Shown piece after piece: positions 1 to 64,000 of a stretch of DNA of 64,000 nucleotides. Within the stretch, counting starts at the first letter, position 1; each line of letters opens with the position of its first letter. Where the stretch lies: NCBI GenBank assembly GCA_016181765.1, contig JACOYR010000004.1, forward strand, positions 115,937 to 179,936, read 5' to 3'. The DNA comes from Parcubacteria group bacterium. GTDB lineage: Bacteria; Patescibacteriota; Patescibacteriia; UBA2169. Under the pieces are notes generated by a model. The model did no database searches. It was not told where the DNA came from and worked only from the letters and a program-made list of their open reading frames with translations. The translations under genes and the position numbers were made by a program.

Positions 1-58
1 ATCTCATCCTGGTTGGCGCTCTTGGAAACGCCTAGTATTTGATAATAGTCTTTTGCCA
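1..58 (-). CDS. dnaJ: Chaperone DnaJ, N-terminal fragment (J-domain start MAKDYYQILGVSKSANQDEI); gene runs off the window
   Basis: Reverse-strand translation from ATG at 58 gives the canonical DnaJ N-terminus; completes the hrcA-grpE-dnaK-dnaJ operon order. Confidence 0.8.
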
Positions 59-66
59 TATGGTTT

Positions 67-102
67 CCCCCTCCTTTACCAAGGAGGGGGTCAGGGGGTG
101 GT
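67..102 (+). repeat. Palindromic GC-rich repeat copy 1 (ccccctcctt-tacc-aaggaggggg-tcagggggtggt)
   Basis: Hairpin plus conserved YNAGGGGGTGG tail; intergenic between dnaJ start and upstream ORF. Confidence 0.7.
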
Positions 103-104
103 CC

Positions 105-407
105 TTATTTCCTGTCCTCAAACCCCAAGCCGGTCTGCGTTTGCGGAGCATCTGCCGCCTTGATCTCACCAAAACGCTCTTCGTACTTTTTGATGTTATC
201 CGCAAGCGCCGCCACAATGCGCTTTAAGTGCCCGGGGCTGGTTTGTACTTTGCTTACGACCTTGCCGGAAAGCCCGGCAACGTTCATGAATACCATCATG
301 AACTCTTCCTGGGTGTGGCTCACCTGCATCATGTTCGCGTACTCACCGCCCGGGATGTTGTCCGCGATTTTAATTTCCTGCCTTTGGGGCTGCTGTTCGT
401 TTGCCAT
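105..407 (-). CDS. Hypothetical small protein (100 aa), AT-richer than surroundings
   Basis: ORF in AT-rich block inserted between dnaK and dnaJ; no recognisable motifs. Confidence 0.4.
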   Translation of the reverse strand: MANEQQPQRQEIKIADNIPGGEYANMMQVSHTQEEFMMVFMNVAGLSGKVVSKVQTSPGHLKRIVAALADNIKKYEERFGEIKAADAPQTQTGLGFEDRK

Positions 408-413
408 ATAATC

Positions 414-1124
414 TTATTTTAATATGATAGTCGGTTCAATGATTTGCTGCATCTCATAACAACCATGCGGTAATCCAGACCCATCATCAAAGCCTGTCCC
501 GCAGGCTGACGCAAAAAGCAAATAATTTCTAGAAACTAACAATGGATACCGAATGCCTCCGGCGAAACACAAATCAAAATCATTTTTAAACTGGTCCATG
601 TTAATATATCCAAGTTTATTTGGAATTGCAGTGACCTTCCAATCTCCCTCTTGTGATTGGCCGTCATAAGCAAAAGAGTATGCCGTACCCATGTCGTTCT
701 CGGTATACGCGGACAATAATTGCTGAAAATACTGCTTGTCTTTTTCTATTCCGCTCTCATTGACGTCTTTTCCAATCGTACATTCAGCGCTGTTCGCCGC
801 AAGTTCGCTCGGTTTCATGGCCTCAAGCACGGCAAAGTTTCCCTCCGACATATCAAAGTTTCTTCCCGCATCCGAATACGCAAAAGCATCTGTAGATTTC
901 TCATTTATTGATGTTTCTTTTGGGTTTAATAGACCAGGGGCTGCTTCTGATTGGCTTGACTGTCTTGGATTAGCTGATTTATTTAAAACAGAACAACCTG
1001 ACACAACAAGCACAACAAAAACCCCGATAAACAAATACAGAAAATATGCATTCATTCGTGGCTTATTTGGTTGTGCTTGTTCGTTTGCCATAATATTTTC
1101 ATTTAGACCATATTGGCTTACCAC
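414..1124 (-). CDS. Putative lipoprotein (signal peptide with LVVSGC lipobox); start probably internal (MANEQ... or MNAYF...)
   Basis: N-terminal hydrophobic stretch followed by Cys lipobox; AT-rich composition. Confidence 0.5.
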   Translation of the reverse strand: MVSQYGLNENIMANEQAQPNKPRMNAYFLYLFIGVFVVLVVSGCSVLNKSANPRQSSQSEAAPGLLNPKETSINEKSTDAFAYSDAGRNFDMSEGNFAVLEAMKPSELAANSAECTIGKDVNESGIEKDKQYFQQLLSAYTENDMGTAYSFAYDGQSQEGDWKVTAIPNKLGYINMDQFKNDFDLCFAGGIRYPLLVSRNYLLFASACGTGFDDGSGLPHGCYEMQQIIEPTIILK

Positions 1125-1545
1125 CAGCGGCCCTTATAAATTGACTAACACCTAGTTGACCTCGTACATTTCGAGCTTTTGACCCTGGCTTTTTCAATTC
1201 TTCTTCAATTTTTGACCTAGAAGCTTTGTAAATATCTGAAACCTGATACCTTTCGTCTAGAAGAACGAGTAAAGTACTGTCCCATTCTTTTGACAAGTCA
1301 ATGCTTCCTAACCGACCACCATTTATTCTTCCGCTAATGATTCTGCGAGTCTTAATCTGAATTTTTTTCTTTCCTTGTGTTGCGTCATACCCATCCTGAC
1401 GGGCAGGAGCTAAACGAAGATTAAGCAAACGACACGCTTCGTATTCACCTATCTCGCCAGTGACGCCAAGCGGACGACCAGTCAAATTATAATATCTCTT
1501 GGCTAACGATTTTATCTGACTAATCAATTTCAGTTTTTGATTCAT
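1099..1545 (-). CDS. Hypothetical protein (148 aa), possibly restriction-endonuclease-like fold
   Basis: ORF with weak D...QIK motif pattern; AT-rich; in inserted block. Confidence 0.35.
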   Translation of the reverse strand: MNQKLKLISQIKSLAKRYYNLTGRPLGVTGEIGEYEACRLLNLRLAPARQDGYDATQGKKKIQIKTRRIISGRINGGRLGSIDLSKEWDSTLLVLLDERYQVSDIYKASRSKIEEELKKPGSKARNVRGQLGVSQFIRAAGGKPIWSK

Positions 1546-1551
1546 ATCCTA

Positions 1552-1586
1552 CCACCCCCTAACCCCCTCCTCATTAGAGGAGGGGG
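1552..1586 (-). repeat. Palindromic GC-rich repeat copy 2, inverted orientation (ccaccccctaa-ccccctcctc-atta-gaggaggggg)
   Basis: Reverse complement matches the family consensus; lies just downstream of dnaK stop, may act as its terminator. Confidence 0.7.
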
Positions 1587-1596
1587 AACCAAGAGA

Positions 1597-3522
1597 TTAC
1601 TTTTTATCATCTTTCTTAACTTCCTCGTACTGGCCTTCCACGGCTTCTGACTGCTTGTCATTTGACGATGAAGCATCGGCTTTCGCGCCGGATGATGATT
1701 TGGCAGCCTCCTCCTGCGCCATCTTGTTCAGGACTTCTCCGATCTTCTGCATCTCTTTGGAGAGCTCCTCGGACGCCTTGTTAATGGCTTCCCTGTCATT
1801 CCCGTCCTGCACTTTCTTCAGAGCATCAATCTTGGCCTGGATGCCTTTTTTGACGTCATCGCCAACTTTGTCGCCTGCATCTTTCAGAGCCTTATCTGCT
1901 GTGTACGCCAACTGCTCCGCAAGGTTGCGCGATTCAATCAGCTCTTTCTTTTTCTTGTCCTCTTCCGCGTGAGTGGCAGCATCCGCCTTCATCTTTTCCA
2001 CTTCCTCCTCGGACAAGGACGTGGTTGCAGTGATGGTGATTTTTTGTTCTTTGCCGCTGGTTTTGTCTTTCGCCTTAACATTCAGGATGCCGTTCGCGTC
2101 AATGTCAAACGTCACCTCAACCTGGGGCATGCCGCGTTGAGCCGGCGGAATGCCGTCCAGAATAAAGCGGCCCAAGGTCTTGTTGTCGCTTGCCATCTGC
2201 CGCTCCCCTTGCAAGACGTGGATTTCCACTGATGTCTGGTTGTCTGCGGCAGTTGAGAAAATCTGGGACTTTGACGTAGGAATGGTGGTGTTGCGATCAA
2301 TCAAGGGCGTGCGCACCCCGCCCAACGTTTCAAGCCCGAGCGTCAGAGGCGTTACATCCAAGAGCAGAACGTCTTTGACATCCCCCTGCAGAACGCCTGC
2401 CTGCACTGCCGCGCCAAGAGCAACCACTTCATCCGGGTTGACTCCGAGATGCGGCTCCTTGCCGAAGTAGGCCTTGACCTTTGCCTGCACCAGAGGCATG
2501 CGCGTCATGCCCCCGACCAAGACCACTTCATTGATGCTGTTCGGAGTCCAGTTCGCATCAGCCATTGCCTGCTTTACCGGGCCAAACGTCTTTTCCACCA
2601 AGCCCCCCACCAGCTCCTCCAGTTTGGCGCGCGAGAGTTGCATCACCAAGTGCTTGGGGCCGTTCGCGTCAGACGTGATGTACGGCTGGTTGATTTCCGT
2701 GGTGGCGGAAGAGGAGAGTTCGTGCTTTGCCTTTTCAGCTGCTTCCTTGATGCGCTGGAGTGCCAATGGATCCTTGGAAAGGTCAACACCTTCGGCCCGT
2801 CCGAACTCATCAACAATCCATTTGATGATGATCTGGTCAAAGTCATCCCCTCCGAGGTGCGTGTCCCCGTTCGTGGCTTTCACTTCCACGGTGTCTGCGG
2901 AAACTTCCAAAAGCGAAATATCAAACGTGCCGCCGCCGAGGTCATAGACCGCGATCTTTTCGTCCTTTTTCTTATCAAACCCATACGCCAAGGCTGCTGC
3001 GGTCGGCTCGTTGATGATGCGCTTGACATCCAAGCCCGCGATCTTGCCCGCGTCCTTGGTTGCCTGGCGCTCGGAGTCGTCAAAGTACGCAGGCACGGTG
3101 ATGACTGCTTCGGTAATTTTTTCTCCCAAACGCGCTTCTGCGTCCGCTTTCAGTTTGCTCAAAATCATTGCCGAGATTTCCTGGGGCGTGTACTCCTTGT
3201 CCGACATTTTGATTTTAACCCCGTCCCCGGACTGCGTGATTTCGTACGGCACCATGCCCCGAGTCTTGGCGACTTCCGCATCCCCAAACCTGCGGCCGAT
3301 GAGGCGCTTGATGGAATACAGCGTATTGCGCGGGTTGGTGACTGCCTGGCGCTTTGCGGACTGCCCAACCAAACGCTCGCCGTTTTTGGCGATGGCAACC
3401 ATGGACGGCGTGGTTCTCGCGCCTTCCGCGTTTTCTATAATCTTCGGCTTGCCGCCCTCCACAATGGCCATTGCCGAGTTGGTGGTGCCGAGGTCTATTC
3501 CGAGAATTTTTCCCATATGCAT
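1597..3522 (-). CDS. dnaK: Molecular chaperone DnaK (Hsp70); probable true start [14 protein letters not shown] at 3516
   Basis: Full-length Hsp70 signature motifs ([30 protein letters not shown]). Confidence 0.97.
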
Positions 3523-3579
3523 ATATGATTAATTGATGTCGTTGCGAGGCGCCGATTCGGCGCCCCGTGGTGAAACCAA

Positions 3580-3993
3580 TTACTTTGCGGCAATCTTGAT
3601 CTGCTTGGGCTTTGCGCGCTCTTCCTTGGGAATGGTGATTTTCAAAACACCATTCGTGTAATCCGCTTTCGCGCCTTCGCCGTTAACGGACGCAGGCAAG
3701 GCAACCGCGCGGTGGAATGCGCCATGCCGCACTTCCTTGCGGTAGTAGTCTTTGTCATCCACCTCTGATTCCTTCTTGGTTGCGCCCTCAATGGTGAGCA
3801 CGTCGTTTTCAACGGAGATGTTCACCTGGTCCGGATCAATGCCCGGCAAAGGCGTTTCCACGATTACGTGGTCCTTGTCCTGGTACACGTCCAGGGCAGG
3901 GACAAACCCTTGGGCGCCGCCTCCCCACTCCTCAAAGAACTTGTCAAAGTCCGAGAAGGGGTCAAGCATGGGCCGCCATCGTACGATAGACAT
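3580..3993 (-). CDS. Small heat shock protein Hsp20/alpha-crystallin family
   Basis: 137 aa with ACD domain pattern; positioned between grpE and dnaK. Confidence 0.85.
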   Translation of the reverse strand: MSIVRWRPMLDPFSDFDKFFEEWGGGAQGFVPALDVYQDKDHVIVETPLPGIDPDQVNISVENDVLTIEGATKKESEVDDKDYYRKEVRHGAFHRAVALPASVNGEGAKADYTNGVLKITIPKEERAKPKQIKIAAK

Positions 3994-4014
3994 ATGATTG
4001 TCTCCTTTCCTTAA

Positions 4015-4497
4015 TTAATGATGTGTGCCTTTAGAAACGATTACGCGGCTGGGCCGAATGAGCCTGTCTTTCATGGCGTATCCGACCTGTACTTCCTTGA
4101 TGACGTGCCCCTCGGGCACGGTTTCGGACGGCTCGTGGCCCACGGCCTCGTGCTGGTGCGGATCAAAGCGTTTGCCTTTTGATTGGACGCGCTCAATGCC
4201 CAAGGTCTCAAGCATCTCATCCCGCTCTTTTTGGACCTGGAACAAGCCCTTTGCCCACTCCGAGCTTTTGGCATCCTCGGGCAGGTGCAGAAGCGCGAGC
4301 TCAAAGTTATCAATCACCGGCATGAACTTGGCGATGATGTCCGCGGCCGCGTACTCCGCGATGCTCGCCATGCGCCTGGCGTATTCTTTTTCCAGGTTTT
4401 GGTAGTCTGCCTGGGCCCGCTTCCAGCCCGCCAGGTATTCGTCCGCCTTGGTTTGCAGTTCCACAAGCTTTGGGTCCTCGTCTTTTTTATGGTGCAT
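4015..4497 (-). CDS. grpE: Nucleotide exchange factor GrpE
   Basis: Size, coiled-coil N-terminus, C-terminal GrpE motif; operon context. Confidence 0.9.
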   Translation of the reverse strand: MHHKKDEDPKLVELQTKADEYLAGWKRAQADYQNLEKEYARRMASIAEYAAADIIAKFMPVIDNFELALLHLPEDAKSSEWAKGLFQVQKERDEMLETLGIERVQSKGKRFDPHQHEAVGHEPSETVPEGHVIKEVQVGYAMKDRLIRPSRVIVSKGTHH

Positions 4498-4500
4498 AAT

Positions 4501-5175
4501 TTACGAAAGTAATGTTTTGATGTGCTTCAAAAACGCAATGTTCCGGCCGTAATCCATGCGCATGGGCCCGAGCATGCCGATCACCATGCCGCCTCGGGCG
4601 AGCGTCAGCACGCTTGCGCACTCATCGCCGAACGGGTTGTCGCTGCCGAGCAGAACCGAGATGTCGTCATCCAGCATGGCCCCAATACCGGACATCACCT
4701 CATCCAAGTGGTCAATAATCCGCGAGATGCCCACCACGCTGTCGTGATCCGTGAATTCCGGCTTGGCAAAGATGTTGGAGAGGCCCGTGTAGAACACGTT
4801 GTTCGGGTTGAACCCCACGACCACGGCTTCGCCCGAAAGCTCGGCTCCCTTTTTGGCGACTGCTTTGATGCCGTCCACGGACGTGCTGCCCCACGCCTCG
4901 GAAAGAGCTTTCTGGTGCTTCGGAGAAAGCGCCCTCTCCGGCAGCATCTGCTGGATGTATAAGCGGTACCCGGCTTCAGTCGGGATCCTGCCCGCCGAGG
5001 TGTGGGGGTGCGTGATAAACCCTTCCCGCTCCAGCTCCTGCATCCAGTTGCGCACCGTTGGCCCGGAAACATCCTTGAAACAGTGCTCCGCGATAAACGC
5101 CGAACCAACCGGCAGAGCGGTTTTTACGTGCGATTCAATGATATGGCGTAAAAGCTCTTTTTGGCGCTCATCCAT
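4501..5175 (-). CDS. hrcA: Heat-inducible transcription repressor HrcA
   Basis: N-terminal winged-helix HrcA signature (ELLRHIIESHVKTALPVGS); first gene of chaperone operon. Confidence 0.9.
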   Translation of the reverse strand: MDERQKELLRHIIESHVKTALPVGSAFIAEHCFKDVSGPTVRNWMQELEREGFITHPHTSAGRIPTEAGYRLYIQQMLPERALSPKHQKALSEAWGSTSVDGIKAVAKKGAELSGEAVVVGFNPNNVFYTGLSNIFAKPEFTDHDSVVGISRIIDHLDEVMSGIGAMLDDDISVLLGSDNPFGDECASVLTLARGGMVIGMLGPMRMDYGRNIAFLKHIKTLLS

Positions 5176-5199
5176 AGTATAGTTACTATAGCTGACAGA

Positions 5200-5226
5200 T
5201 TATCACTCGTCAAGGGTGAGTGATAA
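5200..5226 (-). promoter_or_regulatory. CIRCE-like operator TTATCACTC-N9-GAGTGATAA upstream of hrcA
   Basis: Perfect 9-bp inverted repeat with 9-bp spacer, one mismatch per arm to CIRCE consensus TTAGCACTC-N9-GAGTGCTAA. Confidence 0.6.
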
Positions 5227-5230
5227 TTCC

Positions 5231-5258
5231 ACTATACAAAACTTGTTTTTCGTGTCAA
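5231..5258 (-). promoter_or_regulatory. Putative sigma70-type promoter for hrcA operon (TTGACA-N16-TATAGT on minus strand)
   Basis: Consensus-like -35/-10 immediately 5' of CIRCE element. Confidence 0.35.
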
Positions 5259-5321
5259 GGCGCAAAAAAAGCCAGCGGGTTTGTTTCCGTTGGCTTAACT
5301 GCCATACTTCTCTACGGAAAT

Positions 5322-5708
5322 TTAGCTTTCTATAACAATCTGCCGTGTCTTTTCCTTAAAACTGATAATAAACGGGACAAAAAAGTTATCCCTGCCGAGC
5401 AGATTGAAAGATACATTGAACTCGGGAGAGAAAATAATTTTGCAGGGGAATTTTTTGGAGCCGAACTGCACAGTGAGGGTATGCAAGTAGCCGGTTATTT
5501 TACCGCCGATGCCCGAAAGCTGGATGCGCGCGCCGTTCGTGATGGGGATTCCCAGGTATTCTGCCACTTCCGGACGAAACACCGAAAAAGACGCCCCGGA
5601 ATCAATGAGCGCTTCTATGGTAATTCTGTTGTTTCCTCGTGTCAGTGTGACCGGAACAATGGGGAAATGCTGGCTTCCCTTTTTGAAGTAGGGAAATGCC
5701 TTTTTCAT
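5322..5708 (-). CDS. Retropepsin-like (clan AA) aspartic protease; likely start MKKAFPYF
   Basis: IDSGAS active-site motif and single-lobe size typical of bacterial retropepsin-like proteases; AT-richer segment. Confidence 0.6.
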   Translation of the reverse strand: MKKAFPYFKKGSQHFPIVPVTLTRGNNRITIEALIDSGASFSVFRPEVAEYLGIPITNGARIQLSGIGGKITGYLHTLTVQFGSKKFPCKIIFSPEFNVSFNLLGRDNFFVPFIISFKEKTRQIVIES

Positions 5709-5917
5709 ACCCAGAGCACGTAGGGACCCTCGTTTTTTCGGGGAACCAAAAACACGGAGGCCTTGTCCTGCAGGCCCTTTTTCTCCACCTGCGCCATGGT
5801 TTTTGGGAGGGTTTTGTCGTGCGCTACCACACTGTTCTGCACAAACGCAACCCACTCACCGGTGTATCGGGAAAGATTTCTCCTGGTCCGTGGCCTTGTT
5901 TTGGTCCGTGTCGCCAT
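5705..5917 (-). CDS. Small conserved protein (70 aa, GEWVAFV..VVAH pattern, DUF5678-like), overlaps start of aspartic protease
   Basis: 4-nt overlap with downstream protease gene suggests an operon pair. Confidence 0.4.
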   Translation of the reverse strand: MATRTKTRPRTRRNLSRYTGEWVAFVQNSVVAHDKTLPKTMAQVEKKGLQDKASVFLVPRKNEGPYVLWV

Positions 5918-5937
5918 ATAGTAACATTGTACGCGTT

Positions 5938-6168
5938 TTAGTCTCTAACCGTCAAGCCACGATTCTGGCAGTCCCGCGCAACCCATACTACAAACCACAG
6001 GTGCGCCTCTACGAGCGCGTTGTGGGCCGCTTCGTCGCCTGCTTGGATGCGTTGCGCAAGCTCGCACTCCTCTTCGCGCGACAATCTGCGGCCCGAGTAC
6101 TTCCGAAGATCATCAAAGTACGAATCCTCCACAGAAGGAGGACCAAAACGCCGCTTGGTGCCGGCCAT
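5938..6168 (-). pseudogene. Truncated sigma-70 paralog fragment (regions 1.2-2.2 only, 76 aa)
   Basis: LSREEECELAQRIQAGDEAAHNALVEAHLWFVVWVARDCQNRGLT is clearly homologous to residues of the adjacent full sigma factor (LSREKEAELALRIHEGDAKARNELVEANLRFVVSVAREYQGRGLT) then terminates. Confidence 0.5.
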
Positions 6169-6368
6169 GGCGTTCCTCCTGTCTGGTGGACGTGAAATGA
6201 GCTTGGAAAAGACCTGCCCTCATCCTAGCAAAAAGATGTCCTGATGTGAAGCTCCCGTGGAAAATATACCGGCCAAAAACAAGGCTGTCAAGGATAAAAA
6301 AGGCCCACGGAACCTCGCGATTCCGTGGGATGGGAAACAGGCGTCGGAGCGCCTCAACATTGAAGCGC

Positions 6369-7376
6369 TTACTGTTGGGCCAAGGCTAGGCTCTTTCTCG
6401 GCCTTCCGGCGCGCCTGGCGCCGGGTTTATTGGAAGCAGGGCACTTCCGGTGCGCTTGGGTATACTTTGCCCGAAGCGCCTCTGCCGCGTCCAGCCGGGC
6501 CGATTCTCCGCCTGCGCCGTCAAACACGGCTAAGCGCTTCGCATTCGCACCGGCGCGGAGCAGATGGAGTGCCCGCTCCTTGATCTGACGCGCGCGCTCG
6601 CGCGTGACGTCTAACCGATGGCCGATCTGTTCCAAGGTCATGGGCAATTCCCCGTCCAAGCCGAAGTAGAGCCTCAAGACTTCAGCTTCCCTTCGGGGAA
6701 GCCTGTAAACCGCGGCATCAATCTGCGCGCGCATATCCTCCTGGTCCAGAACTTCATCCGGCGGCTCGGCGGATTCGTCCGCACGCCTTTCAAACAAGCT
6801 ATTGCCCGGATCACCCTGTATAGACGCGCTTCCGCTTGCGCCCCCTGCCTCCGCATCAAGGGAAATGGCGGGCTTGCTTGCAACGATTGAGCGTTCCACC
6901 TCATCCTCCGCGATGCCGAGATTCCCGGCAATATCCTCTGTTGTGGGGCTGGCACAGCCGCTGTGCTGCAGCTCGCGGGCGGCTTTGGATATCTTCAAAA
7001 GCAATTGGCTGGTGCCCGCGGAAAGCGGGACAACCCTGTCTTTCGCAATCGCCTGAAGCATTGCCTGCCTGATCCACCACACCGCGTAGGAGATGAACTT
7101 GAAGCCGCGCGTCTCATCAAAGCGCTCCGCGGCCGTGACGAGCCCTGTGTTGCCGGCGCTGACGAGCTCGTCCATGGTCAGCCCGCGGCCCTGGTACTCT
7201 CTGGCCACGCTCACCACGAACCGCAGGTTTGCCTCCACCAGCTCGTTGCGGGCTTTTGCATCGCCTTCGTGGATGCGCAGCGCAAGCTCTGCCTCCTTCT
7301 CGCGCGAGAGCGGAATTGAGTGCATGATGATGTTGAGGTAATGCCCCAACCCGTCCACATCGCTCCTGGTATTCAT
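6369..7376 (-). CDS. RNA polymerase sigma-70 family factor (regions 2-4) with basic C-terminal extension
   Basis: Region 2 (FISYAVWWIRQAM), region 3 and 4.2 HTH motifs present; 335 aa. Confidence 0.9.
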   Translation of the reverse strand: MNTRSDVDGLGHYLNIIMHSIPLSREKEAELALRIHEGDAKARNELVEANLRFVVSVAREYQGRGLTMDELVSAGNTGLVTAAERFDETRGFKFISYAVWWIRQAMLQAIAKDRVVPLSAGTSQLLLKISKAARELQHSGCASPTTEDIAGNLGIAEDEVERSIVASKPAISLDAEAGGASGSASIQGDPGNSLFERRADESAEPPDEVLDQEDMRAQIDAAVYRLPRREAEVLRLYFGLDGELPMTLEQIGHRLDVTRERARQIKERALHLLRAGANAKRLAVFDGAGGESARLDAAEALRAKYTQAHRKCPASNKPGARRAGRPRKSLALAQQ

Positions 7377-7501
7377 TCCCCGCCTCTCTTGTCCGTGAAA
7401 GTGAAAAGGGTATGGTTAGCCGCTTGTCAAAGTACAAAAACAACGCTGCCCTCTGTACCTGTTTGCAAACCTACCAAATAATGCGTATCAACGCAAGGCG
7501 C

Positions 7502-7816
7502 CTATAGTTCGCCAATCTTTGCGGCCAGCGCAAAATCCGCTTCCGTGAGTCCTTGCCGGAAATGCGTGTACAGCACAATATCAGCATATTTGAAACTGAA
7601 CGTGATGTCCGGGTGGTGGTTCGCCTGTTCCGCAAGCGCGGACACCTTGTCCACGAACACCTTGGATTCTTTGAAATTATTAAAATCAAAATGCTTAAAT
7701 AGTTTTCCGTCTCTGATGCCCCAGGACGGACCGAGCTCTGCCTTAAGCGCGCTGACCTCGTCATCCGTAAGTTTTGGGCCGTGGTCTTCTGGCGTGCGTT
7801 GTGAAAGTTTTATCAT
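7502..7816 (-). CDS. Pterin-4-alpha-carbinolamine dehydratase (PCD/DCoH); start at MIKLSQ
   Basis: Conserved PCD core including HHPD motif; upstream part of long ORF overlaps TPM gene and is not coding. Confidence 0.8.
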   Translation of the reverse strand: MIKLSQRTPEDHGPKLTDDEVSALKAELGPSWGIRDGKLFKHFDFNNFKESKVFVDKVSALAEQANHHPDITFSFKYADIVLYTHFRQGLTEADFALAAKIGEL

Positions 7817-7823
7817 AGGATAG

Positions 7824-8723
7824 TTACCACCTGCCGCTTGCTCCGCCCCCGCCGGAAAGCCCGCCGCCAAATCCTCCGAAGCCGCCTCCTTTATCCCACC
7901 GGTGCGGGCCGCCTCCCATAAAAAATATCCACGGGAATAGGGAATGATGCTTTGTGGAGCCGTCCTTGTGGAGAAACAAGCTGCGGTACTTTGTTGATAC
8001 CAGGTAGTCAAGCCCCAAGCCCGCGGCAATAAGAATCGGCAGCCACCACCACCCGCCGGTTGCAAATCCCGCGATCATGCCGCCTGCTGCGCCAACCACG
8101 CCGCCGAGCCACCACGAGCGCGAACGCGCGAACACGGAAGCGAGCCAGATGAAGATAAAAATAAAGACCCAGAAAAACTCGCCGATAAACGAGCCGGTGC
8201 CCCCCTGGCTTTGCGCAACTGCCGCGCCAACAGACGCATCCGCCCCAACCGCCTGGAGCATGCCGATGACGCCGGCGCGCACGCCGCCGCCAAAGTCGCT
8301 TGATGCAAAATATGGCGGAATGACCGTGCTTACCAGATGCTTGGCTTCCACGTCCGTGAGATCCCCTTCCAGGCCATAGCCCACCTCAATGCGCATTTCC
8401 CTGTCAGCCACCGCAACCACAAAGAGCGCGCCGTTATCCCGGCCCTCGGCGCCGATTCCCCACTCTTGGAACAGGGCTGCTGCGTACGTTTCAATGGTTT
8501 CATCCCCGACTGAATTGACTATGGCCGCCGCAATCTCGTTTCCGGTCTGCTTCTGGTACTCCGAGAGCAGCTGCTCCAGGCTCGCTCGTTCCTCCGATGA
8601 GAGCACGCCCGCAAAATCGTTCACAAACCCGGTTGGCGCGCCCGGGGAAACGTACGCGGCTGCTGAAAGCGGCAGCGCGAGCAAAATTGTCGCGAGCCAG
8701 AGCCGCATGGAATTAGCTCTCAA
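7824..8723 (-). CDS. TPM-domain (TLP18.3/Psb32-like) protein with signal peptide, C-terminal TM helix and Gly-rich tail
   Basis: TPM domain pattern (FVNDFAGVLS...IVNS...FVVAVADREMRIEVGYGLEG). Confidence 0.75.
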   Translation of the reverse strand: MRANSMRLWLATILLALPLSAAAYVSPGAPTGFVNDFAGVLSSEERASLEQLLSEYQKQTGNEIAAAIVNSVGDETIETYAAALFQEWGIGAEGRDNGALFVVAVADREMRIEVGYGLEGDLTDVEAKHLVSTVIPPYFASSDFGGGVRAGVIGMLQAVGADASVGAAVAQSQGGTGSFIGEFFWVFIFIFIWLASVFARSRSWWLGGVVGAAGGMIAGFATGGWWWLPILIAAGLGLDYLVSTKYRSLFLHKDGSTKHHSLFPWIFFMGGGPHRWDKGGGFGGFGGGLSGGGGASGRW

Positions 8724-9279
8724 AATCTACGGCCGGAGCTGCTTCCGCGCCTGCTGATGCCTCAAACAGCTCGTGCGGCCCGAACCCAAACACACTGGCT
8801 ATGATGTTGCGGGGAACTTTCCGGATTGCCACGTTGTAGTCGCGAACTTTTTCGTTGTAGCGCATGCGCTCAACGCTGATGCGGTTCTCGCTCCCCTCCA
8901 GTTCCGCGATCAGGGCCTGGAACGATTCCTGGGATTTGAGCGTTGGGTAATTTTCCACGATGACCAAAAGCCGCGCGAGCGCTGATTCAACCTGGGTCGC
9001 GGCTGCCGCCTGCTCATCCGTTGACCCGGCGCCCGCGTACCGCGCGCGCGCGTCCGCTAAATCGCCGAACACTTTTTCGTCCTGCGCCGCAGAGCCTTTG
9101 ACCGTGTTCACGATATTCGGGATGAGGTCCAACCGGCGCTGGTACACGGACTCAATGTTGGCCCACTGGGCCAAGACTGCCTCGTCGCGGGACACGAGCC
9201 CGTTATATCCGCTCCAGAGCCAGAGCACGGCCAGCGCAATGGCACCTATGATGATCCAGGATGTCTTGATCTTTGGCAT
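8713..9279 (-). CDS. lemA: LemA family protein
   Basis: N-terminal TM plus LemA domain; frequently paired with TPM protein. Confidence 0.85.
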   Translation of the reverse strand: MPKIKTSWIIIGAIALAVLWLWSGYNGLVSRDEAVLAQWANIESVYQRRLDLIPNIVNTVKGSAAQDEKVFGDLADARARYAGAGSTDEQAAAATQVESALARLLVIVENYPTLKSQESFQALIAELEGSENRISVERMRYNEKVRDYNVAIRKVPRNIIASVFGFGPHELFEASAGAEAAPAVDFES

Positions 9280-9386
9280 ATACTATTGATGATTAATGGT
9301 ATGAAACCAGTATAGCAAACGGTTGCATTTTCCGCAAAAATCCGCTATAGTATGCCGTATAAATCACAGCGTCCCTGCGACAGCAC

Positions 9387-9461
9387 GCCGCTATCGTCTA
9401 ATGGTCAGGACGCCAGGTTCTCATCCTGGCAATCGGGGTTCGATTCCCCGTAGCGGTACCA
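9387..9461 (+). tRNA. tRNA-Glu (anticodon CTC), CCA encoded
   Basis: Cloverleaf: acceptor GCCGCTA/TAGCGGT, anticodon loop TTCTCAT, T-loop GGGGTTCGATTCCCC. Confidence 0.85.
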
Positions 9462-9465
9462 ACGC

Positions 9466-11043
9466 ATGCCTTCCATCACCCAGCCAATCCAGGCGCTGGT
9501 CCAGGCCGCGCTCGCTTCCAAGCGCGAGCAGGACATTGACCCGCAGGAGCCCAAAATAGCCATTCCCACGCGCGCGGCGGCCGCGAGTTTTGTGTATGAG
9601 CGCATGCGGAACGCGGTTGACTACAAAGAAGAGCACCTCATCCGCCGCAACGCCATTGAGCGCATTTTGCGCAGGATGCTCTCCCAAGGAGAGCGCGAGA
9701 ATATCGCGGAGAACCTGGTATACGAACTCATCCACGCGCGCTATTTGCCGAACAACGCCATCCCCCAACGCAAACTCGGGGACCTGAAAAAAATCTTTGA
9801 CAAGTACGTTGCCATTCTCGGGTTTGCGCATCTCAAAGACGCGGCTGATCGCGCGAGCCTGCCCGGATTCATGCTCGGGATATTTGCCACGGAGGTTGAT
9901 GAATTTTTGGTGCCTCCGCACGTGATGCACGCGTCCATCAACGCCATGTACGAGTCTATGGACCGGCACATGCACATTGAGCGCGCGGGCATTCCGCCCG
10001 AGGACCGCGCGAAACAGATTTACCTGGCCGCATCGCGCGCCCTCTACAAGAACGACAACGACACGCTCGCCTACCACTTGATGCTCGTCTACTGCCCGCG
10101 CTGGAGAAACGCGGACCCAAGCCTCATCCGGGACGTGGGCGCGCGCCTGGAGGAACTGCGGCAAAAAATCAGCGCGGACCTGAACCACCCGCTCAAAGAA
10201 AAACTCGCGGCCGCCCTGCGCAAGCGCGTGGCGTACTTCGCCATAGTGCGCGACATCATTGTAGGCGATCCGAGCAACGCCTGGCACGACCTGCAAACTC
10301 CAGGCCTTGCGTTTGAAGCGCGCATCCGCGAGCGGTGCGGAGAAAACTACAAAGCGTCCCGCACGAGCCTCCACCGATCCATCACGCGCTCCATCATCTA
10401 CCTCGTCATCACCAAGTTCCTGCTGTTCCTGGTGCTGGAAATTCCGGTTGACTACTTCATCATGAAGCACTTCGCCCTTGCACCCATTGCCATCAACCTC
10501 CTGTTCCCGCCGAGCCTGCTCGCCATCATTGCGCTCTCCACTAAGCTGCCGGACGAAAAAAACACGGACCTCATCGTAACGGGCATCCAGGACATTGTGG
10601 AGGGCCGCGGGGATCTGGTGCAGGTCGCGAAGAGCGCCCGGCGGAGCCTGGTGCGCGGGGCCGTGTTTATCGTGCTCTATGCCATGCTCTTCGCGGTCTC
10701 GTTCGGACTCCTCATCTATATTTTGCAGCTTTTGGAGTTTACCGCGGTCTCTATTTTGGTCTTCCTCTTTTTCCTATCCTTGGTTTCTTTGTTTGCGTAC
10801 CGCATTCGGCTCGCAAACCAGGAGTTGATTGTGACCCCGCCCAAGCGCGGCATGTTCCGCGCGCTGTGGAGCTTTTTTACGCTGCCGGTGCTGCACGCGG
10901 GCAAGTGGATGTCCACACGCTTTGCCCATATCAACGTATTTATTTTTGTGCTGGACTTTGTGATTGAAGCGCCGTTCAAAGCCTTCATCAAAGTGATTGA
11001 GGAATGGATGAATTATGTGTACGAGAAAAAGGAGGAGATTTAG
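9466..11043 (+). CDS. Hypothetical integral membrane protein (525 aa; cytoplasmic N-domain plus C-terminal multi-TM region)
   Basis: Long ORF with coding-like composition and multiple hydrophobic helices; start adjacent to tRNA is uncertain. Confidence 0.45.
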   Translation: MPSITQPIQALVQAALASKREQDIDPQEPKIAIPTRAAAASFVYERMRNAVDYKEEHLIRRNAIERILRRMLSQGERENIAENLVYELIHARYLPNNAIPQRKLGDLKKIFDKYVAILGFAHLKDAADRASLPGFMLGIFATEVDEFLVPPHVMHASINAMYESMDRHMHIERAGIPPEDRAKQIYLAASRALYKNDNDTLAYHLMLVYCPRWRNADPSLIRDVGARLEELRQKISADLNHPLKEKLAAALRKRVAYFAIVRDIIVGDPSNAWHDLQTPGLAFEARIRERCGENYKASRTSLHRSITRSIIYLVITKFLLFLVLEIPVDYFIMKHFALAPIAINLLFPPSLLAIIALSTKLPDEKNTDLIVTGIQDIVEGRGDLVQVAKSARRSLVRGAVFIVLYAMLFAVSFGLLIYILQLLEFTAVSILVFLFFLSLVSLFAYRIRLANQELIVTPPKRGMFRALWSFFTLPVLHAGKWMSTRFAHINVFIFVLDFVIEAPFKAFIKVIEEWMNYVYEKKEEI

Positions 11044-11053
11044 ATTCCACGTT

Positions 11054-11087
11054 CCCCGCCTTACTAAGGAGGGGTTAGGGGAGGTTG
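11054..11087 (+). repeat. Palindromic repeat copy 3 (ccccgcctt-acta-aggagggg-ttaggggagg), supplies SD for dus
   Basis: Family consensus with minor degeneration, immediately upstream of dus ATG. Confidence 0.55.
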
Positions 11088-11091
11088 TACG

Positions 11092-12129
11092 ATGAATTTC
11101 TGGAATGACCTTCCACGCCCCTTTTTTGTATTGGCCCCCATGGCCGATGTCACGGACGCGGCATTCCGGCGTTTGATTGCAAAATACGGCGGGCCGCACG
11201 CCATGTGGACTGAATTTGTGTCTGCGGATGGTTTGTTTTCCGCGGGGCATGATGCCGTGGTAAAAGATTTGGCATATGATGAGAGCGAGCGCCCGATTGT
11301 GGCCCAGCTCTTTACGTCCAAGCCCCACGTGATGGAGAAAGCCGCGGCCATGATTCAAAGTATGGGCTTTGACGGGTTTGACATTAACATGGGCTGCCCG
11401 GACCGGGCCGTGGAAAAGCAGGGATGCGGAGCCGCACTCATGAAAGACCATAAGCTCGCGCAAGAATTGATTGCCGCGGCAAAACAGGGCGCGCCCAAGC
11501 TGCCAATCTCGGTTAAGACTCGGATTGGGTATCGTACCAATGAACTTGATGCATGGCTGCCTGCTCTGCTTGAGGCTGAACCTGCTGCCGTAACCTTTCA
11601 CTGGCGCACGCGGTCTGAACTCTCGGATGTGCCCAGCCACTGGGAATTGGCGCATGACGCGGTGCGTATTCGGGACGACATGCATGCAAAGACGCTGATA
11701 GTGGGCAATGGGGATGTTTTGTCCCTGGAAGACGCGCAACGAAAAGCTGATGAGACTGGAGTGGACGGAGTCATGGTCGGCAAAGGCATCTTCGGCAACC
11801 CCTGGCTCTTCTCCGGCCATGTGCCGACTGTTGATGAAAAGCTAGCTGTTTTGGTTGAGCATTGCCGTTTGTTTGAGAAACTCGTGTCCCACAAACGGTT
11901 CCACGTCATGAAAAAGCACTTCAAGGCGTACGTCCAGGGATGGGACGGGGCTAAAGAGCTACGCATGAAACTGATGGAGTGCGAAACCGCGGATGAGGTG
12001 GAGCGTGTGATTAGTGTGGCAATGGTGGCCAATGGAATGGCAACGACACGGAGCGGGGCCTTGAGTCAAGAAACCCAACATGCTATAATGGCTCCATGGA
12101 TAACCAAAACGAACAAGACCAACCGGTAA
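11092..12129 (+). CDS. dus: tRNA-dihydrouridine synthase (Dus family)
   Basis: FMN-binding TIM-barrel motifs (LAPMADVTD, INMGCP) and C-terminal helical domain. Confidence 0.9.
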   Translation: MNFWNDLPRPFFVLAPMADVTDAAFRRLIAKYGGPHAMWTEFVSADGLFSAGHDAVVKDLAYDESERPIVAQLFTSKPHVMEKAAAMIQSMGFDGFDINMGCPDRAVEKQGCGAALMKDHKLAQELIAAAKQGAPKLPISVKTRIGYRTNELDAWLPALLEAEPAAVTFHWRTRSELSDVPSHWELAHDAVRIRDDMHAKTLIVGNGDVLSLEDAQRKADETGVDGVMVGKGIFGNPWLFSGHVPTVDEKLAVLVEHCRLFEKLVSHKRFHVMKKHFKAYVQGWDGAKELRMKLMECETADEVERVISVAMVANGMATTRSGALSQETQHAIMAPWITKTNKTNR

Positions 12130-12398
12130 CCCAACGAGAATTCAAGAAGGATATCTCGGATGTCAAGGAATCCATTGATTTTATTATTCAAAACGCGGCC
12201 ACCAAAGAAGACTTAACGCAGTTTAAGAGTGATATTCTGACGGGCGTGGACAAAGTTTTTAAGGAAGTCAAAACCATGCGCGAGGAGCAAACCATGAAAG
12301 TCGCGCGGGACGACCGGCAGGATGATGAAATCATAGGCATCAAGCGCCGCGTGACGCGCGTTGAAACGCATGTCGGCCTTGAGCCGCTGGCGGGCTAG
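12096..12398 (+). CDS. Hypothetical small charged protein (100 aa)
   Basis: ORF only; overlaps dus 3' end, start may be downstream. Confidence 0.3.
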   Translation: MDNQNEQDQPVTQREFKKDISDVKESIDFIIQNAATKEDLTQFKSDILTGVDKVFKEVKTMREEQTMKVARDDRQDDEIIGIKRRVTRVETHVGLEPLAG

Positions 12399-13651
12399 TT
12401 CAAGCGGCGGGGCTCGGCCATGATTTCTTTGACGATTGCCTCCATCTTCATGCCGCGCGAACCCTTGACCAGCACCAGGTCCCCTTTTTCCATTCTCTGC
12501 TGGACAAACAAGCCCGCTTCCTGCGTGGCGCCAAATTCAAACACGCGCTCCTCTTCCATGCCAGCTTCCCGCGCGCCGGCCGCAATGTCCCTGGCGCGCT
12601 CCCCGACCGTAATGAGCACGTTAATCCCGGAAAGTGACGCAATGAGCTGGCCTATGGCGCGGTGCTCGCCTTCGCTCAAACTCCCGAGCTCAAGCATGTC
12701 CCCGAGCACGGCAAACACGGTTCCGTGGCGATGCAAATCCGCAACTGCCTGCAGCGCGGCTTTCATGGAAGCCGGGGACGCGTTGTAGGTATCATCAATA
12801 ATGGTGGTGCGCTTAATGCCGGGAAGCACGCGCATCCTGCCCGGCTCAAGTTTGAGCTCGCGTAAGCCCTCCGCAACCTCAACCATATTCACCCCCAGTA
12901 TGCCGGCGACGCTCGCCGCAACCAGCGCGGGGTAGGCCCAGTGGCTGCCCAGCGCATCGCGGATCAAAACGGGCGTGACTGACCCGGCCGCGTGCACTTT
13001 GAACGACATTCCCGCGATTCCTGTTTCAGTATCATTGGTTTCGCTTACCAGGATATCGGAGGCAAAGACATCAACCCCCTCTGCCTCTGACAGCGCATAG
13101 CTGACCCTTTGCGCACGTGACGATTCGGCGAGCTTCGCCACTTCCGCATCGTCCCGGTTCACCACAATCCACCCGCCCGGCCGCACTGCGCGGAACAGGG
13201 CGCCCTTTTCCTTTGCCACGCCCGCGGCATCGCCGAACGCTTGCGTGTGCGCCGTAGAGATCGCGGTGATAACGGCAATGTCCGGCGGTACAAAAGCTGT
13301 TAAGGCCGCAATGTCCCCGGGCTTGTCCGCTCCCATCTCAAGGATGAGCACCTTGGCGTAATTGCACGGCCGCACAAGCAAACTCGCCGCGCGCAGCAAC
13401 ACAGCGCACCACCGCACCGGCGATCTGCCCGGCATCCAGCCTATGTCAAAAATGGCGAGCGGCACGCCGATTTCCGTGTTGAAATTCCCGCGGCTCCGGC
13501 GGGTTTTGAACTTCTTCTTAATGGCCGCGTACACCGCCTCTTTGGCCGCGGTCTTGCCCACGCTGCCCGTAATGGCGATAACCGTGGGCCGGTACTTCTG
13601 TATGACGCGGCGCGCGAGTACCGCGAGTACTATTATGACTATGCGCTTCAT
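12395..13651 (-). CDS. murF: UDP-N-acetylmuramoyl-tripeptide--D-alanyl-D-alanine ligase (Mur ligase family, MurF-like)
   Basis: ITGSVGKT P-loop, GNFNTEIGVPL motif, dcw cluster position after ftsI. Confidence 0.8.
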   Translation of the reverse strand: MKRIVIIVLAVLARRVIQKYRPTVIAITGSVGKTAAKEAVYAAIKKKFKTRRSRGNFNTEIGVPLAIFDIGWMPGRSPVRWCAVLLRAASLLVRPCNYAKVLILEMGADKPGDIAALTAFVPPDIAVITAISTAHTQAFGDAAGVAKEKGALFRAVRPGGWIVVNRDDAEVAKLAESSRAQRVSYALSEAEGVDVFASDILVSETNDTETGIAGMSFKVHAAGSVTPVLIRDALGSHWAYPALVAASVAGILGVNMVEVAEGLRELKLEPGRMRVLPGIKRTTIIDDTYNASPASMKAALQAVADLHRHGTVFAVLGDMLELGSLSEGEHRAIGQLIASLSGINVLITVGERARDIAAGAREAGMEEERVFEFGATQEAGLFVQQRMEKGDLVLVKGSRGMKMEAIVKEIMAEPRRLN

Positions 13652-15402
13652 AGTGCTTCATCCGGCGGAACTTCGTAGTACTGCATAATGAATTTGGCAA
13701 TGTCCCCGAACAGAGGAGCGGCAGTTCCCGACGCAAACCTGCCGTTCTCGGGGGCATCCAATTTGATGAGCATGGCGAACCGCGGAGCATCCACCGGGCC
13801 GTAGCCCGCAAACGAGTGCATGGTCTTTCTGCCGTACGCCCCGCCCTCCGCAATCTGCGCGGTTCCGGTCTTGCCCGCAATGTAGTACCCTGGCACGCCC
13901 CCGTGGTTATCATACCCCTCCCTGACCACGGACACGAGCATGCCCGAGATGATGGCAGACGTGCGGGGGCTTACAACCGTATCCACGGCTAAGGGCTCAG
14001 TGCGGCTTACCACAGCATCAGACCGCCGCTTTTCGGCAATAATATAGGGTTTCATCAGTGTACCACCATTTGCCAGGGCTGCATATCCCATCACAATCTG
14101 GAGCGGAGTTACGGTGATTCCCTGCCCGAACGAGGCCGTGGCAGCCCAGATGTCGCCCCGCTTTTTGAGGGATGAAATGTTCCCGGAAACCTCGTTCGGC
14201 AGCTCAATGTCTGTACTCCTGCCGAACCCGAACGTCTCCACGTACTCGCGGAACGTGCCTGATCCGATGCTCTGCTGGGCAAACACCGCGCCCGTGTTGA
14301 GCGACTGCTCCAACACGGCAACCATGTCCACGAGCCCGCGCCCCTGTCCGTCAAAATTATTCAAACGATGCTCTCCGACAACCATAAACCCCTCGTCTGT
14401 GTACGTGGTCTGCGGGGTGAGCGCCTCCTCGTTCAAGGCAGCTGCCATGGTAAACGGCTTAAAGATTGAGCCCGGCTCATAAGTTCCGGCAATGGCCGGG
14501 TTCAAATACACGCTGATGTCCGCAACCTCGTTGTAGTTATTCGGGTCAAAGCCGGGAACCGAGCACATCACGAGCACGGCCCCGCTTGCGGGGTCCACGA
14601 TAATGGCGGTTCCGCCGGAAGCGGCCACCTGGGCAACGCGCTCCGAAAGCTTTTGGCACGCGTATGTCTGCAAGGTCCGGTCTATGGTGAGGACAAGGTC
14701 AATGCCGGGCTCGGGCTCAATGCGTTCCAAGGCCGCGTTCTGTATGAGCCTCCCGGACGAATCCGTGGCCCCGGAAATGGATCCGTCTTTCCCGGCGAGC
14801 TCTGCATCAAAGAGCCTCTCAAGCCCGTACTGCCCTGTTTTCTCTTCGCTTGCGGACCCCACAAACCCGGTGACGTGGGCCACGAGCCCGCCCTCCGGAT
14901 AGTAGCGCCACTCTTCGGGTTCCCATGCTAATCCCGGCATGCCCAGCTGTTCAAACGGCGCCAACTCCTCTTTGGTGAGTTTATGCAGAAGCGGCTCGTA
15001 GATATCGTTCTCTTTGCCCAGGCGATAGCGCAGCGTTTCTCCATCCAGGCCGTACGGCTCAAGGAGCGGCACAAGCGCGGTAAACGCGGCTTCCGCATTC
15101 CCGATATCTTTAGGCACAATGTACAGCTGGCTGAACGCGCGGTTTGTGGCAACCGGATATTCGGTGCCGGATGCGCGCTCGCCGATGAATATCTTGCCCC
15201 GTTCCGCCATCAACACGCGCACGGTTCCGTGCTGGCTTTGGGCGCGCTCCAGAATCTCGGCCGCGCGCAGAATCTGCAGATCCGCGAGCCGGTATGCAAG
15301 CGTTGCCCCGAATATAAAAATAACCCCAATCATCAAACTGAGGCGGACCGGCGAGAGGGACGCGGACGCGTTAAGGCGAGAGCGGGGAACCATACGCGGC
15401 AA
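13648..15402 (-). CDS. ftsI: Penicillin-binding protein 2/FtsI transpeptidase
   Basis: SxxK (SIFKP), SxN, KTGT motifs; N-terminal TM; dcw context. Confidence 0.9.
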   Translation of the reverse strand: MPRMVPRSRLNASASLSPVRLSLMIGVIFIFGATLAYRLADLQILRAAEILERAQSQHGTVRVLMAERGKIFIGERASGTEYPVATNRAFSQLYIVPKDIGNAEAAFTALVPLLEPYGLDGETLRYRLGKENDIYEPLLHKLTKEELAPFEQLGMPGLAWEPEEWRYYPEGGLVAHVTGFVGSASEEKTGQYGLERLFDAELAGKDGSISGATDSSGRLIQNAALERIEPEPGIDLVLTIDRTLQTYACQKLSERVAQVAASGGTAIIVDPASGAVLVMCSVPGFDPNNYNEVADISVYLNPAIAGTYEPGSIFKPFTMAAALNEEALTPQTTYTDEGFMVVGEHRLNNFDGQGRGLVDMVAVLEQSLNTGAVFAQQSIGSGTFREYVETFGFGRSTDIELPNEVSGNISSLKKRGDIWAATASFGQGITVTPLQIVMGYAALANGGTLMKPYIIAEKRRSDAVVSRTEPLAVDTVVSPRTSAIISGMLVSVVREGYDNHGGVPGYYIAGKTGTAQIAEGGAYGRKTMHSFAGYGPVDAPRFAMLIKLDAPENGRFASGTAAPLFGDIAKFIMQYYEVPPDEAL

Positions 15403-15718
15403 CGGTGCTGAATCCCAGGTGCACGTACGTAACCTCCTGGGGCGCCTGCAGCGCCAGGCGCTCGGCGCGGCGCGCCACCGCGGCGAGCGAACGCGCCTGG
15501 GAGAGCTGCAAATTTAAATCACGGATCTCGCCCGCAAGCTCCGTGCGCCGCGCCTCCAGGTCGCGGATGGAAAATGTGTGCCCTGCCTCGGAGTTGAGCT
15601 GCCACACGTATACCGCGGCAAATCCGACCAACAACAGGATGAGGATGGCGTGCCATTTTACCAAGCCTGTGTTGTGCGATCGGGAATAGTGCATGGGCAA
15701 CGCGTAAGCCCGCTCCAA
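15371..15718 (-). CDS. ftsL: Cell division protein FtsL-like (single TM plus coiled coil)
   Basis: Size, topology and position between rsmH and ftsI. Confidence 0.55.
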   Translation of the reverse strand: MERAYALPMHYSRSHNTGLVKWHAILILLLVGFAAVYVWQLNSEAGHTFSIRDLEARRTELAGEIRDLNLQLSQARSLAAVARRAERLALQAPQEVTYVHLGFSTVAAYGSPLSP

Positions 15719-15729
15719 GCGCAGCGCGG

Positions 15730-16668
15730 CTACGTTTTTTGTATAATGCGCAGCTTGGCGCTCCGCGAAGGCTTGTTCGCGAGCGCCTCGGCGCGGGTTG
15801 GTTTCTTGACTTTCTTGTTTACCAGGGTGATGGTTGGCGCTTGGGCGCGCGCCGCATCCCTAAAAAAGAATTTCACGATGCGGTCCTCCAGGGAATGGAA
15901 CGATAATACCGCCATGCGCCCGCCCGGAGCGAGCAGCGAAACCAGCTCGGGCAGGGCCCTCTTGAGGTTTTCCAATTCACCGTTGGTAGCTATGCGCAGA
16001 GCCTGGAAAATGCGGGTAGCGGGGTGGATGCGGTACCTACCGCGCCCTCCGGCTCCGCGCACAACTACGTCTGCCAGTTCTCGGGTGGTGTTGATGGGCG
16101 CGCGCTTGCGCGCAGCGGCTATTGCCTGTGCTGCGCGAGCGGCGTGCCGCTCTTCACCATATTCGGTGAATATTCGTTCCAGAGATTTCTCTGGCCAGGT
16201 GTTCACTATCTCGCGCGCGGTTAGCGTCCCCTGGTCAGAAAACCTCATGTCTAGCGGTCCTTCAGTGTTGAAACTAAATCCTCTAGACTCGTCTTTGAGT
16301 TGATCGCGAGATACACCCAGATCCAGTAGTACAGCGCTAACCGGATAAAATCGTTGTTCATACGCAATTCGTTTTGTTTCGGTATAATTTGCTTGTTTGA
16401 AGATGACTCTCTTTGCTTCCCCCTCCTTTGTCCTCAAGGAGGGGGCGAGGGGGTGGTTGTACTTTGCAAGGCGTTTTTGTGAACGCCCGATCGCGTCCTG
16501 GTCCCAGTCAATGGCGAGGAGCCTCCCGTTTGGGGCCGTTGCGTTAAGGATCGCTTCCGCGTGTCCCCCTCCGCCCACGGTTGCATCTATGACAAGCGCT
16601 CCGGGTTTCAAATTAAGCCCATTAACTGCCTCCTCAAGCATGACGGGAATTTGTAGGGATTCACTCAT
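15730..16668 (-). CDS. rsmH: 16S rRNA (cytosine1402-N4)-methyltransferase RsmH, containing an in-frame palindromic-repeat insertion
   Basis: RsmH motifs (DATVGGGGH, LLDLGVS, GFSF); repeat copy 4 at 16419-16457 translates as NHPLAPSLRTKEGEA. Confidence 0.9.
   Translation of the reverse strand: MSESLQIPVMLEEAVNGLNLKPGALVIDATVGGGGHAEAILNATAPNGRLLAIDWDQDAIGRSQKRLAKYNHPLAPSLRTKEGEAKRVIFKQANYTETKRIAYEQRFYPVSAVLLDLGVSRDQLKDESRGFSFNTEGPLDMRFSDQGTLTAREIVNTWPEKSLERIFTEYGEERHAARAAQAIAAARKRAPINTTRELADVVVRGAGGRGRYRIHPATRIFQALRIATNGELENLKRALPELVSLLAPGGRMAVLSFHSLEDRIVKFFFRDAARAQAPTITLVNKKVKKPTRAEALANKPSRSAKLRIIQKT
16419..16457 (+). repeat. Palindromic repeat copy 4, located inside rsmH coding sequence in frame
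   Basis: ccccctcctt-tgtcctc-aaggaggggg-cgagggggtggt matches family consensus. Confidence 0.7.
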
Positions 16669-16817
16669 GGCATTAAAAAGGAGCTCTTACAAAAGCTCCA
16701 CTAAAAAACAATGCAAAACAGTCATGCGAAAAAAAACTGGATGTGTTTTGTTTTTGTTTTTTGGCGTAAAGCCTTTGGGTCATAGCGCGAGCTGCCTCGC
16801 GGTATGATTGAAAGACA

Positions 16818-17246
16818 TTACACTCCGAGCTCTTCCGCGATTTTGGCGGAATCTTTCTCGGTAGCAAGCTTGTACTTTTCCCAAGTCTTGGCATCCCACA
16901 CTTCCAAGCGGTTGTGCAAACCCGCAATGGTGGTGTCTTTTTTGATGCCGGCAAATTTTCTCAAATACTCCGGGATTAAGATGCGGCCCTGGCTGTCCAG
17001 TGACACGTCCATGGCGCCGGCGAGCATAAGGCGGCTGAATGCGCGCGATGTGCCTTGCGAGAGCGGGAGGCCGGAAAGCCTCTCTACAAATTTTTTCCAC
17101 TCATCCGGGGTGTACACGAACAAGCAGTTATCAAGTCCCCTTGTGACGATTGCCCCTTTTTTCAAAGTCTGGCGGAATTTGGCGGGAATTGCCATTCTGC
17201 CTTTCCCATCAATGGAATGTTGGTACTCTCCGATGAACATGGCCAC
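16818..17246 (-). CDS. mraZ: Transcriptional regulator MraZ
   Basis: Tandem MraZ repeats with DxxxR motifs (IDGKGRMAIP, LDSQGRILIP). Confidence 0.9.
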   Translation of the reverse strand: MAMFIGEYQHSIDGKGRMAIPAKFRQTLKKGAIVTRGLDNCLFVYTPDEWKKFVERLSGLPLSQGTSRAFSRLMLAGAMDVSLDSQGRILIPEYLRKFAGIKKDTTIAGLHNRLEVWDAKTWEKYKLATEKDSAKIAEELGV

Positions 17247-17380
17247 TCTTTATCAACAGTTTTGGTGACTTATCCCCACTTCCATCCACCTTTCACCACT
17301 GTGCAGGTATTATACACCACTTTGCATTTCATCACAACCCCCTGCAAGAGGGGTTTTACGCACAACTTATTCACAACAGC

Positions 17381-17456
17381 ATTCCCCCTCCTTGATTTAA
17401 GGAAGGCTTGACTAAACATTCCCCCTCCTTGATAAGGAGGGGGTTAGGGGGTGGTA
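17381..17456 (+). repeat. Palindromic repeat copy 5 with partial tandem duplication, upstream of mraZ
   Basis: cattccccctccttgat occurs twice (17380 and 17418); second unit completes aaggaggggg-ttagggggtggt. Confidence 0.65.
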
Positions 17457-17489
17457 AAAAAAAAGCCAATCCATGTAGGTCTGGATTGG
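17453..17489 (-). terminator. Rho-independent terminator (hairpin gccaatcca...tggattggc followed by T-run on minus strand)
   Basis: 9-bp stem plus poly-T on minus strand, downstream of small membrane protein gene. Confidence 0.5.
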
Positions 17490-17666
17490 CCGTGGTATAT
17501 CTGCAACGGCGGCGCTTGACTTTGTCAAGGTCCACGTTGGTAAGGAGGCGGTAACGCGCCTGCTGCGCCATGGGCCCCGTCCCCTTGCGGGGCTTAGCTA
17601 CGGACGAAGAACAACTGGCTTGTCAGTCCCGCGCCAGCTTCGGTTTGTAGCGGAGTAGATGACTCC

Positions 17667-17903
17667 TTATCTCCCCCAAATCTCACCCGCAAGCCGAACG
17701 GGTATTGCAAGAACAGACAACGCCAAAAACACAAGAAATCCCAGAAGCAGTGCAGTTGCTGCTGCCTCTCCCGCTCTACCTAAGGGGCCATGCCGAAGGC
17801 CGATCTTAGAAGTATCATTCATGAATGAGCGGAAGATGAATAGAGAGATGATGAGCGATATCACTATCAACCATGGGTTCATAGCTGACTCTCCTTGACC
17901 CAT
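17667..17903 (-). CDS. Small membrane protein (78 aa, two TM helices)
   Basis: Strong SD (AAGGAGA) 7 nt upstream of ATG; hydrophobic. Confidence 0.45.
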   Translation of the reverse strand: MGQGESAMNPWLIVISLIISLFIFRSFMNDTSKIGLRHGPLGRAGEAAATALLLGFLVFLALSVLAIPVRLAGEIWGR

Positions 17904-17970
17904 GTGCTCGGTCCGGTGAGGGTGAAAAAACGTAGCCTAACTTGTTGACAAAATACAATTTTAACCTATC

Positions 17971-18111
17971 TAGGACTTACGCGTTTGCCGTCATTCTGGA
18001 GCGAGGGTACTCCCGAGCGATAGAATCTATGCGTTTTTCACGGAGATTCTATCGGCTTTGAGTACAAAGCCTCCAGAATGACGACTATTTTTGTCAAACG
18101 CGTAAGTCCTA
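17971..18111. mobile_element. MITE-like 141-bp element with 17-bp terminal inverted repeats (TAGGACTTACGCGTTTG ... CAAACGCGTAAGTCCTA) and nested internal palindromes
   Basis: Directly visible TIRs plus a second inner inverted repeat (CCGTCATTCTGGAG / CTCCAGAATGACG) and a central palindrome (cgatagaatct / agattctatcg); non-coding. Confidence 0.5.
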
Positions 18112-18114
18112 TAA

Positions 18115-18375
18115 TTGTCATTACCATATACTGCTTTTACTACTAACTGTATGAAAATCAAGTACGACAAAACAACTGACACGCTTTACGTTGAATTTTT
18201 GGATACCACGGTCACCACCAAGCGGCTATCGGACGACATTGCCGTTGATTATGATGCCGCCGGAAAACTGGCCGGCATTGAGGTGCTGGGCGCGAAACAT
18301 CTCGTTTCAGAGGAATGGCCCAACCGGCATGTGGAATACCAGGAAGACGCGCTTGCGAAAGTGCAGCGGCTCTAG
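18115..18375 (+). CDS. DUF2283-family small protein
   Basis: MKIKYDKTTDTLYVEF... pattern typical of DUF2283. Confidence 0.55.
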   Translation: MSLPYTAFTTNCMKIKYDKTTDTLYVEFLDTTVTTKRLSDDIAVDYDAAGKLAGIEVLGAKHLVSEEWPNRHVEYQEDALAKVQRL

Positions 18376-18408
18376 CGGCTGGCGTGTGCTTTGCGAACGG
18401 ACGCGGCG

Positions 18409-18819
18409 TTAACCGCGCTTTTTTGGGATGATGTCCGGCTCACGCCCGTACTCGGGTATGATGATGGCTGGGGTTTTTGACGTTTTGCGGCGGCGTTTGA
18501 ACAACACAGCTATTTTATCAATCCCCTGTTCTTTTGAAACGCCGACAACAGGAATCTGCAATGCGTATGCCAAGGCATTGGCCGTTGCAATGCCGATGCG
18601 CAGGGACACGAACGAACCCAGGCCGCGGACGCAGGCGATGCCGCGTATATCTGACAGTGACGCTTTTGCCTGCGAAAGCATGCGCTGAATTGACGCTAAT
18701 AATTTTTCCGAATGCTGGCGGTTTGATGCGACGGTTTTTGTGCGGACGACTCCCCCGTCATTCACCAGTGCGACGGCAAATGAGTCGCGCTCGGTTGTAT
18801 TGATATAAAGATACATCAC
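18409..18819 (-). CDS. tsaB: tRNA threonylcarbamoyladenosine biosynthesis protein TsaB (YeaZ-like)
   Basis: N-terminal Kae1/YeaZ fold pattern (LYINTTERDSFAVAL...GSFVSLRIGIATANALAYAL). Confidence 0.8.
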   Translation of the reverse strand: MMYLYINTTERDSFAVALVNDGGVVRTKTVASNRQHSEKLLASIQRMLSQAKASLSDIRGIACVRGLGSFVSLRIGIATANALAYALQIPVVGVSKEQGIDKIAVLFKRRRKTSKTPAIIIPEYGREPDIIPKKRG

Positions 18820-18852
18820 GGTGATAGTAGTATTTCAGGAGCAAAAAGTAAA

Positions 18853-18878
18853 CCCCGCCTTATCCGAAGGCGGGGCCT
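18853..18878 (-). terminator. Stem-loop ccccgcctt-atccg-aaggcgggg downstream of hypothetical gene
   Basis: 9-bp perfect stem. Confidence 0.35.
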
Positions 18879-19245
18879 AGTGGTTTGCGTGGTTCGGAAA
18901 CCGCTCACGCAGTTTTTGCGGAAAGTTCGGGTGCCGGGCATACTCGCGGAACGCCCTGCGCTCAACGCCGGCTGGGGCGCGCGCCATTGCCCGCGCGAAC
19001 GCGCATGCGAGCTTCCATACGCCCCTCGCAACAGTCCTCCCTTCCGCATGCTCAATGAGCGTCCTGATGTGCGGGAGGTAGCGCGCGATGTACACCCACG
19101 AGAGCGCCGCGGCGCGCACCCACCGGTGCGTTGCCCAGTGGAGCAGGTACTCCTCTTCGGAACGCGGGTACGCGTACCGCGCGAGCCGGGACACGACAAC
19201 AAGGAACAATTGCAGCCCTGTAAGCGCTCCGAGAAATTGGAGCAC
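18877..19245 (-). CDS. Hypothetical protein (122 aa, GTG start with strong GGAAGGAGG SD)
   Basis: Consensus SD 6 nt upstream of GTG; N-terminal hydrophobic segment. Confidence 0.4.
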   Translation of the reverse strand: MLQFLGALTGLQLFLVVVSRLARYAYPRSEEEYLLHWATHRWVRAAALSWVYIARYLPHIRTLIEHAEGRTVARGVWKLACAFARAMARAPAGVERRAFREYARHPNFPQKLRERFPNHANH

Positions 19246-19292
19246 GCTTTACCTCCTTCCCGTGTAAGTGAACGGGTAAAAAGGCGCCGTGG

Positions 19293-19320
19293 GCAGCAGG
19301 CCACGGCGCCGATGTCTCTG
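19293..19320 (-). terminator. Rho-independent terminator of dapB (ggcgccgtgg...ccacggcgcc plus T5 on minus strand)
   Basis: 10-bp GC stem followed by TTTTT. Confidence 0.55.
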
Positions 19321-19413
19321 CGGGGAACCCGCCTTGAGAGAGGTCCGCGGCCACCGCGGGCTGCCAGGCTCCCAGAGCCGCGACCGGTGAGGATGCGCGG
19401 CTCGCGCAGAGGC

Positions 19414-20289
19414 CTACGTCCAGATGTGCATGTTCGCGGGATTGGGCAGGCGCATCACGTCCCGCATGCGGTACACCTTCCCCTCAAAGCCGCCCGCGAC
19501 CGGCCCGGACGAGAGGGGCGAGCAGAACATGATGGCCAAAAGCGCGCCGAGCGCGAAACTCACTGTTGAGTATGCGCGCTGCTCCAGCACGAGCAAATCG
19601 TGCTGGCCTGCGAAATACACCTCATGCTCTCCAGGAAGTCCGCCGAGCCTATGCCCGGTAACCGAGATGTCACTCTCCTTGCGTTCCGCTCCCGGCCGCG
19701 CCCCGTGGCGCTGGATGACGGCTTCGGGATCAAGTCCGCGTCCTCGGGCAATGCTCCGCGCATACATCAGGGCGGTCCCGCTTAAGGGGCCCGCTTTCCG
19801 GTTGTGGTGCTTGTCCGTAACCCCAGCGTCATAGCCCGGAAAAACCTTGGCCCAGACCTCGGCGGTCCAGTCAACAAGCGTAGCTGCGGGGCTGAAGTTC
19901 GGCGCGTCCAGCACCAGCTCTCCGCGCACGGCCATCTCCTTTAGGTACTGCACGGTCGCGGGCGGAAGATCTGTGGAACCCACCACATGCCTTTTGAACC
20001 CGTTCTGAACCGCCTCCTGCATGCGTTTCAAAACTTGGTCGCCCTTTGTGGCATAGAGCACTACGGTTCCGTCCCGGTTGGAGACAAAGGCACTGGACTC
20101 GCGAGCGAGCGACGCGAATGATCCGGCCACTGCTACTCCTCCGAGTTCCTGGCTACGTTGTACGACGCCGCCATTGGGGCTCGTTACCCCGCCGACGAAC
20201 GCGCACGCTTCGGACTCAAGGATAGCACGGCACACGGGTCTGCCCAGCGCCTTCCCGTACGGACCTACCACTATGACCGGGATTTTCAC
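19414..20289 (-). CDS. dapB: 4-hydroxy-tetrahydrodipicolinate reductase (DapB)
   Basis: N-terminal Rossmann motif (IVVGPYGKALGR), HHNRKAGPLSGTA matches DapB HHRHKxDAPSGTA signature. Confidence 0.85.
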   Translation of the reverse strand: MKIPVIVVGPYGKALGRPVCRAILESEACAFVGGVTSPNGGVVQRSQELGGVAVAGSFASLARESSAFVSNRDGTVVLYATKGDQVLKRMQEAVQNGFKRHVVGSTDLPPATVQYLKEMAVRGELVLDAPNFSPAATLVDWTAEVWAKVFPGYDAGVTDKHHNRKAGPLSGTALMYARSIARGRGLDPEAVIQRHGARPGAERKESDISVTGHRLGGLPGEHEVYFAGQHDLLVLEQRAYSTVSFALGALLAIMFCSPLSSGPVAGGFEGKVYRMRDVMRLPNPANMHIWT

Positions 20290-21176
20290 TACTCACCTCC
20301 CTTTCGGGTTGGGGTTATCCTGCGTTGAGGTTGAACAACGTCAGTCACATCATCCTTAAACCCCCCGTGCTCGCGCGGCCAATCGTGGATGGCATTCACA
20401 AGCGTGTCATAGGGATAGATAAACTCTTCACCGCGCCGTGTGCCAGGATCATTGGTGATAAACTGCGTTGGCGTGTACCCGCGGATGATGAGCATGTGGT
20501 ACAGGGGCCCGTCTCCGGTAAAATTTGGGTTCCCGAGCATCCGGCCCGCAGCAGGGATAATGACGAGCTTGTTTGATGAGATGCGGCGCTTGATGTTATC
20601 AACGCTCACATCATCATCCAGCACTGCGGAACCCTTAAAATATTCCTGCCAGATGAACGCCACTTCTGCGGCTGTGGTGTCTTCGTAGTACCCGAACGTA
20701 TTCTGCTCCCAGGCAACCAGTTCTCTGATTGCCTCATCCATTTGTTCCGCGGACAAACTCTCGCCGAAAAAAAATCTATCAGCCATGATAAGGGACGCTT
20801 CTTCGCACGCTTCCTGATAGGGCAATGACCAATCAGCATGCGGAGCTTGGGATTGGAACGGGACCGCAAGGTTGTACTCAACCGGAATTCCCCCTCCTGT
20901 AACTCCGGGGTCCCCAGAAACTGCCGAAGGCATTTCTGGGGTGGAACTGAGGGGGACGGGGGGTGGTGACGCGCCCTCGCTGTCATTGCGAGGAGCCCCG
21001 TCCGGCGCATCATTAAGATTGCTTCGCTCCCCCGCCGAATCGGCGGGTTCGCTCGCAATGACATCAGAGTATGGAACAGCCTCCGGCAAACCAGGCTCTT
21101 GGTTTGCATACCAAATAATTACAGCCCCTATAATGACGATAATTACAAAAATTTTTTTCATAAAAAAGTTATCCAC
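20289..21176 (-). CDS. Membrane-anchored secreted C39-like peptidase domain protein with low-complexity linker containing an in-frame repeat copy
   Basis: N-terminal TM, candidate Cys (EACEEAS) and His (YHMLIIRGY) of C39_2-like fold; repeat at 20890-20968 encodes PPPVPLSS...GGGI. Confidence 0.5.
   Translation of the reverse strand: MDNFFMKKIFVIIVIIGAVIIWYANQEPGLPEAVPYSDVIASEPADSAGERSNLNDAPDGAPRNDSEGASPPPVPLSSTPEMPSAVSGDPGVTGGGIPVEYNLAVPFQSQAPHADWSLPYQEACEEASLIMADRFFFGESLSAEQMDEAIRELVAWEQNTFGYYEDTTAAEVAFIWQEYFKGSAVLDDDVSVDNIKRRISSNKLVIIPAAGRMLGNPNFTGDGPLYHMLIIRGYTPTQFITNDPGTRRGEEFIYPYDTLVNAIHDWPREHGGFKDDVTDVVQPQRRITPTRKGGE
20890..20968 (+). repeat. Palindromic repeat copy 6, expanded by ~50-bp internal insert, inside C39-like peptidase gene
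   Basis: ccccctcct ... gagggggacggggggtggtg flank an inner hairpin ccagaaa..ttctgg. Confidence 0.55.
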
Positions 21177-21185
21177 AATAACCTA

Positions 21186-21214
21186 TTTGACTTTCGGTTT
21201 TTCTTCGGCTATTA
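21186..21214 (+). promoter_or_regulatory. Putative sigma70-type promoter TTGACT-N17-TATTAT upstream of the 111-aa ORF/lexA operon
   Basis: Near-consensus -35 and -10 hexamers with 17-bp spacer. Confidence 0.4.
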
Positions 21215-21244
21215 TAAAACCATAACAAACGAAAAGAAAAATAT

Positions 21245-21580
21245 ATGGCAACCTCCCTCTTCCAACTCACGCTCGCGATTACCCCGGCTCTCCTGGTGGG
21301 CGCTTTTTTAAAGCGCGTAACCATGCCCTGGGAAAAAGAGAAGCGCCCCAATGAGCGCGCTATTCTACTCCGCATGCTCGCCAAGGACGTAAGCCGCGTC
21401 AAAACCATTATGGCCGCAAACATTGCGGCAGTCAACCAGGGCCGCGCGTGCACCGTACGCAGGCTCCCCCTCTCCAACTGGAACCGCCTCAAAAAAGACA
21501 CGCGCTTCCACAAGTATTCAAGCGAACCCATTTTCCGGCACATGATCAGCCAGTTCCGCGAATGGGAGCGCGCCTATTAA
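21245..21580 (+). CDS. Hypothetical protein (111 aa) immediately upstream of lexA
   Basis: Stop 2 nt before lexA start; same strand. Confidence 0.3.
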   Translation: MATSLFQLTLAITPALLVGAFLKRVTMPWEKEKRPNERAILLRMLAKDVSRVKTIMAANIAAVNQGRACTVRRLPLSNWNRLKKDTRFHKYSSEPIFRHMISQFREWERAY

Positions 21581-21581
21581 T

Positions 21582-22169
21582 ATGACCATCATCTTACCAA
21601 ACAAAAAACAGCAGCTGCTTGATTTTTTGAAATCATACGTCAAGGACCGGGGATACGCGCCCACGCTCTCGGAGATCGCGAAAAAATTCAAGGTCTCGTC
21701 CCTAGCTACGGTGCACGAGCACATGGCGTTTTTGGAGAAGCACGGGTTCATCAAGCGCACGGGCAACATCCAGTCCCGGGAACTTGAAATTGTGAGGAGC
21801 GGAAGCAATGTGGAACCAACCTTCCTGGAAGGCAGCATGCACTCCCTGCCCCTGGTTGGATTGATTACCGCAGGAGCGCCCATTGAGGCAGTGGAGAACC
21901 GCGAAGCGGAGATCGCGGTGCCCGCGGAGATTACGCGCGGCAGGCAGTGCTATATGGACGGGGATTTGGTGATTGTGGAAAAAACCGAATACGCCAAGAA
22001 CGGGGACATGGTGGTTGCGGTGCTGGATGATGGAACCGCGACTCTGAAGAAGTTCTACAAGGAAAAGAACTACGTGCGCCTTCAGCCCGCGAACGCCAAG
22101 TACCAACCCCTGATGGTTGAGAATGTGATCATTCGCGGCAGGGTGGTGGGGATTATCAGGAAGTACTAA
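21582..22169 (+). CDS. lexA: LexA-like repressor (wHTH plus S24 peptidase domain)
   Basis: N-terminal LexA DNA-binding domain (GYAPTLSEIAKKF), Ala-Gly site (ITAGAP), MDGDLVIV and Lys (TLKKFYK) of S24 fold. Confidence 0.8.
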   Translation: MTIILPNKKQQLLDFLKSYVKDRGYAPTLSEIAKKFKVSSLATVHEHMAFLEKHGFIKRTGNIQSRELEIVRSGSNVEPTFLEGSMHSLPLVGLITAGAPIEAVENREAEIAVPAEITRGRQCYMDGDLVIVEKTEYAKNGDMVVAVLDDGTATLKKFYKEKNYVRLQPANAKYQPLMVENVIIRGRVVGIIRKY

Positions 22170-22208
22170 ATTTTGGGTGCAAGCAGTTTTTTCTGCTATA
22201 ATTTAGAT

Positions 22209-23165
22209 ATGCCGAAAATACATAAAAAAAGAAAAACGGTACTGGAACTTTGCGCGGGCGGTGGTGGACAATTTTTAGGATTAGAAGGGGCGGGATTTGA
22301 TTGTGTCGGCGCTGTTGAAATAGAGGAAGAGTATTGCCGAACTCTTACGCACAACCGACCCGGCCTAAACGTTATAAATTACGATTTAAAGCAATTTAAT
22401 GCGAAAAATTTTTTAGGGGTTGATTTAGTCGCAGGCGGGGTTCCCTGTCCTCCATTTTCCATTGCGGGCAAACAGCTAGGACAAAAGGACGATAGAGATT
22501 TATTTCCCTATGCGCTCAAAATAATAGGGCAAGCCGACCCAAAAGCGGTATTGCTTGAAAATGTTCCCGGCCTGGCTTCGGCAAAATTTGCAACCTACAG
22601 AAGAAATATTCAAAAAAAATTAACTGATTTGGGTTATTGGTCTGATTGGAAAATATTAAATGCTTCCGATTTTGGGGTGCCGCAATTGAGGCCTAGATTT
22701 ATATTGGTGGCGGTAAAAAACGGATTAAAAAATTTTTTTGAATGGCCGAGGACTCTCTCAACTAAAGTTACGGTTGGAGAAGCCCTCTTTGATTTAATGT
22801 CAGCCAATGGCTGGACAGGCGCGCATAAGTGGTTGAAAAAAGCAAACAATGTCGGCCCAACCTTAGTGGGAGGTTCAAAAAAACACGGCGGGCCTGATTT
22901 GGGGCCAACACGAGCGCGAGAGCAATGGAAAAATTTGGGAGTTGACGGATTAGGCATTGCCGATTCTGCTCCGGAAATAAAATTTCCACATAACAAACTA
23001 CCAAGGTTGACCGTGCGCATGACTGCCCGTATCCAGGGCTTCCCGGATTCCTGGCATTTTCCGGGGCGAAAAACTTCATCATACAGGCAAATTGGCAACG
23101 CTTTTCCACCCGCAGTCGCCAAAGCAGTTGGGTTTAGAATCATCAAAGCCATCCAAACAACATGA
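22209..23165 (+). CDS. DNA (cytosine-5)-methyltransferase (type II R-M, M subunit)
   Basis: Motif I LELCAGGGG, motif IV GGVPCPPFS, motif VI ENVPGL; AT-rich island. Confidence 0.9.
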   Translation: MPKIHKKRKTVLELCAGGGGQFLGLEGAGFDCVGAVEIEEEYCRTLTHNRPGLNVINYDLKQFNAKNFLGVDLVAGGVPCPPFSIAGKQLGQKDDRDLFPYALKIIGQADPKAVLLENVPGLASAKFATYRRNIQKKLTDLGYWSDWKILNASDFGVPQLRPRFILVAVKNGLKNFFEWPRTLSTKVTVGEALFDLMSANGWTGAHKWLKKANNVGPTLVGGSKKHGGPDLGPTRAREQWKNLGVDGLGIADSAPEIKFPHNKLPRLTVRMTARIQGFPDSWHFPGRKTSSYRQIGNAFPPAVAKAVGFRIIKAIQTT

Positions 23166-23734
23166 AAAGAGACAGGGAGAAAGGATCAAAACAAAAAATT
23201 CTTGATTTCCTTACCGATAATATCGGGAAAGTCGTAAACTCAAAGGAAATTCAAGAGGCTTCTGGCTGGGCCGCTGAATGGGCACGGCGCGTCCGTGAGC
23301 TGCGCGATGAACAGGGGTATCAAATTCTGTCGCACAAAGACCGCGCTGATTTGAAGCCAGGACAGTACATAATGGCCACCAAAAAAAGAAAACCGGCTTT
23401 TGCTCGCGGCATTTCCAAGGAAACAAAAGCTATAGTGTTGGAAAGAAACGGTTTTACCTGTCAAAGCTGCGGCTTAGCAGCAGGCGATCCCGACCCTTTT
23501 CACACTGGCAGGACTATCCGCCTTACTATGGGCCATATTATTGATAAATCAAAAGGCGGTCCAGATTCTCCCGAAAATTTAAAAGCTATGTGTACAAACT
23601 GTAACGAAGGATTACAGAATGCCGCCCTACCAAAACCCAATACAGTCCAGCTTCTGGCGCAGGTCAGAAGAGGCACCATTGAGAGTCAACAAGCCGTTCT
23701 TGATTGGCTTATAAAAAAATACAAAAAGCATTAA
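23162..23734 (+). CDS. HNH endonuclease, probable cognate restriction enzyme (ATGA start/stop overlap with methyltransferase)
   Basis: CxxC...H-N..CxxC HNH motif (CQSCG...GHIIDKSKGG...NLKAMCTNCN) preceded by wHTH-like domain. Confidence 0.75.
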   Translation: MKRDREKGSKQKILDFLTDNIGKVVNSKEIQEASGWAAEWARRVRELRDEQGYQILSHKDRADLKPGQYIMATKKRKPAFARGISKETKAIVLERNGFTCQSCGLAAGDPDPFHTGRTIRLTMGHIIDKSKGGPDSPENLKAMCTNCNEGLQNAALPKPNTVQLLAQVRRGTIESQQAVLDWLIKKYKKH

Positions 23735-23743
23735 CACTAGTAC

Positions 23744-24202
23744 ATGCAAGTTCACAATCCCGATTACTATAACGTTGCGCTCAAAATTATCTTAAAAAAT
23801 AAAAAAGGGAAAATTTTAGTACTCAAAAACGCCGAAGAGACCGGGGAAGGTGATTATTATGATATGCCCGGGGGTAGAATTAACACGGATGAATTTACCA
23901 CTCCATATGAAACACTTATTGACCGAGAATTAAAAGAGGAGATTGGAGGAGATGTAAAATATAAATTATCGCTTGATCCAGTTTCGTTTGGGCGACATGA
24001 ATATTTTTCTGTACGTCAAAAAAAAGAAATCCGCGTATTCTACCTGCTCTTTGAGGCAGAATATATTGCAGGTGTCCCCATAGTATCTCATGAGCACAGC
24101 GGCTATAAATGGTTGCGCCTAGAAAATATTCCATTTGAAAAATACTTTATAAAGGGAATGCTTGAGTCTGTGAAGCGATACGCGGCAAATCAAAAATCTT
24201 GA
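23744..24202 (+). CDS. NUDIX hydrolase
   Basis: Nudix box GGRINTDEFTTPYETLIDRELKEEIG. Confidence 0.85.
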   Translation: MQVHNPDYYNVALKIILKNKKGKILVLKNAEETGEGDYYDMPGGRINTDEFTTPYETLIDRELKEEIGGDVKYKLSLDPVSFGRHEYFSVRQKKEIRVFYLLFEAEYIAGVPIVSHEHSGYKWLRLENIPFEKYFIKGMLESVKRYAANQKS

Positions 24203-24263
24203 TTCACAAACAAGTATCTGATATAATGCAAACGTACTAGCGCAACTACAGATACCAGTTCAG

Positions 24264-24296
24264 AAAAACAGCCGATGCTATCGGCTGTTTTTCTTT
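24264..24296. terminator. Bidirectional rho-independent terminator (aaaaacagccgatgctatcggctgttttt)
   Basis: Perfect stem flanked by A-run and T-run between convergent nudix and rluB. Confidence 0.7.
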
Positions 24297-25021
24297 TTGA
24301 GTGATGCAATCTCCTGCGGAGTAAGTTGCCGGTACGCGCCCTCCTTGAGGCCGCCGAGTTTGATCGGGCCCATGCGTACGCGCGTGAGGGATACCACGGA
24401 TGCGCCGATGGCGTTGATCATCTGCCGCACCTGGTGCTTGCGGCCCTCGTGGATGGCGATGCAAATGAGGTACTGGCGCGCTCCAATCTTTTTGATGAAG
24501 CGCGTTTTGGCGGGGCTTGTTCTGCCGGTGGTGATCTTCACACCCTGCCGGAGCCGCTCCAGCCCTTTCTTGAGAAGCCCGGCTCCCCAGTTGCCCGGAA
24601 TCTCCACCACTGCCTCATATTCTTTCTCGTGCTCAAACTTTGGGTGCGTGAGCTCGTACACGAGCTCCCCGTCGTTCGTGAGAATGAGGAGGCCCGTGGT
24701 ATCAACATCAAGCCTGCCCACCGGAACGATCCGTTCCCGCGTTTTGACGATATCTAAAACTGTTGTGCGGCCGCGGTCATCATGCGCGGTTGAGAGCACG
24801 CCTTTGGACTTGTGCAGCAAAAAATAGACTTTAGAGCCTTCGTGTCCAAGCGGTTTGCCGTTTATGGTGATGCGGTCGCGCTGTACCTCAACCCGCGTTC
24901 CGAGTTTCGTGATCTTTTGGCCGTTGACCTTGACTCTGCCCGCACGGATCAGTTTTTCAGCGGCGCGGCGCGAGGCAGCCCCGGCGTCCGCAATTGCTTT
25001 CTGCAGCACCACTCCCTCCAT
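24278..25021 (-). CDS. rluB: 23S rRNA pseudouridine synthase RluB/RsuA family
   Basis: S4 domain plus catalytic VGRLDVDTTGLLILTNDGEL motif. Confidence 0.9.
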   Translation of the reverse strand: MEGVVLQKAIADAGAASRRAAEKLIRAGRVKVNGQKITKLGTRVEVQRDRITINGKPLGHEGSKVYFLLHKSKGVLSTAHDDRGRTTVLDIVKTRERIVPVGRLDVDTTGLLILTNDGELVYELTHPKFEHEKEYEAVVEIPGNWGAGLLKKGLERLRQGVKITTGRTSPAKTRFIKKIGARQYLICIAIHEGRKHQVRQMINAIGASVVSLTRVRMGPIKLGGLKEGAYRQLTPQEIASLKKKNSR

Positions 25022-25022
25022 G

Positions 25023-25652
25023 CTACACTCCGAGCTTGTTAATGACGGTAATCTTACGGCCGTTCAGAATGGTGAAGATGAACCTGTCCCCAAGCTCCAC
25101 GCGGTGCTGAAACTCTTTTTTGTTCATGACCGTGTACTTTAAGTCGCGGCCGCTCTCTTTGAGGTAATTTTTTACGAACTGCTCCAGCTTGGGCTTTTGC
25201 ACGCGGCCCACGATGAAAATGTCAACCGGCGATTCTGCCTGGCCCACGAACGAGCCGGCGAGCACTAAGAGGTCCATGGTGCCCACCTTCTCCAGCTGGC
25301 CGACCAGCTTCTGCTCCCCGAGCTCGCGCGACTTTAAGAGCAGGGACTTGAGCTCCGGCACCAGCAAAAAATCTTTGTTCACGCCGTAGTACTTGCGCTT
25401 GTCCTTTTCCTGGGACACCACAAGCCCCACGTCTTCCAGATTTTCCAGCTCCCGGCGCACTGAATTCAAATGCTCCCCGAGGATGCGGGCAAGCTCGCGG
25501 ATGTAGTAGTCCCGTTCGTCCGTGGGGCCCGCCAAAAAGAGCTTTAGGAGCTTTACCCGAACCTTTGACCCGAAAATGTGCTCAAGCATACACAAAATTT
25601 GTTCACTGATAGCAGATGTAGTATAATACCTTGATACCCCCACGTCAACCAC
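25023..25652 (-). CDS. Winged-helix (ArsR-like) transcriptional regulator with C-terminal nucleotidyltransferase-like domain
   Basis: HTH region (RDYYIRELARILGEHLNSVRRELENLEDVGLV) then DLLVLAGSFVGQAESPVDIFIVG. Confidence 0.4.
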   Translation of the reverse strand: MVDVGVSRYYTTSAISEQILCMLEHIFGSKVRVKLLKLFLAGPTDERDYYIRELARILGEHLNSVRRELENLEDVGLVVSQEKDKRKYYGVNKDFLLVPELKSLLLKSRELGEQKLVGQLEKVGTMDLLVLAGSFVGQAESPVDIFIVGRVQKPKLEQFVKNYLKESGRDLKYTVMNKKEFQHRVELGDRFIFTILNGRKITVINKLGV

Positions 25653-27835
25653 GGCCCCAAAAAAACAATATGAAAAGCCGCCAATCCACCATTGTTTCCA
25701 CGGAGGTTTTAAGGCAGTCCGGAGCCCCGGGCACGCTTGAGGTGTTTGATCTCTCCCACGAGCGCGCCCGGGACAAAAAACTCGTGGTGCTTGTGGAAAT
25801 AGAGATCTCAGACCGCGACAACGAAATCATCGTTGAGGATATCGTCCGGGAATTGGAGTACCAATTTTTTAACGCGCCCACCCAGGAAACGGAGTACGCG
25901 TTTGAAAACGCGCTCGCCAAGGCGAACATCAAAATCAAAGATACGCTGCTCGGGAAACCGAAAAACTGGCTGAACCGCATCCACATCGCGGTGCTCGGGC
26001 TCGCGGAGAGCGAGGTGCACCTCGCAGCAGTAGGCATGGTGCACGCATTTTTGGTGCACAACGAAAAAATCGTGGACGTGCTCAAATCTCCGAACGATGC
26101 ATCCGCGCCCAACCCCATTAAGCTCTTCACCAACATCATAAGCGGCAAACTCACAAACGAAACCGCACTGGTGCTTACCAATGAATCCGTGCTTGACTAC
26201 CTCTCGGTGGAGCGTATCCGGAAGTGCGCCCGGGAGTTTGAGGCCCCGGAGGCGTGCGCCGCGCTCACCGAACTCCTGGCGCGCGCGCCGAGCCACAAGC
26301 AGTTCGCCCTGGCGGTCGTCTCCCCCGCGCGCGCGAGCGTGGAGCCGCGCGAAACGGCGCGCCCAAGCGTACCCAAAGCGCGGTACGCGGAAGAGGCAAC
26401 GCTGGCCGCCGAATACCAGCCCGCGCTGCCCGAAAGCGCGCCCTACCCCGAGGCGATCACGCGTTTTGAAGAAGGCGGACAAACAGCCCAAGCCGTTCTT
26501 GCGCGAATGGGGCAATATTCCCGGGCAGCCTTGACGTTTATGCTCGCGACACTCGCAAAGCTCCTGGAAGCGTTCCAGAGAGCGCTCAAACGCGCCATCC
26601 CGGCCATGGTGGCTTTTGAAAAAACCGTCGCAGCAAGCCTGAAAAACGGCAATACCCGATCCTATATGCGGCAGCGGATCAAAAATACGGCGGCCGCGTG
26701 GACCCGCAACCTTGTGTACGGGCAATCTAAAAAACGGAAGCTCGCCGGGCTCGCCGCGGTGGCGCTGGTACTCGTGTTCGCGGGGAGCATCGCAGTGCGC
26801 GCGCGCCGGCAGAACCAAGAAAGCCGGATTGCGGAATTTCAGGGGCGCATCGCGAGGGTTGAACAAAAGGTGAGCGAGGCGGAAGCGTCCCTCATCTACG
26901 GAAACAAAATCAAATCCCAAACACTGCTTGCCGAAGTGCAGGCCCTGATTGCCGAGCTTGAGCGCGAATTTCCGGACGAGGAAGCGCGGTACCAGGCGCT
27001 CGCGGGCGCCATCGCAACACTTCAGAATAAGAGTGAGAAAAAGCAGCCTATAAGCGACATTGCGACTGTTGCAACCATCATTCCCGCGCCCATTTCCGCG
27101 AACGAATCCGGGCTTGCCGCGCTCGGAGAAACCATATTCTTCTACGACGGGGTGCAGGAAAAAATCGCGAGACTGGATGCCGAAAACGGGCTCCTGCTTT
27201 CGCTCGCCCTTACACCCTCGGGCATGGCCCCGTTCAATACCGCGCTTCCCCTTGAGGGAAGCGCTATCGCGGCCCTGGCTCCGCAAGCCGCGCTCATTGT
27301 GGACGCGGATGGCGAAACCGTAGCGCGCCAGGAATTCCCCTATGCCCCGGAGAGCGCCAAGCCGTTCGCCGCGTACGGCACCAGTTTGTACACGTGGAGC
27401 GCTGAAGAAAACCAGATTATCAGGTTCAGGCGGGCCGGAGCAGGCTTTACCGCGCCCCAAAAGTGGCTCACCGGAGAGTACGAGTTCGCCACCATGCAAG
27501 ACATTGCGGTTGACGGATTCGTTTACCTGCTGGACTCCCAGGGCACCATACACGCGTTCCTGCGCGGGAGCCTGAACAAGACCATCCCCTGGGGCGCGAT
27601 TGAACTGCCCGGAGACTACGTGCGGCTCTACACCACGGAACAAGGAACCCGGCTGTATGTCCTGGATCCCGCGTACAGCCGCGTGGTGATCACGAGCAAA
27701 GAGGGTGAACTTCTGACCCAGCTCACCAACCCCATTCTGAATGATGTGACGGACCTTGCGATTGGCGCGGACGAAAAGAGCCTGTACGCGCTCGCCGGAG
27801 ACAAAATCTACCGCATCAACATTCCGGACTACTAA
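25631..27835 (+). CDS. Large hypothetical membrane protein (734 aa: cytoplasmic N-domain, one TM, coiled coil, C-terminal beta-rich domain); start may be at 25670
   Basis: Coding-like composition, TM helix LAGLAAVALVLVFAGSIAV, followed by strong terminator; antisense 694-aa ORF judged spurious. Confidence 0.5.
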   Translation: MIPPRQPRPQKNNMKSRQSTIVSTEVLRQSGAPGTLEVFDLSHERARDKKLVVLVEIEISDRDNEIIVEDIVRELEYQFFNAPTQETEYAFENALAKANIKIKDTLLGKPKNWLNRIHIAVLGLAESEVHLAAVGMVHAFLVHNEKIVDVLKSPNDASAPNPIKLFTNIISGKLTNETALVLTNESVLDYLSVERIRKCAREFEAPEACAALTELLARAPSHKQFALAVVSPARASVEPRETARPSVPKARYAEEATLAAEYQPALPESAPYPEAITRFEEGGQTAQAVLARMGQYSRAALTFMLATLAKLLEAFQRALKRAIPAMVAFEKTVAASLKNGNTRSYMRQRIKNTAAAWTRNLVYGQSKKRKLAGLAAVALVLVFAGSIAVRARRQNQESRIAEFQGRIARVEQKVSEAEASLIYGNKIKSQTLLAEVQALIAELEREFPDEEARYQALAGAIATLQNKSEKKQPISDIATVATIIPAPISANESGLAALGETIFFYDGVQEKIARLDAENGLLLSLALTPSGMAPFNTALPLEGSAIAALAPQAALIVDADGETVARQEFPYAPESAKPFAAYGTSLYTWSAEENQIIRFRRAGAGFTAPQKWLTGEYEFATMQDIAVDGFVYLLDSQGTIHAFLRGSLNKTIPWGAIELPGDYVRLYTTEQGTRLYVLDPAYSRVVITSKEGELLTQLTNPILNDVTDLAIGADEKSLYALAGDKIYRINIPDY

Positions 27836-27840
27836 CCAAA

Positions 27841-27877
27841 AAACACCGGGGAGCCGTGCGGCTCCCTGGTGTTTTTG
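27841..27877. terminator. Bidirectional rho-independent terminator (aaacaccggggagccg-tgcg-gctccctggtgttttt)
   Basis: Long perfect stem with A/T runs between convergent genes. Confidence 0.75.
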
Positions 27878-27892
27878 TAATGCGCGGAACAA

Positions 27893-28324
27893 TTATTTGA
27901 GTGCAACCGTGGCGCCCGCTTCTTCCAATTTCTTCTTCAGAGCCTCGGCGTCTTCTTTCTTGACGCCTTCTTTTACGATCTTCGGAGCGCCGTCAACCAA
28001 ATCCTTGGCTTCTTTCAAGCCGAGCTCCGTGACCTCGCGGACCGCCTTGATAACCGCGATCTTGGTGGCACCGGCGCTCACGAGCTCAACGTCAAACGTT
28101 GACTTCTCTTCCTCGGCCGGAGCAGATGCGGCTGCGGCTCCCGCCATCATCATAGGAGCTGCGGCTGACACGCCGAACTTCTCCTCCAAAATCTTTACGA
28201 GCTCCGAGAGGTCCAAGACGCTCATCTGCTCTATTTTTTCAACGAGGTCCTTGAACTTTGCCGGAACCTCTGCTTTCTTTTCGCCCTCTGCCGCGGCAAT
28301 AGGCTGCTTTGCTTCGTCTGCCAT
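27893..28324 (-). CDS. rplL: 50S ribosomal protein L7/L12
   Basis: Canonical L7/L12 sequence including hinge [14 protein letters not shown] and C-terminal domain. Confidence 0.95.
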
Positions 28325-28368
28325 AGTATGTCTCCTTAAGTTATGGGTGATAGATGAATAAATTGACG

Positions 28369-28890
28369 TTATGCTTTTGCGTCCCGGATGCCTCCCAGCA
28401 CTCTTACCAGGGCGCGGATCGTTCCGGCGAGCACATGCACAAACCCGGAAACCGGGGCATTGATTGAGCCCGCGAGCTTACTGTACAGCTCCTGCTTTGA
28501 GAGGAGCTTTGAGAGCGCCACAACCTGCGCCTCGCCAATGAACGCACGCTCCATGATGCCGCCGTAGAGTCGTAACGCTTCGTTCTCCTTTTGGAACTGC
28601 GCGAGCACCTTGGCCGCTGACACCTCATCCGAGAGGGCAAACGCGACTGCCAGGCCTTCGCCCAGATTTTTGACGTCTACCTCAAGCTTGGCTTCGTCCA
28701 AGACCCGCTTAATAAGGGTTTTTTTGATGACCTGAAACGCAACCTGCTCGGCCCTGAGCTTCCTGCGGAGCTCGGAGAGCGCGGCCACGGACAGGCCGTG
28801 GTAGCCCACGAACACCATTGATTTGGCGTCTTTGACGTATTGGCTCGCCTCTTTGAGCGCCTCTTCTTTTTGCTTTCTTGTTTTTGGCAT
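28369..28890 (-). CDS. rplJ: 50S ribosomal protein L10 (start at [10 protein letters not shown])
   Basis: L10 family sequence, directly upstream of rplL. Confidence 0.9.
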
Positions 28891-29072
28891 ATGGCGTGGA
28901 TGAGACAAACTAAAAAATCTGCGGAAATTCCGCAGACGGGGCATAACAGCTGATCAACCGCAATGGGCTCTACCTGCTGCTTGTTCCTCGGCAGGTCATT
29001 GAGCTCCGGAGAGCGCCTGCTGTCTGCGGAAACATAGGTTTAAGGGCATACTACTACAACCCGGGAATGGTG
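28891..29072 (-). promoter_or_regulatory. Possible rplJ leader / L10 autoregulatory structured 5' UTR
   Basis: ~180-nt untranslated leader with hairpins (atctgcggaaattccgcagac) before rplJ; identity not verifiable by eye. Confidence 0.25.
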
Positions 29073-30119
29073 TCAAGGCTGCCGCAAGTGCCGCGCTTTT
29101 GCGGCGTTGTGCTCCCGAAGGGTGCGGCTGAATATGGTCTCCCCTTCCGGGGTTGAGAGAAAGTAGAAATAGTCGGTTTTTGCCGGGTATATGGCTGCCT
29201 GGATTGCAGAGGCCCCCGGGTTTCCGATGGGCGTGGGCGGCAGGCCGCGGTACTTGTAGGTATTGTAGGCGGAATCAATCTCAAGCTGTTCCAAGGTCAA
29301 AGCCGGCGAATCGCCGCCAATGATGTAGTTGAGCGTCGCGTCTGACTGCAGGGCCACACCGCTCTCAAGGCGCGACCAGAAAATGTCCGAGACGATTGCG
29401 CGGTCAGATTCGTGCGGCACCTCGGCCTCAATGATGGACGCCATGATGAGCACGCTGTAGAAATTTTTGCCCTGCCGCACGATCTCCTCCCGCAGATCCG
29501 CGGTGAACTCTGCATCAAAGTGCGCGACCATTTTTTCTATCACGTCCCGGGGCGCGGCGTCTGCGTACACCTCATAGGTGTCCGGGAACAGGTACCCCTC
29601 TAATGGGGCTGCCGCGGCCCGGTACACCAGGGGCTGGTGGCGGCCTACAAGCTCATTGTAAAAATTGTTGTCCGCGGAGCCGAACGCGCCGGGTACGCCC
29701 GTAAGCCGCAAAAACTCGCCTTGGGGAAAAAGCCCCTCGCGTTCCAAATACGCCGCAATGTCGCCGATCCCCCACCCCTCAAGAATGATAATGGTGCGGA
29801 CGTCCTGGCGAGCGCCGCTCGTGAAGAGCGTAATGAGGCCGGACGGAGAAACGCGTTCCGGCAGGTCAAAGGTCCCGGCTAAAAATCGGCTCTGCTTCTG
29901 TTTGAGCCACACCAGGGTCCTGAACCAAAAATCGCTCCTGATGATGCCGCGCTCGGCAAGTTGCGCGCTTATCTCTTTGACCGGGGTGCCCGGGGACACA
30001 GTAAATGCGCGGAACTCGCCTGGGACCGGAACGCTCCCGACGAGACGGAATGAGACGTACGCCGCGGATACAACCGCGAGTGCGGCAAGGGCTATGATGG
30101 CGCGTGCCTTTGGGGCCAT
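29073..30119 (-). CDS. mltG: Endolytic murein transglycosylase MltG (YceG family)
   Basis: N-terminal TM plus YceG domain signature. Confidence 0.85.
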   Translation of the reverse strand: MAPKARAIIALAALAVVSAAYVSFRLVGSVPVPGEFRAFTVSPGTPVKEISAQLAERGIIRSDFWFRTLVWLKQKQSRFLAGTFDLPERVSPSGLITLFTSGARQDVRTIIILEGWGIGDIAAYLEREGLFPQGEFLRLTGVPGAFGSADNNFYNELVGRHQPLVYRAAAAPLEGYLFPDTYEVYADAAPRDVIEKMVAHFDAEFTADLREEIVRQGKNFYSVLIMASIIEAEVPHESDRAIVSDIFWSRLESGVALQSDATLNYIIGGDSPALTLEQLEIDSAYNTYKYRGLPPTPIGNPGASAIQAAIYPAKTDYFYFLSTPEGETIFSRTLREHNAAKARHLRQP

Positions 30120-30120
30120 A

Positions 30121-31194
30121 CTACAAATACTCCTTCTTGCCTCGCAGGACAAGTTCCGCGACCAGGGCCTTTACCTCCTGTGCGCGGCCTTTATCCGCCA
30201 ACAGTATCACATCGCGCGTCTGCACCATCACCAGGTTGCGCACGCCGAGCGAGGCGACCAGCGTGCCGGGTTGCGCGGAAAAATAGTTGTTGCTTGAGTC
30301 CAGCAGGACGGATTCCCCAACCACCGCGTTACCGTCGCGATCTTTCTCGGACATTTCAGAAACAGCGCGCCAGTGGCCGATGTCAGACCACTCAATGCGC
30401 GTGGGGATCACCAAGCGCTTGCCCGTCTTCTCCAAGATCCCGCGGTCAATGGAAACGGAGGGCAGTTTGGGGAACTCGCGCTTGATGGCGGCAGTGCGGC
30501 CGCGGCCGGTGACCCTCGCGATTGCCGAGAGCGGGCCGTAGTGTTTGGGAAGATGCATGCGGTACAGTTCCAAAAGCGCGCCAACCTTCCACCCAAACCA
30601 TCCCGGATTCCAGAAATAATTTTTGTCGCGTACAAACCGCTCCGCAAGCGCTTGTTTCGGTTTTTCTATAAAGCGTTTGACCGAGTACACCGAGTGGCCG
30701 GCAAGCCGTACAACTTTTTTGTTCAGCTGGATGTAGCCGTATCCGGTTTCGGGGTACGTGGGCGGAATGCCGAAGAGGAGCGTGTGCTCCGGGTAGCGCA
30801 GAAGCGCGCTGTGTGCAGCGTGGATGGCGGAAACGAACGGCTGCTCATCCGGAATCCATGCATCAGCGTGCACCGAGATGAGCACCTCTTCGGGACAGCA
30901 CTGCGCAAGGAGCGCCGCGGCAAGCCCGATGGCTCCGGCTGAATCCCGGCGCACCGGCTCAACGAGCATATTCTCGCGCGGCAGGCCCGGGAGCTGCCGC
31001 GCGACTGACCGCGCGTGCGCTGCTCCGGTTGAAACCAAAATATCCCGATGCGAAACCACGCGGCGTACTCTCTGGAACGTCTGCTGCAGAAGCGTACCCT
31101 TTCCTAAAATTGTTTGAAGCTGCTTGGGGCGCTGTTCGCGTGAGAGCGGCCACAGCCTCCTTCCAACGCCCCCGGCGAGAATGACGACTTTCAT
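30121..31194 (-). CDS. Mannose-1-phosphate guanylyltransferase-like sugar nucleotidyltransferase
   Basis: MKVVILAGGVGRRLWPLS nucleotidyltransferase motif and GMP-like length. Confidence 0.75.
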   Translation of the reverse strand: MKVVILAGGVGRRLWPLSREQRPKQLQTILGKGTLLQQTFQRVRRVVSHRDILVSTGAAHARSVARQLPGLPRENMLVEPVRRDSAGAIGLAAALLAQCCPEEVLISVHADAWIPDEQPFVSAIHAAHSALLRYPEHTLLFGIPPTYPETGYGYIQLNKKVVRLAGHSVYSVKRFIEKPKQALAERFVRDKNYFWNPGWFGWKVGALLELYRMHLPKHYGPLSAIARVTGRGRTAAIKREFPKLPSVSIDRGILEKTGKRLVIPTRIEWSDIGHWRAVSEMSEKDRDGNAVVGESVLLDSSNNYFSAQPGTLVASLGVRNLVMVQTRDVILLADKGRAQEVKALVAELVLRGKKEYL

Positions 31195-31295
31195 GAAAAG
31201 ATTGTAGCATCTCTTGACTTTGTGTTCAAGGTGTGCTATACTTACCTTATTGTTTCCTCGCGAGACCCGTGTTTAACCCAAAAAAACACGGGTTT

Positions 31296-32342
31296 ATGTT
31301 TATATCACTATTCTCCAACCTACTACTCTCGTTTCCCCTCTGGAAACTCTGGAAACGCGGCCTTGCGAATTGTGCGGCCCTCTCCATTGCAGGGGGCATT
31401 CTGTTTGCGCCGGCCATAGCCCTTGGGGCGAGCATTGAGGCCTCTGACCTCATCCTCTTCACCAACCAGGAGCGCAAAGCGCTCAAGCTGCCGGAGCTTG
31501 TCCCGAACCACGACCTCACCCAGGCGGCCCGGGCAAAAGCCGCTGACCTCTTGGAACAATCCTACTTCAGCCACACCACCCCCCAAGGAAAACCGTTCTA
31601 CGAATGGATAGAAGAAGCCGGCTACCGCTACCTGTATGCCGGCGAAAACTTAGCCATTGATTTTGCGGACTCCCGCGCCCTTATGGCCGCCTGGATGAAG
31701 AGCCCAACGCACCGCGCCAACATCGTAAATGATCACTATACGGACATAGGCATTGTGGCGTTGCGGGGCGCGTGGGACAACAGGGAGACGACCGTGGTGG
31801 TGCAGCTCTTCGGTTCCCTGCTTACGGATGCGCCCACGGTGCTCGGACAGGCCTTTGAAAACGCGAGCGCGGGATTGGGGCTGCGCCGGGAGTCGCTCGC
31901 AACGCTCGCCGCGGATTTGGTGCTCCTGCCGAGCCTTGCCGGCAACCGCTACTTTGACGTGATGGTGCGCCCGAAGAACACTGCCACGCTCGCGGCATCC
32001 AACCTCTCGCCGCAGGCAATCGCGCAAGTTCCGTTCACAAAAATTGTACAAAACGAAACGTACCAGACCCTGCTCAAAGCAAGCTCCGAGTGCTGCTACC
32101 CCGAGACTGCGTTCGCGCTCACCGAAGAACGCTACGGCGCCCTTGCCTCCACCCCAATCTCCTACCCCACGCTTGCGTATGTGTTCTCGCGCGTGGCCGG
32201 CACGGCATCCGGAGCGCTCCCGGCGTTTCCGCAAACGCTCGCAACCAACCTGGCCATCGCGGGCATTGCAGCCCTGCTGCTGCTCGCGGCGTTTGAAGCG
32301 GAAATCAGGCGGGAGTTTCTGCGGCTCAACGCGAAACGATAG
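31296..32342 (+). CDS. CAP/SCP (YkwD-like) domain protein with N- and C-terminal hydrophobic anchors
   Basis: CAP motifs (SYFSHTTPQGKPFYEWIEEAGY...GENLA...HRANI). Confidence 0.65.
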   Translation: MFISLFSNLLLSFPLWKLWKRGLANCAALSIAGGILFAPAIALGASIEASDLILFTNQERKALKLPELVPNHDLTQAARAKAADLLEQSYFSHTTPQGKPFYEWIEEAGYRYLYAGENLAIDFADSRALMAAWMKSPTHRANIVNDHYTDIGIVALRGAWDNRETTVVVQLFGSLLTDAPTVLGQAFENASAGLGLRRESLATLAADLVLLPSLAGNRYFDVMVRPKNTATLAASNLSPQAIAQVPFTKIVQNETYQTLLKASSECCYPETAFALTEERYGALASTPISYPTLAYVFSRVAGTASGALPAFPQTLATNLAIAGIAALLLLAAFEAEIRREFLRLNAKR

Positions 32343-32850
32343 CGCGCACCCGCGCAATACGCAGGGACAACCGGACCGCGAGAGCCGCGCCAAGGCCCAC
32401 CAGCGCGCCAACTGCCGCATCCTCAACGAAGTGGACGCCGGCAAGCACGCGTCCCACGGACACCAAAAACGCCATGCCCAAAAATAGCCAGGCGTTTTTT
32501 TGTTTCATCAGGGCATAAGCGCACCCGAGCGCCCACGCGATTGCGGCATGGTCCGAGGGGTACGAGCCCCCTAAGTGCGCGGTGCTGATGAGAGCATGCG
32601 CAACCTCGCCCGAAACAAACGGCCGGGGGCGGACGATTAGGAAGCCAATCAGCGCATTAGCGCCGTACGCAAGAAGGGCGCTCCCAGCAAGGAGTATTGC
32701 CGCGCGGCGCGTGGTCCGGGCGCGCCAGAGCGCGATCAAAAGCAAAACGGCCATCACCCATATCAAATAGGACGCCAAAAAAACAACCAGGGATTCGGGC
32801 AGGCGCTCTCCCGCCTCAAACAGGGCACGGCTTGCGGATGGGCCAATCAT
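32326..32850 (-). CDS. PAP2-family phosphatase (undecaprenyl-diphosphatase-like)
   Basis: PAP2 motifs KX6RP (IVRPRPF), PSDH (YPSDHAA), SRX5HX3D (GRVLAGVHFVEDA). Confidence 0.8.
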   Translation of the reverse strand: MIGPSASRALFEAGERLPESLVVFLASYLIWVMAVLLLIALWRARTTRRAAILLAGSALLAYGANALIGFLIVRPRPFVSGEVAHALISTAHLGGSYPSDHAAIAWALGCAYALMKQKNAWLFLGMAFLVSVGRVLAGVHFVEDAAVGALVGLGAALAVRLSLRIARVRAIVSR

Positions 32851-34427
32851 ACGAGCGAGCGGGAGGCCATGTCCGCGGGAATGGGCAGGCCGAGGATAGT
32901 GAGGATGGTCGGGGCAACGTCCGAAAGCACGCCCCCAACCGTCATCTGGTGCAAGGCGAGATCGCGCTCAAGCGGTTCCGCGCGCTTGAACGCGTCCCCC
33001 ACCAGGGTGCACGGCACCGGATTGGCGCTGTGCTCTTTGATGATGTGCCCGTTTTCCCAATTCACCATCTCTTCCGCGTTTCCGTGGTCAGCGGTTATGA
33101 TGAGCACACCGCCCCGCTTGGCAACGGCGCGGGCGACCGCGGCAAGGGATTCGTCCACCGTGCGCAAACCCTGGATGGTTGCCGCGAGGTTGCCGGTGTG
33201 CCCCACCATGTCCGCGTTCGCGAAATTGGCGATGATCACGTCGTGCGCCCGGGACTGGAGGGACTCAAGGATCTTCCTGGTGATGTCCGGGGCAGACATC
33301 TCGGGCTTGTCCGCGTACGAGGCAACGCCCGCGGAGGGCACGATCACGTTCTCCTGGCCTTGGTAGCTCTTGTCCTCGCCCCCGTTGAAAAAGTAGGTCA
33401 CGTGCGCGTACTTTTCGGTTTCCGCGATATGGAGCTGTGAGAGCGAGGCTTCGGAAAGCACGCGCGAAAGCGGGTACGCAACGATTTCTTTTTTGAACGC
33501 GACCCGCACCGGAAGGTCCAGGCCGTAGGAAGACATGGCCACGAAGTAGAGGTCCGAGAGCAGGGTCCGGGGAAACTTATTGAACCCCGGCAGCACGAAC
33601 GCGGCAGTGAGCTCCCGGGCGCGGTCCGGCCGGTAGTTCGTAAAAATCACTGAATCCCCGGGCTGGACCCGGCTGGTGCCGGGATCTCCCGGATGGGAGA
33701 TGGCTGCGGGAACAAACTCCTCGTCGTACACCCCGCGTCCGTAGCTTGCCGCAAGCGCGGCAAGCGCGTCCGGAAACGTTTCCGCGGACTCGCCGCGCGC
33801 CATGGCGCGGTACACCTGCTCAATCCGGTCCCAGTGGTTGTCGCGGTCCATGGCCCAGAACCGCCCGGAGAGGGTGGCAATGGTTCCGGCCCCGAGCCGC
33901 TTGATGGCTTTATCAAGCTGCTTGAGGTAGGTTGCGGCGCTATTGTACGGCGTATCCCTGCCGTCCAGGATGAGGTGCAAAAAAACCCGCGAAAGCTTTG
34001 CCCGCGCAGCCAGTTCCAAGGTGGCGTAGATGTGGTCCGCCTGCCCGTGGATCCCCCCGTCAGAGAGGATGCCCGCAATGTGCAGACTGGAATTATGCTT
34101 CTTGCAGTGCGCAATGGCCCCCGCGAGCTCCGCGTTCTCAAAAAAGCTTCCGTTCTCAATGGCCTGGTTGATGCGCAACACGTCCTGGTACACGATCCTG
34201 CCGGCCCCGAGGTTAAGGTGCCCCACTTCGGAGTTGCCGGGCTCGCCCCAGGGCAATCCCACCGCCTCGCCGCTCGCGGCGAGGCTGAATGTCTGGTACT
34301 GCTTGAGCAAGGAGCCGTAAAACGGCAGGCGCGCCTCGGTGATGGCGTTGCCGCGCGAAGGAGGGGCAATCCCGAACCCGTCCAGAATCACGAGCGCGAG
34401 CGGTAGGTTGTTGGCGGATGCGGGCAT
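32847..34427 (-). CDS. gpmI: 2,3-bisphosphoglycerate-independent phosphoglycerate mutase, paralog 1
   Basis: Full-length iPGM with metal-binding and phosphoserine motifs. Confidence 0.9.
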   Translation of the reverse strand: MPASANNLPLALVILDGFGIAPPSRGNAITEARLPFYGSLLKQYQTFSLAASGEAVGLPWGEPGNSEVGHLNLGAGRIVYQDVLRINQAIENGSFFENAELAGAIAHCKKHNSSLHIAGILSDGGIHGQADHIYATLELAARAKLSRVFLHLILDGRDTPYNSAATYLKQLDKAIKRLGAGTIATLSGRFWAMDRDNHWDRIEQVYRAMARGESAETFPDALAALAASYGRGVYDEEFVPAAISHPGDPGTSRVQPGDSVIFTNYRPDRARELTAAFVLPGFNKFPRTLLSDLYFVAMSSYGLDLPVRVAFKKEIVAYPLSRVLSEASLSQLHIAETEKYAHVTYFFNGGEDKSYQGQENVIVPSAGVASYADKPEMSAPDITRKILESLQSRAHDVIIANFANADMVGHTGNLAATIQGLRTVDESLAAVARAVAKRGGVLIITADHGNAEEMVNWENGHIIKEHSANPVPCTLVGDAFKRAEPLERDLALHQMTVGGVLSDVAPTILTILGLPIPADMASRSLV

Positions 34428-34436
34428 AGAGGGGGC

Positions 34437-36008
34437 TTACGCCTTAAACAGGCTCTTGCCGGTCATCTCCTCGGGCTTCCGGATGCCGAAAAGGTCCAGG
34501 ATAGTGGGGGCCACATCCCCGAGGATCCCCTCCTGGCGCACCCGGGGCAGGGCAGGCCTGCCCGCGGATTCGGCGGGCCAGATCCAGCACGGAACCTGGT
34601 TCTTGGAGTGCTCGGTGTCAACGCGCCCGCTGGACAAATCTTTCATCTCCTCAATGTTGCCGTGGTCCGCGGTCACGATGAGTACGCCGCCCCTGCGCGC
34701 AACCGCATCAGCAACCGCGCCCACGGCCGCGTCCGTTGCCTTAAGCGCGATCCGTGCCGCCGCAAAGTCGCCGGTGTGCGCCACCATGTCCGTGGCCGCA
34801 ATGTTCGCGGCCACAAAATCATACCCCTCGGAAAGGGCGCGCACGATTGCTGCCGCGATTTGGGCGGTTGCCATTGCCGGAGCCTGGTCGTAGCGGTCAA
34901 CCGCGGGCGACGGGATCATGAGCCGCTTTTCGCCGGCGACCGGATCCGCGTACCCCCCGTTGAAAAAGTACGTCATGTGCGCGTACTTTTCGGTTTCCGC
35001 GATGTAGAGCTGGCGCTTGCCCGCGAGTACTGCGGGCAGGGTGCGGGTGACGTCTATGCTCGGGTAAGCCGTGAGAATGCCTTCCAGGTCCGGCCCGAAG
35101 TCCGAAAGCGCCACAAACTTCAGATTTTTTATGACCTTTTTTGGCTTGAACGTTTCCGAGTTCTTTCCGATGAAATCTTTCTGCACAAAAGGCTTGGTGA
35201 GCTGGCGCGCCCGATCCGACCGGTGGTTGAAAAAGATGATGGAATCGTTATCTTGGATCGTGCCGATGGCCCTGCCGCCCTCGCAAATGACTGTGGGCTC
35301 TATGAACTCGTCCGTAACGCCATTTTCGTAATTTGCGTCAAACACTGCAAGCGGCTCTTGGGCGCAGGGCCCCTCGCCCAAGACAATCGCGTTATAGATC
35401 CGCTCGGTCCTTGCCCACTCTTTTTTGCGGTCCATGGCAAAGAACCGGCCCGTGATGCTCGCGATTGCCTGGCCCGGGGCGAGCCGCCGCGCGAGGGACG
35501 CGCAGAGCTCGCGTCCCGCGCGCGGCGAAGAGTCCCGGCCGTCCGTGAACAAATGCACGTACACGCGCTCCACGCGTTCCCGGGACAGGAGTGCAAGCAG
35601 CGCGTACAGATGCTCGGGCGTTGCATGCGCGCTCTGGCCGTCCGAGAGCATGCCCATCAAATGCACGCGTGAGTTATTCCGCTTGGCATGGCCAATGGCT
35701 TCGCGGAACGCGGGATTTTTGTTAAAAGTGCCATCCGCGATTGACTCCGAAATGATCACCGGGTCCTGCTTGACCACCCTGCCCGCGCCCAAATTAAGGT
35801 GCCCTGCCTCGGAGTTCCCGTCCTGGTCCTTGGGCAGGCCAACGTACTGGCCGTGCGCCCAGAGCCGCGCGGTCCGCGACTCGCCCTCTATTTTATTGAA
35901 CAAGGGCAGCTCGGTTCTTGTGATGGGATTTGATTCGGAATCCGGAGCAAGCCCAAAGCCGTCCAGGACGAGCAGCACGACCGGCCCTAAAATTTTTGTG
36001 TTCTGCAT
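34437..36008 (-). CDS. gpmI: 2,3-bisphosphoglycerate-independent phosphoglycerate mutase, paralog 2 (divergent, roughly 45% identity to paralog 1 by eye)
   Basis: Same domain architecture; tandem with paralog 1. Confidence 0.9.
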   Translation of the reverse strand: MQNTKILGPVVLLVLDGFGLAPDSESNPITRTELPLFNKIEGESRTARLWAHGQYVGLPKDQDGNSEAGHLNLGAGRVVKQDPVIISESIADGTFNKNPAFREAIGHAKRNNSRVHLMGMLSDGQSAHATPEHLYALLALLSRERVERVYVHLFTDGRDSSPRAGRELCASLARRLAPGQAIASITGRFFAMDRKKEWARTERIYNAIVLGEGPCAQEPLAVFDANYENGVTDEFIEPTVICEGGRAIGTIQDNDSIIFFNHRSDRARQLTKPFVQKDFIGKNSETFKPKKVIKNLKFVALSDFGPDLEGILTAYPSIDVTRTLPAVLAGKRQLYIAETEKYAHMTYFFNGGYADPVAGEKRLMIPSPAVDRYDQAPAMATAQIAAAIVRALSEGYDFVAANIAATDMVAHTGDFAAARIALKATDAAVGAVADAVARRGGVLIVTADHGNIEEMKDLSSGRVDTEHSKNQVPCWIWPAESAGRPALPRVRQEGILGDVAPTILDLFGIRKPEEMTGKSLFKA

Positions 36009-36024
36009 AGTATGCGTACTGATA

Positions 36025-37284
36025 TTATGCGGACTGGCGCTCTATGTCCATAAGCCTATTATACTTTGCAACGCGCTCGCCTCGCGAGGGGGCGCCTGCC
36101 TTGAGGTACTCTGCCCCAGAAGCCACGGCAAGATCACTGATATATGCGTCATTTGTTTCTCCGCTGCGGTGCGAGACAACCACGATGATGCCGTGCTTTT
36201 GCGCGAGCTTGATGACCTCCATAGTCTCGGAGAGCGTGCCGATCTGGTTTGGTTTGACGAGAATGGCGGTCATGGCCTTCTCTGCTATCCCCTTTTCCAG
36301 CCGCTCTTTGTTGGTGGCGAGAAGGTCATCCCCAATCACCATAATACCTTCCTTCGCAACGCTGCCCGTGAAAGCGCGGAACGAATCCCATGCGTCTTCG
36401 CTAAACGGGTCCTCAATGCTCGCAAGCTGGTACTCGCGAATCCACCGGCTGTAGAGCTCCCCGAGCGTTTCCGTGGTGTACGTTTTTGCGGGCGGGGCAA
36501 CGGTGTACGCTCCATCAGTATAGAACTCGCTCGCTGCCGCGTCTATGCCCAAGGCCACGTCTATGCCCGGGGTAAAGCCCGCGTCTATGATGCTTGAGCC
36601 GAGCAGGTGGAACATGTCCTCCACGTCCGGGACGTCCGGAGCATACCCTCCCTCATTGCCCACGTCGCTGTCCAGGTCGCGCTTGACCAGTTCCCTCCCG
36701 AGCAGGTGGAAAATCTCGCTTCCGATTTCAATTTTTTCGGCAATTGTTTCCCCGGCGCGCGGGATGATCTGGAACTCCTGGACCGTAAGATTTGTGTCCG
36801 CGTGCCTGCCGCCGTTGACCAGGTTCATGATGGGAGCGGGCATTGAGGCGTGGCGCTTGAATCCAAACGTCTCCTGCAGGGAACGGTAGAGCGGCAGGCC
36901 CCGCCCAACGGAAACCGCGCGCGAAACCGCGAGGGAAACCGCGAGAATGGCATTTGCGCCGAGCTTGGATTTGTTCGGGGTGCCGTCCAAGCGGTTCATA
37001 ATGCGATCAATGCGTTCCTGATCCTCTCCATCTTCGCCAAGCAACGCTCCCGCGATTTTGACATTCACGTTGCTGCACGCCTTGAGCACGCCTTTCCCGG
37101 CATACCGGTCCGGATTGTTGTCGCGCAGCTCAAGGGCCTCGTGCGTGCCTTTAGACGCGCCCGAGGGCACGGCTGCCGCGGCTTTAGCGCCGTTTAAGAG
37201 GCGGACCGTAGCCATGACCGTGGGCTCGCCCCGCGAATCCAGTATTTCCCCGGCTTCAATGTGAGTTATGGCAAACTTATTCAT
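36025..37284 (-). CDS. eno: Enolase
   Basis: Canonical enolase signature throughout (SHRSGETED-like, LLLKVNQIGT-like). Confidence 0.97.
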   Translation of the reverse strand: MNKFAITHIEAGEILDSRGEPTVMATVRLLNGAKAAAAVPSGASKGTHEALELRDNNPDRYAGKGVLKACSNVNVKIAGALLGEDGEDQERIDRIMNRLDGTPNKSKLGANAILAVSLAVSRAVSVGRGLPLYRSLQETFGFKRHASMPAPIMNLVNGGRHADTNLTVQEFQIIPRAGETIAEKIEIGSEIFHLLGRELVKRDLDSDVGNEGGYAPDVPDVEDMFHLLGSSIIDAGFTPGIDVALGIDAAASEFYTDGAYTVAPPAKTYTTETLGELYSRWIREYQLASIEDPFSEDAWDSFRAFTGSVAKEGIMVIGDDLLATNKERLEKGIAEKAMTAILVKPNQIGTLSETMEVIKLAQKHGIIVVVSHRSGETNDAYISDLAVASGAEYLKAGAPSRGERVAKYNRLMDIERQSA

Positions 37285-37313
37285 AATTTACAACTCCTGC
37301 ACACCTCTTATTA

Positions 37314-38471
37314 TTACAAGGAAACAGCCGCGAGTCCTGGCATATCTCCGCCGACTAAGAACGTAAGCATAGCGCCTCCGCCGGCTGACACAAAACCAAA
37401 CTGATCAATCAATCCGAGCCGTTCAATGAGCTCCACGGTTTCCCCGCCTCCGGCAAGGGTGCGGCTACGCCGGTTCTTTGCAATGGCCCGGGCAACCTCC
37501 TCTGACCCGCGGGCATAGGCGCTCTCTTCAAAGGCGCCCAAGGGGCCGTTCCATAGGATGGTTTTTGCCTCGGCAATGCGCTGTACAAAAAGTTTGGTCG
37601 TTTCCGGGCCGATATCAAGCACCGCCTGGTTGGAACTGACCGCCCCAATGCCAACGACTTTTCCGCCTGCGGCAACCGCGTCACTCGGAAGCACGAATGC
37701 CTCCCCGGAGAGTTCGGACGCTCTGTTGAGCATGGCCTCTTCCACGAGCGACGCTCCCATGGAAACTCCGCGGCTTGCGAGGATTGTGTTGGCGAGCGCG
37801 CCTCCTATGAGGATGCTCTGGCTCACGCGCGCGAGTAGGGAGAGCAGTGGAAGCTTGGTGGAAATTTTTGCTCCCCCGACCACGGCGACGAACGGCTCCT
37901 TGATGCCGCCTAAAAACGACTCAAGCTCTTCTGCCTCGCGGGCAAGCGCCGGGCCCGCGAACGCCTGGCTCAAGGCGCGGGGCAGGAGCACCAAGGACGC
38001 GTGCGCCCGGTGGCTTGAGCCGAACGCATCATTCACGTACACCTCGCCCCATTGGGCGAGCTTTGATGCAAATCCTGAATCAGCGGCTTTCTCCCCGGGG
38101 TTAAAGCGGAGATTTTCCAGCATCACGAGGTCCTGGTCGCGGTGGCCCGAAGGCTCAACACTGCTGTCCTCAACAAAGGCAATGGGCTCATCCAGCCCTT
38201 CGGCGCGGCAAAGCTCCGCAAGGCGGTCGCACACGGGCGCGAGCGAGTGCTCCGGCGCGGCAGTGCCCCCGGGATTGCCGCGGTGGCCCATCATGACCAC
38301 TTGCTTGGCGCCGAACGAAAAAAGTCCAGAAAGAGTCGGGACAATGCGCTCTAACCGCAAATCGTGGAACTCGTCAACCCTGCCATCGCTCCCTACGGCA
38401 ACGTCCAAATCGCACCGCAAAACAACCCGTTTTCCCCGAATGTCTTCTTGTGTATAGCGCGCGAATTCCAT
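37314..38471 (-). CDS. pgk: Phosphoglycerate kinase
   Basis: PGK N- and C-domain motifs. Confidence 0.95.
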   Translation of the reverse strand: MEFARYTQEDIRGKRVVLRCDLDVAVGSDGRVDEFHDLRLERIVPTLSGLFSFGAKQVVMMGHRGNPGGTAAPEHSLAPVCDRLAELCRAEGLDEPIAFVEDSSVEPSGHRDQDLVMLENLRFNPGEKAADSGFASKLAQWGEVYVNDAFGSSHRAHASLVLLPRALSQAFAGPALAREAEELESFLGGIKEPFVAVVGGAKISTKLPLLSLLARVSQSILIGGALANTILASRGVSMGASLVEEAMLNRASELSGEAFVLPSDAVAAGGKVVGIGAVSSNQAVLDIGPETTKLFVQRIAEAKTILWNGPLGAFEESAYARGSEEVARAIAKNRRSRTLAGGGETVELIERLGLIDQFGFVSAGGGAMLTFLVGGDMPGLAAVSL

Positions 38472-38497
38472 GCGCTAAGTATAGCAGAAAGCGCGTG

Positions 38498-39643
38498 CTA
38501 CCTCAATTTTCTAATCTCCTCGGAAAGTACGGGTACCAAACGCTTAAGGTGCCCGAGCCGGGTGGATGCGCCCAGGGTTATGCGCAGGCTCCCTTGGGCC
38601 GCGTTTTTATCCAGTCCGCAGGCAAAAAGCACGTGCGAAGGGTCCAGGCTCCCTTCAGAGCACGCGGAGCCGCTTGAGCACCAGAATCCGCGCTCCGAGA
38701 GGCGCAGCACCAGGTGCTCGCCGGAAATCCCGGGAAAGCAGAATGATGCGCTGTTTGGGAGGCGCTCGGACGGATGGCCGGTCAATAGTGTGTCTGGAAT
38801 CCGGGACATGACTTCCTTGATGAGCCAGTTGCGCAGTTTTGACAAACGGGCGGCTTCTTTCTCCCGATGGCTCTCCGCGCGCTCAAGCGCGATTGCGGCG
38901 CCGACAATTCCAGGCACGTTTTCCGTGCCTGACCGTAACCCCCGCTCGTGCCCGCCGCCCTGCATCTGCGGCGAGACGTGCGTGCCGCGTTTAACATACA
39001 CTATGCCCGCGCCCTTGGGGCCGTAGAACTTGTGCGCCGAGAGGCTCATCAAATCAATGTGCAGCTTATTGGCAGCAAGCGGCAAAAGCCCCGGAGCCTG
39101 CACCGCGTCCGTGTGCATGAGGATCCCCTTTTTCTGCACCAGGTTTCCGATTGTTGCAATGTCCTGGATGGTGCCGATCTCATTGTTCGCGTACATGATG
39201 GATACCAAAAATGTATCATCGCGGATTGCGGCTAAGACATCCTGAGGATTCACGCGGCCGTACGCATCAACCCCGACAATGGTGGCTGATACGCCGCGCA
39301 TTTTGAGGCGCCCAACAACTTCCAAGACGCTCGCGTGCTCAATAGGGCTCGTGATGATGTGGCCTTTGCAGCCATGCGCTTCCGCAACGCCGGCAAGAGC
39401 CAGGTTGTTTGATTCGGTTCCGCCGGACGTGAACACCACTTCATCCGGATTGCAGCCAAGAACACCCGCGATTTTTTGGCGCGCCGCAGCAACTGCTTTT
39501 TTCGCGTTATGCCCGCTTGAGTGGATGGATGAGGGGTTTGCGAACTCTTCGGAGAAATACGGCCGCATTGCGGAAAACACCGCCCTGTCAAGCGGCGCAG
39601 CGGCTGCATAATCCAAGTATACGCGTTGGCGTGCCTGAAACAT
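38498..39643 (-). CDS. Cysteine desulfurase (NifS/IscS family, class V aminotransferase)
   Basis: PLP-Lys motif SAHKFYGPKG and catalytic Cys loop. Confidence 0.9.
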   Translation of the reverse strand: MFQARQRVYLDYAAAAPLDRAVFSAMRPYFSEEFANPSSIHSSGHNAKKAVAAARQKIAGVLGCNPDEVVFTSGGTESNNLALAGVAEAHGCKGHIITSPIEHASVLEVVGRLKMRGVSATIVGVDAYGRVNPQDVLAAIRDDTFLVSIMYANNEIGTIQDIATIGNLVQKKGILMHTDAVQAPGLLPLAANKLHIDLMSLSAHKFYGPKGAGIVYVKRGTHVSPQMQGGGHERGLRSGTENVPGIVGAAIALERAESHREKEAARLSKLRNWLIKEVMSRIPDTLLTGHPSERLPNSASFCFPGISGEHLVLRLSERGFWCSSGSACSEGSLDPSHVLFACGLDKNAAQGSLRITLGASTRLGHLKRLVPVLSEEIRKLR

Positions 39644-39695
39644 ACATCTGAACTCTAGTTCAGATGCGGCAAAAAATCAAATAACGTAACGCGCG

Positions 39696-40052
39696 CTACT
39701 CAAGGCTCTTTGACCATGCAACGCACGCCTGGTAGTTTTCGCTCTGCTCGCAGTAGCCCGCGCACTCTTCCCAGTTCCTGCACCCCGCGAGCTGGGCTAT
39801 GGGGAACGGCGCTGTTTTGGCGTCTACCGCTTCAAACGGGTTTTGGTAGTATGGGCCCGCTCCAGTGCCGAGCACGCGCGTTACAGGTACGGTCGTTGCC
39901 AAAGCGCGGTTCACCGCCTCCTCGGAGAACTCAAAGAGCGCAATGCTGTATCCCCAGACTCCGCCGACAATCAAGAAAGCCGCCGCGATAACCGCGGAGA
40001 GGAACTTTTCGTTCAACGATGCGATGGAGAATGATGTGATGTGGCGTTTCAT
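39696..40052 (-). CDS. Small membrane-anchored protein with C-terminal Cys motif (CRNWEECAGYCEQSENYQACVAW), co-directional downstream of giant surface protein
   Basis: TM helix plus Cys module resembling CTTPEQCEQYCTANPGVRGCEW in the giant protein. Confidence 0.45.
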   Translation of the reverse strand: MKRHITSFSIASLNEKFLSAVIAAAFLIVGGVWGYSIALFEFSEEAVNRALATTVPVTRVLGTGAGPYYQNPFEAVDAKTAPFPIAQLAGCRNWEECAGYCEQSENYQACVAWSKSLE

Positions 40053-40061
40053 AATTGCGCG

Positions 40062-43000
40062 TTAGAGGCCTAAGAGTGATTTGATGGGCGCGAACACGCG
40101 GAACGGGTTAAAGCCGGATCCAGAGGAACCCCGCTTAGTGGAAGCTCCCTGCACGGTCCCGCAGTCAGCCGGGCAGGATGACGTGGTTTCTCCGGTGCCG
40201 CAGTATGCGTTGCCGCACGTTTCCGAGGTATAGGAACTACTCCCGCAGTCGCCCGGGCACTTGGAAGAATCTTCCCCGTTGCCGCAAACGCCATCGCAAC
40301 TCGGGCCGTAATCATAGCTGCCGCTTCCAGTGCTTCCACTGCTTCCGCAGTCGCTCCAGCACGACGTGGATGTTTCGCCGCTGTCGCACGCGCCATTTCC
40401 GCAGTATGATCCCGAACTTCCGCCCGTGGCGCCGGTGCTGGAACAGCCGGTTGCGGGCGTGGCGGCACAGGAATACAGGGTTCCGTTCGCGGTGTAGTAA
40501 TTGAGCATGGACGAATCAAAACAGTTGCCGTCCGAACCCATAGTGTGCCAGCCGCTCCCGTATTTGGTGTCACAACTAGAGGTTGTTGATGTCGTGCCGC
40601 CGGTGAATGCGGAACAGCCAGGGTCCGCCGCATCAATGAAGCCATCAGCATCATTATCAACGCCGTCCGCGCATTTGAGCTGCGTGTCTTCGTAGCTGCT
40701 CGCCGCCGTTCCGCACCCGGATGATGAGTAATAGCAGTAGCTCGTTGAACCACTGCTGGTACTGGCGTACCAGCAACAATTTGAGGCAGCGGTGCACGAC
40801 GCCTGGCCAGCATACGAACCGCATGAGCCATACTGGCCGCTTGAGCCGCCGCAGTCGCTTGGGCAGCTTGAGTACGATTCATTGGACTCGCACACGCCGT
40901 CGCTGTCGCAGAATGAGCCGCTTCCCCCGCTCGTGTACGCGGAACAGCCCGGGTCCGCCGCATCAATATAGCCATCAGCATCATTGTCAACGCCGTCCGC
41001 GCATTTGAGCTGTGTGTCTTCGTAGCCGCCGCTCGTGGTTCCCCCGCAATCAGCAGGGCACGACGTGGAAGATTCGCTGGAACCGCAGATGCTGTCCCCG
41101 CACGTGTCGGTCCTGCACGCCGTAGGGCAGCCCGTGCTGCTGTAGGTACAGCCACTCGGGCACTTTGAATAGGAGCACGAGTAGGAGCCCGTGTTGTTGT
41201 TGTACGCGTTGATGGGGCACACCCCGCCGGAAGAGAGGCAGCTCGCCGGGCACCCGGTTGAATCGTAGTTGCACCCATTCGGGCATGCCTTGTAGTTGCA
41301 CGTGGTTCCGGTGGTCTGGTTGTTGTACTGGTTCGCCGGGCACGAAGGGGCGGTGTAGCAGCCCGTGGTACAGCCGGTTGAATCATAGCTGCACCCTGAC
41401 GGGCACTTCTTGTAACTGCACGAGTAGCCGCTGGTATAGTCGTTAAACTCAGTTGCCGGGCACGAAGTTGTTGTGCCGGACTTGCAGTCGCTCGGGCAGG
41501 ACGACGTGGTTTCTCCGCTTCCGCAGAATCCATTGCCGCATGTCTCCTTTACTTCTACTTCACTGGCGCCAGAACAATCCGGAATGCCGAAGTTCCTCCA
41601 GTCTCCGTCATCCCCTGCGTTGGATTTCCAGGAAAAATTCGCTTTTGGAACCTTGGTGCACTGCGCGGCAACGCCTGCGATGAAGCTTATGTACTCGCTG
41701 TCCGTGCGGTTCAAAATGTATGAGGTTTCAGTTTGGCCGTCGCTGAACTTCCAGGTCTTGCTCACCCAATTCTTGCTGCCCGGGTCTTCTGGGGCTTTCT
41801 CCGGGGCTGTGCACTTGCCCAGGAACTGGTCGTAATAATCCCCCGGGGCGCAGGTTGGGGAGCAACCCTTGGCGCAGCCAAAATTATCGTACAAGCAGTA
41901 GCTTGAGCCGCTACACGAGGGCGTGCACGAGAGCGGGCAGTTGCCCACCACCGAACTGTCCTGCCTGCAGTACCCACTGTCGTCCCACACCCAGCCGCGC
42001 TCGCACGAGCCCTTGCTTGGTGGTACGTAATCACTGCTGTTCAGGCACTTCTTGATCTGCTGTGCCCAGAACTGGCCCTTGGCGCACTCCTGGATAAAGG
42101 TTCCGCACTGCCCAAAGTATTTAACCGCAACGCCGCGAGCGCGCGCCTTGCAGTCATTGTCATAGGTGGCGTTGTCGCTGCCGCACACCGGACTGTAGAC
42201 ATCCGGGCAACCAGTTCTTCCCGTTGACTGGATGCACTCGCCGAATCGGGCGCACCCCTGCGAATCTTTGACAATGTCGCGCACCTGCCCCTCGGGACAC
42301 CCGAGCGGCGATTGCGCCGAAAGGTCCGGGCAAATGGCTACCTGCTGTATGCACGAGGGCTGGCCGCAGGGATCCCCGGGCCGGGGTGGAACAGGCTGTT
42401 CTCCGGGATTGCACGCCCGCGGCGGATTGTAAACCGCCGGACAGATGAGCGTCTGTTCGCAATACCCTCGGCTTGAGTTCCACCGCTCAAAAGGACCGCA
42501 CTGCGCAAAACCAACCGGTGGACGGTAGTAGGGGTCAACCGCGCACGAAGTTCCATTCCAGTACTGGCCAGCTGCGCATGAAACACTCGCCAAGTCAATC
42601 TCATTTTGGTACACGCACTGGTTGCGCCCCTGGTCAAAAAAGCCGCCCGGGCCGCAATCCTTGAACGTGTGTTCAACCGTTGCCCACTCGCACCCCCGAA
42701 CCCCGGGGTTCGCCGTACAGTACTGCTCGCACTGCTCCGGGGTAGTGCACTTGCCGGCCAGGGGGTTGTTCTCTTTGAAATCTTTCCGCTCCCGCTCAAT
42801 GCGGTTGCGCTCCCGCACCAAGTCGTCCGCCAGGCGCTCTTTTTCGTGCCGCGCCTCCTGCTCCAAAAACGTCAGCTGTATCTGGCGGCACGCGCTGTCG
42901 CACCAGGGGTCATTTTGCATGCGAGCCTCAAAAATCCGCTTGCGCTCGCCAAACACCTCGTCAGACCGCGATACCTGATTATTGATTTTTTCTTCCCACA

Positions 43001-44948
43001 GCGCCTTTCGGGTTCCAAAGTCTTCCCAGGAAATATCGTTGAGCTTCTCAAAAAATGCCTCCTCTTCCTGGCGCTGGACACGGTCCACCTGGAAGTTCAC
43101 CTCCCGCTCTTCATAGTCCAGCGCGGCCCGCGCAATCTCCCGCTCGCGCTCAAACTTCTGCTGTTCAACCTTGCGGACCTTGAACTGCAAGGCATCCTGG
43201 AATCCGCTGTCGCGGGCCCTGATGTCGTTGATGACGAACTCCGGCACGTCAAAGAACCGCTCGTGGAACCGGTCAAACGCTGCCGGCTCGGAAACGTCCT
43301 GCATGAACACTTTGTATTGTTCCGTGTTCTTGCGCACGAATTGGTCCTGGAACTCATCTCCAAACTGCAGATCCGCAAGAATCGCCATGTCAGAGGGATC
43401 CAGGGTTGCCACCTGGTTCAAAAACCGGTCCCCTTGCCGGCGATACTGGCTCTCAAACTGCTGGGTCATGGCCTGCTCTATCTGGTCCAAGAACTCCCGC
43501 TTTGCCGGGTCGGCTTGAACATCCTGTTCAAGGGAAGCAATCAGCTTAAAGGTCTTTGGAGAGGGATTGTTCAAAAAGTCGTCAGAGAGTTTTTGAAACC
43601 TCGCTGCCTGGTCCTGGGACTCGGCATCCTTAAACCGCTGCTTGAACGCGTCAACCGAACGGCTGTGCACCCCCTCAACGAGCTTGAATTCCTCCGAATC
43701 GGCGCTCATGCGGTTCTTAAACTCATCAAGCACAACCAAGTCCGCAACATCGTCGGTATCAAAAGACCGAAAGAACCGGTCAGAAACCTCGGGGTCGTCA
43801 ATAAGGGAGAGCTTGTCCTCAAACTTGCGGACCGCAATTTCCTTGGCCTCTTCTATCTTTGCGAGGATGTCGTCCGAAATGCCGCTTGACCGCTTGATTT
43901 CTTCCAGGATCCCGAGGAGCCGCGTTTCATCAATGGCCGCGTGCTCCAGGTACTGGGAAAACTTCTGGCCGCGCACGGCCTCGGGAATGTTCTGGATGCG
44001 GATCTCAAACTTTTGGATGGTGTTCTTTTTGGCCTGCGCAATCGCGTCTTTAACCGTAGCCGGAGCGCTGTCCCGCATGGCCTCAAGGATTTCCAAATTC
44101 TTAAGCTCCTTAAACTCGGACCCGGCCTGCTTGTCAAAGGCGCGCGTCATGCGGACGCGGACCTGATCCGGCTCATCTTCCACTCCGGCCAAGAGCTCGG
44201 TAAAATTTCCAATGGTTTTTTCCTTGGCGTCCGAAACATGCGCCACCACCTGCTCAAGCCCGGCATCCGGCTCCTCGCCCGTATCCCGCGCAAGCTGGCG
44301 CGCTTTGACTGCCTCGTCCGAAATGTCCTCCAGCACCTGCCGGTGCTTGATCTGCTTGTCCGCCACCTCGTCCAGCACGCGCTCCACCTCAAGCGGGTTG
44401 TCGGCCTTGGCGCTCTTGAGACGGGCCGTGGTCGCCCGCACATCCTCAAACTTCTTCTCAAACCGATCAATGGCGCGGTTCAGCGCGCCCGGATCCACTT
44501 GCGAAACACCTCGCTCATCAACCATCTGCTTGACCTCGGAAAGCTCCTGGTTCGCGTGCTTGAACTTAAGCTCCGCGTCCGCGACCGAGTCAAAAGTGAA
44601 CGCCTCCTGGATGCCCCAGCCAAAACGCTTGAACACGTGCAGAGGGTTATCAGGCAGGATGCGCGCCTCGCTGGTTCCCAAATCTTGAAGGCTGACACTG
44701 AAGTCCTGCACCACCTCAAGCGGAGGCTCATTTGACTGGGCTGCGGTCTGGGTAGCGCCGTCAGAAACCGGTTCTTGAGTTGCAGATTCAGCATCGCCCG
44801 CAGCCTGGTCCTGTACTGCTTGGTCTTGCGCCCCCGCAATCCCAACAAACAAAAAAGCCGCTGACAACGCGGCTACGAAAACAGACAACAACGAAAATCG
44901 TGTTGTTTGGCGGTTTAAGCGTACACTACAATATGTGCCAACCCCCAT
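40062..44948 (-). CDS. Giant membrane-anchored surface protein (1628 aa): N-terminal TM, ~700-aa charged helical stalk, C-terminal mosaic of Cys-rich modules including a Kazal-like domain, tandem ~38-aa Cys repeats, Asp-rich Ca-binding-like motifs and CGNGxCxxGET..CPxDC repeats
   Basis: Uninterrupted ORF; CPDVYSPVCGSDNATYDNDCKARARGV matches Kazal consensus; KCADGVDNDADGYIDAADPGCS occurs twice; repeats CP..YN..TG..C.Y..CP.GC.YDSTGC three times. Confidence 0.7.
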   Translation of the reverse strand: MGVGTYCSVRLNRQTTRFSLLSVFVAALSAAFLFVGIAGAQDQAVQDQAAGDAESATQEPVSDGATQTAAQSNEPPLEVVQDFSVSLQDLGTSEARILPDNPLHVFKRFGWGIQEAFTFDSVADAELKFKHANQELSEVKQMVDERGVSQVDPGALNRAIDRFEKKFEDVRATTARLKSAKADNPLEVERVLDEVADKQIKHRQVLEDISDEAVKARQLARDTGEEPDAGLEQVVAHVSDAKEKTIGNFTELLAGVEDEPDQVRVRMTRAFDKQAGSEFKELKNLEILEAMRDSAPATVKDAIAQAKKNTIQKFEIRIQNIPEAVRGQKFSQYLEHAAIDETRLLGILEEIKRSSGISDDILAKIEEAKEIAVRKFEDKLSLIDDPEVSDRFFRSFDTDDVADLVVLDEFKNRMSADSEEFKLVEGVHSRSVDAFKQRFKDAESQDQAARFQKLSDDFLNNPSPKTFKLIASLEQDVQADPAKREFLDQIEQAMTQQFESQYRRQGDRFLNQVATLDPSDMAILADLQFGDEFQDQFVRKNTEQYKVFMQDVSEPAAFDRFHERFFDVPEFVINDIRARDSGFQDALQFKVRKVEQQKFEREREIARAALDYEEREVNFQVDRVQRQEEEAFFEKLNDISWEDFGTRKALWEEKINNQVSRSDEVFGERKRIFEARMQNDPWCDSACRQIQLTFLEQEARHEKERLADDLVRERNRIERERKDFKENNPLAGKCTTPEQCEQYCTANPGVRGCEWATVEHTFKDCGPGGFFDQGRNQCVYQNEIDLASVSCAAGQYWNGTSCAVDPYYRPPVGFAQCGPFERWNSSRGYCEQTLICPAVYNPPRACNPGEQPVPPRPGDPCGQPSCIQQVAICPDLSAQSPLGCPEGQVRDIVKDSQGCARFGECIQSTGRTGCPDVYSPVCGSDNATYDNDCKARARGVAVKYFGQCGTFIQECAKGQFWAQQIKKCLNSSDYVPPSKGSCERGWVWDDSGYCRQDSSVVGNCPLSCTPSCSGSSYCLYDNFGCAKGCSPTCAPGDYYDQFLGKCTAPEKAPEDPGSKNWVSKTWKFSDGQTETSYILNRTDSEYISFIAGVAAQCTKVPKANFSWKSNAGDDGDWRNFGIPDCSGASEVEVKETCGNGFCGSGETTSSCPSDCKSGTTTSCPATEFNDYTSGYSCSYKKCPSGCSYDSTGCTTGCYTAPSCPANQYNNQTTGTTCNYKACPNGCNYDSTGCPASCLSSGGVCPINAYNNNTGSYSCSYSKCPSGCTYSSTGCPTACRTDTCGDSICGSSESSTSCPADCGGTTSGGYEDTQLKCADGVDNDADGYIDAADPGCSAYTSGGSGSFCDSDGVCESNESYSSCPSDCGGSSGQYGSCGSYAGQASCTAASNCCWYASTSSGSTSYCYYSSSGCGTAASSYEDTQLKCADGVDNDADGFIDAADPGCSAFTGGTTSTTSSCDTKYGSGWHTMGSDGNCFDSSMLNYYTANGTLYSCAATPATGCSSTGATGGSSGSYCGNGACDSGETSTSCWSDCGSSGSTGSGSYDYGPSCDGVCGNGEDSSKCPGDCGSSSYTSETCGNAYCGTGETTSSCPADCGTVQGASTKRGSSGSGFNPFRVFAPIKSLLGL

Positions 44949-45066
44949 GTGTTTTATTTTTGATTTCTTTTAGGTTGTGAGTGAAGAGGTACACTACTAT
45001 TACACCACATGCGCGGTGTTTGCACAAATGGAGTTGTGGATAACTACGCCTGGGGACTTTTGACCT

Positions 45067-45172
45067 CAATCGGCAGTGTAAATGTAAACATACTCCCCTT
45101 GCCCTCGCCCTCTGATTCGGCCCAGACGCGGCCGCCGTGCGCTTCTATAATTTTTTTGGCGATGAAAAGCCC
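45067..45172 (-). repeat. Diverged duplicate of the histidine kinase 3' end (encodes ...[40 protein letters not shown] on minus strand)
   Basis: ~106 bp aligning to 46263-46368 with differences concentrated at codon third positions. Confidence 0.75.
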
Positions 45173-45247
45173 TCTTCCGGACCCACCGGAAAATTTTGAC
45201 AAAAAACCAACACGGAATTTTCATTAACTCGGCAAGAGAAATTTAAC

Positions 45248-45285
45248 AATCAACGACCTCGGGCAGCAATGTCCAAGGTCGTTTT
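45248..45285 (+). terminator. Stem-loop acgacct...aggtcgt followed by T6
   Basis: 7-bp stem plus TTTTTT at the cassette edge. Confidence 0.4.
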
Positions 45286-45912
45286 TTACAGCGTCTTTAT
45301 CACTCCTTCAATTTTCTCTCGATCGGCCGTATTAAAATGACAGGTATCAATAAAGTGAGTATATTTTCCCGGCTCAACAGACAGCTCTCCAGCTACATAC
45401 CGTTGCAATGCCACGAACTCATTCATATTCATGAGCAGCTTTCCATAACAATCACTGGCACGCATATGTACGTGAATATCAAGCTTTCCGTCAATAATCT
45501 GAAACCATAGGATCTGTAAGCAAGGAGCTATGGATCCATGAATATCCACTTCTTGTTTCCAAATAGAGGCTTGCGCTCGTTTTCCGTTTGGTTTTTCTCT
45601 GAGATATTCAATAACATTTTGAATTTGATTTGGCTCACTGTCAAACAGGCGTTTGCGATATATCTTGGTCCAGTCATGGGTTACTTGATCTGCATGCTCA
45701 CCTGTCAGTAAGTAGTGGCTAATAGTATCTACCTGGCCTTTCGGCATACCAAAACGAATATCAAACAAATCTTGAATCGCATCTTCTACCTCAATAATCA
45801 TCGCTTCATCGCGGAATATTTCGTCATTCTCCGTGGCGCGGCCATTGTTATACAAGTCTTTCATGGCTTTTCGCCATGCCTGGCTGATAGTTGCTGTTTT
45901 TATGGTAAGCAT
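45286..45912 (-). CDS. Short thymidylate synthase-like protein (ThyA fold, methanogen-type size, 208 aa)
   Basis: SIAPCLQILWFQIIDGKLDIHVHMRASD aligns with ThyA catalytic-Cys segment (APCHxxxQFYVxDGKLSCQLYQRSxD); AT-rich. Confidence 0.55.
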   Translation of the reverse strand: MLTIKTATISQAWRKAMKDLYNNGRATENDEIFRDEAMIIEVEDAIQDLFDIRFGMPKGQVDTISHYLLTGEHADQVTHDWTKIYRKRLFDSEPNQIQNVIEYLREKPNGKRAQASIWKQEVDIHGSIAPCLQILWFQIIDGKLDIHVHMRASDCYGKLLMNMNEFVALQRYVAGELSVEPGKYTHFIDTCHFNTADREKIEGVIKTL

Positions 45913-46013
45913 TATACTGAATTCATAGTTGGTTAGGCAGTACTGCGTCCATGCCAGGGGCTAGCGGAACTCTTTTTAGTATACAACCTCTGGCGCGGAA
46001 AGGAAATCACACA

Positions 46014-46277
46014 ATGGAGCCATATATCGGTATCACCGGATTTACCACAAGGAAACAAACGGTGGTGATTGCCGACGGACTCTCGGCTGGTACTATTACG
46101 TTCCTTGATCCTTTGACCATGCATTCCTCTAAGTTAAGTATTGATGCCGAAAGTCGGCTGCGGACCGCAGATGATGAGCTCGATATAGAACGCTGTCGTG
46201 CGTATATAATTCAATCATTGAAATTTTTTAGCAGATTTGGTGCGGCCACTCTTATTCCACCGCAATCGGCAACGTAA
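46014..46277 (+). CDS. Hypothetical small protein (87 aa) inside the cassette
   Basis: ORF with plausible SD (aaggaaa); no motifs. Confidence 0.3.
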   Translation: MEPYIGITGFTTRKQTVVIADGLSAGTITFLDPLTMHSSKLSIDAESRLRTADDELDIERCRAYIIQSLKFFSRFGAATLIPPQSAT

Positions 46278-48432
46278 ATGTGAACATGGAGCCCTTGCCC
46301 TCGCCCTCTGATTCGGCCCAGACGCGGCCGCCGTGCGCTTCTATAATTTTTTTGGCGATGAAAAGCCCGAGGCCCGATCCGCCGGTGTGAATGCGCGTGG
46401 TTGCCTCTGCGCGCGTGAACTTCTGGAACAGCCTGTCCATTTCAATGGGGTCAATGCCCATTCCCGAATCCCGCACCTCAAACGTGATGAGCGACTTTGA
46501 GCGCGCAAGCCGCACGTTGACCCATCCGGTATCAGTGTACTTGATGGCATTGTCCACCAGGTTCATCATCACGTCGTGGATCTTGTCCCTATCAAGGCTC
46601 ATCGCGGGCAAAGGCCCATCCGGCTTCTGCACCGTAAGCTCTAATCCCTTGGTCTTTGCCTGATGCTGCAAGTCCCCAACCACCTCATCCACGATCTCCT
46701 CAAACCGGACGCTTGACTTGGTGAGTTCCAGCCTGCCCGTCTCAATGCGCGACACGTTCAAAAACACGTCAATGAGGCGCGTGAGCCGGTCCGAGGAGCG
46801 GAAAATGCGCTCCAATTCTCCGCGCTGTTCCGGAGTGAGTACTCCGTAATCGCCATCCAAAAACATGGACACATAGCCCTTGATGCCGGTGAGCGGAGTG
46901 CGCAATTGGTGCGCGGCGATGGAGAGGAACTCGGATTTTGACTGGTCCAGCTGCTTTAAGTGGGCGTTTGCAACCTGCAGTTCCGCGGTCGCATCATCCA
47001 CTTCTTTCTTGAGTTTGACCGCGAACTGCTGGGCTTCGTCGTAGAGCTTGGTGCGGCCCAAGGCGGTCGCCATCTGCGGGGCAAGCACGTCAAACGCATC
47101 AATAAGTTGCCTATCAAAAATATCTTTGGAAAGTTTTGGCCCCAATGCCACGATGGCAACCAGATTCCCCTCAACCATCACGCGCCGCGCAAGCGAAATG
47201 TCCAAGCCGTGGAGTTCATCAACAAGGAGCCCAATCCGCGCGTACTCGCCCTTGGTCGGAGCCTCGTTCTGCTCAAGCTCAACCTCTTCGGCCACGAGCA
47301 CCGGCTCGCTTGAGAGCGCGGAAACGAGCGTTGAACCGGCCGCAATGGCGCCCGTATCCCCGGCAAGCAGGGCATACCCGCCGCTCGCCTCATCCAGGAT
47401 GTAGACGCGCGCGTGGCGCACCTTGAGCCGCTCTTGAAGCATCATGGACACCGCGCGCACCAAACCCTCCTGGCTCACCTCCTCGGAAATGGACAGGCCC
47501 ATGTCGCGCAAGAGCTTCTGGTAATCCGGCTGGCCGCGGAAAAAAATGTTCGCCGTGATTGTGGCAAATAGCCGATCAAACGGGTCGTGTAAAAAGATGA
47601 CTAAGAGCGCGAGCACGCCCCCCACCAAGAGCGACTGCGTGCTGAATAGGTCCCTGCCGAACGCGCCGAACGCGAAGAGTACAATCTGCACGAACACGAA
47701 CGACGTTGCGAACGAAAACGCGTACTGCAGCAGGCGGCTCGCGACCAGCCGAATGCTCATAAGCTTGTACCGCACAATGGCAATGGCGATGAACGTAATC
47801 AAGAAGAGCGTAAACAAAGGCCCGAGCCAGATGTAGCGGTAGTCGCCGACCAAGGGCAAGATGAGGTTCGTGGTTGCGCCGCCTGCGGTGGTGATGAGCG
47901 TGCCCAAGAGCACGTACCGAATCTGCAGCTTCCGGATGCCGATGGACTCTCTGCCTTTGCGCCAGAGCAAAAAGAACGCAATGCCCATGTACATGATAAA
48001 GTACACAGTGTACACTACATACCCCCACCCAAGTATCACATCCTTGCCCCAGGGCTGGATGAACAGGGCCTCAATGTGGAGCGGGGTGAAGACCATGATG
48101 CAGATGGCGAGGAACGGAACTCCGAGGGCCGCCTCGGAGAGGCGCGAGATGGGGTTCTTGGCGTACGGGAACGCGCGCGCAAACAGCAGGAACACGTATG
48201 CGATGAATGCCGCGGAAATGTAGTAGAGCCGGGCCCAGTTGAGGGCGTGCGAGAGCGTATCCGTGCTCTCAAAAAACGCCAATCCGAGCGACCAGCCGAA
48301 GATGCCCAAGGTTACCAGGCCGAATGCTACGTTGATGCGGCTCCTCGCGAGGCGCGCGAAAATCAAAAACCCAAGGACAAGGTTGAGCCCTCCAAACACC
48401 AGCAAAACTATGTCCCTGGGGTCAAACGCCAT
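46252..48432 (-). CDS. Sensor histidine kinase with multi-TM sensor domain (7TM-like), HisKA and HATPase_c domains
   Basis: H-box (SIAAHQLRTPL), N, G1, G2 boxes (GGSGLGL); N-terminal ~7 TM helices. Confidence 0.9.
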   Translation of the reverse strand: MAFDPRDIVLLVFGGLNLVLGFLIFARLARSRINVAFGLVTLGIFGWSLGLAFFESTDTLSHALNWARLYYISAAFIAYVFLLFARAFPYAKNPISRLSEAALGVPFLAICIMVFTPLHIEALFIQPWGKDVILGWGYVVYTVYFIMYMGIAFFLLWRKGRESIGIRKLQIRYVLLGTLITTAGGATTNLILPLVGDYRYIWLGPLFTLFLITFIAIAIVRYKLMSIRLVASRLLQYAFSFATSFVFVQIVLFAFGAFGRDLFSTQSLLVGGVLALLVIFLHDPFDRLFATITANIFFRGQPDYQKLLRDMGLSISEEVSQEGLVRAVSMMLQERLKVRHARVYILDEASGGYALLAGDTGAIAAGSTLVSALSSEPVLVAEEVELEQNEAPTKGEYARIGLLVDELHGLDISLARRVMVEGNLVAIVALGPKLSKDIFDRQLIDAFDVLAPQMATALGRTKLYDEAQQFAVKLKKEVDDATAELQVANAHLKQLDQSKSEFLSIAAHQLRTPLTGIKGYVSMFLDGDYGVLTPEQRGELERIFRSSDRLTRLIDVFLNVSRIETGRLELTKSSVRFEEIVDEVVGDLQHQAKTKGLELTVQKPDGPLPAMSLDRDKIHDVMMNLVDNAIKYTDTGWVNVRLARSKSLITFEVRDSGMGIDPIEMDRLFQKFTRAEATTRIHTGGSGLGLFIAKKIIEAHGGRVWAESEGEGKGSMFTFTLPIAVE

Positions 48433-48435
48433 AGG

Positions 48436-49200
48436 CTAGGTTTTTTTTGACGAGAGCACCAGCGCCTGGTTCGCAAACGAGTATGCGGTCCGGGTGCTTG
48501 AAAATCCGGCTTCAGAAAGCAGCTCAACAAACCGCGCTTCCGGCAAAAACTGGTACTCGCCCTTTTTCCCTTTTTTTTGTATCTTGAGCGCGTACCGCAG
48601 GATCGCCGGGCCGTAGAAGAGGTTGTAGTACTTGCGCGGATCAAAAATTTCGCGCCACGAAGCCGCGAACACTCTGGCGAAGTTGACCCGGTATTTTGGC
48701 GTGCTCCACACGAACTGTCCGCCAGGCTTGAGGATGCGGCGCACTTCGCGGAAGATGGCGCGCAAAGACTCTATGCCCTTATTGCCCTCGTGCTCCTCAA
48801 TGTAGGTTAACACCAGGCTTGCGGTTACTCCATCAAACGAATTATCTGCAAACGGCAGGCGTTTTGAGAGGTTATGTTTGACTAAGGTGATGTGGTGCTC
48901 GCTCGGCGCGGGCTCAAGCGCGGGAAGGCGCTTGCGGAGATGCTCAAGCATTACGTCCGTGAGGTCCAGAGCCACAATCTCTTTAACGCGGCCACCTGAC
49001 TTATTCCAAATGAGGTCAACTAAGGCACCGGAGCCGGTTCCCAAATCAAGCCACCGCTCCCCAGGTTTCGGGTCTATGTATTCTGCTATCTGTTTGAGCA
49101 GTTTTTTGTACGGAGTTGCATCCTCAAGGTACGGATAGATTGACCCATACTTGGGCCCCCAAAACTGTTCGTCTGTGGTGAGATGTTGTTGTGTAGCCAT
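48436..49200 (-). CDS. Class I SAM-dependent methyltransferase
   Basis: Motif I LDLGTGSGALV. Confidence 0.8.
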   Translation of the reverse strand: MATQQHLTTDEQFWGPKYGSIYPYLEDATPYKKLLKQIAEYIDPKPGERWLDLGTGSGALVDLIWNKSGGRVKEIVALDLTDVMLEHLRKRLPALEPAPSEHHITLVKHNLSKRLPFADNSFDGVTASLVLTYIEEHEGNKGIESLRAIFREVRRILKPGGQFVWSTPKYRVNFARVFAASWREIFDPRKYYNLFYGPAILRYALKIQKKGKKGEYQFLPEARFVELLSEAGFSSTRTAYSFANQALVLSSKKT

Positions 49201-49304
49201 GCGTTGATTATACTAAAAATACCTCTTTTGGGCAAAATAAAACGCCCGCCTCCCCAGGTGAGAAGCGAGCGGCCTCGATAGATAGATAGAAGCATCCTCA
49301 TCGG

Positions 49305-49991
49305 TCAAGCGAGCAATTGCGCGTCAAGGCGCCTGGCTTCCTTCTTGAAAAATGCCTTGATGGTTTTCCAGTTTGCATCAAAGTAGGTCTCTGGCATGGG
49401 GTCATTCTCCGCATCATCAAAGTACGCAAGGCTCTTGATGAAGTGCGGAACGTTGTGCTCCTGATCGGGATACTGGTTCGGGACGCGCTTGAGAACGCCA
49501 ATGAGCGGCTCCCGATGCTTCGCGTACCAGTACAAATCAACAAAATCCCGCTTGCGGCCGCGCTGGGAAAGGGCAATGATTTTCATGACCGCAATGTCTT
49601 CCGGAACCAGCATGCGCACGTTGCCGCATGCGACGAGCCGAGGCGACGGGCGGAAAAAGGGATAGGCGATAAAACTCATTTTCACGCCTTTCAGCGTTCC
49701 GTAGAGCGTTCCGTTTTCCTGGTACGTAGTTTTCCACTGTTCAGTTGCGACAAGCGACCGCTCCAGCAAGGCTTTATTGAACTCGGCGTACGGGATGAAG
49801 AAATCAAGATCAACGGATTTCCGGTGCCCGACCTGCAGCGCGAGCGCGGTGCCGCCAGCGAGGTACCAGTCTGTGTTTTTGAGCAGCGGCAACTCGGCGA
49901 GGTACAAAAATGCCCGCCCGGTTGCGCGGGGGAGCGCATCAAGATGCAAATCATCGGGATTGGCTTTTTCTACCGAAAGACGAGCGACCAT
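49305..49991 (-). CDS. AbiEii/DUF1814-family nucleotidyltransferase (type IV TA toxin-like), copy 1
   Basis: YLAGGTALALQVGHRKSVDLDFF motif. Confidence 0.65.
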   Translation of the reverse strand: MVARLSVEKANPDDLHLDALPRATGRAFLYLAELPLLKNTDWYLAGGTALALQVGHRKSVDLDFFIPYAEFNKALLERSLVATEQWKTTYQENGTLYGTLKGVKMSFIAYPFFRPSPRLVACGNVRMLVPEDIAVMKIIALSQRGRKRDFVDLYWYAKHREPLIGVLKRVPNQYPDQEHNVPHFIKSLAYFDDAENDPMPETYFDANWKTIKAFFKKEARRLDAQLLA

Positions 49992-50248
49992 AGTGATCGT
50001 GATTTATCGTGAAGCACACGCGATTTTTTAACAACCTTACTGATTCGCCTTGGCGTGTAGTATCGCCGCATCCATTTGACTTCGTTTGTCCTGCCAAAAT
50101 CCAAAATCCGCTCAATGATGTAGGTTGAGTGCTTCTTGGGATCAATCTTTTTGGGGTCAACGTCCCAGAACAAAGACTGCCTGAATGCGATGACCGGCTT
50201 TTGGCGTTTCGCCTTGCTGGTTTTCTTTTTTATAACCGGCATATACAT
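49970..50248 (-). CDS. Small basic protein (92 aa), probable partner/antitoxin-like of AbiEii copy 1
   Basis: Overlaps downstream AbiEii start by 22 nt. Confidence 0.35.
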   Translation of the reverse strand: MYMPVIKKKTSKAKRQKPVIAFRQSLFWDVDPKKIDPKKHSTYIIERILDFGRTNEVKWMRRYYTPRRISKVVKKSRVLHDKSRSLWSLVFR

Positions 50249-50320
50249 TCAGTATAACACAAAATAGAGCTCTCTGCAAAGGTTTTCAAGGGAATGGCGC
50301 TGTGCTCCATCCTTAGGCTG

Positions 50321-51016
50321 TTACTTATCGCTCTCAAGACGCGCCTTTAGCAAAAAAATGGTTTCCGAGCGGAGTTTTGCCCGGGCCCAGTCTTTCTGGC
50401 TCTCAGTCAAAAATTCGCCGAGGCCGTCCAAGATGCTCCGATTGTTCATGCGCTCCAAGAGCTCAATGCACTTCTGCGCCGTTTCCGCGTACGGCATGCC
50501 TGCTCTCTTTTCCACGATCTTTCTGTTAATCGGCCAGTTGTTTTTTGCAAAAAAATACACGTCAAAAACATCCCGGCTCGTTTTGCCGAGGCGCTCGTAC
50601 AAAGCCATGAGCTTATTGGCAAACATATCTTCGGCAACCTGCACCAGCATGGAGATGCCGAGCAGCGTTTTGAGTTCATAACGGGAACCGAATGTCCTGC
50701 GGTTGACCTCAATCTTTATGTTTTGGGCCCTGGCATCGTAGGAAAGAATGATGATTGCGCTGTAGCGCTTGAGCCGCGACTCCCGTATGTCGCCGTAGCC
50801 GCGGGCAATCGTTTCCAGTTTCTCAAATACTTCTTTTTCTTTGCGTTCGTCCAAGAGATCAAAATCAAGATCAACCGAATAACGGTTCAAATGGTAAAAC
50901 AGGAGCGCCGCGGTTCCGCCTTTAAAGCCGAGGTGCGGGGCAATGGCTGTGTCAGTGTATATGTCCTTGAGCATCCGGAGCTGTATGTTTTTGTGTTTTG
51001 AATAATCAAATGCCAT
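50321..51016 (-). CDS. AbiEii/DUF1814-family nucleotidyltransferase, copy 2
   Basis: GFKGGTAALLFYHLNRYSVDLDFD motif. Confidence 0.7.
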   Translation of the reverse strand: MAFDYSKHKNIQLRMLKDIYTDTAIAPHLGFKGGTAALLFYHLNRYSVDLDFDLLDERKEKEVFEKLETIARGYGDIRESRLKRYSAIIILSYDARAQNIKIEVNRRTFGSRYELKTLLGISMLVQVAEDMFANKLMALYERLGKTSRDVFDVYFFAKNNWPINRKIVEKRAGMPYAETAQKCIELLERMNNRSILDGLGEFLTESQKDWARAKLRSETIFLLKARLESDK

Positions 51017-51019
51017 AGG

Positions 51020-51616
51020 TTATGCGGCGCTCTTGCAGTGTTTGAAATATTCGGCAACCTTCTTTGCCATGCTCTTGTTGTTGTAGATGGGCAAAATCTC
51101 AAAAACCCTATCCCAGTCCAAGGGATCCAAATGATCAAAGTGGTACTCTTTGCTTGCATACACCCGGTCTAAAAATGCCCTCTCTTTTTCGGCAATGGCG
51201 TAGCCTGCGGCATGGTCAATGCCGATGGTATTGGACAGCACATAATCTTTCATCCGTATGAATGCGATTTTTTGATCACCCACGCGTATCTCTCTTGAAA
51301 CGTATGACGCGACAAAAATAGTATCGTAATACTGGAACGTAATGCCGACGCGAGCCAAAACAGTCTCAAAGCTGACATACGAGGGCGTGTAGATCCTTGT
51401 CGCCAGTTCAAATGCGTCATACTTTTTATCTTTGGCATACAAGCCGCGGCGCACCCTAACCAGTTTTCCTGCCGCAACGTATTTATTCAACCGCGCGCTG
51501 ATGGCGCTCTCTTTTTCCTCGCCCCACAACAAAGCGGCATCTTTGGTGGAAAAGACGGTCCTGGGTGATCTTAACAAAATCCCCAAGTATTCCCCTTTTT
51601 TAGGTTTTTTATCCAT
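51020..51616 (-). CDS. AbiEi-family antitoxin/transcriptional regulator (wHTH)
   Basis: N-terminal AbiEi_4-like LVRVRRGLYA motif; 4-nt gap to AbiEii. Confidence 0.65.
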   Translation of the reverse strand: MDKKPKKGEYLGILLRSPRTVFSTKDAALLWGEEKESAISARLNKYVAAGKLVRVRRGLYAKDKKYDAFELATRIYTPSYVSFETVLARVGITFQYYDTIFVASYVSREIRVGDQKIAFIRMKDYVLSNTIGIDHAAGYAIAEKERAFLDRVYASKEYHFDHLDPLDWDRVFEILPIYNNKSMAKKVAEYFKHCKSAA

Positions 51617-51714
51617 TTTTGTACTGGAAATTACCTTAAAAGTAATTTACAGTTCATATAGTAACATAAATCAATATCAAAAGCAAGTGTGCCGCATCTA
51701 AAATTCAAGAAAAA

Positions 51715-53316
51715 TCAAAACAAGGTTCCGGCTTTGGCCGACCCTCCTGCTTCGGCATGCGCCCAGGCCGCGAGGAAGCGGTTCAAAAATTCCTGGGACC
51801 CGTCCCGGTCTTCCAAAAACTGCGAGAGCACCAGGGCTACGGAAATGACGATGTGGTACTCCTCCATGCCGCGCTGTTTGGCTTTTGCCCAGGCCGGGTG
51901 CAGGGTGTTGACGGTAAGCACATCATCAATGATGCGGCCCAACGCCATGTCCGGAGCATCCACCATGTCCGCCAGCTCAATGGCAAGTCCGCTGGTCCTG
52001 GCGCGGATTTCGCGCTTTTTGGCTGCATCCGCAACGCCAAAAGGCGGCCTGCTTTTCCCTGCATCCTGGCCGGAAGCGCCGTGGCGGCCGCCTGCTTTTT
52101 CCTCTGAAGCGCCCGATTGTTCTTCCTCTCCTAGCACAGCTTTCTTGGACGCGGCTTGGGGCTTCTCTTTTCTGCCAAGCGTTTTTGCGCGCCCGGCGCC
52201 GATGAGGCCTTCCAACTCCGGGAAATCGCCAAGCAAGCCATCTAGCGCGCCGCTGATGACGCGCCGGAGCGGCCTGACCAGCTGTTCCGGAGACGCGGAT
52301 GCGGACGGCGCGCGCTCCCCCAGGCGCTCCAGAATCAGCACCACTGCCTCTTGCACGGCCTTGCGGAATTTGTAGTATTTTTTTAAGGACCCGGAATCAG
52401 TCAAAAAATCATTCTTGTTGGTGGTAAGAATTTCCGACAGCCCGGGAATCTCCACGACCCCGGAAAGGCTGTCCGCGTGGCTGGGAATGATCCCCAGCCA
52501 CTCCCAGCCGCCCTTGATGATTTTGCCGAACGTGGAAACGTACAGCCCGGCCGGCAGGGACGTGGCAATGATTTTTTTGCCCAAAAAATTCTCCAGCCAA
52601 TTTCCCTGCATGTCGGTTTTGGCCAGAAACCCGATGCCGGCCGGACGCCGGGTTTTGCCAACGCTCACCTTGAACCAGTGCTGAAGCGCGTCCTGCCCGG
52701 ACTCCGGCAGTTCAATCTTTTTTCCGTTGATAAAAAAATAAATAGGCTTTTTGTAGAAATAACGCAGGAACTCGGCGTGCATGGTCTGGTTCAGCAGAGG
52801 ATAAAAATGCCTGATAACGGTGCGCCGCACAAAATCCGGCTTGAGAAGATGCGACTGGCTGTCGCTGAAATGCATGCTGACCGAAGTGCCGCGGGGTCCG
52901 GAAACAGCGCCCGAAAAAGACACGAATTTCCACGGCGCCCGGTACGCATTTGACAGGCGCCACTCGGTTGCGCACCGCGAACCATACCCGCCCTTGCTCT
53001 CGGTAACCACCCGCTCGGCCAAAAGCAAGGAGAGCTTTGCTCCCACGCCGGCGAATCCGATGCCCGCGCCCCGGCGCTTGGCCGTGGACGCGATATTGTG
53101 GTACTCCCGCAGAACAGAACGCTTCATGCCTTGGCCGTCGTCCGCGCACCGCAGAACTTTGCTGTCGGCGTCAACCGAAAAATGAATGGAGCTGGCCTTG
53201 CTGTCCAGCGCGTTTGCGATAAGCTCGGTTACAATAACCTCTTCCAGGGACGAAGCGTACGCGTCCCGGATATCCTCCAGAAGGTGTTTTAGATTGACGC
53301 GGGTTTCGTTGGGCAT
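51715..53316 (-). CDS. Standalone GHKL-family ATPase (HATPase_c_3 / MORC-like Bergerat fold) with long C-terminal region
   Basis: Bergerat motifs ELIANALD (N box), DDGQGM (G1), GFAGVGAK (G2); no kinase H-box. Confidence 0.6.
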   Translation of the reverse strand: MPNETRVNLKHLLEDIRDAYASSLEEVIVTELIANALDSKASSIHFSVDADSKVLRCADDGQGMKRSVLREYHNIASTAKRRGAGIGFAGVGAKLSLLLAERVVTESKGGYGSRCATEWRLSNAYRAPWKFVSFSGAVSGPRGTSVSMHFSDSQSHLLKPDFVRRTVIRHFYPLLNQTMHAEFLRYFYKKPIYFFINGKKIELPESGQDALQHWFKVSVGKTRRPAGIGFLAKTDMQGNWLENFLGKKIIATSLPAGLYVSTFGKIIKGGWEWLGIIPSHADSLSGVVEIPGLSEILTTNKNDFLTDSGSLKKYYKFRKAVQEAVVLILERLGERAPSASASPEQLVRPLRRVISGALDGLLGDFPELEGLIGAGRAKTLGRKEKPQAASKKAVLGEEEQSGASEEKAGGRHGASGQDAGKSRPPFGVADAAKKREIRARTSGLAIELADMVDAPDMALGRIIDDVLTVNTLHPAWAKAKQRGMEEYHIVISVALVLSQFLEDRDGSQEFLNRFLAAWAHAEAGGSAKAGTLF

Positions 53317-53334
53317 ACGGCGCGCGGTCCCAAT

Positions 53335-53763
53335 TCAAGAGAGGTGCGTAAGAATCTGCTTCTGAAATTCCTCCAGTTCCCCTATCCGGGTGGTGAGAAT
53401 CTCGTACACCTTTTTCCGGTCAATCGTGCCGTACTCGTGCACCAGAATATTGCGCAGACCCACCATCTTCGTAAGCGCATCCGCCAGAGATTCAGAAATA
53501 ATGCCCTGGCCGCGCAAAAGCGAGACAGCCTCGTAGTTGTCATCCGGGCGCTGTATGCCTTGGTCAATAATCACCAGATGCGCGCTGTCAATGATTGATT
53601 GCGCCGAGAGCTGGAGGTAGCGCTCCGCGTTTCCGAACAAATGAAAATCAGCAAGAAACTGCGCCTCGCTTTTTGCTTCTGACCGGAGCGTCTTGAGGTA
53701 TGATATGTACTCCTTTAAACGTTCCAGTTTTTCAAAAATTTTCTGCCTGCCGAGCTTGGTCAT
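53335..53763 (-). CDS. hepT: HepT-family RNase toxin (DUF86) of type VII TA system
   Basis: RX4HXY motif (LRNILVHEY). Confidence 0.8.
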   Translation of the reverse strand: MTKLGRQKIFEKLERLKEYISYLKTLRSEAKSEAQFLADFHLFGNAERYLQLSAQSIIDSAHLVIIDQGIQRPDDNYEAVSLLRGQGIISESLADALTKMVGLRNILVHEYGTIDRKKVYEILTTRIGELEEFQKQILTHLS

Positions 53764-54170
53764 ACGGATTGCGCCAGGCGGGCGCGGTACTGCGCAAGCA
53801 CCGGCTGGTAATCAAAGTACTCGTTGAGCGCCTTTAATTCAAAATCAATCCGCGCTTCCCGGGACCCCTCAAACGCCACAATACCCTCCCGCATTGCCAC
53901 GTACCGCAAAAACGGCGCAGCCGTATTGAGCACCACCACGTCGGCCTCGCTCCCCAGGGAGCGGGTGAACTGCTCAAGAAGCTCCAGACGGATGTCAAAA
54001 AAACGCGCGCGGAACGCAGGGTCCAGGTACACGGCTAGGTCAACATCACTTCCTTTGCGGCTGCCGCCGGTTGCGGCAGAGCCGAACACATAGCCGAATA
54101 AAACGTCTTTTCGGGCGGCCAGCACCCGTGCCGCGGCATCGGTTATTGTTGCGATATCGCTCTGTTCCAT
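53760..54170 (-). CDS. mntA: MntA-family minimal nucleotidyltransferase antitoxin
   Basis: GSAATGGSRKGSDVDLAV (GSx10DxD) motif; 4-nt overlap with hepT. Confidence 0.8.
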   Translation of the reverse strand: MEQSDIATITDAAARVLAARKDVLFGYVFGSAATGGSRKGSDVDLAVYLDPAFRARFFDIRLELLEQFTRSLGSEADVVVLNTAAPFLRYVAMREGIVAFEGSREARIDFELKALNEYFDYQPVLAQYRARLAQSV

Positions 54171-54258
54171 AGGCTTTCATCATAACATATAAAATAAGCC
54201 CGCTCAAGGTTCTGAACGGGCTTTGTCAACGGGGAATAGAAATGTCACCTTTTGCGGG

Positions 54259-55056
54259 CTATGTGCGGCGCGGTTTCCAGGCCGGGAATGTTGTGCCGAT
54301 TTGCTTGCCCCGCAGAATAGGCATAATCACCTCTTTGCCGGGGCGCGCGATATGCGCGGTGATGCCCGCTTTCTGCAGGCGGTCCGCAACCTTAAGTTTT
54401 GAACTCATGCCGGTCGGGCGGGCGGACGCATGGTCGCGCACCATACTCCAAACGGCTTTGGTAACGCGCGGGATAACCGGAATCGGGTCGCCCAGCGGCT
54501 TGCCCGAGGGACTCATTTCGCACACGCCGGGCACGTCCGTGAACAGAAACACGCGTTTGGCCTTCATTGCCCGGGCAACGCGGCACGCGAGCTGGTCATT
54601 GTCGCCTTTCTCGTTAATGTATGCCTTCATCTCCTCCGCGGAACGGGTATCGTCTTCGTTGATGATGGGCACGCCGCCGCACCTCGCGAACCGCTCCAAG
54701 AATGCAATGGACTCTGCGGCGGTTGACCCCCTTCCGAAATCCGCGTGCGTGCGCAACACCTGTCCCGCAAAAATTCCGCGCCTGGCGAATGCTTCAATCC
54801 ATGCCTGCACAATGGTCGGCTGGCCGACAGATGCCGCCATTTGCTTGCGCCAAACCTCGCCTCCCGCAGGTACCAAGTGCGCCTCGGCGCGCATGCCCGC
54901 GAGTGTGGCGCCGGACGTGATAATAATCACCCGGTACCCGAGCGCGTGCGCGTGCGCGACCTCATCCACGATCCAGCCAATCACCTTGCGGCGCACGGTA
55001 CCGGCCGGAAAAACCAGCGCATTGGAACCAATTTTGATTATGATGAGCTTGCGCAT
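54259..55056 (-). CDS. proB: Glutamate 5-kinase (ProB, no PUA domain)
   Basis: AAK-family motifs LIIIKIGSNAL, GDNDQLA, TGMSSKL. Confidence 0.75.
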   Translation of the reverse strand: MRKLIIIKIGSNALVFPAGTVRRKVIGWIVDEVAHAHALGYRVIIITSGATLAGMRAEAHLVPAGGEVWRKQMAASVGQPTIVQAWIEAFARRGIFAGQVLRTHADFGRGSTAAESIAFLERFARCGGVPIINEDDTRSAEEMKAYINEKGDNDQLACRVARAMKAKRVFLFTDVPGVCEMSPSGKPLGDPIPVIPRVTKAVWSMVRDHASARPTGMSSKLKVADRLQKAGITAHIARPGKEVIMPILRGKQIGTTFPAWKPRRT

Positions 55057-55338
55057 CACTTTTGCCTCCCTTGCGTATGAATGAACGATTCCGCACATAC
55101 CAAAAAACCAGCCCGGAAGCTGGTTTGCAAGGTAGTGCGTGGGTTACGAAATACAAATTATGCCAACTTCCGGTCGGGTTGTTTCGGCTGCGGCGGGGTT
55201 GTGATAATCGTGTATTCCATAGGTGGTGGAAGTATAGCAGTAAAGAGGTTATGCTGCAAGTAGAAACCACATAATTAATTAGCCTTGCTTTTTTACATGG
55301 AAGCGGTACTCTATAATAGAATATACCTCAATACCTAT

Positions 55339-55800
55339 ATGCCTGACTGCATTTTTTGCGACATCGTGGCCGGACGAGCCCCAAGCCACACCATCTGGGA
55401 AGACGAAAAGCACCTCGCCTTCCTTTCCATTTACCCGAACACCGAAGGATTTTCCGTGGTTGTTACCAAAGAGCACTACCCAAGCTACGCGTTTGACCTG
55501 CCGGATGAGGTATTGGCAAATTTGGCGCTCGCCGCAAAACGCGTGGGCAAGCTGCTTGATGGGCGTTTGGATGGCGTTGGCAGGACCGGCATGATACTGG
55601 AAGGCTACGGCGTGGACCACGCGCACGCAAAGCTCTTTCCCATGCACGGCACGGCCAAGGAAACGGAATGGCAAAAACGCGCGTCAAGCGTGGACAAGTA
55701 CTTTACGGAATACGAGGGGTACATTTCTTCGCATGACTACAAGCGGGCGGATGATGCTGCGCTCGCGGAGCTTGCAAAAAAAATCCGCGCGGAAACATAA
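55339..55800 (+). CDS. HIT-family hydrolase-like protein
   Basis: N-terminal CIFCDI and histidine triad-like segment GVDHAHAKLFPMH. Confidence 0.65.
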   Translation: MPDCIFCDIVAGRAPSHTIWEDEKHLAFLSIYPNTEGFSVVVTKEHYPSYAFDLPDEVLANLALAAKRVGKLLDGRLDGVGRTGMILEGYGVDHAHAKLFPMHGTAKETEWQKRASSVDKYFTEYEGYISSHDYKRADDAALAELAKKIRAET

Positions 55801-55858
55801 TGCTACGCCAGCCGCGGCACATCCAACAGGGCAACCGAAGTCAATCAAATGAAAAAGG

Positions 55859-55896
55859 AAAGCACGGGCGCACTCAAAAGAGCATGCCCGTGCTTG
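55859..55896. terminator. Bidirectional terminator hairpin (aagcacgggc...gcccgtgctt)
   Basis: 10-bp stem between convergent genes. Confidence 0.5.
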
Positions 55897-55988
55897 CATA
55901 AACAGCGCACTTTACTATACTACCTATCGCAGGGATGCGGATGCGTGAATGCCTAATCCCCAATTGGATTCACGCTCCCGCCCTGTTT

Positions 55989-57341
55989 TTAGGTTGCCTC
56001 CTGCCAAACGCACGCGCTCAAGTACGTGTCGCGCGCGCCGTGCACCAGAGAAGAACCGGGCCGCAGCATCACCTCGCACCCGGCCACTTCCCCTCCGTAA
56101 AGAAAGGCGCCATACTTGGTGTGGCCTTCTAGTTTCTGCGGAGACCCATCCGGCCCAAGCACCAACGCGGTTTCTTTGATGTTAAAGTACTCCTGCACCA
56201 CTGTCCCCGCACTCTGCGGAGAACAGCAGAACTCGTCCCACTTTCTCTGCGAACACGAACGGCCGATCATAATGCCGCGCGCGCACGCGCCGGAGGGCGG
56301 CTTTAAGAGCCAGCCCTTGCGGTTCAAATCCTGAATGGAGACGGCTCCATCCGGAAAAGAAACCGTGCCGCCACGCTCCAGGATGCCGGTCTTCGGAATC
56401 GCCTCATCCAGAACGCGGTACGCGTCCTGACCGAGCCGATCCTTAAAAACCTCTCTGAACCCCGGCATACGCAGTGCCACAAACCAGAACTTACTGCCCA
56501 AGAAACGGCGCCCGGGAGGGCTCATCACCGCATACCGATGAGGGGCTCCCTCCACAAGCCGCTGGAACTGCGGATGCCCGAACTTCACCTGGCTGCGCAG
56601 AACGCAGTTAATGCCGGAAGAGTCGTCAGGAACGTCTCCGATCATGCGCGCCGCGACGCCGCGCCGATTGAGTTCCTTTTCCAAGACGTGAAAGTTGTGC
56701 CACTCTCCTGCGTAAGCGTCAATAAGGATGCCCACGCGCGCTGCACTCTCCGCGGACCCGTACCGCGCTTGCCATCCGCGAAAACACTGCAACACGGTTT
56801 CCGCGAACACGCCGCCAGCGTCAAAACCGTTGAAAAGCGAATTGCGCAACCGATACTGCCTATCCAGCAACAGGTAATCCCCAAGGCCCAACGGGCACGT
56901 GGTGTTGATGTCAATGACCCGGAACCCCTCCTGCGTCCGGATCATATCAAGCCGAATGAACGGGGATACCGGCGACATATACCCAGGATCGTTCAGCGCA
57001 ACAGCGCGCTCACGCGCCGGCACCACCGCATCCGCAAGAACGGCGCATCGCGCATCGCCTCCGGAAAGCCCCTCCTGCACAAGTTCCAGCTGCACGCGGG
57101 TGAACTGATCCCATGCGAGCGCGAGATTCCGCAACTGCGCAACCTCTTGGGCTTCAAGCACAAAAGGCTCAAGCGTGGGCTGAATCAGCTCCTCAACGCA
57201 TTCCCCTTCGGCCCACCTTTTGCGCCGAGGAGACGGAAAAAGGGTTGCCGACTGATCCTTGAGTGCGTTCCACCGCTCCATGCTGTGCCGGTACACATGC
57301 CCGGCGTCAAAGAGCTCCTGCATATCTGCCTGCGTAAGCAC
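55989..57341 (-). CDS. Circularly-permuted ATP-grasp-like family protein (450 aa)
   Basis: Size and DINTT-containing segment suggest CP ATP-grasp/GSP-synthetase-like fold; weak. Confidence 0.35.
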   Translation of the reverse strand: MLTQADMQELFDAGHVYRHSMERWNALKDQSATLFPSPRRKRWAEGECVEELIQPTLEPFVLEAQEVAQLRNLALAWDQFTRVQLELVQEGLSGGDARCAVLADAVVPARERAVALNDPGYMSPVSPFIRLDMIRTQEGFRVIDINTTCPLGLGDYLLLDRQYRLRNSLFNGFDAGGVFAETVLQCFRGWQARYGSAESAARVGILIDAYAGEWHNFHVLEKELNRRGVAARMIGDVPDDSSGINCVLRSQVKFGHPQFQRLVEGAPHRYAVMSPPGRRFLGSKFWFVALRMPGFREVFKDRLGQDAYRVLDEAIPKTGILERGGTVSFPDGAVSIQDLNRKGWLLKPPSGACARGIMIGRSCSQRKWDEFCCSPQSAGTVVQEYFNIKETALVLGPDGSPQKLEGHTKYGAFLYGGEVAGCEVMLRPGSSLVHGARDTYLSACVWQEAT

Positions 57342-57459
57342 GGCGTACTCCTTTTCATAGTGTGGCAGGTTATGTCCTCATCGGGACTTAGCGATCCGCA
57401 GAACGTTTCTGTAGACCGCTTCGTCCCGACGAGAAGCAGGGACGAAACTACATACATTG

Positions 57460-58419
57460 TTAAAGAACGTCTTTTTGTTCACCTATGCTCCCCAACCTGC
57501 TCCCGGTGCGAACAAAATCACGAAACCGAACAGTGAGGAGTATTCCGGAAACTGGAGCGCGTACCGGCTCTTCTGCGAATGTCCGGATGTCAGCCACCGA
57601 CCCAAGCACATCACCTTTGCGCACTTCATCAAAAACATTTTTAGAAGGGACAAAGATGCCGCCCCCGTCCGTATAGAGGTAGTGGGAGACAAACACCGGG
57701 ATTTCCTTTTGAGGAACATCGCTCAAGGAAACATCGGACATGCCGTACGAGGAGAGGAGCCGGAAAAGAGAGTTGGCAATCCGGGAGATTGTTTCCGAAG
57801 AAATGGTCAGGTGGCGCTCCATCTCAAGCGCAATTGCGGGAACGCCCTCCTGAACCAGCGCGAGATCCAATGCTCCGGAAAAATGTTTGTCCGCATCTCG
57901 CTCCATATCAATCTGCCAGATACACTCCGGAGCAATTACCCGCAAAGCCTTTGAACATATCTGTTCCATCTCGCCGCCTGTTTTTACCAGAATGCCCAAG
58001 AATGGGCACTGCCGTGAAAAGGTGTGTAAATCCACAACCAAATCAGCCTTTCTCGCCTCTCCAAACACGGCAGAGGCAATGCGTTTCCCTAAATCTTTTT
58101 GGGAAGACCCGGGAAACGAGCGGTTCAAATTATCCCCATCAAGCGGCTCTTGCCGCGAGTCAAAAAGAAGACCTAAGGGATTTGCGGTAGAGATAATGAC
58201 AACTGTGCCCTTTTTGAGGGGGTATTTTTTAAGAAGCGCCAACAGCTCCTTGAGCACAAAGAGCGGCGTTATCTCGTTCCCGTGTTGATTGGCAATAAAG
58301 ACAATCCGAGGGCCAGGCACGCCCGAAGAAACCTCAATGAGCGGGAGAGATAAGTCAACGACCCCCAAAGAGCCGATAGTGAGTTGTTTTGACTGTATTT
58401 TCATATAAAATAAACACAA
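57460..58419 (-). CDS. Succinylglutamate desuccinylase/aspartoacylase (AstE_AspA) family zinc hydrolase
   Basis: NQHGNE zinc-binding motif and DLHT motif. Confidence 0.7.
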   Translation of the reverse strand: MCLFYMKIQSKQLTIGSLGVVDLSLPLIEVSSGVPGPRIVFIANQHGNEITPLFVLKELLALLKKYPLKKGTVVIISTANPLGLLFDSRQEPLDGDNLNRSFPGSSQKDLGKRIASAVFGEARKADLVVDLHTFSRQCPFLGILVKTGGEMEQICSKALRVIAPECIWQIDMERDADKHFSGALDLALVQEGVPAIALEMERHLTISSETISRIANSLFRLLSSYGMSDVSLSDVPQKEIPVFVSHYLYTDGGGIFVPSKNVFDEVRKGDVLGSVADIRTFAEEPVRAPVSGILLTVRFRDFVRTGSRLGSIGEQKDVL

Positions 58420-58448
58420 AACAAGTCCATCCGCCAGATGGACTTGTT
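58418..58448. terminator. Stem-loop acaagtccatc-cgcc-agatggacttgt between tRNA-Trp and AstE/AspA gene
   Basis: 11-bp stem. Confidence 0.4.
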
Positions 58449-58669
58449 ATCATGTTTTACCTTACGTGTTTAGCGTTTTTATGGTGTGTAAACGCTAGTG
58501 TTAGACAAAAATAGAAAACAACCTTCCGGCGGAGGGGTTTGTACGGTGCCAATAACGATATGCCGAAAAGGTATTCATAATGATTCAAGTATAGCTGAAA
58601 GAAAAAAGTTGTCAAGTGAATGAGAAAAAATTCGGCCATGATCGCTTATCGCAACCATGGCCGATATGA

Positions 58670-58747
58670 TGGCAGGGAGGGAAGGATTTGAACCTTCATC
58701 CTCTGGCTTTGGAGGCCAGCGCTCTAGCCTTTTTGAGCTACCTCCCT
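58670..58747 (-). tRNA. tRNA-Trp (anticodon CCA), CCA encoded
   Basis: Reverse strand cloverleaf: AGGGAGG acceptor, anticodon loop CTCCAAA, T-loop GAAGGTTCAAATCCTTC. Confidence 0.85.
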
Positions 58748-59147
58748 ATTCCTACGCTACTCCTGGTGCCTATGCGGGGACTGTTTTGGAACGGACAGTG
58801 CCGTTCGTGGATGCTCACTGACTGACTTAGAGCACGCATTCTGGAGAGCCACTGAATGACGTGCTCCACACGCGGAACACTCTCTCACGGTATGTGAGTT
58901 GCCCCATCCGGCCCGTACTACAACTAATTCCATTTGATGTGTAGAGTGCGCCATCGCAGCCCCCTTCCCAAGTGAAAGAACAAACAAAAATCCCGTCCCC
59001 GAAGCACAACAAATAATTGCGCATCAAGGGCGGGATTCTTTAATCTCGCGGTACCACCTTGGTTGCTGAACCGATTTTTGACGGATTTATTCAATGTGCA
59101 GGGATTGATGGAGGCGCAAAAATGTGAATATTGGCCCTCAAAACCTG

Positions 59148-59173
59148 CAAAAAAATCCGTCAGTAAAACGGAT
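59148..59173 (-). terminator. Rho-independent terminator on minus strand (atccgt...acggat plus T7), 160 nt downstream of msrA
   Basis: Hairpin followed by TTTTTTT on minus strand. Confidence 0.5.
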
Positions 59174-59332
59174 TCAAGCCACTTTACCGACTCTGGCTCC
59201 ACCTCATCGGTGGACGACATCAGCTAGGATAAGGTTACGGATCCTGCCGGGTTCGCACTATCGCACGAACCTCCTCACTCTGCCCAACCCCCAGCTCGCG
59301 CCAGGGACAGAGATCAACGGATTTTAGAATTG

Positions 59333-59908
59333 TTAATGTAACCCCAGTATAGCACGCCTGCGGAATTTGTCAAGAGGTCGCAAAAATTTTGCAAACTTCT
59401 CCCGCAGCTTCGCGACTTTGGGGTTGATGATGGCCTGGCAGTATGCCTGGTCCGGATTTTTTTTGAAGTAGTCGTGATGATAATCCTCTGCCTCGTAAAA
59501 CTCACCGAGTGGCTCAACTTCGGTGATGACCGGGCTCTCAAACGTCTTGGCATCCTCAAGCTCGCGGATGAAGCGTTCAATCTCCTGGCGCTGGTCGTCC
59601 CGAGTGTACAGGATGATGGAGCGGTACTGGGTTCCCGCGTCATTCCCTTGCCGATTTAAGGTGGTCGGGTCATGCACACCGAAAAATATGGACAATAAAT
59701 CCTGGAACTTTATTTGGTTTGGGTCGTATTCCACGCGGATCACTTCCGCGTGGCCAGTTGAGCCACTGCAAACTTGATCATAGGTTGGGTTTTTGACGGT
59801 GCCGCCCGCGTATCCTGGGGTGACTGACGTAACGCCGCGGAGCATCTGGAATGTTGCCTCGGTGCACCAGAAGCATCCCCCGCCTAAGATGATAGTTTGT
59901 GTTTGCAT
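59333..59908 (-). CDS. msrA: Peptide methionine sulfoxide reductase MsrA
   Basis: GGGCFWC active-site motif. Confidence 0.95.
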   Translation of the reverse strand: MQTQTIILGGGCFWCTEATFQMLRGVTSVTPGYAGGTVKNPTYDQVCSGSTGHAEVIRVEYDPNQIKFQDLLSIFFGVHDPTTLNRQGNDAGTQYRSIILYTRDDQRQEIERFIRELEDAKTFESPVITEVEPLGEFYEAEDYHHDYFKKNPDQAYCQAIINPKVAKLREKFAKFLRPLDKFRRRAILGLH

Positions 59909-59944
59909 AGAGTGCTTTTTGAACGAGGGATTGTCAAGGTGCTG

Positions 59945-61159
59945 CTACTGGATTTTCTTCTGGCCTGCCATATAGTCCCGCAGGACTTTTGGGATTTCAA
60001 TGGACCCGTCTTTTTGCTGGTAATTTTCCATGATCGCAATCATGGTGCGCCCCAGGGCGCATACCGTGTTGTTGAGGGTATGGACGAATTTTGGCGTGCC
60101 GCCGTCTTTGTACTTGATGTTGAGGCGGCGGGCCTGAAAATCCGTATCATTGCTGCAAGATGCGAGCTCACGGTACGCATTCTGGCCCGGAAACCAGCCC
60201 TCTATATCGTACTTCTTGGCGTTCGGCGCGCCAATGTCGCCGGAGCACATGTTGAGCACGTGGTACGGAATCTTTAGTGATTGCCAGAACTCTTCCGAGA
60301 TGGCGAGCAGGTCCTCGTGCATGTCCCATGACTGGCCTTCTTTACAGAATACGAACATCTCCACTTTATCAAACTGGTGGCCGCGGATAATGCCAGTTGT
60401 GTCCTTGCCATAGGTGCCGGCCTCGCGGCGGAAGCAGGAGGAGAAGCCGAAGTACTTAAGCGGCCCTTCAGAAAGGTCAATGACTTCGTCCGCGTGGTAC
60501 GAGGCAAGCGGCACCTCGGCCGTGCCGATGAGGTACAAATCATCCTCGTCCGCGTTGACCTTGTAGATTTCATTCTTGTCCGCCGGGAAAAATCCGGTGC
60601 CGAACATGGCGGCCTCGCGCACGAGCATGGGGGGCAGTATGGGCGTGAATCCTTTGGCCCGCATGAAGTGAGCGCTGTACTGGATAAGCGCAAACTCAAG
60701 CATGACCAGATCGTTTTTCAAGTACCAGAACCGGGCGCCGGACACTTTGGACGCTCCCAATTCCGCGTGGTCGCGCACTTTAAAATCAAACGTTGGTTTT
60801 TCGCCCCATGTTTTGACTTCCTGGTTGCCGGTTTCATCTGTGCCGACTGGAACAGACTCGTGCGTGATGTTCGGAAGCTGGATCAAGAGCTCGCGCAATG
60901 ATGATTCAACAGGTGCGAGCTTCTGCTCCAAAATTTTCACGGCATCGCCGAGCGCCTTTAACTTCTTGATTTCTCCGGGCGAGGGTTTTGACTTGGAGCC
61001 TGCTTTGAGCGCGGCGCGCTTCTCGTCAATCTCGGTGATAATGCTGCGCCGCTCGGCGTCCAATTTCAAAATTTCATCCACTGATGCGGCGCATTTGCGG
61101 ATTTTGTTGTTTGCTTTGACTTTGTCCGGGTGCTCCCGGATAAATTGCATGTCCAGCAT
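59945..61159 (-). CDS. serS: Seryl-tRNA synthetase (start at MLDMQF)
   Basis: N-terminal coiled coil and class II motifs 1-3. Confidence 0.95.
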   Translation of the reverse strand: MLDMQFIREHPDKVKANNKIRKCAASVDEILKLDAERRSIITEIDEKRAALKAGSKSKPSPGEIKKLKALGDAVKILEQKLAPVESSLRELLIQLPNITHESVPVGTDETGNQEVKTWGEKPTFDFKVRDHAELGASKVSGARFWYLKNDLVMLEFALIQYSAHFMRAKGFTPILPPMLVREAAMFGTGFFPADKNEIYKVNADEDDLYLIGTAEVPLASYHADEVIDLSEGPLKYFGFSSCFRREAGTYGKDTTGIIRGHQFDKVEMFVFCKEGQSWDMHEDLLAISEEFWQSLKIPYHVLNMCSGDIGAPNAKKYDIEGWFPGQNAYRELASCSNDTDFQARRLNIKYKDGGTPKFVHTLNNTVCALGRTMIAIMENYQQKDGSIEIPKVLRDYMAGQKKIQ

Positions 61160-61160
61160 A

Positions 61161-62408
61161 CTATATATTTGAAACCAGCTCTGTTTCTTTTGCGCCGCGC
61201 TTTTTGGCTTCAATCTTGCCTTTGGTCTTGGGGCTTATGACGAGCCGGGTTGGAATGCCGATTAAATCCGCATCTGCGAACTTTTCCGCGTTGGACGCTT
61301 CACGCCTATCATCCCATAACACTTCTTTTCCGCCCGCGGCCAGCGACTCGTACACTTTTTCGGACTGCTGGTATACTGCATCATCATCGCCCAAGCTAAC
61401 CAGGTGATAAGCAAAAGGCGCAACTTCCTCGGGCCAGATGATGCCATGCTCGTCATGGTGCACTTCCACGATCGCGCCCATTAAACGGGAGATGCCGATG
61501 CCATAGCAGCCGATGATGACCTCTTTTGATTTCCCGCTTTCATCCGTAAACTTGAGGCCGAAATCTTTGGAAAACTTGGTTCCCAAATCAAAGATATTTC
61601 CGACTTCAATAGTCTTGAGCTCTTTGACGGGTGTGCCGCAGTCAGGGCACGCCACCCCCCCTTTCTTCCCCCCCTTACCAAGGGGGGGATTGAGGGGTGG
61701 TAGATTTGCGATTTCCTTATTTTGCGCAAACCCGCAATCGCACGCAAAAATCACATCTTCCCCGTTCTCGGTTGCAACCTGGAACTCGTGCGAGTACTCT
61801 TTGGTGAATGACCCGCCCGATGCCTCGGTGATGATCGCGTCCAAGCCGCAGCGCTTGAAAACTTTTGCGTACGCGCCTTTCGCCTTTTCGTAGTATAGCT
61901 TGAGATCTTCGGCAGACGCGTGGAAGCTGTACAAATCTTTCATCAAAAATTCGCGGCCGCGCAGCAACCCGGCTTTGGCGCGCAGCTCATCCCTGAACTT
62001 GGTCTGAATCTGGTACCAGGCCCGCGGCAAATCGCGGTAGGAATTAATGTGCTTTTTGGCCAAAGGCACAATCACCTCTTCGTGGGTCGGGCCCAGGGCG
62101 TACTCGGATCCCGCGCGCGAGGGAACTTTGAACAGCACGTCCATGCTGTCCCATCGCCCGGTCTTCTGCCAGTTCTCTTTGGGGTGCAGGGCGGGCAGGG
62201 AAACTTCCTGCCCGTTGATTGCATCCATCTCCTCGCGCACAATAGCGCTGATATTTTCCAGAACCCGGACGCCTAATGGCAGGTATGAATACACGCCCGC
62301 CATCAACTGGTCAACAAACCCGGCGCGCACTAAAAAATTGTGGTTTGCGCTCTGCGCGCTCCCCTCGCCGGTTTTGCTTGTTTTGCTGAAGAGAAGCGAC
62401 TGCCGCAT
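61161..62408 (-). CDS. proS: Prolyl-tRNA synthetase, minimal form lacking editing insertion, with in-frame palindromic-repeat insertion between two Cys pairs
   Basis: ProRS class II motifs (MRQSLLFSKT, FRDE, SFH); repeat copy 7 encodes LPPLNPPLGKGGKKGGV. Confidence 0.9.
   Translation of the reverse strand: MRQSLLFSKTSKTGEGSAQSANHNFLVRAGFVDQLMAGVYSYLPLGVRVLENISAIVREEMDAINGQEVSLPALHPKENWQKTGRWDSMDVLFKVPSRAGSEYALGPTHEEVIVPLAKKHINSYRDLPRAWYQIQTKFRDELRAKAGLLRGREFLMKDLYSFHASAEDLKLYYEKAKGAYAKVFKRCGLDAIITEASGGSFTKEYSHEFQVATENGEDVIFACDCGFAQNKEIANLPPLNPPLGKGGKKGGVACPDCGTPVKELKTIEVGNIFDLGTKFSKDFGLKFTDESGKSKEVIIGCYGIGISRLMGAIVEVHHDEHGIIWPEEVAPFAYHLVSLGDDDAVYQQSEKVYESLAAGGKEVLWDDRREASNAEKFADADLIGIPTRLVISPKTKGKIEAKKRGAKETELVSNI
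61654..61703 (+). repeat. Palindromic repeat copy 7 inside proS coding sequence
   Basis: cccccccttaccaaggggggg-attgaggggtggtag, family consensus with C/G-homopolymer stem. Confidence 0.65.
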
Positions 62409-62444
62409 ATAGGGATATTCTACCACGCACGCTCTAAAAATCAA

Positions 62445-63266
62445 TCAATGCCTAACAAATCCCGGATCCCTCTGTGCGCCGCCATGTCGCGGTACCCCAT
62501 TTCGTAGGTTTCCAACATGCTCTTTTTGGTGCGCTGAAGCGTGGACACCGGAATCCCGCTTACAGGCGCAAGCCGCTCTATGCGGACCCCCTTGGGAGCT
62601 TCGTAGTGCACGAGACGCGGCCGGGCGGAGCCGGAGCCACGCTCCCATGGCAAGGCTCGCCTCCAGGCGGGGAACGGAATTGTTGATGGCAATGATGCGC
62701 TCGGCGCCGCGGCGCACAGCCTCGCGGATGTGCGCGCGCAGATCAGCGGAGAGTTCGGAATCGCAGTACCTTCCCCCGTCCACGGCAATGAGCTTCCCGA
62801 ACGCAATGGGCATGGCCTTGCTCGCGCGCAAGAGCTCAAAAATTTCTTCTTCATCCTCCCGTTCTTTATCCGAAAAGTACACGATCCCGCCGGTGTCCGC
62901 GTTCGTGGCCGCAATCAAGAGCTCGGAGGGCGAAGTTTTGACCTTGCGCAGGACAAGCGGATTGTCCTGCTTCATGATCACGTCAATCAAATAGTCCACG
63001 TCAATGATTTTCCACAGGCGCAGGCGGTTGATGAACTTGCGCGCGGCGAGCGCCTCGGTCCACACGCGCGTGATGGCATCGTACTGCTTGGCCGCATAGT
63101 ACGCGAACGTCCCGGTTGAGCCGGAACCCGCAATCAAAAAATCCGGCTCCTTGAATCCGTATTCGCGCGCCAGGGCAACCATGGCGCCTGCCGCGTAGCC
63201 GCAGGACATGCCGCCCCCGCTCGCCACCACCGCAATCTTTCCGTTCCCTTTCTGTTGTACCGGCAT
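62445..63266 (-). CDS. Patatin-like phospholipase, probable frameshift near 62640 (C-terminus continues in another frame)
   Basis: GGGMSCG oxyanion motif, GSGST (GxSxG) nucleophile, DGG catalytic Asp; two overlapping reading frames both ending at 62441-62447. Confidence 0.65.
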   Translation of the reverse strand: MPVQQKGNGKIAVVASGGGMSCGYAAGAMVALAREYGFKEPDFLIAGSGSTGTFAYYAAKQYDAITRVWTEALAARKFINRLRLWKIIDVDYLIDVIMKQDNPLVLRKVKTSPSELLIAATNADTGGIVYFSDKEREDEEEIFELLRASKAMPIAFGKLIAVDGGRYCDSELSADLRAHIREAVRRGAERIIAINNSVPRLEASLAMGAWLRLRPAASRALRSSQGGPHRAACACKRDSGVHASAHQKEHVGNLRNGVPRHGGAQRDPGFVRH

Positions 63267-63304
63267 AATCCAAAAAAACGCGCACACGCGTAAAGCGCCC
63301 AACA

Positions 63305-64000
63305 TTAAATGATTAAATGGGACACCATGTCCACGAGCCGGTTCGCATACCCCCACTCGTTGTCGTACCACGCGAGCACCTTGAGCAAGTTGCCGGAAAC
63401 GACGCGCGTATATTCCAAGTCTACGATTGCGGAGTGCGGGTTGCCGATGATGTCCGAAGAAACCAGAGGCTCGTCAGACGCCTCAACAATGTTCTTGTAG
63501 GGATACGCTTTGGCCTTTTCTCGGAAGAGCGCGTTGACCTCCTCTTTGGTCGTGTCTTTCTTGAGCAGGAACGTAAAATCCGAAATTGAGCCATTGATGG
63601 TGGGCACGCGCAGGGCAATGGCGTCAAACTTGCCTTTGAGGCCGGGAATGGTTTTGGCGGTGGCGATTGCCGCGCCCGTTGACGTGGGAATGATGTTGTG
63701 GCTCGCGGCGCGGGCCCTGCGGAAGTCCTTGCTCGGCCCATCCACCAGGTTCTGGGTTGAGGTATAGGAATGGATGGTGGTGATCATCCCTTTTTCTATT
63801 CCGTATGCGTCATCAATGATCTTGGCGACCGGACTCGCGGAGTTCGTGGTGCAGGACGCGTTGGAGACAATGGCGTCCTTGACCCCGTCCAGGGTGTTTA
63901 CGCTGATGATGCGGGTGCTCGTTTCCTCGTCTTTGGCCGGAGCCGAGATGATGACGCGCTTGGCCCCTGCCTTGAGGTGGGCTTTGGCTTTCTCGGTGGT
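63305..64000 (-). CDS. gap: Glyceraldehyde-3-phosphate dehydrogenase, partial (N-terminus beyond window end)
   Basis: SNASCTTN active site and WYDNEWGY C-terminal motif. Confidence 0.9.
   Translation of the reverse strand, partial: TTEKAKAHLKAGAKRVIISAPAKDEETSTRIISVNTLDGVKDAIVSNASCTTNSASPVAKIIDDAYGIEKGMITTIHSYTSTQNLVDGPSKDFRRARAASHNIIPTSTGAAIATAKTIPGLKGKFDAIALRVPTINGSISDFTFLLKKDTTKEEVNALFREKAKAYPYKNIVEASDEPLVSSDIIGNPHSAIVDLEYTRVVSGNLLKVLAWYDNEWGYANRLVDMVSHLII

Follow-up and report, generated by a model that had tools for sequence, protein, structure and literature searches.

Dispersed repeats with an intrastrand triplex motif between and inside genes of a Parcubacteria group genome

Results

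The window analysed here, a 64-kb stretch of a 281-kb contig from a Parcubacteria group bacterium, carries seven copies and one partial copy of a short repeat, at a density of about one copy per 9 kb. The original prediction had described a family of GC-rich palindromes at seven loci, all of which were recovered at the places it gave, to within a few bases. The window consensus reads T-CCCCCTCCTT, a loop of 3-7 nt, AAGGAGGGGG, NNA and GGGGGTGGT, with a unit length of 34-42 nt (a 37-mer form is TTCCCCCTCCTTGATAAGGAGGGGGTTAGGGGGTGGT), and its segments are referred to below as the pyrimidine (Y) arm, the purine (R) arm and the third, reverse-Hoogsteen (RH) arm. Y and R arms are perfectly complementary over 9-10 bp in copies 1, 2, 4, 5 and 7, carry one mismatch in copy 3 and are degenerate in copy 6. 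Five copies have a loop 1 of 3-4 nt, which is extended to 7 nt in copy 4 and to 48 nt in copy 6; loop 2 has 3 nt of the form NNA, with TTA the commonest, and the flanks of the seven copies have only T or TT in common. Whereas the 3' box had been regarded as an appendix to the palindrome, it repeats the purine arm of the hairpin in mirror order, with T in place of A.

Copy 1 (64-102, + strand) consists of TTT, the Y arm CCCCCTCCTT (67-76), loop 1 (77-80), the R arm AAGGAGGGGG (81-90), loop 2 (91-93, TCA) and the RH arm GGGGGTGGT (94-102), and separates a DUF3467 gene (105-407, - strand) from the start of dnaJ (ATG at 60-58, - strand). On the dnaJ mRNA the 3' arm of its hairpin, AAGGAGGGGG, stands 7 nt upstream of the ATG. 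This arm is the Shine-Dalgarno (SD) sequence, and its hairpin, of -21 kcal/mol (ViennaRNA modelling of the copies covered the hairpin only), starts 25 nt past the upstream stop codon; the complement of the third arm begins 2 nt past that stop. Copy 2 (1551-1586, - strand, inverted) reads CCCCCTCCTC-taat-GAGGAGGGGG-tta-GGGGGTGGT, is located 10 nt 3' of the dnaK stop codon (1597) and runs into aggat-ATG of a DUF6998 ORF (1099-1545, - strand). Copy 3 (11054-11086, + strand) is a variant with four Gs in all three arms (CCCCGCCTT-act-AAGGAGGGG-tta-GGGGAGGTT) within a 48-nt insert between the stop codon of a 525-aa ORF (11043) and the dus ATG (11092), and its RH arm gives GGAGG about 6 nt upstream of this ATG. 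Judged from the sequence, the ribosome-binding site of the next gene is supplied by copies 2 and 3 and probably by copy 1. The intergenic copy 5 (17421-17455, + strand; CCCCCTCCTT-gat-AAGGAGGGGG-tta-GGGGGTGGT) is positioned upstream of the mraZ promoter/operator. The region 17381-17456 had been taken for a partial tandem; 17384-17406 (+ strand, CCCCCTCCTT-gattt-AAGGAAGG) turned out to be a partial copy with a left arm, a decayed right arm and no third arm, which has the 17-nt CATTCCCCCTCCTTGAT in common with copy 5, 37 nt downstream.

As predicted, copies are found not only between genes but also inside conserved ones, where copies 4, 6 and 7 are read in frame. Copy 4 (16419-16458, + strand; CCCCCTCCTT-tgtcctc-AAGGAGGGGG-cga-GGGGGTGGTT) is translated from the - strand as NHPLAPSLRTKEGE inside rsmH (15730-16668, - strand). 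Copy 6 (20890-20968, + strand) combines the Y arm CCCCCTCCTG with a 48-nt loop that encloses a nested hairpin (CCCCAGAAA..GCCGAAGGC..TTTCTGGGG), the degenerate R arm GAGGGGGA and the RH arm GGGGGGTGGTG; read on the - strand, it adds 28 aa to the N-terminal linker of a Peptidase_C39_2 family protein (20289-21176, - strand). Copy 7 (61653-61701, + strand) is a two-sided AAGGGGGGG variant, CACCCCCCCTT-tctt-CCCCCCCTT-acc-AAGGGGGGG-attga-GGGGTGGT, with a third-strand box on both sides, and, translated from the - strand, gives NLPPLNPPLGKGGKKGG between the two CxxC pairs of proS (61161-62408, - strand). This proS lacks the INS editing domain and likely starts at M13 of the ORF; P0121 is 100% identical. 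AAGGAGG, expected in every copy, is missing from copies 6 and 7.

The copies form a dispersed family and not a chance product of low-complexity sequence. A scanner modelled on pyrimidine arm, purine arm and mirror third arm found the six short-loop copies (1, 2, 3, 4, 5 and 7) in the window, compared to 0,2,0,0,0,0,0,0,0,0 in ten Markov controls. At one mismatch or fewer, CCCCCTCCTT had 16 matches (5.0 +/- 2.0 in shuffles) and AGGGGGTGGT had 14 (3.3 +/- 1.7 in shuffles); none of the remaining 1-mismatch 10-mers of the window was an element copy. Rfam covariance models gave no match to the copies at the gathering threshold over the whole window, nor any match at E<=1 over 16350-17520. Neither clear target duplications nor terminal inverted repeats were seen at the copy boundaries, and the 19 window ORFs scanned against Pfam included no transposase.

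The mirror relationship was followed in hairpins that the search pattern had not selected. At 120 genome loci, among the matches listed, 52 of 116 such hairpins showed a mirror match of at least 90%, and a direct-repeat match was found in 5 of the same 116. For non-standard arms the observed mirror score was reached in 0 of 2000 permutations. Variant pairs of purine arm and box are GGGGGAGGA with GGTGGGGG, AGGGGAGGG with GGGTGGGGT, GAGGGAGGGG with GGGGAGGGAG and AAGGGGGAGA with AGAGGGGGTT. For metagenomes a prediction was fixed beforehand and a hairpin-only scan performed for the reverse-polarity variant TCCTCCCCC-N3-6-GGGGGAGGA: the mirror box GG[TA]GGGGG followed 81 of the 127 hairpins, the direct-order box none of the 127. 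In many different sequence variants the third arm covaries mirror-wise with the purine arm, and the mirror box has the sequence that an antiparallel triple helix of the purine motif (G*G-C, T*A-T) calls for.

Orthologous loci were compared for presence or absence, as the original prediction had proposed, and the copies proved to be insertion-polymorphic. Copy 4 is a 42-nt (14-codon) insert missing from rsmH orthologues with 78-81% identity, copy 7 a 36-nt insert missing from a 90%-identical proS orthologue, and the 28 aa of copy 6 are an insert relative to orthologous empty sites of the C39 peptidase. At the site of the 48-nt insert 5' of dus, the upstream stop codon in L124 and L121 overlaps the dus ATG or lies 3 nt before it. 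A syntenic 21-kb relative (45.5% GC) has zero copies, and L124 and L125 encode an identical RsmH protein, yet differ by a copy after murE. These comparisons show the copies to be genuine insertions relative to orthologous empty sites; as their boundaries lack a target duplication, 'mobile' is to be read here as presence or absence only. Between two lineages, identity over the rsmH gene is 82.8% but reaches 38 of 39 positions in the copy (P about 0.006), whose sole change falls in loop 1. The alignment shows the arms to be kept more constant than the host gene, and such strong conservation inside rsmH could reflect a cellular function instead of selfishness.

The search elsewhere, also proposed originally, led far beyond this genome. 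The element occurs at at least 120 loci in at least about 13 phyla, with isolates and one complete chromosome included, and copies are also present on a phage contig. The left arm, which was not part of the search, matched the strict pattern in 110 of 135 cases among the matches listed and was recognised by eye in most others. Copies point either way relative to coding, neither strand being preferred, and inverted dimers were found (L072; L139/L145). In other taxa, in-frame copies were located in the Pfam-verified genes for Fmt, RNase R, trigger factor, UvrD, RarA and AlaRS as well as in those of a metallo-beta-lactamase-fold protein and a methyltransferase, eight cases in both orientations. 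At least two of three frames were open in 116 of 133 copies on the G strand and in 122 of 133 on the C strand, among the matches listed. The near-identical arms across phyla could be due to transfer or convergence. Around the copies of Thiotrichales BB31 and Proteobacteria F1-80 longer conserved flanks were observed.

Discussion

Intrastrand triplex repeats of Escherichia coli have been on record since the 1990s, with Hoyne et al. reportedly treating the BoxC/PIT/TMECO repeats in 2000, and we know of no established function or spreading mechanism for them. Because the 3' box mirrors the purine arm, we assign the present element to the class II intrastrand triplex motifs of the BoxC/PIT/TMECO kind: the Y arm, except in the degenerate copy 6, is Watson-Crick complementary to the R arm (6-15 nt, at most one mismatch), the 3' RH arm has the mirror order needed to lie antiparallel to the purine arm in G*G-C and T(A)*A-T triplets, 1-2 of 10-11 being imperfect in the window copies, and the loops, with the exceptions of copies 4 and 6, are short (1-6 nt). 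Like these repeats it has a pyrimidine arm, a loop of 3-6 nt, a purine arm, a 3-nt loop (often TTA, as in TMECO type A) and a G/T mirror third arm, with arms of 9-10 nt and about 37 nt in total. It is likewise dispersed in multiple copies in both orientations with no strand bias, occasionally as inverted dimers, shows no transposase among the 19 window ORFs scanned and differs in its loci between close relatives. The class is already published (PMC4666352), and the element is a version of it with different arms, CCCCCTCCTT/AAGGAGGGGG/GGGGGTGGT compared to CCCTCNCCC/GGGNGAGGG/GGGNGAGGG of TMECO; no copy of the TMECO pattern CCCTCNCCC-N3-6-GGGNGAGGG-N3-GGGNGAGGG was found in the window by the scanner. 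The TMECO triplex was demonstrated only for isolated single strands in vitro, DMS footprinting in vivo being negative (PMC4666352). TMECO is reported as always intergenic, with 23 copies per 4.6 Mb in MG1655 (PMC4666352), whereas three of the seven copies here, and others in further phyla, are in frame inside genes. Also unlike TMECO, the purine arm is a canonical SD sequence, the density is about 1 per 9 kb, the host belongs to the CPR and copies are also carried on a phage contig.

Resemblance to Rickettsia palindromic elements (RPEs), which Ogata et al. are said to have described in 2000, had been suggested as well. RPEs are Rickettsia-specific palindromes of about 100-150 bp that sit in frame in genes, including housekeeping genes, and add a peptide without destroying the protein. 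The in-frame insertion in protein-coding genes is shared, but 34-42 nt, many phyla and a triplex-motif build set the present element apart by size, host and description. H-DNA forms where supercoiled duplex DNA contains a single long mirror repeat. It has the base triplets (G*G-C, T*A-T, A*A-T) and the mirror-repeat requirement in common with our element, in which, unlike H-DNA, a single strand supplies all three arms as an inverted plus a mirror repeat, so that folding needs a single-stranded state.

The SD-like arms also allow a reading as a functional translation module, in which an anti-SD mimic would sequester the SD sequence in the hairpin until translational coupling or temperature opens it. 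Copies 2, 3 and probably 1 place a GGAGG-like sequence 5-7 nt before an ATG, with the copy 3 insert in place the native AAGGAGG is about 55 nt distant and the third arm stands at SD distance, the dnaJ SD is part of the stable hairpin described above, and an L125 copy lies 6 nt before an ATG. We nevertheless consider this reading unlikely, since three of seven copies lie within coding sequence and another precedes a promoter, start codons show no enrichment just past the element (10 of 266 sides compared to 7.2% at random positions; 133 elements, both sides, among the matches listed), and it leaves the mirror third arm without a role. The element is moreover present in Bacteroidota, which make little use of SD sequences. 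Purine-motif triplexes are furthermore reported not to form in RNA (PMC4666352). The G-rich boxes might instead form a G-quadruplex, with the C arm incidental, as R and RH arms together hold several GG/GGGGG tracts; this seems least credible of all, since only two G-tracts are long, a quadruplex does not need the mirror-image A/T positions of the two boxes, and the C arm, nearly always there, would compete with it.

REP/BIME/REPIN elements, which are non-autonomous and RAYT-linked, consist of short GC-rich extragenic hairpins in high copy number, with inverted pairs being frequent. A REP-like nature of the element, as first proposed, would make the hairpin the substrate of a RAYT (an IS200/IS605-like Y1 transposase) encoded elsewhere in the genome. 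The short GC-rich hairpin, intergenic in many genomes, the inverted dimers reminiscent of REPINs/BIMEs and the longer flanks in some genomes (Thiotrichales BB31, Proteobacteria F1-80) would agree with this. We regard it as quite improbable, however: the conserved 5' GTAG is absent, neither a RAYT nor another transposase was seen in the 19 window ORFs scanned against Pfam, REPs are species-specific while these arms recur across phyla, copies are inserted in coding sequence, and the mirror third arm is not predicted by REP models. The TMECO authors likewise found no transposase association (Holder et al. 2015, NAR 43:10126; PMC4666352). Transcription terminators or 3' mRNA-stabilising hairpins would account for the stable 9-10 bp GC stems, for copy 2 at 10 nt past the dnaK stop and for the L089 and L125 copies abutting stop codons. 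This is very improbable, in line with the original view that these are not ordinary terminators, since every hairpin is followed by NNA-GGGGGTGG, a G-rich box, and not by a U/T run, and copies lie inside ORFs and upstream of starts, in both orientations and with neither preferred relative to coding. PIT elements showed neither terminator nor promoter activity in E. coli (PMC4666352).

We think it likely that the repeats are class II intrastrand triplex motifs which spread as non-autonomous, essentially selfish DNA modules and are tolerated by pre-adaptation. In the G-rich single strand, CCCCCTCCTT would pair with AAGGAGGGGG, and after a 3-nt turn (usually TTA) GGGGGTGGT is predicted to fold back antiparallel onto the purine arm in G*G-C and T*A-T triplets. 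The module of about 34-42 nt may be copied at the DNA level via such a folded single-strand intermediate, candidate routes being template switching during replication or repair, or a trans-acting single-strand DNA enzyme. Pre-adaptation might explain its survival in a streamlined CPR genome: since the purine and third arms are SD-like, a copy between tightly packed genes would replace the ribosome-binding site that it displaces, and since in either orientation two or more of the three frames are usually open, with Pro/Gly-rich loop peptides as their products, essential proteins would tolerate in-frame copies in their loops or linkers. Copies may then be homogenised or selected for the fold. 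A far bolder and rather doubtful extension would be that intrastrand-triplex modules are a pan-bacterial, phage-carried class of mobile DNA defined by fold and not by sequence. A conserved replication/repair activity of the host, able to recognise the folded single strand, would then copy them with no dedicated transposase; they could colonise essential genes in frame and rewire ribosome-binding sites, and selection or gene conversion would actively maintain their arms, also within coding sequence.

The clean empty-site comparisons demonstrate insertion of an intrastrand triplex repeat. The repeat sits in frame in essential genes (rsmH and proS here; alaS, fmt, rnr and rarA elsewhere) and appears to take over ribosome-binding sites. 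The mirror covariation is comparative evidence, independent of biophysics, for selection on a triple-helical fold in nature. For annotation, such repeats break assemblies, create spurious ORFs and give 'unexplained' loop insertions in CPR proteins. An ultra-small CPR genome has little DNA to spare, and the 64 kb of it covered here are densely populated by the structural module known from E. coli, equipped with an SD-like arm.

Repeat copies in the window and their consensus

The original prediction named seven loci of a dispersed palindromic repeat, all of which were found in the window, at 64-102 (copy 1), 1551-1586 (minus strand, copy 2), 11054-11086 (copy 3), 16419-16458 (copy 4), 17421-17455 (copy 5), 20890-20968 (copy 6) and 61653-61701 (copy 7). 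The first of two 10-mers matched 16 times, compared to 5.0 ± 2.0 in dinucleotide shuffles of the window, and the second 14 times, compared to 3.3 ± 1.7, a three- to four-fold enrichment of both, with neither count reached by any shuffle. The remaining 10-mer matches with one mismatch were isolated purine runs and were rejected as copies. The consensus reads T-CCCCCTCCTT, a loop of 3-7 nt, AAGGAGGGGG, NNA and GGGGGTGGT(T). In copy 3, a variant, all three boxes have four Gs; copy 5 carries the strand 5'-TTCCCCCTCCTTGATAAGGAGGGGGTTAGGGGGTGGT, copy 7 the AAGGGGGGG variant, and copy 6 combines a loop of 48 nt with a purine arm that has decayed. The partial tandem expected at copy 5 is present at 17384-17406, but as a partial copy. 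ViennaRNA with DNA parameters supported the hairpin part of the element (-7 to -21 kcal/mol), and a comparison with Rfam families gave no match to it. The long loop of copy 6 encloses a GCC-GAA-GGC mini-hairpin (20913-20942), whose C-GAA-G core is of a kind known for forming extraordinarily stable DNA mini-hairpins; the same hairpin was seen in loop 2 of elements from three unrelated genomes (L050, L105 and L115).

A third arm that mirrors the purine arm

The repeat family is real and more structured than had been described: a hairpin followed by a 3' box was recognised, but the mirror relation of the box to the purine arm was overlooked. The box is the purine arm read backwards with A replaced by T, as AAGGAGGGGG reversed is GGGGGAGGAA and GGGGGTGGT(T) is observed, and a 3-nt turn connects this third strand to the hairpin. 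The relation is the pairing code of a triple helix of the antiparallel purine motif (G*G-C, T*A-T, A*A-T). Because the left arm fell out of register in MAFFT alignments of the variable loops and a covariance model cannot encode a third strand, the covariance model was replaced by a triplet-aware scanner requiring all three arms to obey the code. This scanner recovered copies 1, 2, 3, 4, 5 and 7 in the window, copy 7 obeying the code on both strands, and on ten Markov-shuffled windows it returned 0, 2 and then eight zeros.

The family extends beyond this genome, as a scan for AGGAGGGGGNNAGGGGGTGG with one genome per species led to at least 120 loci. A strict pattern detected the left arm (T)CCCCCTCCT, which had not been part of the search, together with a short loop directly upstream in 110 of the 135 matches listed, and in most of the others the arm could be made out by eye. 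When all purine-armed hairpins within the at least 120 loci listed that the search pattern did not select were taken as a second set (n=116), the downstream box showed a mirror match of at least 90% in 52, versus 5 for a direct repeat. For non-standard arms, none of 2000 permutations of the arm-box pairings reached the observed score, and the position of T in the box tracked that of A in the arm, with GGGGGAGGA followed by GGTGGGGG, AGGGGAGGG by GGGTGGGGT, AGGGGAGGGGG by GGGGGTGGGGT, GAGGGAGGGG by GGGGAGGGAG and AAGGGGGAGA by AGAGGGGGTT. For a prediction fixed beforehand, metagenomes were searched with a hairpin of reverse polarity alone, TCCTCCCCC-N3-6-GGGGGAGGA. GG[T/A]GGGGG, typically as TTA-AGGTGGGGGTGA, lay no more than 4 nt from one side of 81 of these 127 hairpins, and the direct-order GGGGG[T/A]GG accompanied none. 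By mirror versus direct counts, permutations and metagenome prediction, the fold-back third strand is a conserved, covarying feature. The reverse-polarity sequences form a sister family, TCCTCCCCC-loop-GGGGGAGGA-TTA-AGGTGGGGGTGA, which is widespread in metagenomes (L152-L271); several of its copies, e.g. L152, L174, L218, L222 and L234, have the flank AAGTTTTTTAGAGAAT in common.

Insertions against empty orthologous sites

Comparison of orthologous loci, as had been proposed, uncovered empty sites at rsmH, proS, the gene of a C39-like peptidase and dus. In rsmH, which holds copy 4, 14 extra codons are present in the window and in an 85%-identical orthologue (P0001, locus L123), and exactly these codons are absent from five orthologues of 78-81% identity. 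At the DNA level the orthologues lacking the insert leave a clean gap of 42 nt opposite it, and it falls in a gapped, variable turn when compared to Thermus RsmH (1wg8). No target-site duplication was established; a possible CAA repeat at rsmH lies within the uncertainty of an alignment of sequences about 17% divergent. The rsmH genes of the window and L123 share 82.8% of their DNA sequence and 72% of third codon positions, and the 39-nt element is identical at 38 of 39 positions with its sole change in loop 1 (P ~0.006). Therefore, either selection for the fold acts on the arms, or conversion from other copies homogenises them. The RsmH protein P0004, from L124/L125, is without the window's insert; close to its C-terminus it carries another insertion of 7 aa, RSPGGAC (alignment columns 278-284).

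The proS insert (copy 7) comprises 36 nt, or 12 codons, between two CxxC pairs and is absent in the 90%-identical orthologue L272, where the native G-run is AGGGCAGGGGATG. In the 84%-identical L273 a copy sits at the same place in opposite orientation, beside the native G-run. With one orthologue empty and the other carrying an inverted copy, the site may be either a hotspot or that of an old insertion with precise loss. The window ProRS (61161-62444, minus strand) is of a short bacterial type (about 415 aa) that lacks the INS editing domain; a CxxC...CxxC pair takes the place of the domain in this protein and in related CPR sequences.

The C39-like peptidase has a 28-aa insert in the linker after its signal/TM segment that is absent in L121. 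Upstream of dus, the preceding stop overlaps the ATG in L124 (TTTAATG) and lies 3 nt before it in L121, and the spacer in the window has 48 extra nt, holding copy 3. The syntenic L121 locus (21 kb, 45.5% GC) contained zero copies. L124 and L125 encode an identical RsmH protein, yet differ by one copy directly after murE, a recent polymorphism.

Copies in coding sequences and at ribosome-binding sites

Copies inside genes, also part of the original prediction, are in frame at three places in the window and occur in both orientations in Pfam-verified genes elsewhere. At all three in-frame window copies the mRNA contains the C-rich strand, and the peptides encoded are rich in Pro and Gly (NHPLAPSLRTKEGE, NLPPLNPPLGKGGKKGG and SPPPVPL...GGG); in most copies at least two of three frames are open on either strand. 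A coding position was called by at least 60 codons on each side and Pfam checks. Being spanned by a long stop-to-stop ORF was dropped as a criterion, as this held for 52% of elements versus 81% of random positions and gave false positives at gene starts. These Pfam-verified genes with copies inside encode Fmt (Parcubacteria, L019), RNase R (L029), trigger factor (L047), UvrD (L048), RarA/MgsA (Magasanikbacteria, L053), AlaRS (Fimbriimonadaceae, L064), a metallo-beta-lactamase-fold protein (L112) and a methyltransferase (L014).

At gene starts in the window, copies have taken over ribosome-binding sites. Copy 2 leads to GGGGGTGGT-aggat-ATG of the DUF6998 ORF and copy 3 to GGGGAGGTT-gtacg-ATG of dus, where the native AAGGAGG now lies about 55 nt upstream. 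In copy 1, AAGGAGGGGG precedes the dnaJ ATG by 7 nt, but here it forms the 3' arm of a hairpin of -21 kcal/mol; the element begins 2 nt past the upstream stop and the hairpin 25 nt downstream of it, and its opening would presumably need translational coupling. As start codons 3-13 nt after the element were not enriched among 133 copies from many phyla, this supply of binding sites is local and not general. Orientation showed no bias, with ratios of 61:67 by local GC skew and 60:65 by coding strand in the standard family and of 40:45 and 35:47, respectively, in the reverse-polarity family, so that the 6:1 ratio in the window is not meaningful.

Neighbouring features of the window

Inverted copies 1 and 2 flank a low-GC (45%) segment (414-1545, minus strand) between dnaK and DUF3467-dnaJ, with the DUF6998 ORF and a 236-aa ORF that had no Pfam match; in the related locus L089 the spacer is different and shorter. 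Upstream of mraZ (17266-17335, minus strand) we noted an extended -10 promoter, TGGTGTATAAT, with TATAAT at 17314-17309, followed by direct repeats GTGGT, GTGGA and GTGGG with exact 10-nt spacing (17299-17275), the arrangement expected of a predicted MraZ operator. Restriction-modification and toxin-antitoxin genes make up further low-GC islands: a C5 cytosine DNA methylase together with an HNH endonuclease and a NUDIX protein (22173-24202, plus strand), an AbiEii/AbiEi pair (50321-51616, minus strand) and a HepT/MNT (nucleotidyltransferase) pair (53335-54170, minus strand). Rfam/ARAGORN annotated a ribosomal protein L10 leader (28901-29047, minus strand), tRNA-Glu(CTC) (9387-9461, plus strand) and tRNA-Trp(CCA) (58670-58747, minus strand).

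Distribution and possible vehicles

The window ProRS is 100% identical to the Parcubacteria group bacterium protein HYT31_03390, encoded on a 281-kb contig of an NCBI MAG. Nearest to the window are Parcubacteria NC_groundwater_98 (GCA_016177305.1; L019, L272), with a 90% identical ProRS, and a Candidatus Komeilibacteria MAG (L089) whose dnaK is 75% identical in nucleotides and whose dnaK-DUF3467 spacer of 430 bp holds four copies in both orientations. Taxa were read from the record titles of the matches listed, with MAG labels as deposited. Among these matches the standard variant occurs in Acidobacteriota, Gamma-, Alpha- and 'Delta'-proteobacteria including Geobacter, Bacteroidota including Ignavibacteria, Armatimonadota, Planctomycetota, Chloroflexota, Cyanobacteriota (Crocosphaera), Clostridia, Acidimicrobiia, Zixibacteria, Bdellovibrionales and several CPR lineages; two isolates, Rudanella paleaurantiibacter and Altererythrobacter sp. 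C41, and a complete Phycisphaerales chromosome are also among them. In a viral collection the full element was found in six matches, and a 24.7-kb viral contig with tail fibre, internal virion protein and endolysin genes carries three inverted dimers. Since full elements lie on viral contigs, one of them with phage genes, phages are a possible vehicle between hosts.

Another 17 of the 27 viral-collection matches, IMG/VR prophage-like contigs from isolate genomes (L127-L132, L135, L138, L140, L142, L143 and L146-L151), represent one conserved prophage sequence, an identical CAACTAATTTCCTGAAAGGAAGCG-AGGAGGGGGTAAGGGGGTGG-AGTCGTTGG without the left, pyrimidine arm; it is unrelated and was used as negative control. 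Dense short-armed copies, CCCCCTCC-nnn-GGAGGGGG-nTA-GGGGGTGG, were observed in the Clostridia MAGs L051 and L016 and in L061, at least a dozen of them within 8 kb and many in inverted pairs about 30 nt apart. In Proteobacteria F1-80-MAGs165 (L005, L011, L065, L106, L114) and Thiotrichales BB31 (L002, L009, L062, L088) the triplex core lies within a longer repeat with conserved flanks, e.g. CCGTAAT(A/T)CGAGCG...AGTG and CAAGTAGCTGATTTTATT, which points to larger composite elements that have this core at their centre.

Relation to known triplex repeats and proposed mechanism

Four classes of intrastrand triplex motifs have been defined, of which class II, with a 5' pyrimidine arm, a purine arm and a 3' reverse-Hoogsteen arm, was the most common among 5246 prokaryotic genomes (Holder et al., 2015; PMC4666352). 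TMECO of Escherichia coli (the BoxC of the 1990s and the PIT elements of Hoyne/Maher 2000) has the pattern CCCTCNCCC-N3-6-GGGNGAGGG-N3-GGGNGAGGG with TTA or CCG as second loop and is present in 23 copies in MG1655, 'always located intergenically', without strand bias, at times as inverted pairs, and without an associated transposase or promoter or terminator activity; it is tied to locus variability between strains and, as an isolated single strand, folds into a stable triplex in vitro, with none detected in vivo (PMC4666352). The present element fits the class II definition as TMECO does, and is thus a member of a published class and not categorically new. Both have a 3-nt second loop ending in A (here most commonly TTA, in 36 of 133 copies), lack an orientation bias and form inverted dimers (here L072 and L139/L145). 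Unlike TMECO, the element does not match the TMECO sequence pattern and breaks its 'always intergenic' rule. A literature search by raw sequence strings led only to unrelated eukaryotic and primer matches.

The fold probably acts in single-stranded DNA. Its G-rich strand is the likely site, as the third arm has T opposite A and so fits the purine motif; the C-rich strand is disfavoured because it has A at the positions at which T is required in a third strand of the pyrimidine motif. A fold of DNA rather than RNA is inferred since purine-motif triplexes are reported not to form in RNA (PMC4666352). None of the 19 window ORFs scanned against Pfam was a transposase. We favour a selfish DNA module defined by its structure, which would be copied during replication or repair or by a putative single-strand DNA enzyme, and which may be kept where SD-like arms and open frames render its copies harmless or useful. 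New to this class are the SD-like arm variant and its density in a CPR genome, documented insertions, which across phyla include in-frame ones in essential genes, the occurrence on a phage contig, and comparative covariation evidence for the fold.

Follow-up and report, generated by a model that had tools for sequence, protein, structure and literature searches.

The genes dnaK and dnaJ of a Parcubacteria group bacterium are separated by three small ORFs, and a short palindromic repeat lies in inverted orientation at either end of the interval. This raises the question of whether the repeats brought the three genes to this place, as the first-pass annotation had proposed, or whether repeats and genes have different histories. 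We addressed it in a window of 64 kb, which is the whole stretch of DNA analysed here, and in the corresponding loci of related genomes.

Gene content of the dnaK-dnaJ interval

The ORF coordinates (Table 1) bear out the annotated minus-strand operon hrcA, grpE, hsp20, dnaK, a 148-aa ORF, a lipoprotein ORF, a 100-aa ORF and dnaJ. The order dnaK-repeat-DUF6998-lipoprotein-DUF3467 was recovered, with 100% protein identity, in seven independent Logan assemblies from different sequencing runs, so that the arrangement is real and an assembly artefact is excluded as its source.

Windowed GC content is 0.38 to 0.44 at approximately 300 to 1650 versus 0.51 to 0.62 beyond. The interval had been described as an AT-rich three-gene block inserted between dnaK and dnaJ, a description that composition and codon usage sustain for two of the genes: with a window mean GC3 of 0.65, the DUF6998 gene (GC 0.40, GC3 0.30, z -3.2) and the lipoprotein gene (GC 0.41, GC3 0.37, z -2.6) are atypical and foreign in composition, whereas the DUF3467 gene (GC 0.53, GC3 0.69, z +0.4) is similar to dnaK and grpE. 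Foreign DNA did enter the interval, but DUF3467 is a native member of the operon and lies outside the insertion. Indeed, the order dnaK-DUF3467-dnaJ occurs in L008, L014, L015, L016, L069, L070 and other relatives, many of them without repeats, which contradicts a three-gene insertion. An empty site containing a single repeat copy had been anticipated; in the closest relative, CG10_46_32 (locus L008, DnaK 91 to 92% identical), dnaK, DUF3467 and dnaJ are tightly packed with zero repeat copies, and the sites in rsmH and upstream of mraZ are also empty.

The DUF6998 protein is predicted to be PD-(D/E)XK restriction-endonuclease-like, since its AlphaFold2 model (pLDDT 90) gave NhoI, the N-terminal domain of Eco15I and PvuII as top Foldseek matches. 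Its best non-self homolog is just 56% identical, and its homologs, among them those of Pseudomonas and Ralstonia, lie in island contexts. At six DUF6998 homolog loci of other organisms the motif was absent, which rules out DUF6998 as a motif-associated gene and identifies it as ordinary island cargo.

For the lipoprotein ORF, a Pfam search returned no family, and 234 homologs were found among 1.84 billion representatives, the best 49% identical and almost none matching the N terminus. Its codons 1 to 12 (MANEQAQPNKPR) stem from a former DUF3467 5' end, and translation probably begins at an internal ATG, at 1055 (MNAYFLYLFIGVFVVLVVSGC, a lipobox). In particular, the gene is placed inside DUF3467, within ~10 codons of its beginning, and between the copies of a ~44-nt duplication of that start region, as defined by comparison with the DUF3467 start of L008; the two copies form the direct repeat D1 (28 nt, 82% identity, 684-nt spacing). 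The inner junction of the foreign DNA is away from any triplex-motif repeat, and a search of the junctions from DUF6998 to the lipoprotein gene and on to DUF3467 revealed neither a reverse copy nor a remnant.

Table 1. Features of the window, with coordinates counted from its first nucleotide
Feature	Coordinates	Strand	Remarks
dnaJ 5' end (MAKDYYQILGVSKSANQDE...)	1-59	-	continues past window edge
Triplex-motif copy 1	65-102	+	between DUF3467 stop and dnaJ start; absent at L008 junction
DUF3467 gene (100 aa), native	105-407	-	Pfam PF11950; host-like GC3
Direct repeat copy B	394-421		start region of functional DUF3467 gene
Lipoprotein ORF, foreign gene 2	414-1091	-	GC3 0.37
Direct repeat copy A	1078-1105		duplicated DUF3467 translation start region; similarity extends to ~1062
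DUF6998 gene (148 aa), foreign gene 1	1099-1545	-	Pfam PF22522; low GC3
Triplex-motif copy 2	1551-1588	-	8 nt after dnaK stop, 5 nt before DUF6998 start; absent in L008
dnaK	1597-3522	-	
hsp20	3580-3993	-	
grpE	4015-4497	-	
hrcA	4501-5175	-	
Triplex-motif copy 3	16419-16457	+	42-nt in-frame insertion within rsmH (15730-16668, minus strand)
Triplex-motif copy 4 and degenerate half copy	17384-17455	+	upstream of mraZ; copy 17421-17455, half copy 17384-17410
Fifth, variant triplex-type element	61651-61700	+	in frame within prolyl-tRNA synthetase ORF (61161-62444, minus strand)

Anatomy and class of the repeats

The repeats themselves are as first read: copies 1 and 2 (38 nt each, 87% complementary, 1448 nt between them) stand in inverted orientation at the two ends of the interval, and their tails, GGGGGTGG, face inward. 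Copy 1 consists of a C-rich arm (67-76), a loop (77-80), a G-rich arm (81-90), the linker TCA (91-93) and the tail GGGGGTGGT (94-102), while copy 2, on the plus strand, presents the tail complement ACCACCCCC (1551-1559), the linker (1560-1562) and two arms (1563-1572 and 1577-1586) with the loop at 1573-1576. On the G-rich strand, the general order is C/T-rich arm CCCCCTCCTx, loop of 3 to 4 nt, purine arm yAGGAGGGGG, 3-nt linker TYA and the same tail; all four canonical copies of the window have 10-nt arms, loops of 3 to 7 nt, a 3-nt linker and a 9-nt tail. Written as an oligonucleotide, the triplex motif reads TTCCCCCTCCTTTACCAAGGAGGGGGTCAGGGGGTGGT.

The pattern CCCCCTCC-N3-12-GGAGGGGG occurs four times in the 64 kb, against 0.00 expected from shuffles; a 3-mismatch match at 20948-20966 was rejected as a motif copy. 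Each of the four canonical copies is a separate insertion of 40 to 76 nt. Compared with L008, copy 1 by itself is an insertion of ~46 nt that separates the stop of DUF3467 from the start of dnaJ, and copy 4 with its half copy is a ~76-nt insertion relative to CG10_46_32. Copy 3, which gives RsmH the extra residues HPLAPSLRTKEGEA, is missing from nine close RsmH homologs, including that of CG10_46_32, and is found in one 85%-identical homolog. The fifth element reads TTCCCCCCC-TTACC-AAGGGGGGGA-TTG-AGGGGTGGT, with the complementary tail on the opposite side; in-frame copies inside essential genes are represented by rsmH and, probably, by proS.

Read as a mirror image, the tail repeats the purine arm with T substituted for A; folded back, it can consequently supply the third strand of an antiparallel purine-motif triplex, with G*G:C and T*A:T as the predicted triads. 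Triads canonical for the purine motif, namely G*G:C and T*A:T or A*A:T, occur at all 8 scanned positions and, by direct reading, at all 9 tail positions of every canonical copy. Among 123 pyrimidine/purine hairpins with non-symmetric arms, from loci picked via dnaK and not via the motif, a mirror tail (at most one mismatch) accompanies 25, and a direct-repeat tail, taken as control, accompanies none (0/123). Furthermore, there are at least 10 distinct arm sequences, each with a mirror tail to match. The tenth stem pair, found as all four Watson-Crick types and paired in 99 of 110 copies, is tracked by the base that follows the tail (G after G, 37/40; T or A after A, 35/50). To judge from this covariation, which many sequence variants display, the mirror third strand is conserved, and together with the sequence rules it suggests that the variant of the window forms a triplex. 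An alternative in which the tail pairs with the C-rich arm by Watson-Crick rules was rejected here, the tail being a mirror and not an inverted repeat, although E. coli BoxC, with an arm that is itself mirror-symmetric, would allow such pairing.

A survey of the motif yielded 192 copies in 128 loci, with 15 tail-to-tail and ~20 hairpin-to-hairpin close doublets. The element lies in more than 120 unrelated metagenomic contexts. The exact variant is present in contigs of 29 to 70% GC, and copies are near-identical between very distant contigs, so that copy identity is no proof of shared descent. Rfam returned no family for the whole window at the gathering threshold, nor around the copies in permissive searches.

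From these sequence features, we assign the repeats to the intrastrand-triplex motifs of the BoxC / PIT element / TM class (class II purine motif), as a separate sequence subfamily. BoxC and PIT elements were reportedly described by Bergler in 1992 and by Bachellier. As in that class, one strand carries in succession a C-rich arm, its G-rich complement and a further G-rich block that mirrors this complement, the first loop is of 3 to 6 nt and the second of 3 nt, often TTA, and elements of ~37 to 39 nt occur in many dispersed copies of either orientation, often as close inverted pairs, at sites where close relatives differ. The window holds four canonical copies and one variant in its 64 kb, in either orientation and with inverted pairs, and the dnaK-dnaJ interval is different in each relative that bears the motif and compact in those that lack it. 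The E. coli member, TM_ECO, occurs in inverted pairs and forms a triplex in vitro, by evidence of the CD, NMR, melting and footprinting class (Holder et al. 2015, PMC4666352); the literature on intrastrand-triplex motifs also includes Hoyne and Maher 2000. However, the blocks here are CCCCCTCCT / AGGAGGGGG / GGGGGTGGT versus CCCTCNCCC / GGGNGAGGG / GGGNGAGGG in TM_ECO, and the window copies do not match the pattern CCCTCNCCC-N3-6-GGGNGAGGG-N3-GGGNGAGGG. Different from the known members, the host is a Patescibacteria (CPR) genome, and at least one copy, probably two, lies in frame within an essential gene, whereas TM_ECO is reported as always intergenic (PMC4666352).

Other systems share some of these traits. 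H-DNA and triplex fragile sites are likewise purine-rich mirror repeats, triplex-capable and tied to polymerase stalling and rearrangement, but they are long homopurine tracts, whereas the motif is a discrete element of variable copy number with an intrastrand design of three blocks and a G/T third strand. Rickettsia palindromic elements, of 100 to 150 bp and, as far as is known, confined to one lineage, insert in frame in protein-coding genes and resemble our copies as short palindromes tolerated as additional peptide loops, but are not known to have the triplex design or an associated nuclease gene. An integron attC was rejected: cassettes carry one directly oriented attC each, which has a GTTRRRY core, and intI is close by, whereas the copies are inverted and without that core, and the operon contains no integrase.

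Probable independent insertion at an unstable site

At a probability of roughly 0.7, we favor the reading that the repeats are independent BoxC/PIT-type copies at an insertion hotspot and not carriers of the three genes. The ~40-nt elements would have entered the lineage after its split from that of CG10_46_32, landing at both ends of DUF3467, in rsmH and upstream of mraZ. The dnaK-DUF3467-dnaJ junctions would be a recurrent landing and instability site of the clade, at which relatives carry other copies, in various orientations, beside unrelated AT-rich cargo: L009, L011, L012 and L013 have two to four copies or variants in the dnaK-dnaJ interval, with differing cargo (a SET-domain gene, a RidA-like gene, DUF559 and small ORFs), and on the DnaK tree the motif-free L008 is nested among motif-bearing lineages. 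At this unstable spot, the DUF6998 and lipoprotein genes would have been acquired horizontally, the former into the dnaK-DUF3467 spacer and the latter into the DUF3467 start, which the ~44-nt duplication would have regenerated.

Variability is raised around TM loci of E. coli, and the motifs are tied to locally unstable genome regions (PMC4666352); by analogy with that work, it is possible to hypothesize that the triplex or hairpin stalls replication or provokes breaks and so promotes the capture of foreign DNA. The repeats do indicate a recombination-prone, variable spot, but not, as had been supposed, the ends or recombination boundaries of one delivering unit. Ribosomes completing DUF3467 would open the hairpin in which the dnaJ ribosome-binding site lies, and the copy before dnaJ would be tolerated for that reason.

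One regularity is incompletely explained by independent insertions, and a recombinational transfer of the whole interval could account for it: three lineages, namely the window, L011 and, in degenerate form, L009, share a layout with a forward copy after dnaK and a reverse copy after or within DUF3467, while their cargo differs. The segment from the forward to the reverse copy would then have been swapped between lineages, by recombination at the repeats or by homologous recombination within the conserved flanking genes, dnaK and dnaJ, and repeats, cargo and DUF3467 allele would have moved together. Consistent with such an exchange, the window and L011 share an identical reverse-copy hairpin after DUF3467, the motif has a patchy distribution over the DnaK tree, and L009 has the dnaK 3' end duplicated beside the motif. 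The DUF3467 core of the window is 90% identical to that of L015 versus 82% to that of L008, which is weakly compatible with interval exchange; the evidence for a horizontal replacement of DUF3467 by itself is weak, and we set it aside. We nevertheless consider the exchange unlikely, given that the GC3 of DUF3467 is host-like and unlike that of the low-GC putative donors, that near-identical copies occur across very distant contigs anyway, that the flanks of the copies fail to align between lineages and that no recombinase was found.

A regulatory role at the RNA level, with the copy after dnaK as terminator or attenuator and the copy before dnaJ as thermosensor or hairpin sequestering the ribosome-binding site, appears quite improbable. 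As RNA, the 10-bp hairpins fold stably (-19 to -30 kcal/mol, z -1.9 to -3.7, by ViennaRNA, which cannot represent a triplex and whose energies cover the hairpins alone), and the G-rich arm of copy 1, on the gene strand, is the GGAGG Shine-Dalgarno sequence of dnaJ, 7 to 10 nt upstream of the ATG. Yet the same element lies in rsmH, upstream of mraZ and in the unrelated metagenomic contexts mentioned above, and it is missing from this operon in the closest relative. No U-tract and no Rfam match accompany it. Moreover, E. coli PIT elements had neither promoter nor terminator activity in published tests, and purine-motif triplexes do not form in RNA (PMC4666352). An RNA thermometer was rejected, a stem of -21 kcal/mol being too stable and the strong hairpins occurring also in non-heat-shock contexts. 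So was a CIRCE/HrcA operator (TTAGCACTC-N9-GAGTGCTAA), because the operon has its own CIRCE-like site at 5200-5226, apart from the repeats.

The proposal from which we started, that the copies are transposon-like terminal inverted repeats or delimit, as recombination boundaries, a unit that carried in all three genes, draws on 38-nt inverted copies with inward tails 1.45 kb apart, on the partly AT-rich DNA between them and on the same motif flanking single genes as inverted pairs elsewhere, but we regard it as very improbable, because the enclosed DUF3467 is native, of host composition and present at the empty sites of L008, which is repeat-free, and of many further relatives, the lipoprotein gene has its junction within DUF3467 and not at a repeat, the Pfam content (DUF6998, nothing, DUF3467) includes no transposase or integrase, direct target duplication is absent (the shared outer GGTT merely extends the inverted repeat), and the DUF6998 homologs elsewhere are motif-free.

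DUF559 genes and a possible role in the spread of the motif

Small DUF559 genes, which encode a Vsr-like nuclease, are flanked by inverted motif copies in distant bacteria, including E. coli at ycjD. Tail-inward motif pairs 355 to 559 nt apart enclose a DUF559 gene in five of five cases, and motif copies or co-varying variants flank the DUF559 gene both in the dnaK-anchored loci (3/3) and in independent DUF559-anchored loci (3/3). In E. coli, where ycjD is present in 3378 of 5426 genomes, a BoxC-like copy at the gene end is followed by a canonical TM_ECO. Across a spread sample of E. coli, genomes with the ycjD locus have 13 to 29 TM places (n=37) and those without it 1 to 20, half of them at most 4 (n=22), a comparison confounded by phylogroup.

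These associations suggest DUF559 as a candidate mobilising enzyme. It is possible, if somewhat short of an even chance, that the triplex motifs are terminal inverted repeats or the homing target of selfish DUF559 cassettes; solo copies, ~100-bp inverted doublets and in-frame insertions, copies 1 and 2 included, would then be non-autonomous derivatives. The 64-kb window contains no DUF559 gene, and the DUF559 homologs included no close ortholog from the source MAG. Holder et al. 2015 reported no mobility function near TMs (PMC4666352), and our literature searches found no DUF559-repeat link, nor anything on the motif sequence or on boxC with RAYT.

The arrangement recalls REPs and REPINs, which are also short hairpin repeats with inverted doublets of ~100 bp and with a single-copy gene between inverted copies, DUF559 standing here in the position of RAYT. 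A REP/REPIN system with RAYT was, however, rejected, since the GTAG or CGTC head that belongs to REPs occurs in 0 of 141 motif copies and the flanked genes are DUF559, coding for a Vsr-like PD-(D/E)XK nuclease and not for an HUH Y1 transposase such as RAYT. Furthermore, the mirror tail has no REP counterpart, and REPs are species-specific, whereas the motif sequence is conserved over very distant organisms.

The corrected picture is that of a native dnaK-DUF3467-dnaJ operon into which small triplex-forming repeats have inserted, one of them adjoined by two foreign genes, and no three-gene mobile element. The BoxC/PIT/TM class is now extended to bacteria of the candidate phyla radiation, where triplex elements can occupy in-frame positions within an essential gene (rsmH, probably proS). 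To our knowledge, the origin and spread of BoxC-type repeats has been a standing question since the 1990s; if true, the DUF559 link would offer a testable answer to it, and YcjD of E. coli would be the long-missing BoxC-associated enzyme.

Gene content of the dnaK-dnaJ interval

[quoted passage not shown] Seven independent assemblies from other sequencing runs present the same arrangement, which is therefore not a chimera. The first-pass annotation had described three AT-richer ORFs interrupting the operon, and this holds for two of them: GC falls to 0.38-0.44 over about 300-1650 and, against a mean GC3 of 0.65 (SD 0.11) for the window, the 148-aa ORF, encoding a DUF6998 (restriction-endonuclease-like) protein, and the lipoprotein ORF show foreign values (0.30 and 0.37), whereas the gene of the 100-aa protein, assigned by Pfam to DUF3467, has host composition (0.69). 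A CIRCE-like inverted repeat, TTATCACTC-N9-GAGTGATAA, lies immediately upstream of hrcA, as expected for the HrcA operator of the heat-shock operon.

A DnaK-anchored scan of species representatives placed the window in Patescibacteria, near Komeilibacteria-like lineages. In CG10_46_32 (L008), the closest relative with readable flanks, dnaK is followed after 33 nt by DUF3467 and then by dnaJ, with the DUF3467 stop and the dnaJ start overlapping in TAATG; no repeat, DUF6998 gene or lipoprotein gene was found in this interval. Since many other Patescibacteria also have DUF3467 at this place, between dnaK and dnaJ, the gene is native, and only two genes have been inserted. The empty site, supposed earlier to hold a single repeat copy, holds none.

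The AlphaFold2 model of the DUF6998 protein (pLDDT 90) resembles NhoI and Eco15I, both methylation-dependent restriction endonucleases, and also PvuII; the best non-self homolog of the protein is only 56% identical, and homologs occur within genomic islands of Pseudomonas and other organisms. The lipoprotein, for which a Pfam search found no family, is a member of a small, scattered family. Its N terminus, MANEQAQPNK, is the former start of DUF3467 (M-T-D-AQPNK in L008), and a 28-nt direct repeat, extending to about 44 nt, lies on both sides of its body. It follows that the lipoprotein gene entered within the first ten DUF3467 codons and that the DUF3467 start was duplicated; the inner junction is not at a repeat copy. 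Gene-end duplications of about 45-50 nt adjoin insertions at four places (in L009, L161, E. coli K-12 and the window) and could be a trace that the insertion mechanism leaves.

Elsewhere in the window, genes for a C5 cytosine DNA methylase, an HNH endonuclease and a NUDIX protein occupy a second AT-rich island (GC3 0.33-0.42), probably a restriction-modification module gained from outside; it was found to have no triplex motif at its flanks. A thymidylate-synthase-like ORF of low GC3 (0.40) may be foreign too.

Features of the window and of the comparison loci (L)
Location	Feature
Window 65-102 (+)	Copy 1
Window 1551-1588 (-)	Copy 2
Window 16419-16457 (+)	Copy 3, inside rsmH
Window 17421-17455 (+)	Copy 4
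Window 61651-61700	Fifth, variant triplex-type element
Window 394-421 and 1078-1105	Direct repeat; duplicated DUF3467 5' end around lipoprotein gene
Window 5200-5226	CIRCE-like repeat
Window 17456-17665 (minus strand)	GC-rich stretch
Window 22173-24202	Second AT-rich island
Window 45286-45912	Thymidylate-synthase-like ORF
L009	Forward copy after dnaK; duplicated dnaK 3' end; unknown ORF; DUF3467 truncated by degenerate copy; SET-domain gene; DUF559 between two copies
L009:2400-2590	Duplicated dnaK 3' end beside motif copy
L011	Forward copy, RidA-like gene, DUF3467, reverse copy, then forward copy, DUF559, reverse copy
L012	Four copies, orientation alternating, and small AT-rich ORF
L013	DUF559 gene flanked by diverged variant
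L161:8560-8660	Gene end and reverse copy, in tandem
L214:7300-7480 (minus strand)	Duplicated ycjD 3' end beside BoxC-like copy, E. coli
L214:7040-7840	ycjD with BoxC/TM_ECO copies after it, E. coli K-12
L011:10080-10545; L161:8540-9100; L170:7560-8060; L101:60-560; L218:600-1250; L223:330-1060	DUF559 loci with flanking inverted copies
L086:170-480 and 9700-10140	Seven triplex-type elements

Copies and class of the repeat

Copies 1 and 2 (38 nt, 87% complementary, 1448 nt apart) are inverted with their GGGGGTGG tails facing inward, just as first described. Four instances of the hairpin core CCCCCTCC-N-GGAGGGGG were counted in the window, and 100 shuffles gave none. Compared with CG10_46_32, copy 1 alone is an insertion of about 46 nt between DUF3467 and dnaJ, and copy 4 with a half copy one of about 76 nt upstream of mraZ. 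Copy 3 adds 14 in-frame residues to RsmH, missing from nine close homologs, including that of CG10_46_32, and present in one homolog (85% identical). Three Logan contigs from independent short-read assemblies (L001-L003) stop 34 nt past the DUF3467 stop, within copy 1, as assemblies would be expected to do if the source genome has the repeat in multiple copies.

Judging from sequence, the architecture belongs to an already known class, that of BoxC, PIT elements and TM_ECO, the E. coli triplex motif (TM). Published E. coli BoxC sequences have the three-block build of the window repeats. The window variant does not fit the TM_ECO pattern and thus represents a different subfamily of the same class; what is new here is the sequence variant and the phylum. 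TM_ECO formed a triplex in vitro, TM elements occur as inverted pairs, neither promoter nor terminator activity was reported (citing earlier Maher-group work on PIT elements), and rearrangement among E. coli strains was significantly higher around TM loci (Holder et al. 2015, PMC4666352).

Scanning metagenome contigs for the purine arm and tail gave at least 120 stretches, in contigs of 29-70% GC. Among the matches listed, the stem pair beside the loop includes all four Watson-Crick types and is paired in 99 of 110 copies, against about 37% expected, by a rough estimate, from the base frequencies of both columns; RNA folding of the copies gave stable hairpins. The tail GGGGGTGGT mirrors the purine arm AGGAGGGGG, except that T stands in for A, which is what an antiparallel purine-motif third strand would require. 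When the arm sequence was left free, pyrimidine/purine hairpins with non-symmetric arms in dnaK-anchored loci carried a mirror tail in 25 of 123 cases and a direct-repeat tail in none (0/123), with at least 10 different arm sequences each accompanied by its matching mirror tail. Furthermore, the base 3' of the tail tracks the tenth stem pair. The elements of L086, a Patescibacteria-like locus, comprise four arm sequences, each with its matching mirror tail, and are a compact natural covariation series. Of 141 copies (the window and L088-L207), about half have a C-rich arm beginning with T (TCCCCTCC...), so that only the G-rich strand gains a T·G closing pair; tenth-pair T:G wobbles also favour the G-rich strand (5 cases versus 1-2), which suggests that the G-rich strand is the folding one.

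The fifth element has both tails and is in frame with the prolyl-tRNA synthetase ORF around it; it falls between two Cys pairs (CDCG...CPDCG), where bacterial ProRS carry the INS domain. The GC-rich stretch, about 210 nt long, closes with a strong hairpin and a T-run immediately upstream of copy 4. The 3' part of this stretch, with the terminator hairpin, is also conserved in CG10_46_32 (L215); the stretch has a somewhat better fold than shuffled sequences (z -2.5) and matches no Rfam family. It may be an unannotated small RNA.

Origin of the bracket

The DnaK tree nests CG10_46_32 within lineages that carry the motif. Two histories would account for this: several gains of the element at the same junctions, or its precise loss from four sites; repeated gain is the simpler of the two. 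The dnaK-dnaJ interval is a hotspot (L009-L013 in the table), and the bracket of copies 1 and 2 stems from two insertions, one at each end of a native gene, and is not a transposon. The proposal that the repeats mediated insertion of the block or mark its boundaries thus keeps the unstable site with foreign DNA and loses the rest, given the native DUF3467, the repeat-free empty site and the inner junction away from any copy; the first-pass observation was largely right, its interpretation only in part.

The copies are short insertions that could fold into a hairpin or triplex when the DNA is single-stranded. As in E. coli, polymerase would be liable to stall at such sites and rearrangements to follow, so that unrelated foreign genes would accumulate beside them in the heat-shock operon. 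The copy before dnaJ starts 2 nt past the DUF3467 stop codon and contains a hairpin of -21 kcal/mol. The 5' arm begins 15 nt past that stop, and the 3' arm includes GGAGG, the ribosome-binding site. Ribosomes terminating on DUF3467 may open this hairpin, which would preserve the ancestral translational coupling.

Association with DUF559 nucleases

Small DUF559 genes (Vsr-like nucleases of about 120 aa) lie between a forward and a reverse motif copy in hosts ranging from Patescibacteria through high-GC bacteria. Among the matches listed, all five tail-inward pairs 355-559 nt apart enclose a DUF559 gene, and the fifteen pairs 14-56 nt apart are all empty doublets. Copies or co-varying variants also flank DUF559 genes that were located independently of the motif. 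In E. coli K-12 (L214), ycjD, a DUF559 gene, ends in a BoxC-like copy, followed by the duplicated ycjD 3' end, a canonical TM_ECO and fabI. Of 5426 complete E. coli genomes, 3378 have this accessory gene and 3394 the adjacent TM locus. In a spread E. coli sample, confounded by phylogroup and without phylogenetic correction, TMs occupy 13-29 places in genomes with the locus versus 1-20 in those without, half of the latter having 4 or fewer.

Holder et al. (2015, PMC4666352) reported no nearby mobility function for TMs, and our literature search found no paper linking DUF559 to repeats and no report of flanking DUF559 genes in the TM literature. Across the examined loci the association appears solid. 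Possible directions are spread of the motifs by the DUF559 nuclease, homing of DUF559 cassettes into motif doublets, or an origin of solo motifs as relics of decayed cassettes; this link is the part of the result that deserves follow-up.

Follow-up and report, generated by a model that had tools for sequence, protein, structure and literature searches.

How a short palindromic repeat comes to be read through as part of an essential protein, and whether the peptide it encodes matters to that protein, are the questions raised by the gene rsmH in the stretch of 64,000 nucleotides of parcubacterial DNA analysed here (hereafter the window). In this gene, an initial annotation had recognised a repeat copy at 16419-16457, inserted in frame in a variable loop, and had considered it as the same phenomenon as the palindromic elements of Rickettsia (RPE). 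Located on the minus strand (15730..16668), rsmH encodes a 16S rRNA m4C1402 methyltransferase of 312 aa as a single ORF which, in agreement with that annotation, runs uninterrupted through the element, the insert being in frame and stop-free. The gene product belongs to the family PF01795, with homologs at E-values down to 1e-163, matches the RsmH structures 1WG8, 3TKA and 1M6Y in the PDB, and yields an AF2 model superposing on RsmH structures with a TM of 0.83-0.92. Considering this match, together with the intact ORF, the retention of the invariant RsmH residues in protein alignment and a dN/dS of 0.23 between the window gene and the other insert-bearing ortholog, L005, the gene is predicted to be still functional.

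The rsmH copy is a lineage-specific insertion of 14 codons common to two lineages. Both protein and DNA alignments with orthologs reveal an exact indel of 42 nt at about 16416..16458, with edges ambiguous by 1-2 nt, of which the plus strand is the G-rich, candidate triplex-forming strand. Among the aligned orthologs, the insert is carried by the window and, outside it, by L005 alone (P0001; from an independent Logan assembly, RsmH 85% identical), and it is absent from L001, L003, L004 and P0002-P0008, these empty-site orthologs being 78-81% identical to the window protein; a partial protein 100% identical to the window RsmH (P0026) also bears the insert. Respective to the loop comprised between IDWD and LLDLG, 58/63 measurable homologs exhibit 43 aa and only the window and P0001 exhibit 57 aa, namely 14 residues more than the closest orthologs and, from the alignments, about 16 more than E. 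coli, which bears out the lengthened variable loop first described there. As for the lineage-specificity of the peptide, it is upheld by the ortholog alignment, where no unrelated lineage bears the peptide among the 63 measurable homologs, while unrelated inserts of 7-9 aa are found in the same loop in P0029 and P0043. Reading the C-rich strand of the insert, rsmH specifies (N)HPLAPSLRTKEGEA, and residues 71-85 of the protein, i.e., NHPLAPSLRTKEGEA, derive from nt 16458..16414. The insert is modelled as an irregular loop, with a pLDDT of about 60-77, between the helix 57-66 and the strand 88-92. In the topology of class-I methyltransferases, the SAM site and the loop connecting helix B to strand 3 lie on opposite sides and, by analogy with this general topology, the RsmH insert loop should also sit opposite the SAM site.

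Structurally, the motif of the rsmH copy extends over 16419-16458 in full and the inserted block over about 16416-16458, the boundaries proposed initially being right to within 1-3 nt. On the candidate triplex-forming strand, it reads 5'-CCCCCTCCTTTGTCCTCAAGGAGGGGGCGAGGGGGTGGTT-3' and is composed, all on the plus strand, of (i) a pyrimidine arm, CCCCCTCCTT (16419..16428), with 10/10 Watson-Crick pairs to the purine arm, (ii) a loop 1 of 7 nt, TGTCCTC (16429..16435), where the sole position differing from the L005 copy falls, (iii) the purine arm delineated by triplex-motif search, AAGGAGGGGG (16436..16445), (iv) a loop 2, CGA (16446..16448), which is TTA or TCA in canonical copies, and (v) a third-strand tail, GGGGGTGGTT (16449..16458), mirroring the purine arm with 10/10 G.G or T.A triads and 0 Hoogsteen-code mismatches. 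The G-rich tail with its mirror-code relation to the purine arm, a second in-gene copy in proS and a very wide taxonomic spread all go beyond what had been annotated at first. In the class II purine motif, a third segment of G, A and T lies 3' of the purine arm and runs antiparallel to it, forming G.G-C, A.A-T and T.A-T triads (PMC4666352), and the rsmH copy is a perfect motif of 10 triads under this G.G / A.A / T.A code. The stem of intrastrand triplex motifs is 6-15 nt long with at most 1 mismatch, and the loops are limited to 1-6 nt in ITxF and 0-10 nt in Hoyne; with 3 nt, loop 2 of the rsmH copy lies within both limits and loop 1, with 7 nt, beyond that of ITxF and within that of Hoyne, the other window copies having 3-4 nt. 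From these sequence features, the repeat is a putative class-II purine-motif intrastrand triplex motif of the BoxC/PIT/TM kind (Holder, 2015), albeit of a family different from TMECO. For the same copy, ViennaRNA predicts a hairpin only, with an energy of -22 kcal/mol for the RNA sense strand and -10.7 kcal/mol for the G-strand as DNA.

The segment in rsmH is indeed one copy of a dispersed repeat, as initially annotated, since copies were grouped at six loci of the window and the core word CCCCCTCCTT occurs 7 times against 0.12 expected, with 0/100 shuffles reaching 7. A generic triplex-motif finder, untuned to the rsmH-insert sequence, returned 7 motifs at exactly the same six loci and 0 in 30 dinucleotide shuffles. 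At all six loci, the arms pair with at most 1 mismatch in total, and the rsmH copy, at 16417-16457 by repeat grouping, shares 74-87% similarity over 37-40 nt with the intergenic copies. The first of these, at 67..103 on the plus strand (65-102 by repeat grouping), fills the spacer between two minus-strand genes and places AAGGAGG 10 nt before the downstream ATG; the second, with its G-strand on the minus strand (1550..1586; 1549-1588 by repeat grouping), lies between the dnaK stop codon and the ATG of the next gene. The third, on the plus strand at 11054..11086 (11054-11081 by repeat grouping), belongs to a subfamily with 9-nt arms and a tail GGGGAGGTT, and stands between a gene encoding 525 aa and dus, where relatives have overlapping stop and start codons. 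The fourth, again on the plus strand (17421..17456; 17419-17456 by repeat grouping), lies about 175 nt upstream of mraZ, beside a degenerate and tail-less partial copy at about 17384-17410. Besides rsmH, one further locus out of the six is inside a gene, namely proS (61161..62444, minus strand), where a palindromic, two-tailed copy at 61653..61702 (61665-61703 by repeat grouping) is in frame and lengthens the Zn-ribbon loop by 12 aa (LPPLNPPLGKGG), the in-gene indels against empty sites measuring 36 and 21 nt. Scanning the whole window against Rfam at gathering thresholds returned only 2 tRNAs and an L10 leader, with no match at the repeats. Of note, 5/6 G-strands lie on the strand of negative GC skew, a sample too small to speak of a replication strand bias.

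Beyond the window, in more than 10 phyla, the stems vary and the tails keep to the mirror code, e.g., the arm AAAGAGGGG is followed by the tail GGGGAGATT, AAGAGAGGG by GGGTGAGTT and GGGGAAGGG by GGGATGGGG. Considering the 269 perfect Y/R hairpins for which the search pattern did not force the outcome, at least 8/9 mirror triads are reached by 56, the displaced control giving 5. As for the pattern-matched set, T or A overwhelmingly occupies the free tail position, with few C and rarely G, and the base next to it is T at 1.5 bits, where conservation ends; information content beyond the motif is about 0 and the conserved unit ends at the motif edges. A G-quadruplex was rejected as an account of the tail as it fails to explain the positional correspondence of A with A or T. 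Pfam-verified copies in frame are found in atpG (ATP synthase gamma), gatB, gltX, uvrB, lgt, tsaE, a beta-CASP RNase and NIR_SIR, as well as at two different sites of rarA (MgsA/RarA), mostly on contigs of Patescibacteria or of unclassified metagenomes. In total, 15 genes bearing a copy were checked against Pfam or PDB and confirmed, eleven beyond rsmH and proS being noted elsewhere. These in-gene copies are read in both orientations and in several frames and yield different peptides. Overall, 20-26% of copies lie in coding sequence, defined by long ORFs, against 67% for random positions, a depletion to be expected for an element usually deleterious inside genes. The motif is also abundant in Bacteroidota, and one viral contig, L258, is repeat-dense.

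Most probably, then, the rsmH insert is a copy of a structure-defined, selfish triplex-motif repeat, analogous to the RPE although of a different family, and translated as a tolerated loop in RsmH. Such a repeat would have spread as selfish DNA, defined by its structure, via a process acting on the single-stranded G-rich strand; single-stranded G-rich DNA is proposed as the acting form because the mirror code can be read only there and because the purine motif reportedly does not form in RNA. Survivors inside genes would be those with a length multiple of three, free of stop codons and situated in permissive surface loops. The rsmH copy would be transcribed on its C-rich strand, the mRNA forming at most a hairpin, and translated as Pro/Gly-rich residues lengthening the loop that joins helix B to strand 3 in the Rossmann fold, where RsmH would keep working with a peptide probably devoid of any function of its own. 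As for the mobility of the repeat, we infer it from patterns of presence and absence only.

The pattern of change between the two filled sites bears on what is conserved. The rsmH genes of the two insert-bearing lineages have diverged to a dS of about 0.48 under purifying selection and their inserts are identical at 41/42 nt, the single change being nonsynonymous. None of the 14 codons carries a synonymous change, against a pS of 0.35 elsewhere in rsmH (P about 0.01). Exceptional conservation by nucleotide identity alone was rejected, 126/870 other 42-nt windows of rsmH being also at least 41/42 identical to L005, and the argument that remains is that from synonymous sites. As such, the rsmH copy hints that the nucleotide motif is conserved rather than the peptide, but gene conversion, or two insertions made independently at the same site, could explain zero synonymous change equally well.

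Respective to the origin of the repeat, it might derive from a conventional transposon, whether as a REP/REPIN moved by a RAYT or as a MITE moved by an IS transposase, with the triplex potential being incidental. The repeat is short, palindromic, dispersed and often in inverted pairs like REPINs, and HUH/Y1 enzymes act on single-stranded hairpins, which fits a propagation dependent on ssDNA. On the other hand, the GTAG/CGTC tag was found within 8 nt of the motif in only 6/119 copies upstream and 3/119 downstream, with no conservation beyond the motif. No convincing target-site duplication was visible at the rsmH site when filled and empty orthologs were compared, the ancestral target sequence being uncertain because the orthologs differ there, and neither terminal repeats beyond the motif nor an associated transposase were found in the rsmH-site alignment and the motif flanks. 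Moreover, a transposase recognition site has no need of a mirror code maintained across unrelated stems, and Holder et al. reported TMECO without association with mobile elements (PMC4666352). In light of these elements, a transposon origin appears unlikely.

Alternatively, the repeat could act at the RNA level, as a regulatory hairpin or a portable ribosome-binding site, the rsmH copy being then a pause, internal start or mRNA-stability signal in the dcw operon. The arm AAGGAGG and the tail GGAGGT resemble a Shine-Dalgarno (SD) sequence and the other arm an anti-SD, the RNA hairpin is stable at the energy given above, and in the window an ATG begins 5-10 nt past the end of three operon-internal intergenic copies; in particular, the copy at 11054..11086 has split dus from the SD of relatives, and its tail now provides GGAGGT 7 nt before the ATG. 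This geometry holds for the three window copies but a portable ribosome-binding site as family-wide function was rejected, as a start codon lies 3-12 nt downstream in 1-11% of about 500 other copies against 5-9% in displaced controls, i.e., without enrichment. Besides, the way in which the tail covaries under the mirror code is not explained by any RNA pairing, since a tail that paired with the pyrimidine arm would have to repeat the purine arm directly instead of mirroring it; the asymmetric stems, where the tail mirrors the purine arm, led to the rejection of an anti-SD/SD hairpin as well as of tail-to-pyrimidine-arm pairing. Inside rsmH, no start codon follows the SD-like arm. SD sequences are little used by Bacteroidota, where the motif nonetheless abounds. 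PIT elements, for their part, showed neither promoter nor terminator activity in E. coli. Altogether, an RNA-level role is improbable.

It is likewise hard to credit that the inserts are adaptive peptide modules, whereby a Pro/Gly-rich loop would confer a new interaction or property on RsmH, ProRS and others. Retention of the insert through the divergence mentioned above, under purifying selection on rsmH, and the many CPR housekeeping proteins bearing such loops would fit. The very same DNA, though, is found in intergenic positions and yields unrelated peptides within genes (NHPLAPSL.., PLLxKEGxGEV, PPPxxGGGxGVV), it is the synonymous sites that are conserved, in step with the nucleotide motif, with a single change that is non-synonymous and falls in the DNA loop, the RsmH insert is a low-confidence irregular loop in the model, and copies are depleted from coding sequence overall. 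Whether the insert is translated at all can also be questioned, as a GC-rich and compact hairpin within a coding sequence might be excised from the mRNA or skipped by the ribosome, in the manner of T4 gene 60 and of the 'byp' elements of mitochondria. This is very improbable, because excised or bypassed elements need neither a frame-compatible length nor a stop-free frame, whereas, wherever an empty site was available for comparison, the in-gene indel has a length divisible by three (3/3; 42 nt in rsmH, 36 and 21 nt in proS) and every in-gene copy examined is stop-free in the frame of its host; neither intron-like nor take-off and landing features were seen, nor any Rfam match. Finally, the absence of any insertion, i.e., an ancestral or convergent low-complexity loop, such as slippage could generate from C/G-rich sequence, or an assembly artefact, is effectively refuted by the exact indel against orthologs of 78-81% identity, the similarity to intergenic copies, the presence of the insert in two independent assemblies and the short loop in most homologs.

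Extending the selfish-repeat reading, it is possible, though we advance it only tentatively, that triplex repeats are structure-defined selfish DNA which actively colonises essential genes, within their coding sequences, throughout Patescibacteria and less often in other phyla and their viruses, with the three-strand code being selected even within genes. If true, they would constitute a general source, hitherto unrecognised, of the Pro/Gly loops that are lineage-specific in CPR proteins, as well as a natural system showing that a ssDNA triplex is recognised in vivo by some copying or repair machinery. The repeat accounts for a class of lineage-specific inserts in CPR housekeeping proteins, among them RsmH, ProRS, GatB, GltX, UvrB and ATP synthase gamma, which complicate alignment, phylogenomics and structure prediction. 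In-gene copies further offer a natural experiment, where synonymous sites separate constraint at the protein level from constraint at the level of DNA structure, and the filled and empty sites of close relatives provide material on how a 40-nt motif gets copied. Among the papers covered, a literature search found no report of triplex motifs in coding regions or of in-frame CPR repeats, which is not a proof of absence, and a full-text search for the literal repeat sequence found no relevant paper.

Among known systems, intragenic ERIC and prokaryotic MITEs are also small non-autonomous repeats occasionally fused in frame (Delihas, 2007; reviewed in PMC10969869), but MITEs exceed 100 bp and display terminal inverted repeats and target-site duplications, neither of which was seen for the repeat. 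With the REP/REPIN-RAYT system, the repeat shares GC-rich hairpins of 20-40 nt in hundreds of copies, often as inverted pairs and mostly extragenic (PMC3733652); unlike the REPs, which carry the GTAG/CGTC tag (PMC3733652) and are by definition extragenic, it rarely has this tag and possesses a mirror-code tail. The RPE, as described by Ogata et al. (2000, via PMC10969869), are about 100-150 bp long, encode a conserved peptide per family and are restricted to Rickettsia. Going by that description, both are selfish palindromic repeats lying in frame in unrelated housekeeping genes of a reduced genome, with preservation of the ORF and additional intergenic copies, and both are apparently translated at permissive surface positions. 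The repeat differs by its 36-42 nt, its Parcubacteria MAG host and its several frames and orientations, the two being set apart by description, and the RPE, in the same description, come without triplex or mirror-tail design. As such, the initial equation with the RPE holds as an analogy between in-frame selfish palindromic repeats but not as a membership, the element being 40-42 nt long, non-rickettsial and of the BoxC/PIT/TM class.

The closest relatives in design are the triplex motifs themselves. The TMECO consensus is CCCTCNCCC-N3-6-GGGNGAGGG-N3-GGGNGAGGG, with TTA as loop 2 and inverted pairs; its oligonucleotides form a triplex in vitro according to CD and NMR, the latter excluding a G-quadruplex, and the triplex was undetected in vivo by DMS footprinting (PMC4666352). 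Like TMECO, the repeat is built of a pyrimidine arm of 9-10 nt, a loop 1, a purine arm, a 3-nt loop 2, often TTA, and a mirroring G/T(A) segment; it is likewise about 35-40 nt long, dispersed, near-identical, strongly over-represented and found in inverted or palindromic pairs, and both show local sequence instability between close relatives, with a transposase known for neither. The stem is nonetheless CCCCCTCCTT / AAGGAGGGGG here and CCCTCNCCC / GGGNGAGGG in TMECO, the consensus of which does not match the repeat, and the host belongs to the Parcubacteria (CPR), when TMECO was reported in Proteobacteria and further TMs in Cyanobacteria and other groups. The most important difference lies in the location since, unlike TMECO, described for E. 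coli MG1655 as 'always located intergenically' (PMC4666352), the repeat has copies in frame inside essential genes.

The gene at 15730..16668 (minus strand) encodes a 312-aa protein that its homologs identify unambiguously as the 16S rRNA methyltransferase RsmH, with PF01795 homologs down to an E-value of 1e-163 and PDB matches to the RsmH/MraW structures 1WG8, 3TKA and 1M6Y. Within it, plus-strand positions 16419-16458 read CCCCCTCCTT-TGTCCTC-AAGGAGGGGG-CGA-GGGGGTGGTT, i.e., a pyrimidine arm, loop 1, a purine arm, loop 2 and a G-rich tail. As the initial annotation had it, this repeat copy lies in frame, the rsmH sense strand being translated across it as NHPLAPSLRTKEGEA (residues 71-85) with the reading frame unbroken. 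The repeat itself is real and far above chance, since the window contains CCCCCTCCTT seven times, 0.12 occurrences being expected, and six loci were grouped as one family by repeat finding and direct inspection, namely operon-internal, intergenic copies at 65-102, 1549-1588 (minus strand) and 11054-11086 (copy 3), the copy in rsmH (16417-16458), one upstream of mraZ (17419-17456) and a palindromic, two-tailed copy in proS (61653-61703). Every window copy exceeds a plain hairpin, the purine arm being followed by a 3-nt spacer (TTA, TCA or CGA) and the tail GGGGGTGGT(A/T).

Several other features accompany the family in the window. A degenerate, tail-less copy at 17384-17410 adjoins the copy at 17421-17456 upstream of mraZ, the direct repeat being ATCAAGGAGGGGGAATG. 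Upstream of the same gene, the minus strand at ~17255-17330 carries a TATAAT box and, after it, four GTGG(T/G) boxes at intervals, which looks like a promoter with a putative MraZ operator, and a long non-coding stretch holds an inverted repeat (17989-18028 and 18044-18083; 40-nt arms, 75% complementary, 15-nt gap) unrelated to the triplex motif. Plus-strand GC skew is negative over the whole window and the G-strand lies on the plus strand in 5/6 motifs, copies too few for a test of replication-strand bias. Rfam places a ribosomal protein L10 leader at 28901-29047 (minus strand) and tRNAs at 9387-9458 (plus strand) and 58673-58747 (minus strand). Tandem paralogous genes (period ~1578 nt) and two more duplicated pairs occupy 33076-36488, 45063-46385, 5951-7307 and 40154-41547, regions in which direct repeats of 57-71 nt also occur.

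At the sequence level, the tail mirrors the purine arm by the rules of purine-motif triplexes (G.G-C, A.A-T and T.A-T triads), and by its predicted design the element belongs to the intrastrand triplex motifs, a class also called BoxC, PIT elements or TM. A generic class-II finder, accepting pyrimidine/purine stems from 8 nt upwards, loops of any kind and a mirror-code tail with at most one mismatch, returned precisely the six loci from the window and zero motifs from 30 dinucleotide shuffles of it; the rsmH copy scored perfectly, with 10 Watson-Crick pairs and 10 triads. Among 269 perfect 9-bp pyrimidine/purine hairpins in the fetched loci, none matching the search pattern, 56 had an adjacent tail with at least 8/9 mirror triads versus 5 in a displaced control, and arm variants came with matching tails (AAAGAGGGG with GGGGAGATT, AAGAGAGGG with GGGTGAGTT, AAGGGGAGG with GGTGGGGTA, GGGGAAGGG with GGGATGGGG). 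The tail's covariation with the arm as a mirror rules out RNA-type pairing between tail and pyrimidine arm, for which the purine arm would have to be repeated directly; nor is a mirror-code tail what a G-quadruplex would require. Positions left free by the pattern are conserved, loop 1 prolonging the stem and loop 2 being YTR, while in pattern-matched copies the variable tail base is nearly always A or T and the base after it T. Sequence conservation ends at the motif edges, and Rfam holds no family matching the element.

Regarding its origin in rsmH, the window protein was aligned with its best 23 relatives, all named ones being annotated as Parcubacteria or Patescibacteria. Within this alignment, 14 extra residues are confined to the window protein and P0001 (an 85% identical homolog), whereas in 78-81% identical orthologs '..AKYQN' joins 'RV..' directly, which bears out the earlier proposal of a lengthened variable loop. 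Alignment of ortholog DNA gives a clean 42-nt gap at the element in three related loci (L001, L003 and L004); a fourth, L005, carries the 42-nt stretch, differing at one position by a substitution. The insert is lineage-specific, the loop measuring 43 aa in 58 of 63 homologs with locatable flanking motifs and 57 aa in the window and P0001 only; as no other homolog of these 63 holds an element-like peptide, the ancestral sequence shared with unrelated lineages that would speak against insertion was not encountered. An assembly artefact is excluded, since the element is carried by independent sources, namely the window, L005 (Logan assembly of ERR3858122) and the 100%-identical partial protein P0026.

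An AlphaFold2 model of RsmH (mean pLDDT 85), built from the RsmH protein alignment A1, matches solved RsmH and METTL15 structures with TM-scores of 0.83-0.92. Residues 71-86 are modelled as an irregular stretch of lower confidence (pLDDT ~60-77) between helix 57-66 and strand 88-92, i.e., the connection from helix B to strand 3 of the Rossmann fold. Going by general class-I methyltransferase topology, the N-terminal end of strand 3 would lie at the opposite side of the sheet to the SAM pocket. The loop is a permissive site, since homologs P0029 and P0043 hold unrelated 7-9 aa inserts there (NSPEADASEK and NPPEADVPSAQK). Comparison of the two genes that carry the insert gives a dS of 0.48 and a dN/dS of 0.23, hence rsmH has been under purifying selection since the insertion. 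The 14 inserted codons show no synonymous change against ~3.5 expected from pS = 0.35 (P ~0.01), the sole substitution in the 42 nt falling in loop 1; the pattern may point to constraint on the DNA motif or to homogenisation, but no more than suggestively, as raw identity is just as high in other 42-nt windows of rsmH. Once transcribed, the element can fold into a 10-bp hairpin (predicted -22 kcal/mol); purine-motif triplexes are reported not to form in RNA.

A second in-frame copy in the window lies in proS (61161..62444, minus strand), whose product ProRS matches HYT31_03390, from a Parcubacteria MAG at NCBI, with 100% identity and bears a 12-aa insert, LPPLNPPLGKGG, in its Zn-ribbon loop, missing from an 87%-identical ortholog and nearly all others. 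At the DNA level the site is empty in the 87%-identical ortholog (L127), holds a one-tailed motif in another (L126) and the two-tailed palindrome in the window, the indels being 21 and 36 nt. Searched across GTDB, with one genome for each species, the hairpin-plus-tail pattern matched at least 120 stretches, those listed including Bacteroidota isolates (Hymenobacter, Pontibacter, Pedobacter), Nitrospirota, Acidobacteriota, Cyanobacteria, Chloroflexota, Planctomycetota, Proteobacteria (Thiomargarita, Sphingomonas) and numerous Patescibacteria, with inverted pairs or two-tailed palindromes frequent among them. Of note, a Thiomargarita MAG (L087, 7128-7250) carries a head-to-tail tandem array of 41-nt period, with seven copies in 8 kb, and in IMG/VR the motif lies on 109 viral contig stretches (L248-L327, e.g., L258), at up to 11 copies in 11 kb. 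As 34/166 copies of this genome set and 24/91 evaluable copies of the metagenome set fall in long open frames, against 67% of random positions, the element is counter-selected in genes yet not excluded from them. Pfam confirms many copy-bearing genes as real, most of them with domains beside the insert or running across it, e.g., ATP synthase gamma (Saccharibacteria), MgsA/RarA (two different sites), Lgt, a beta-CASP RNase, TsaE, UvrB, GatB, GltX, sulfite reductase and an FG-GAP protein. These copies are read in both orientations and several frames, giving unrelated peptides (e.g., xHPxTPSLxKEGE, PLLxKEGxGEV, PPPxxGGGxGVV); what they share is DNA, not peptide.

In genes and between genes, presence or absence of the element is lineage-specific, copy 3 occupying a site at which stop and start codons overlap (TAATG) in relatives. 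What was inserted amounts to the motif and ~2 nt more, and the three-strand code is kept across stems and phyla. Propagation or retention may depend on folded, single-stranded G-rich DNA; surviving in-gene copies would be stop-free multiples of 3 nt situated in loops, and the inserted peptide a passenger. That a RAYT- or IS200-like enzyme carries out the propagation step is a live alternative; a REP-type GTAG/CGTC tag is absent around motif copies, and neither a target-site duplication at the rsmH site nor terminal repeats of the element were found. Three copies in the window (67-103, 1550-1586 and 11054-11086) would suit a role as portable ribosome-binding sites, each stopping 5-10 nt short of the ATG of the following gene and providing the sole evident SD-like sequence there. 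As a general rule the idea fails, this geometry not holding among ~500 other copies. Lineage-specific presence is seen again in the near-identical genomes L003 (~4689) and L004 (4622-4676), with identical RsmH, which part completely right after the murE stop, precisely at the L004 motif copy; this agrees with the local instability described at TM sites.

With regard to known systems, none of the publications searched, an incomplete set, described a triplex motif within a coding sequence or an insert of this kind in a CPR protein. The likeness to Rickettsia palindromic elements (RPEs) drawn in the initial annotation stands as to behaviour, both being selfish palindromes in frame in housekeeping genes of a reduced genome, but not as to identity, the element departing from RPEs in size, taxon and design. 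TMECO, the E. coli form (CCCTCNCCC-N3-6-GGGNGAGGG-N3-GGGNGAGGG, loop 2 TTA or CCG), folds into a stable triplex in vitro by CD and NMR, a form not seen in vivo, lacks promoter or terminator activity and any tie to a mobile element, is accompanied by local instability and in MG1655 is 'always located intergenically' (Holder et al. 2015, PMC4666352). Though of the same motif class, the present element is not TMECO and breaks the intergenic restriction reported for that family.
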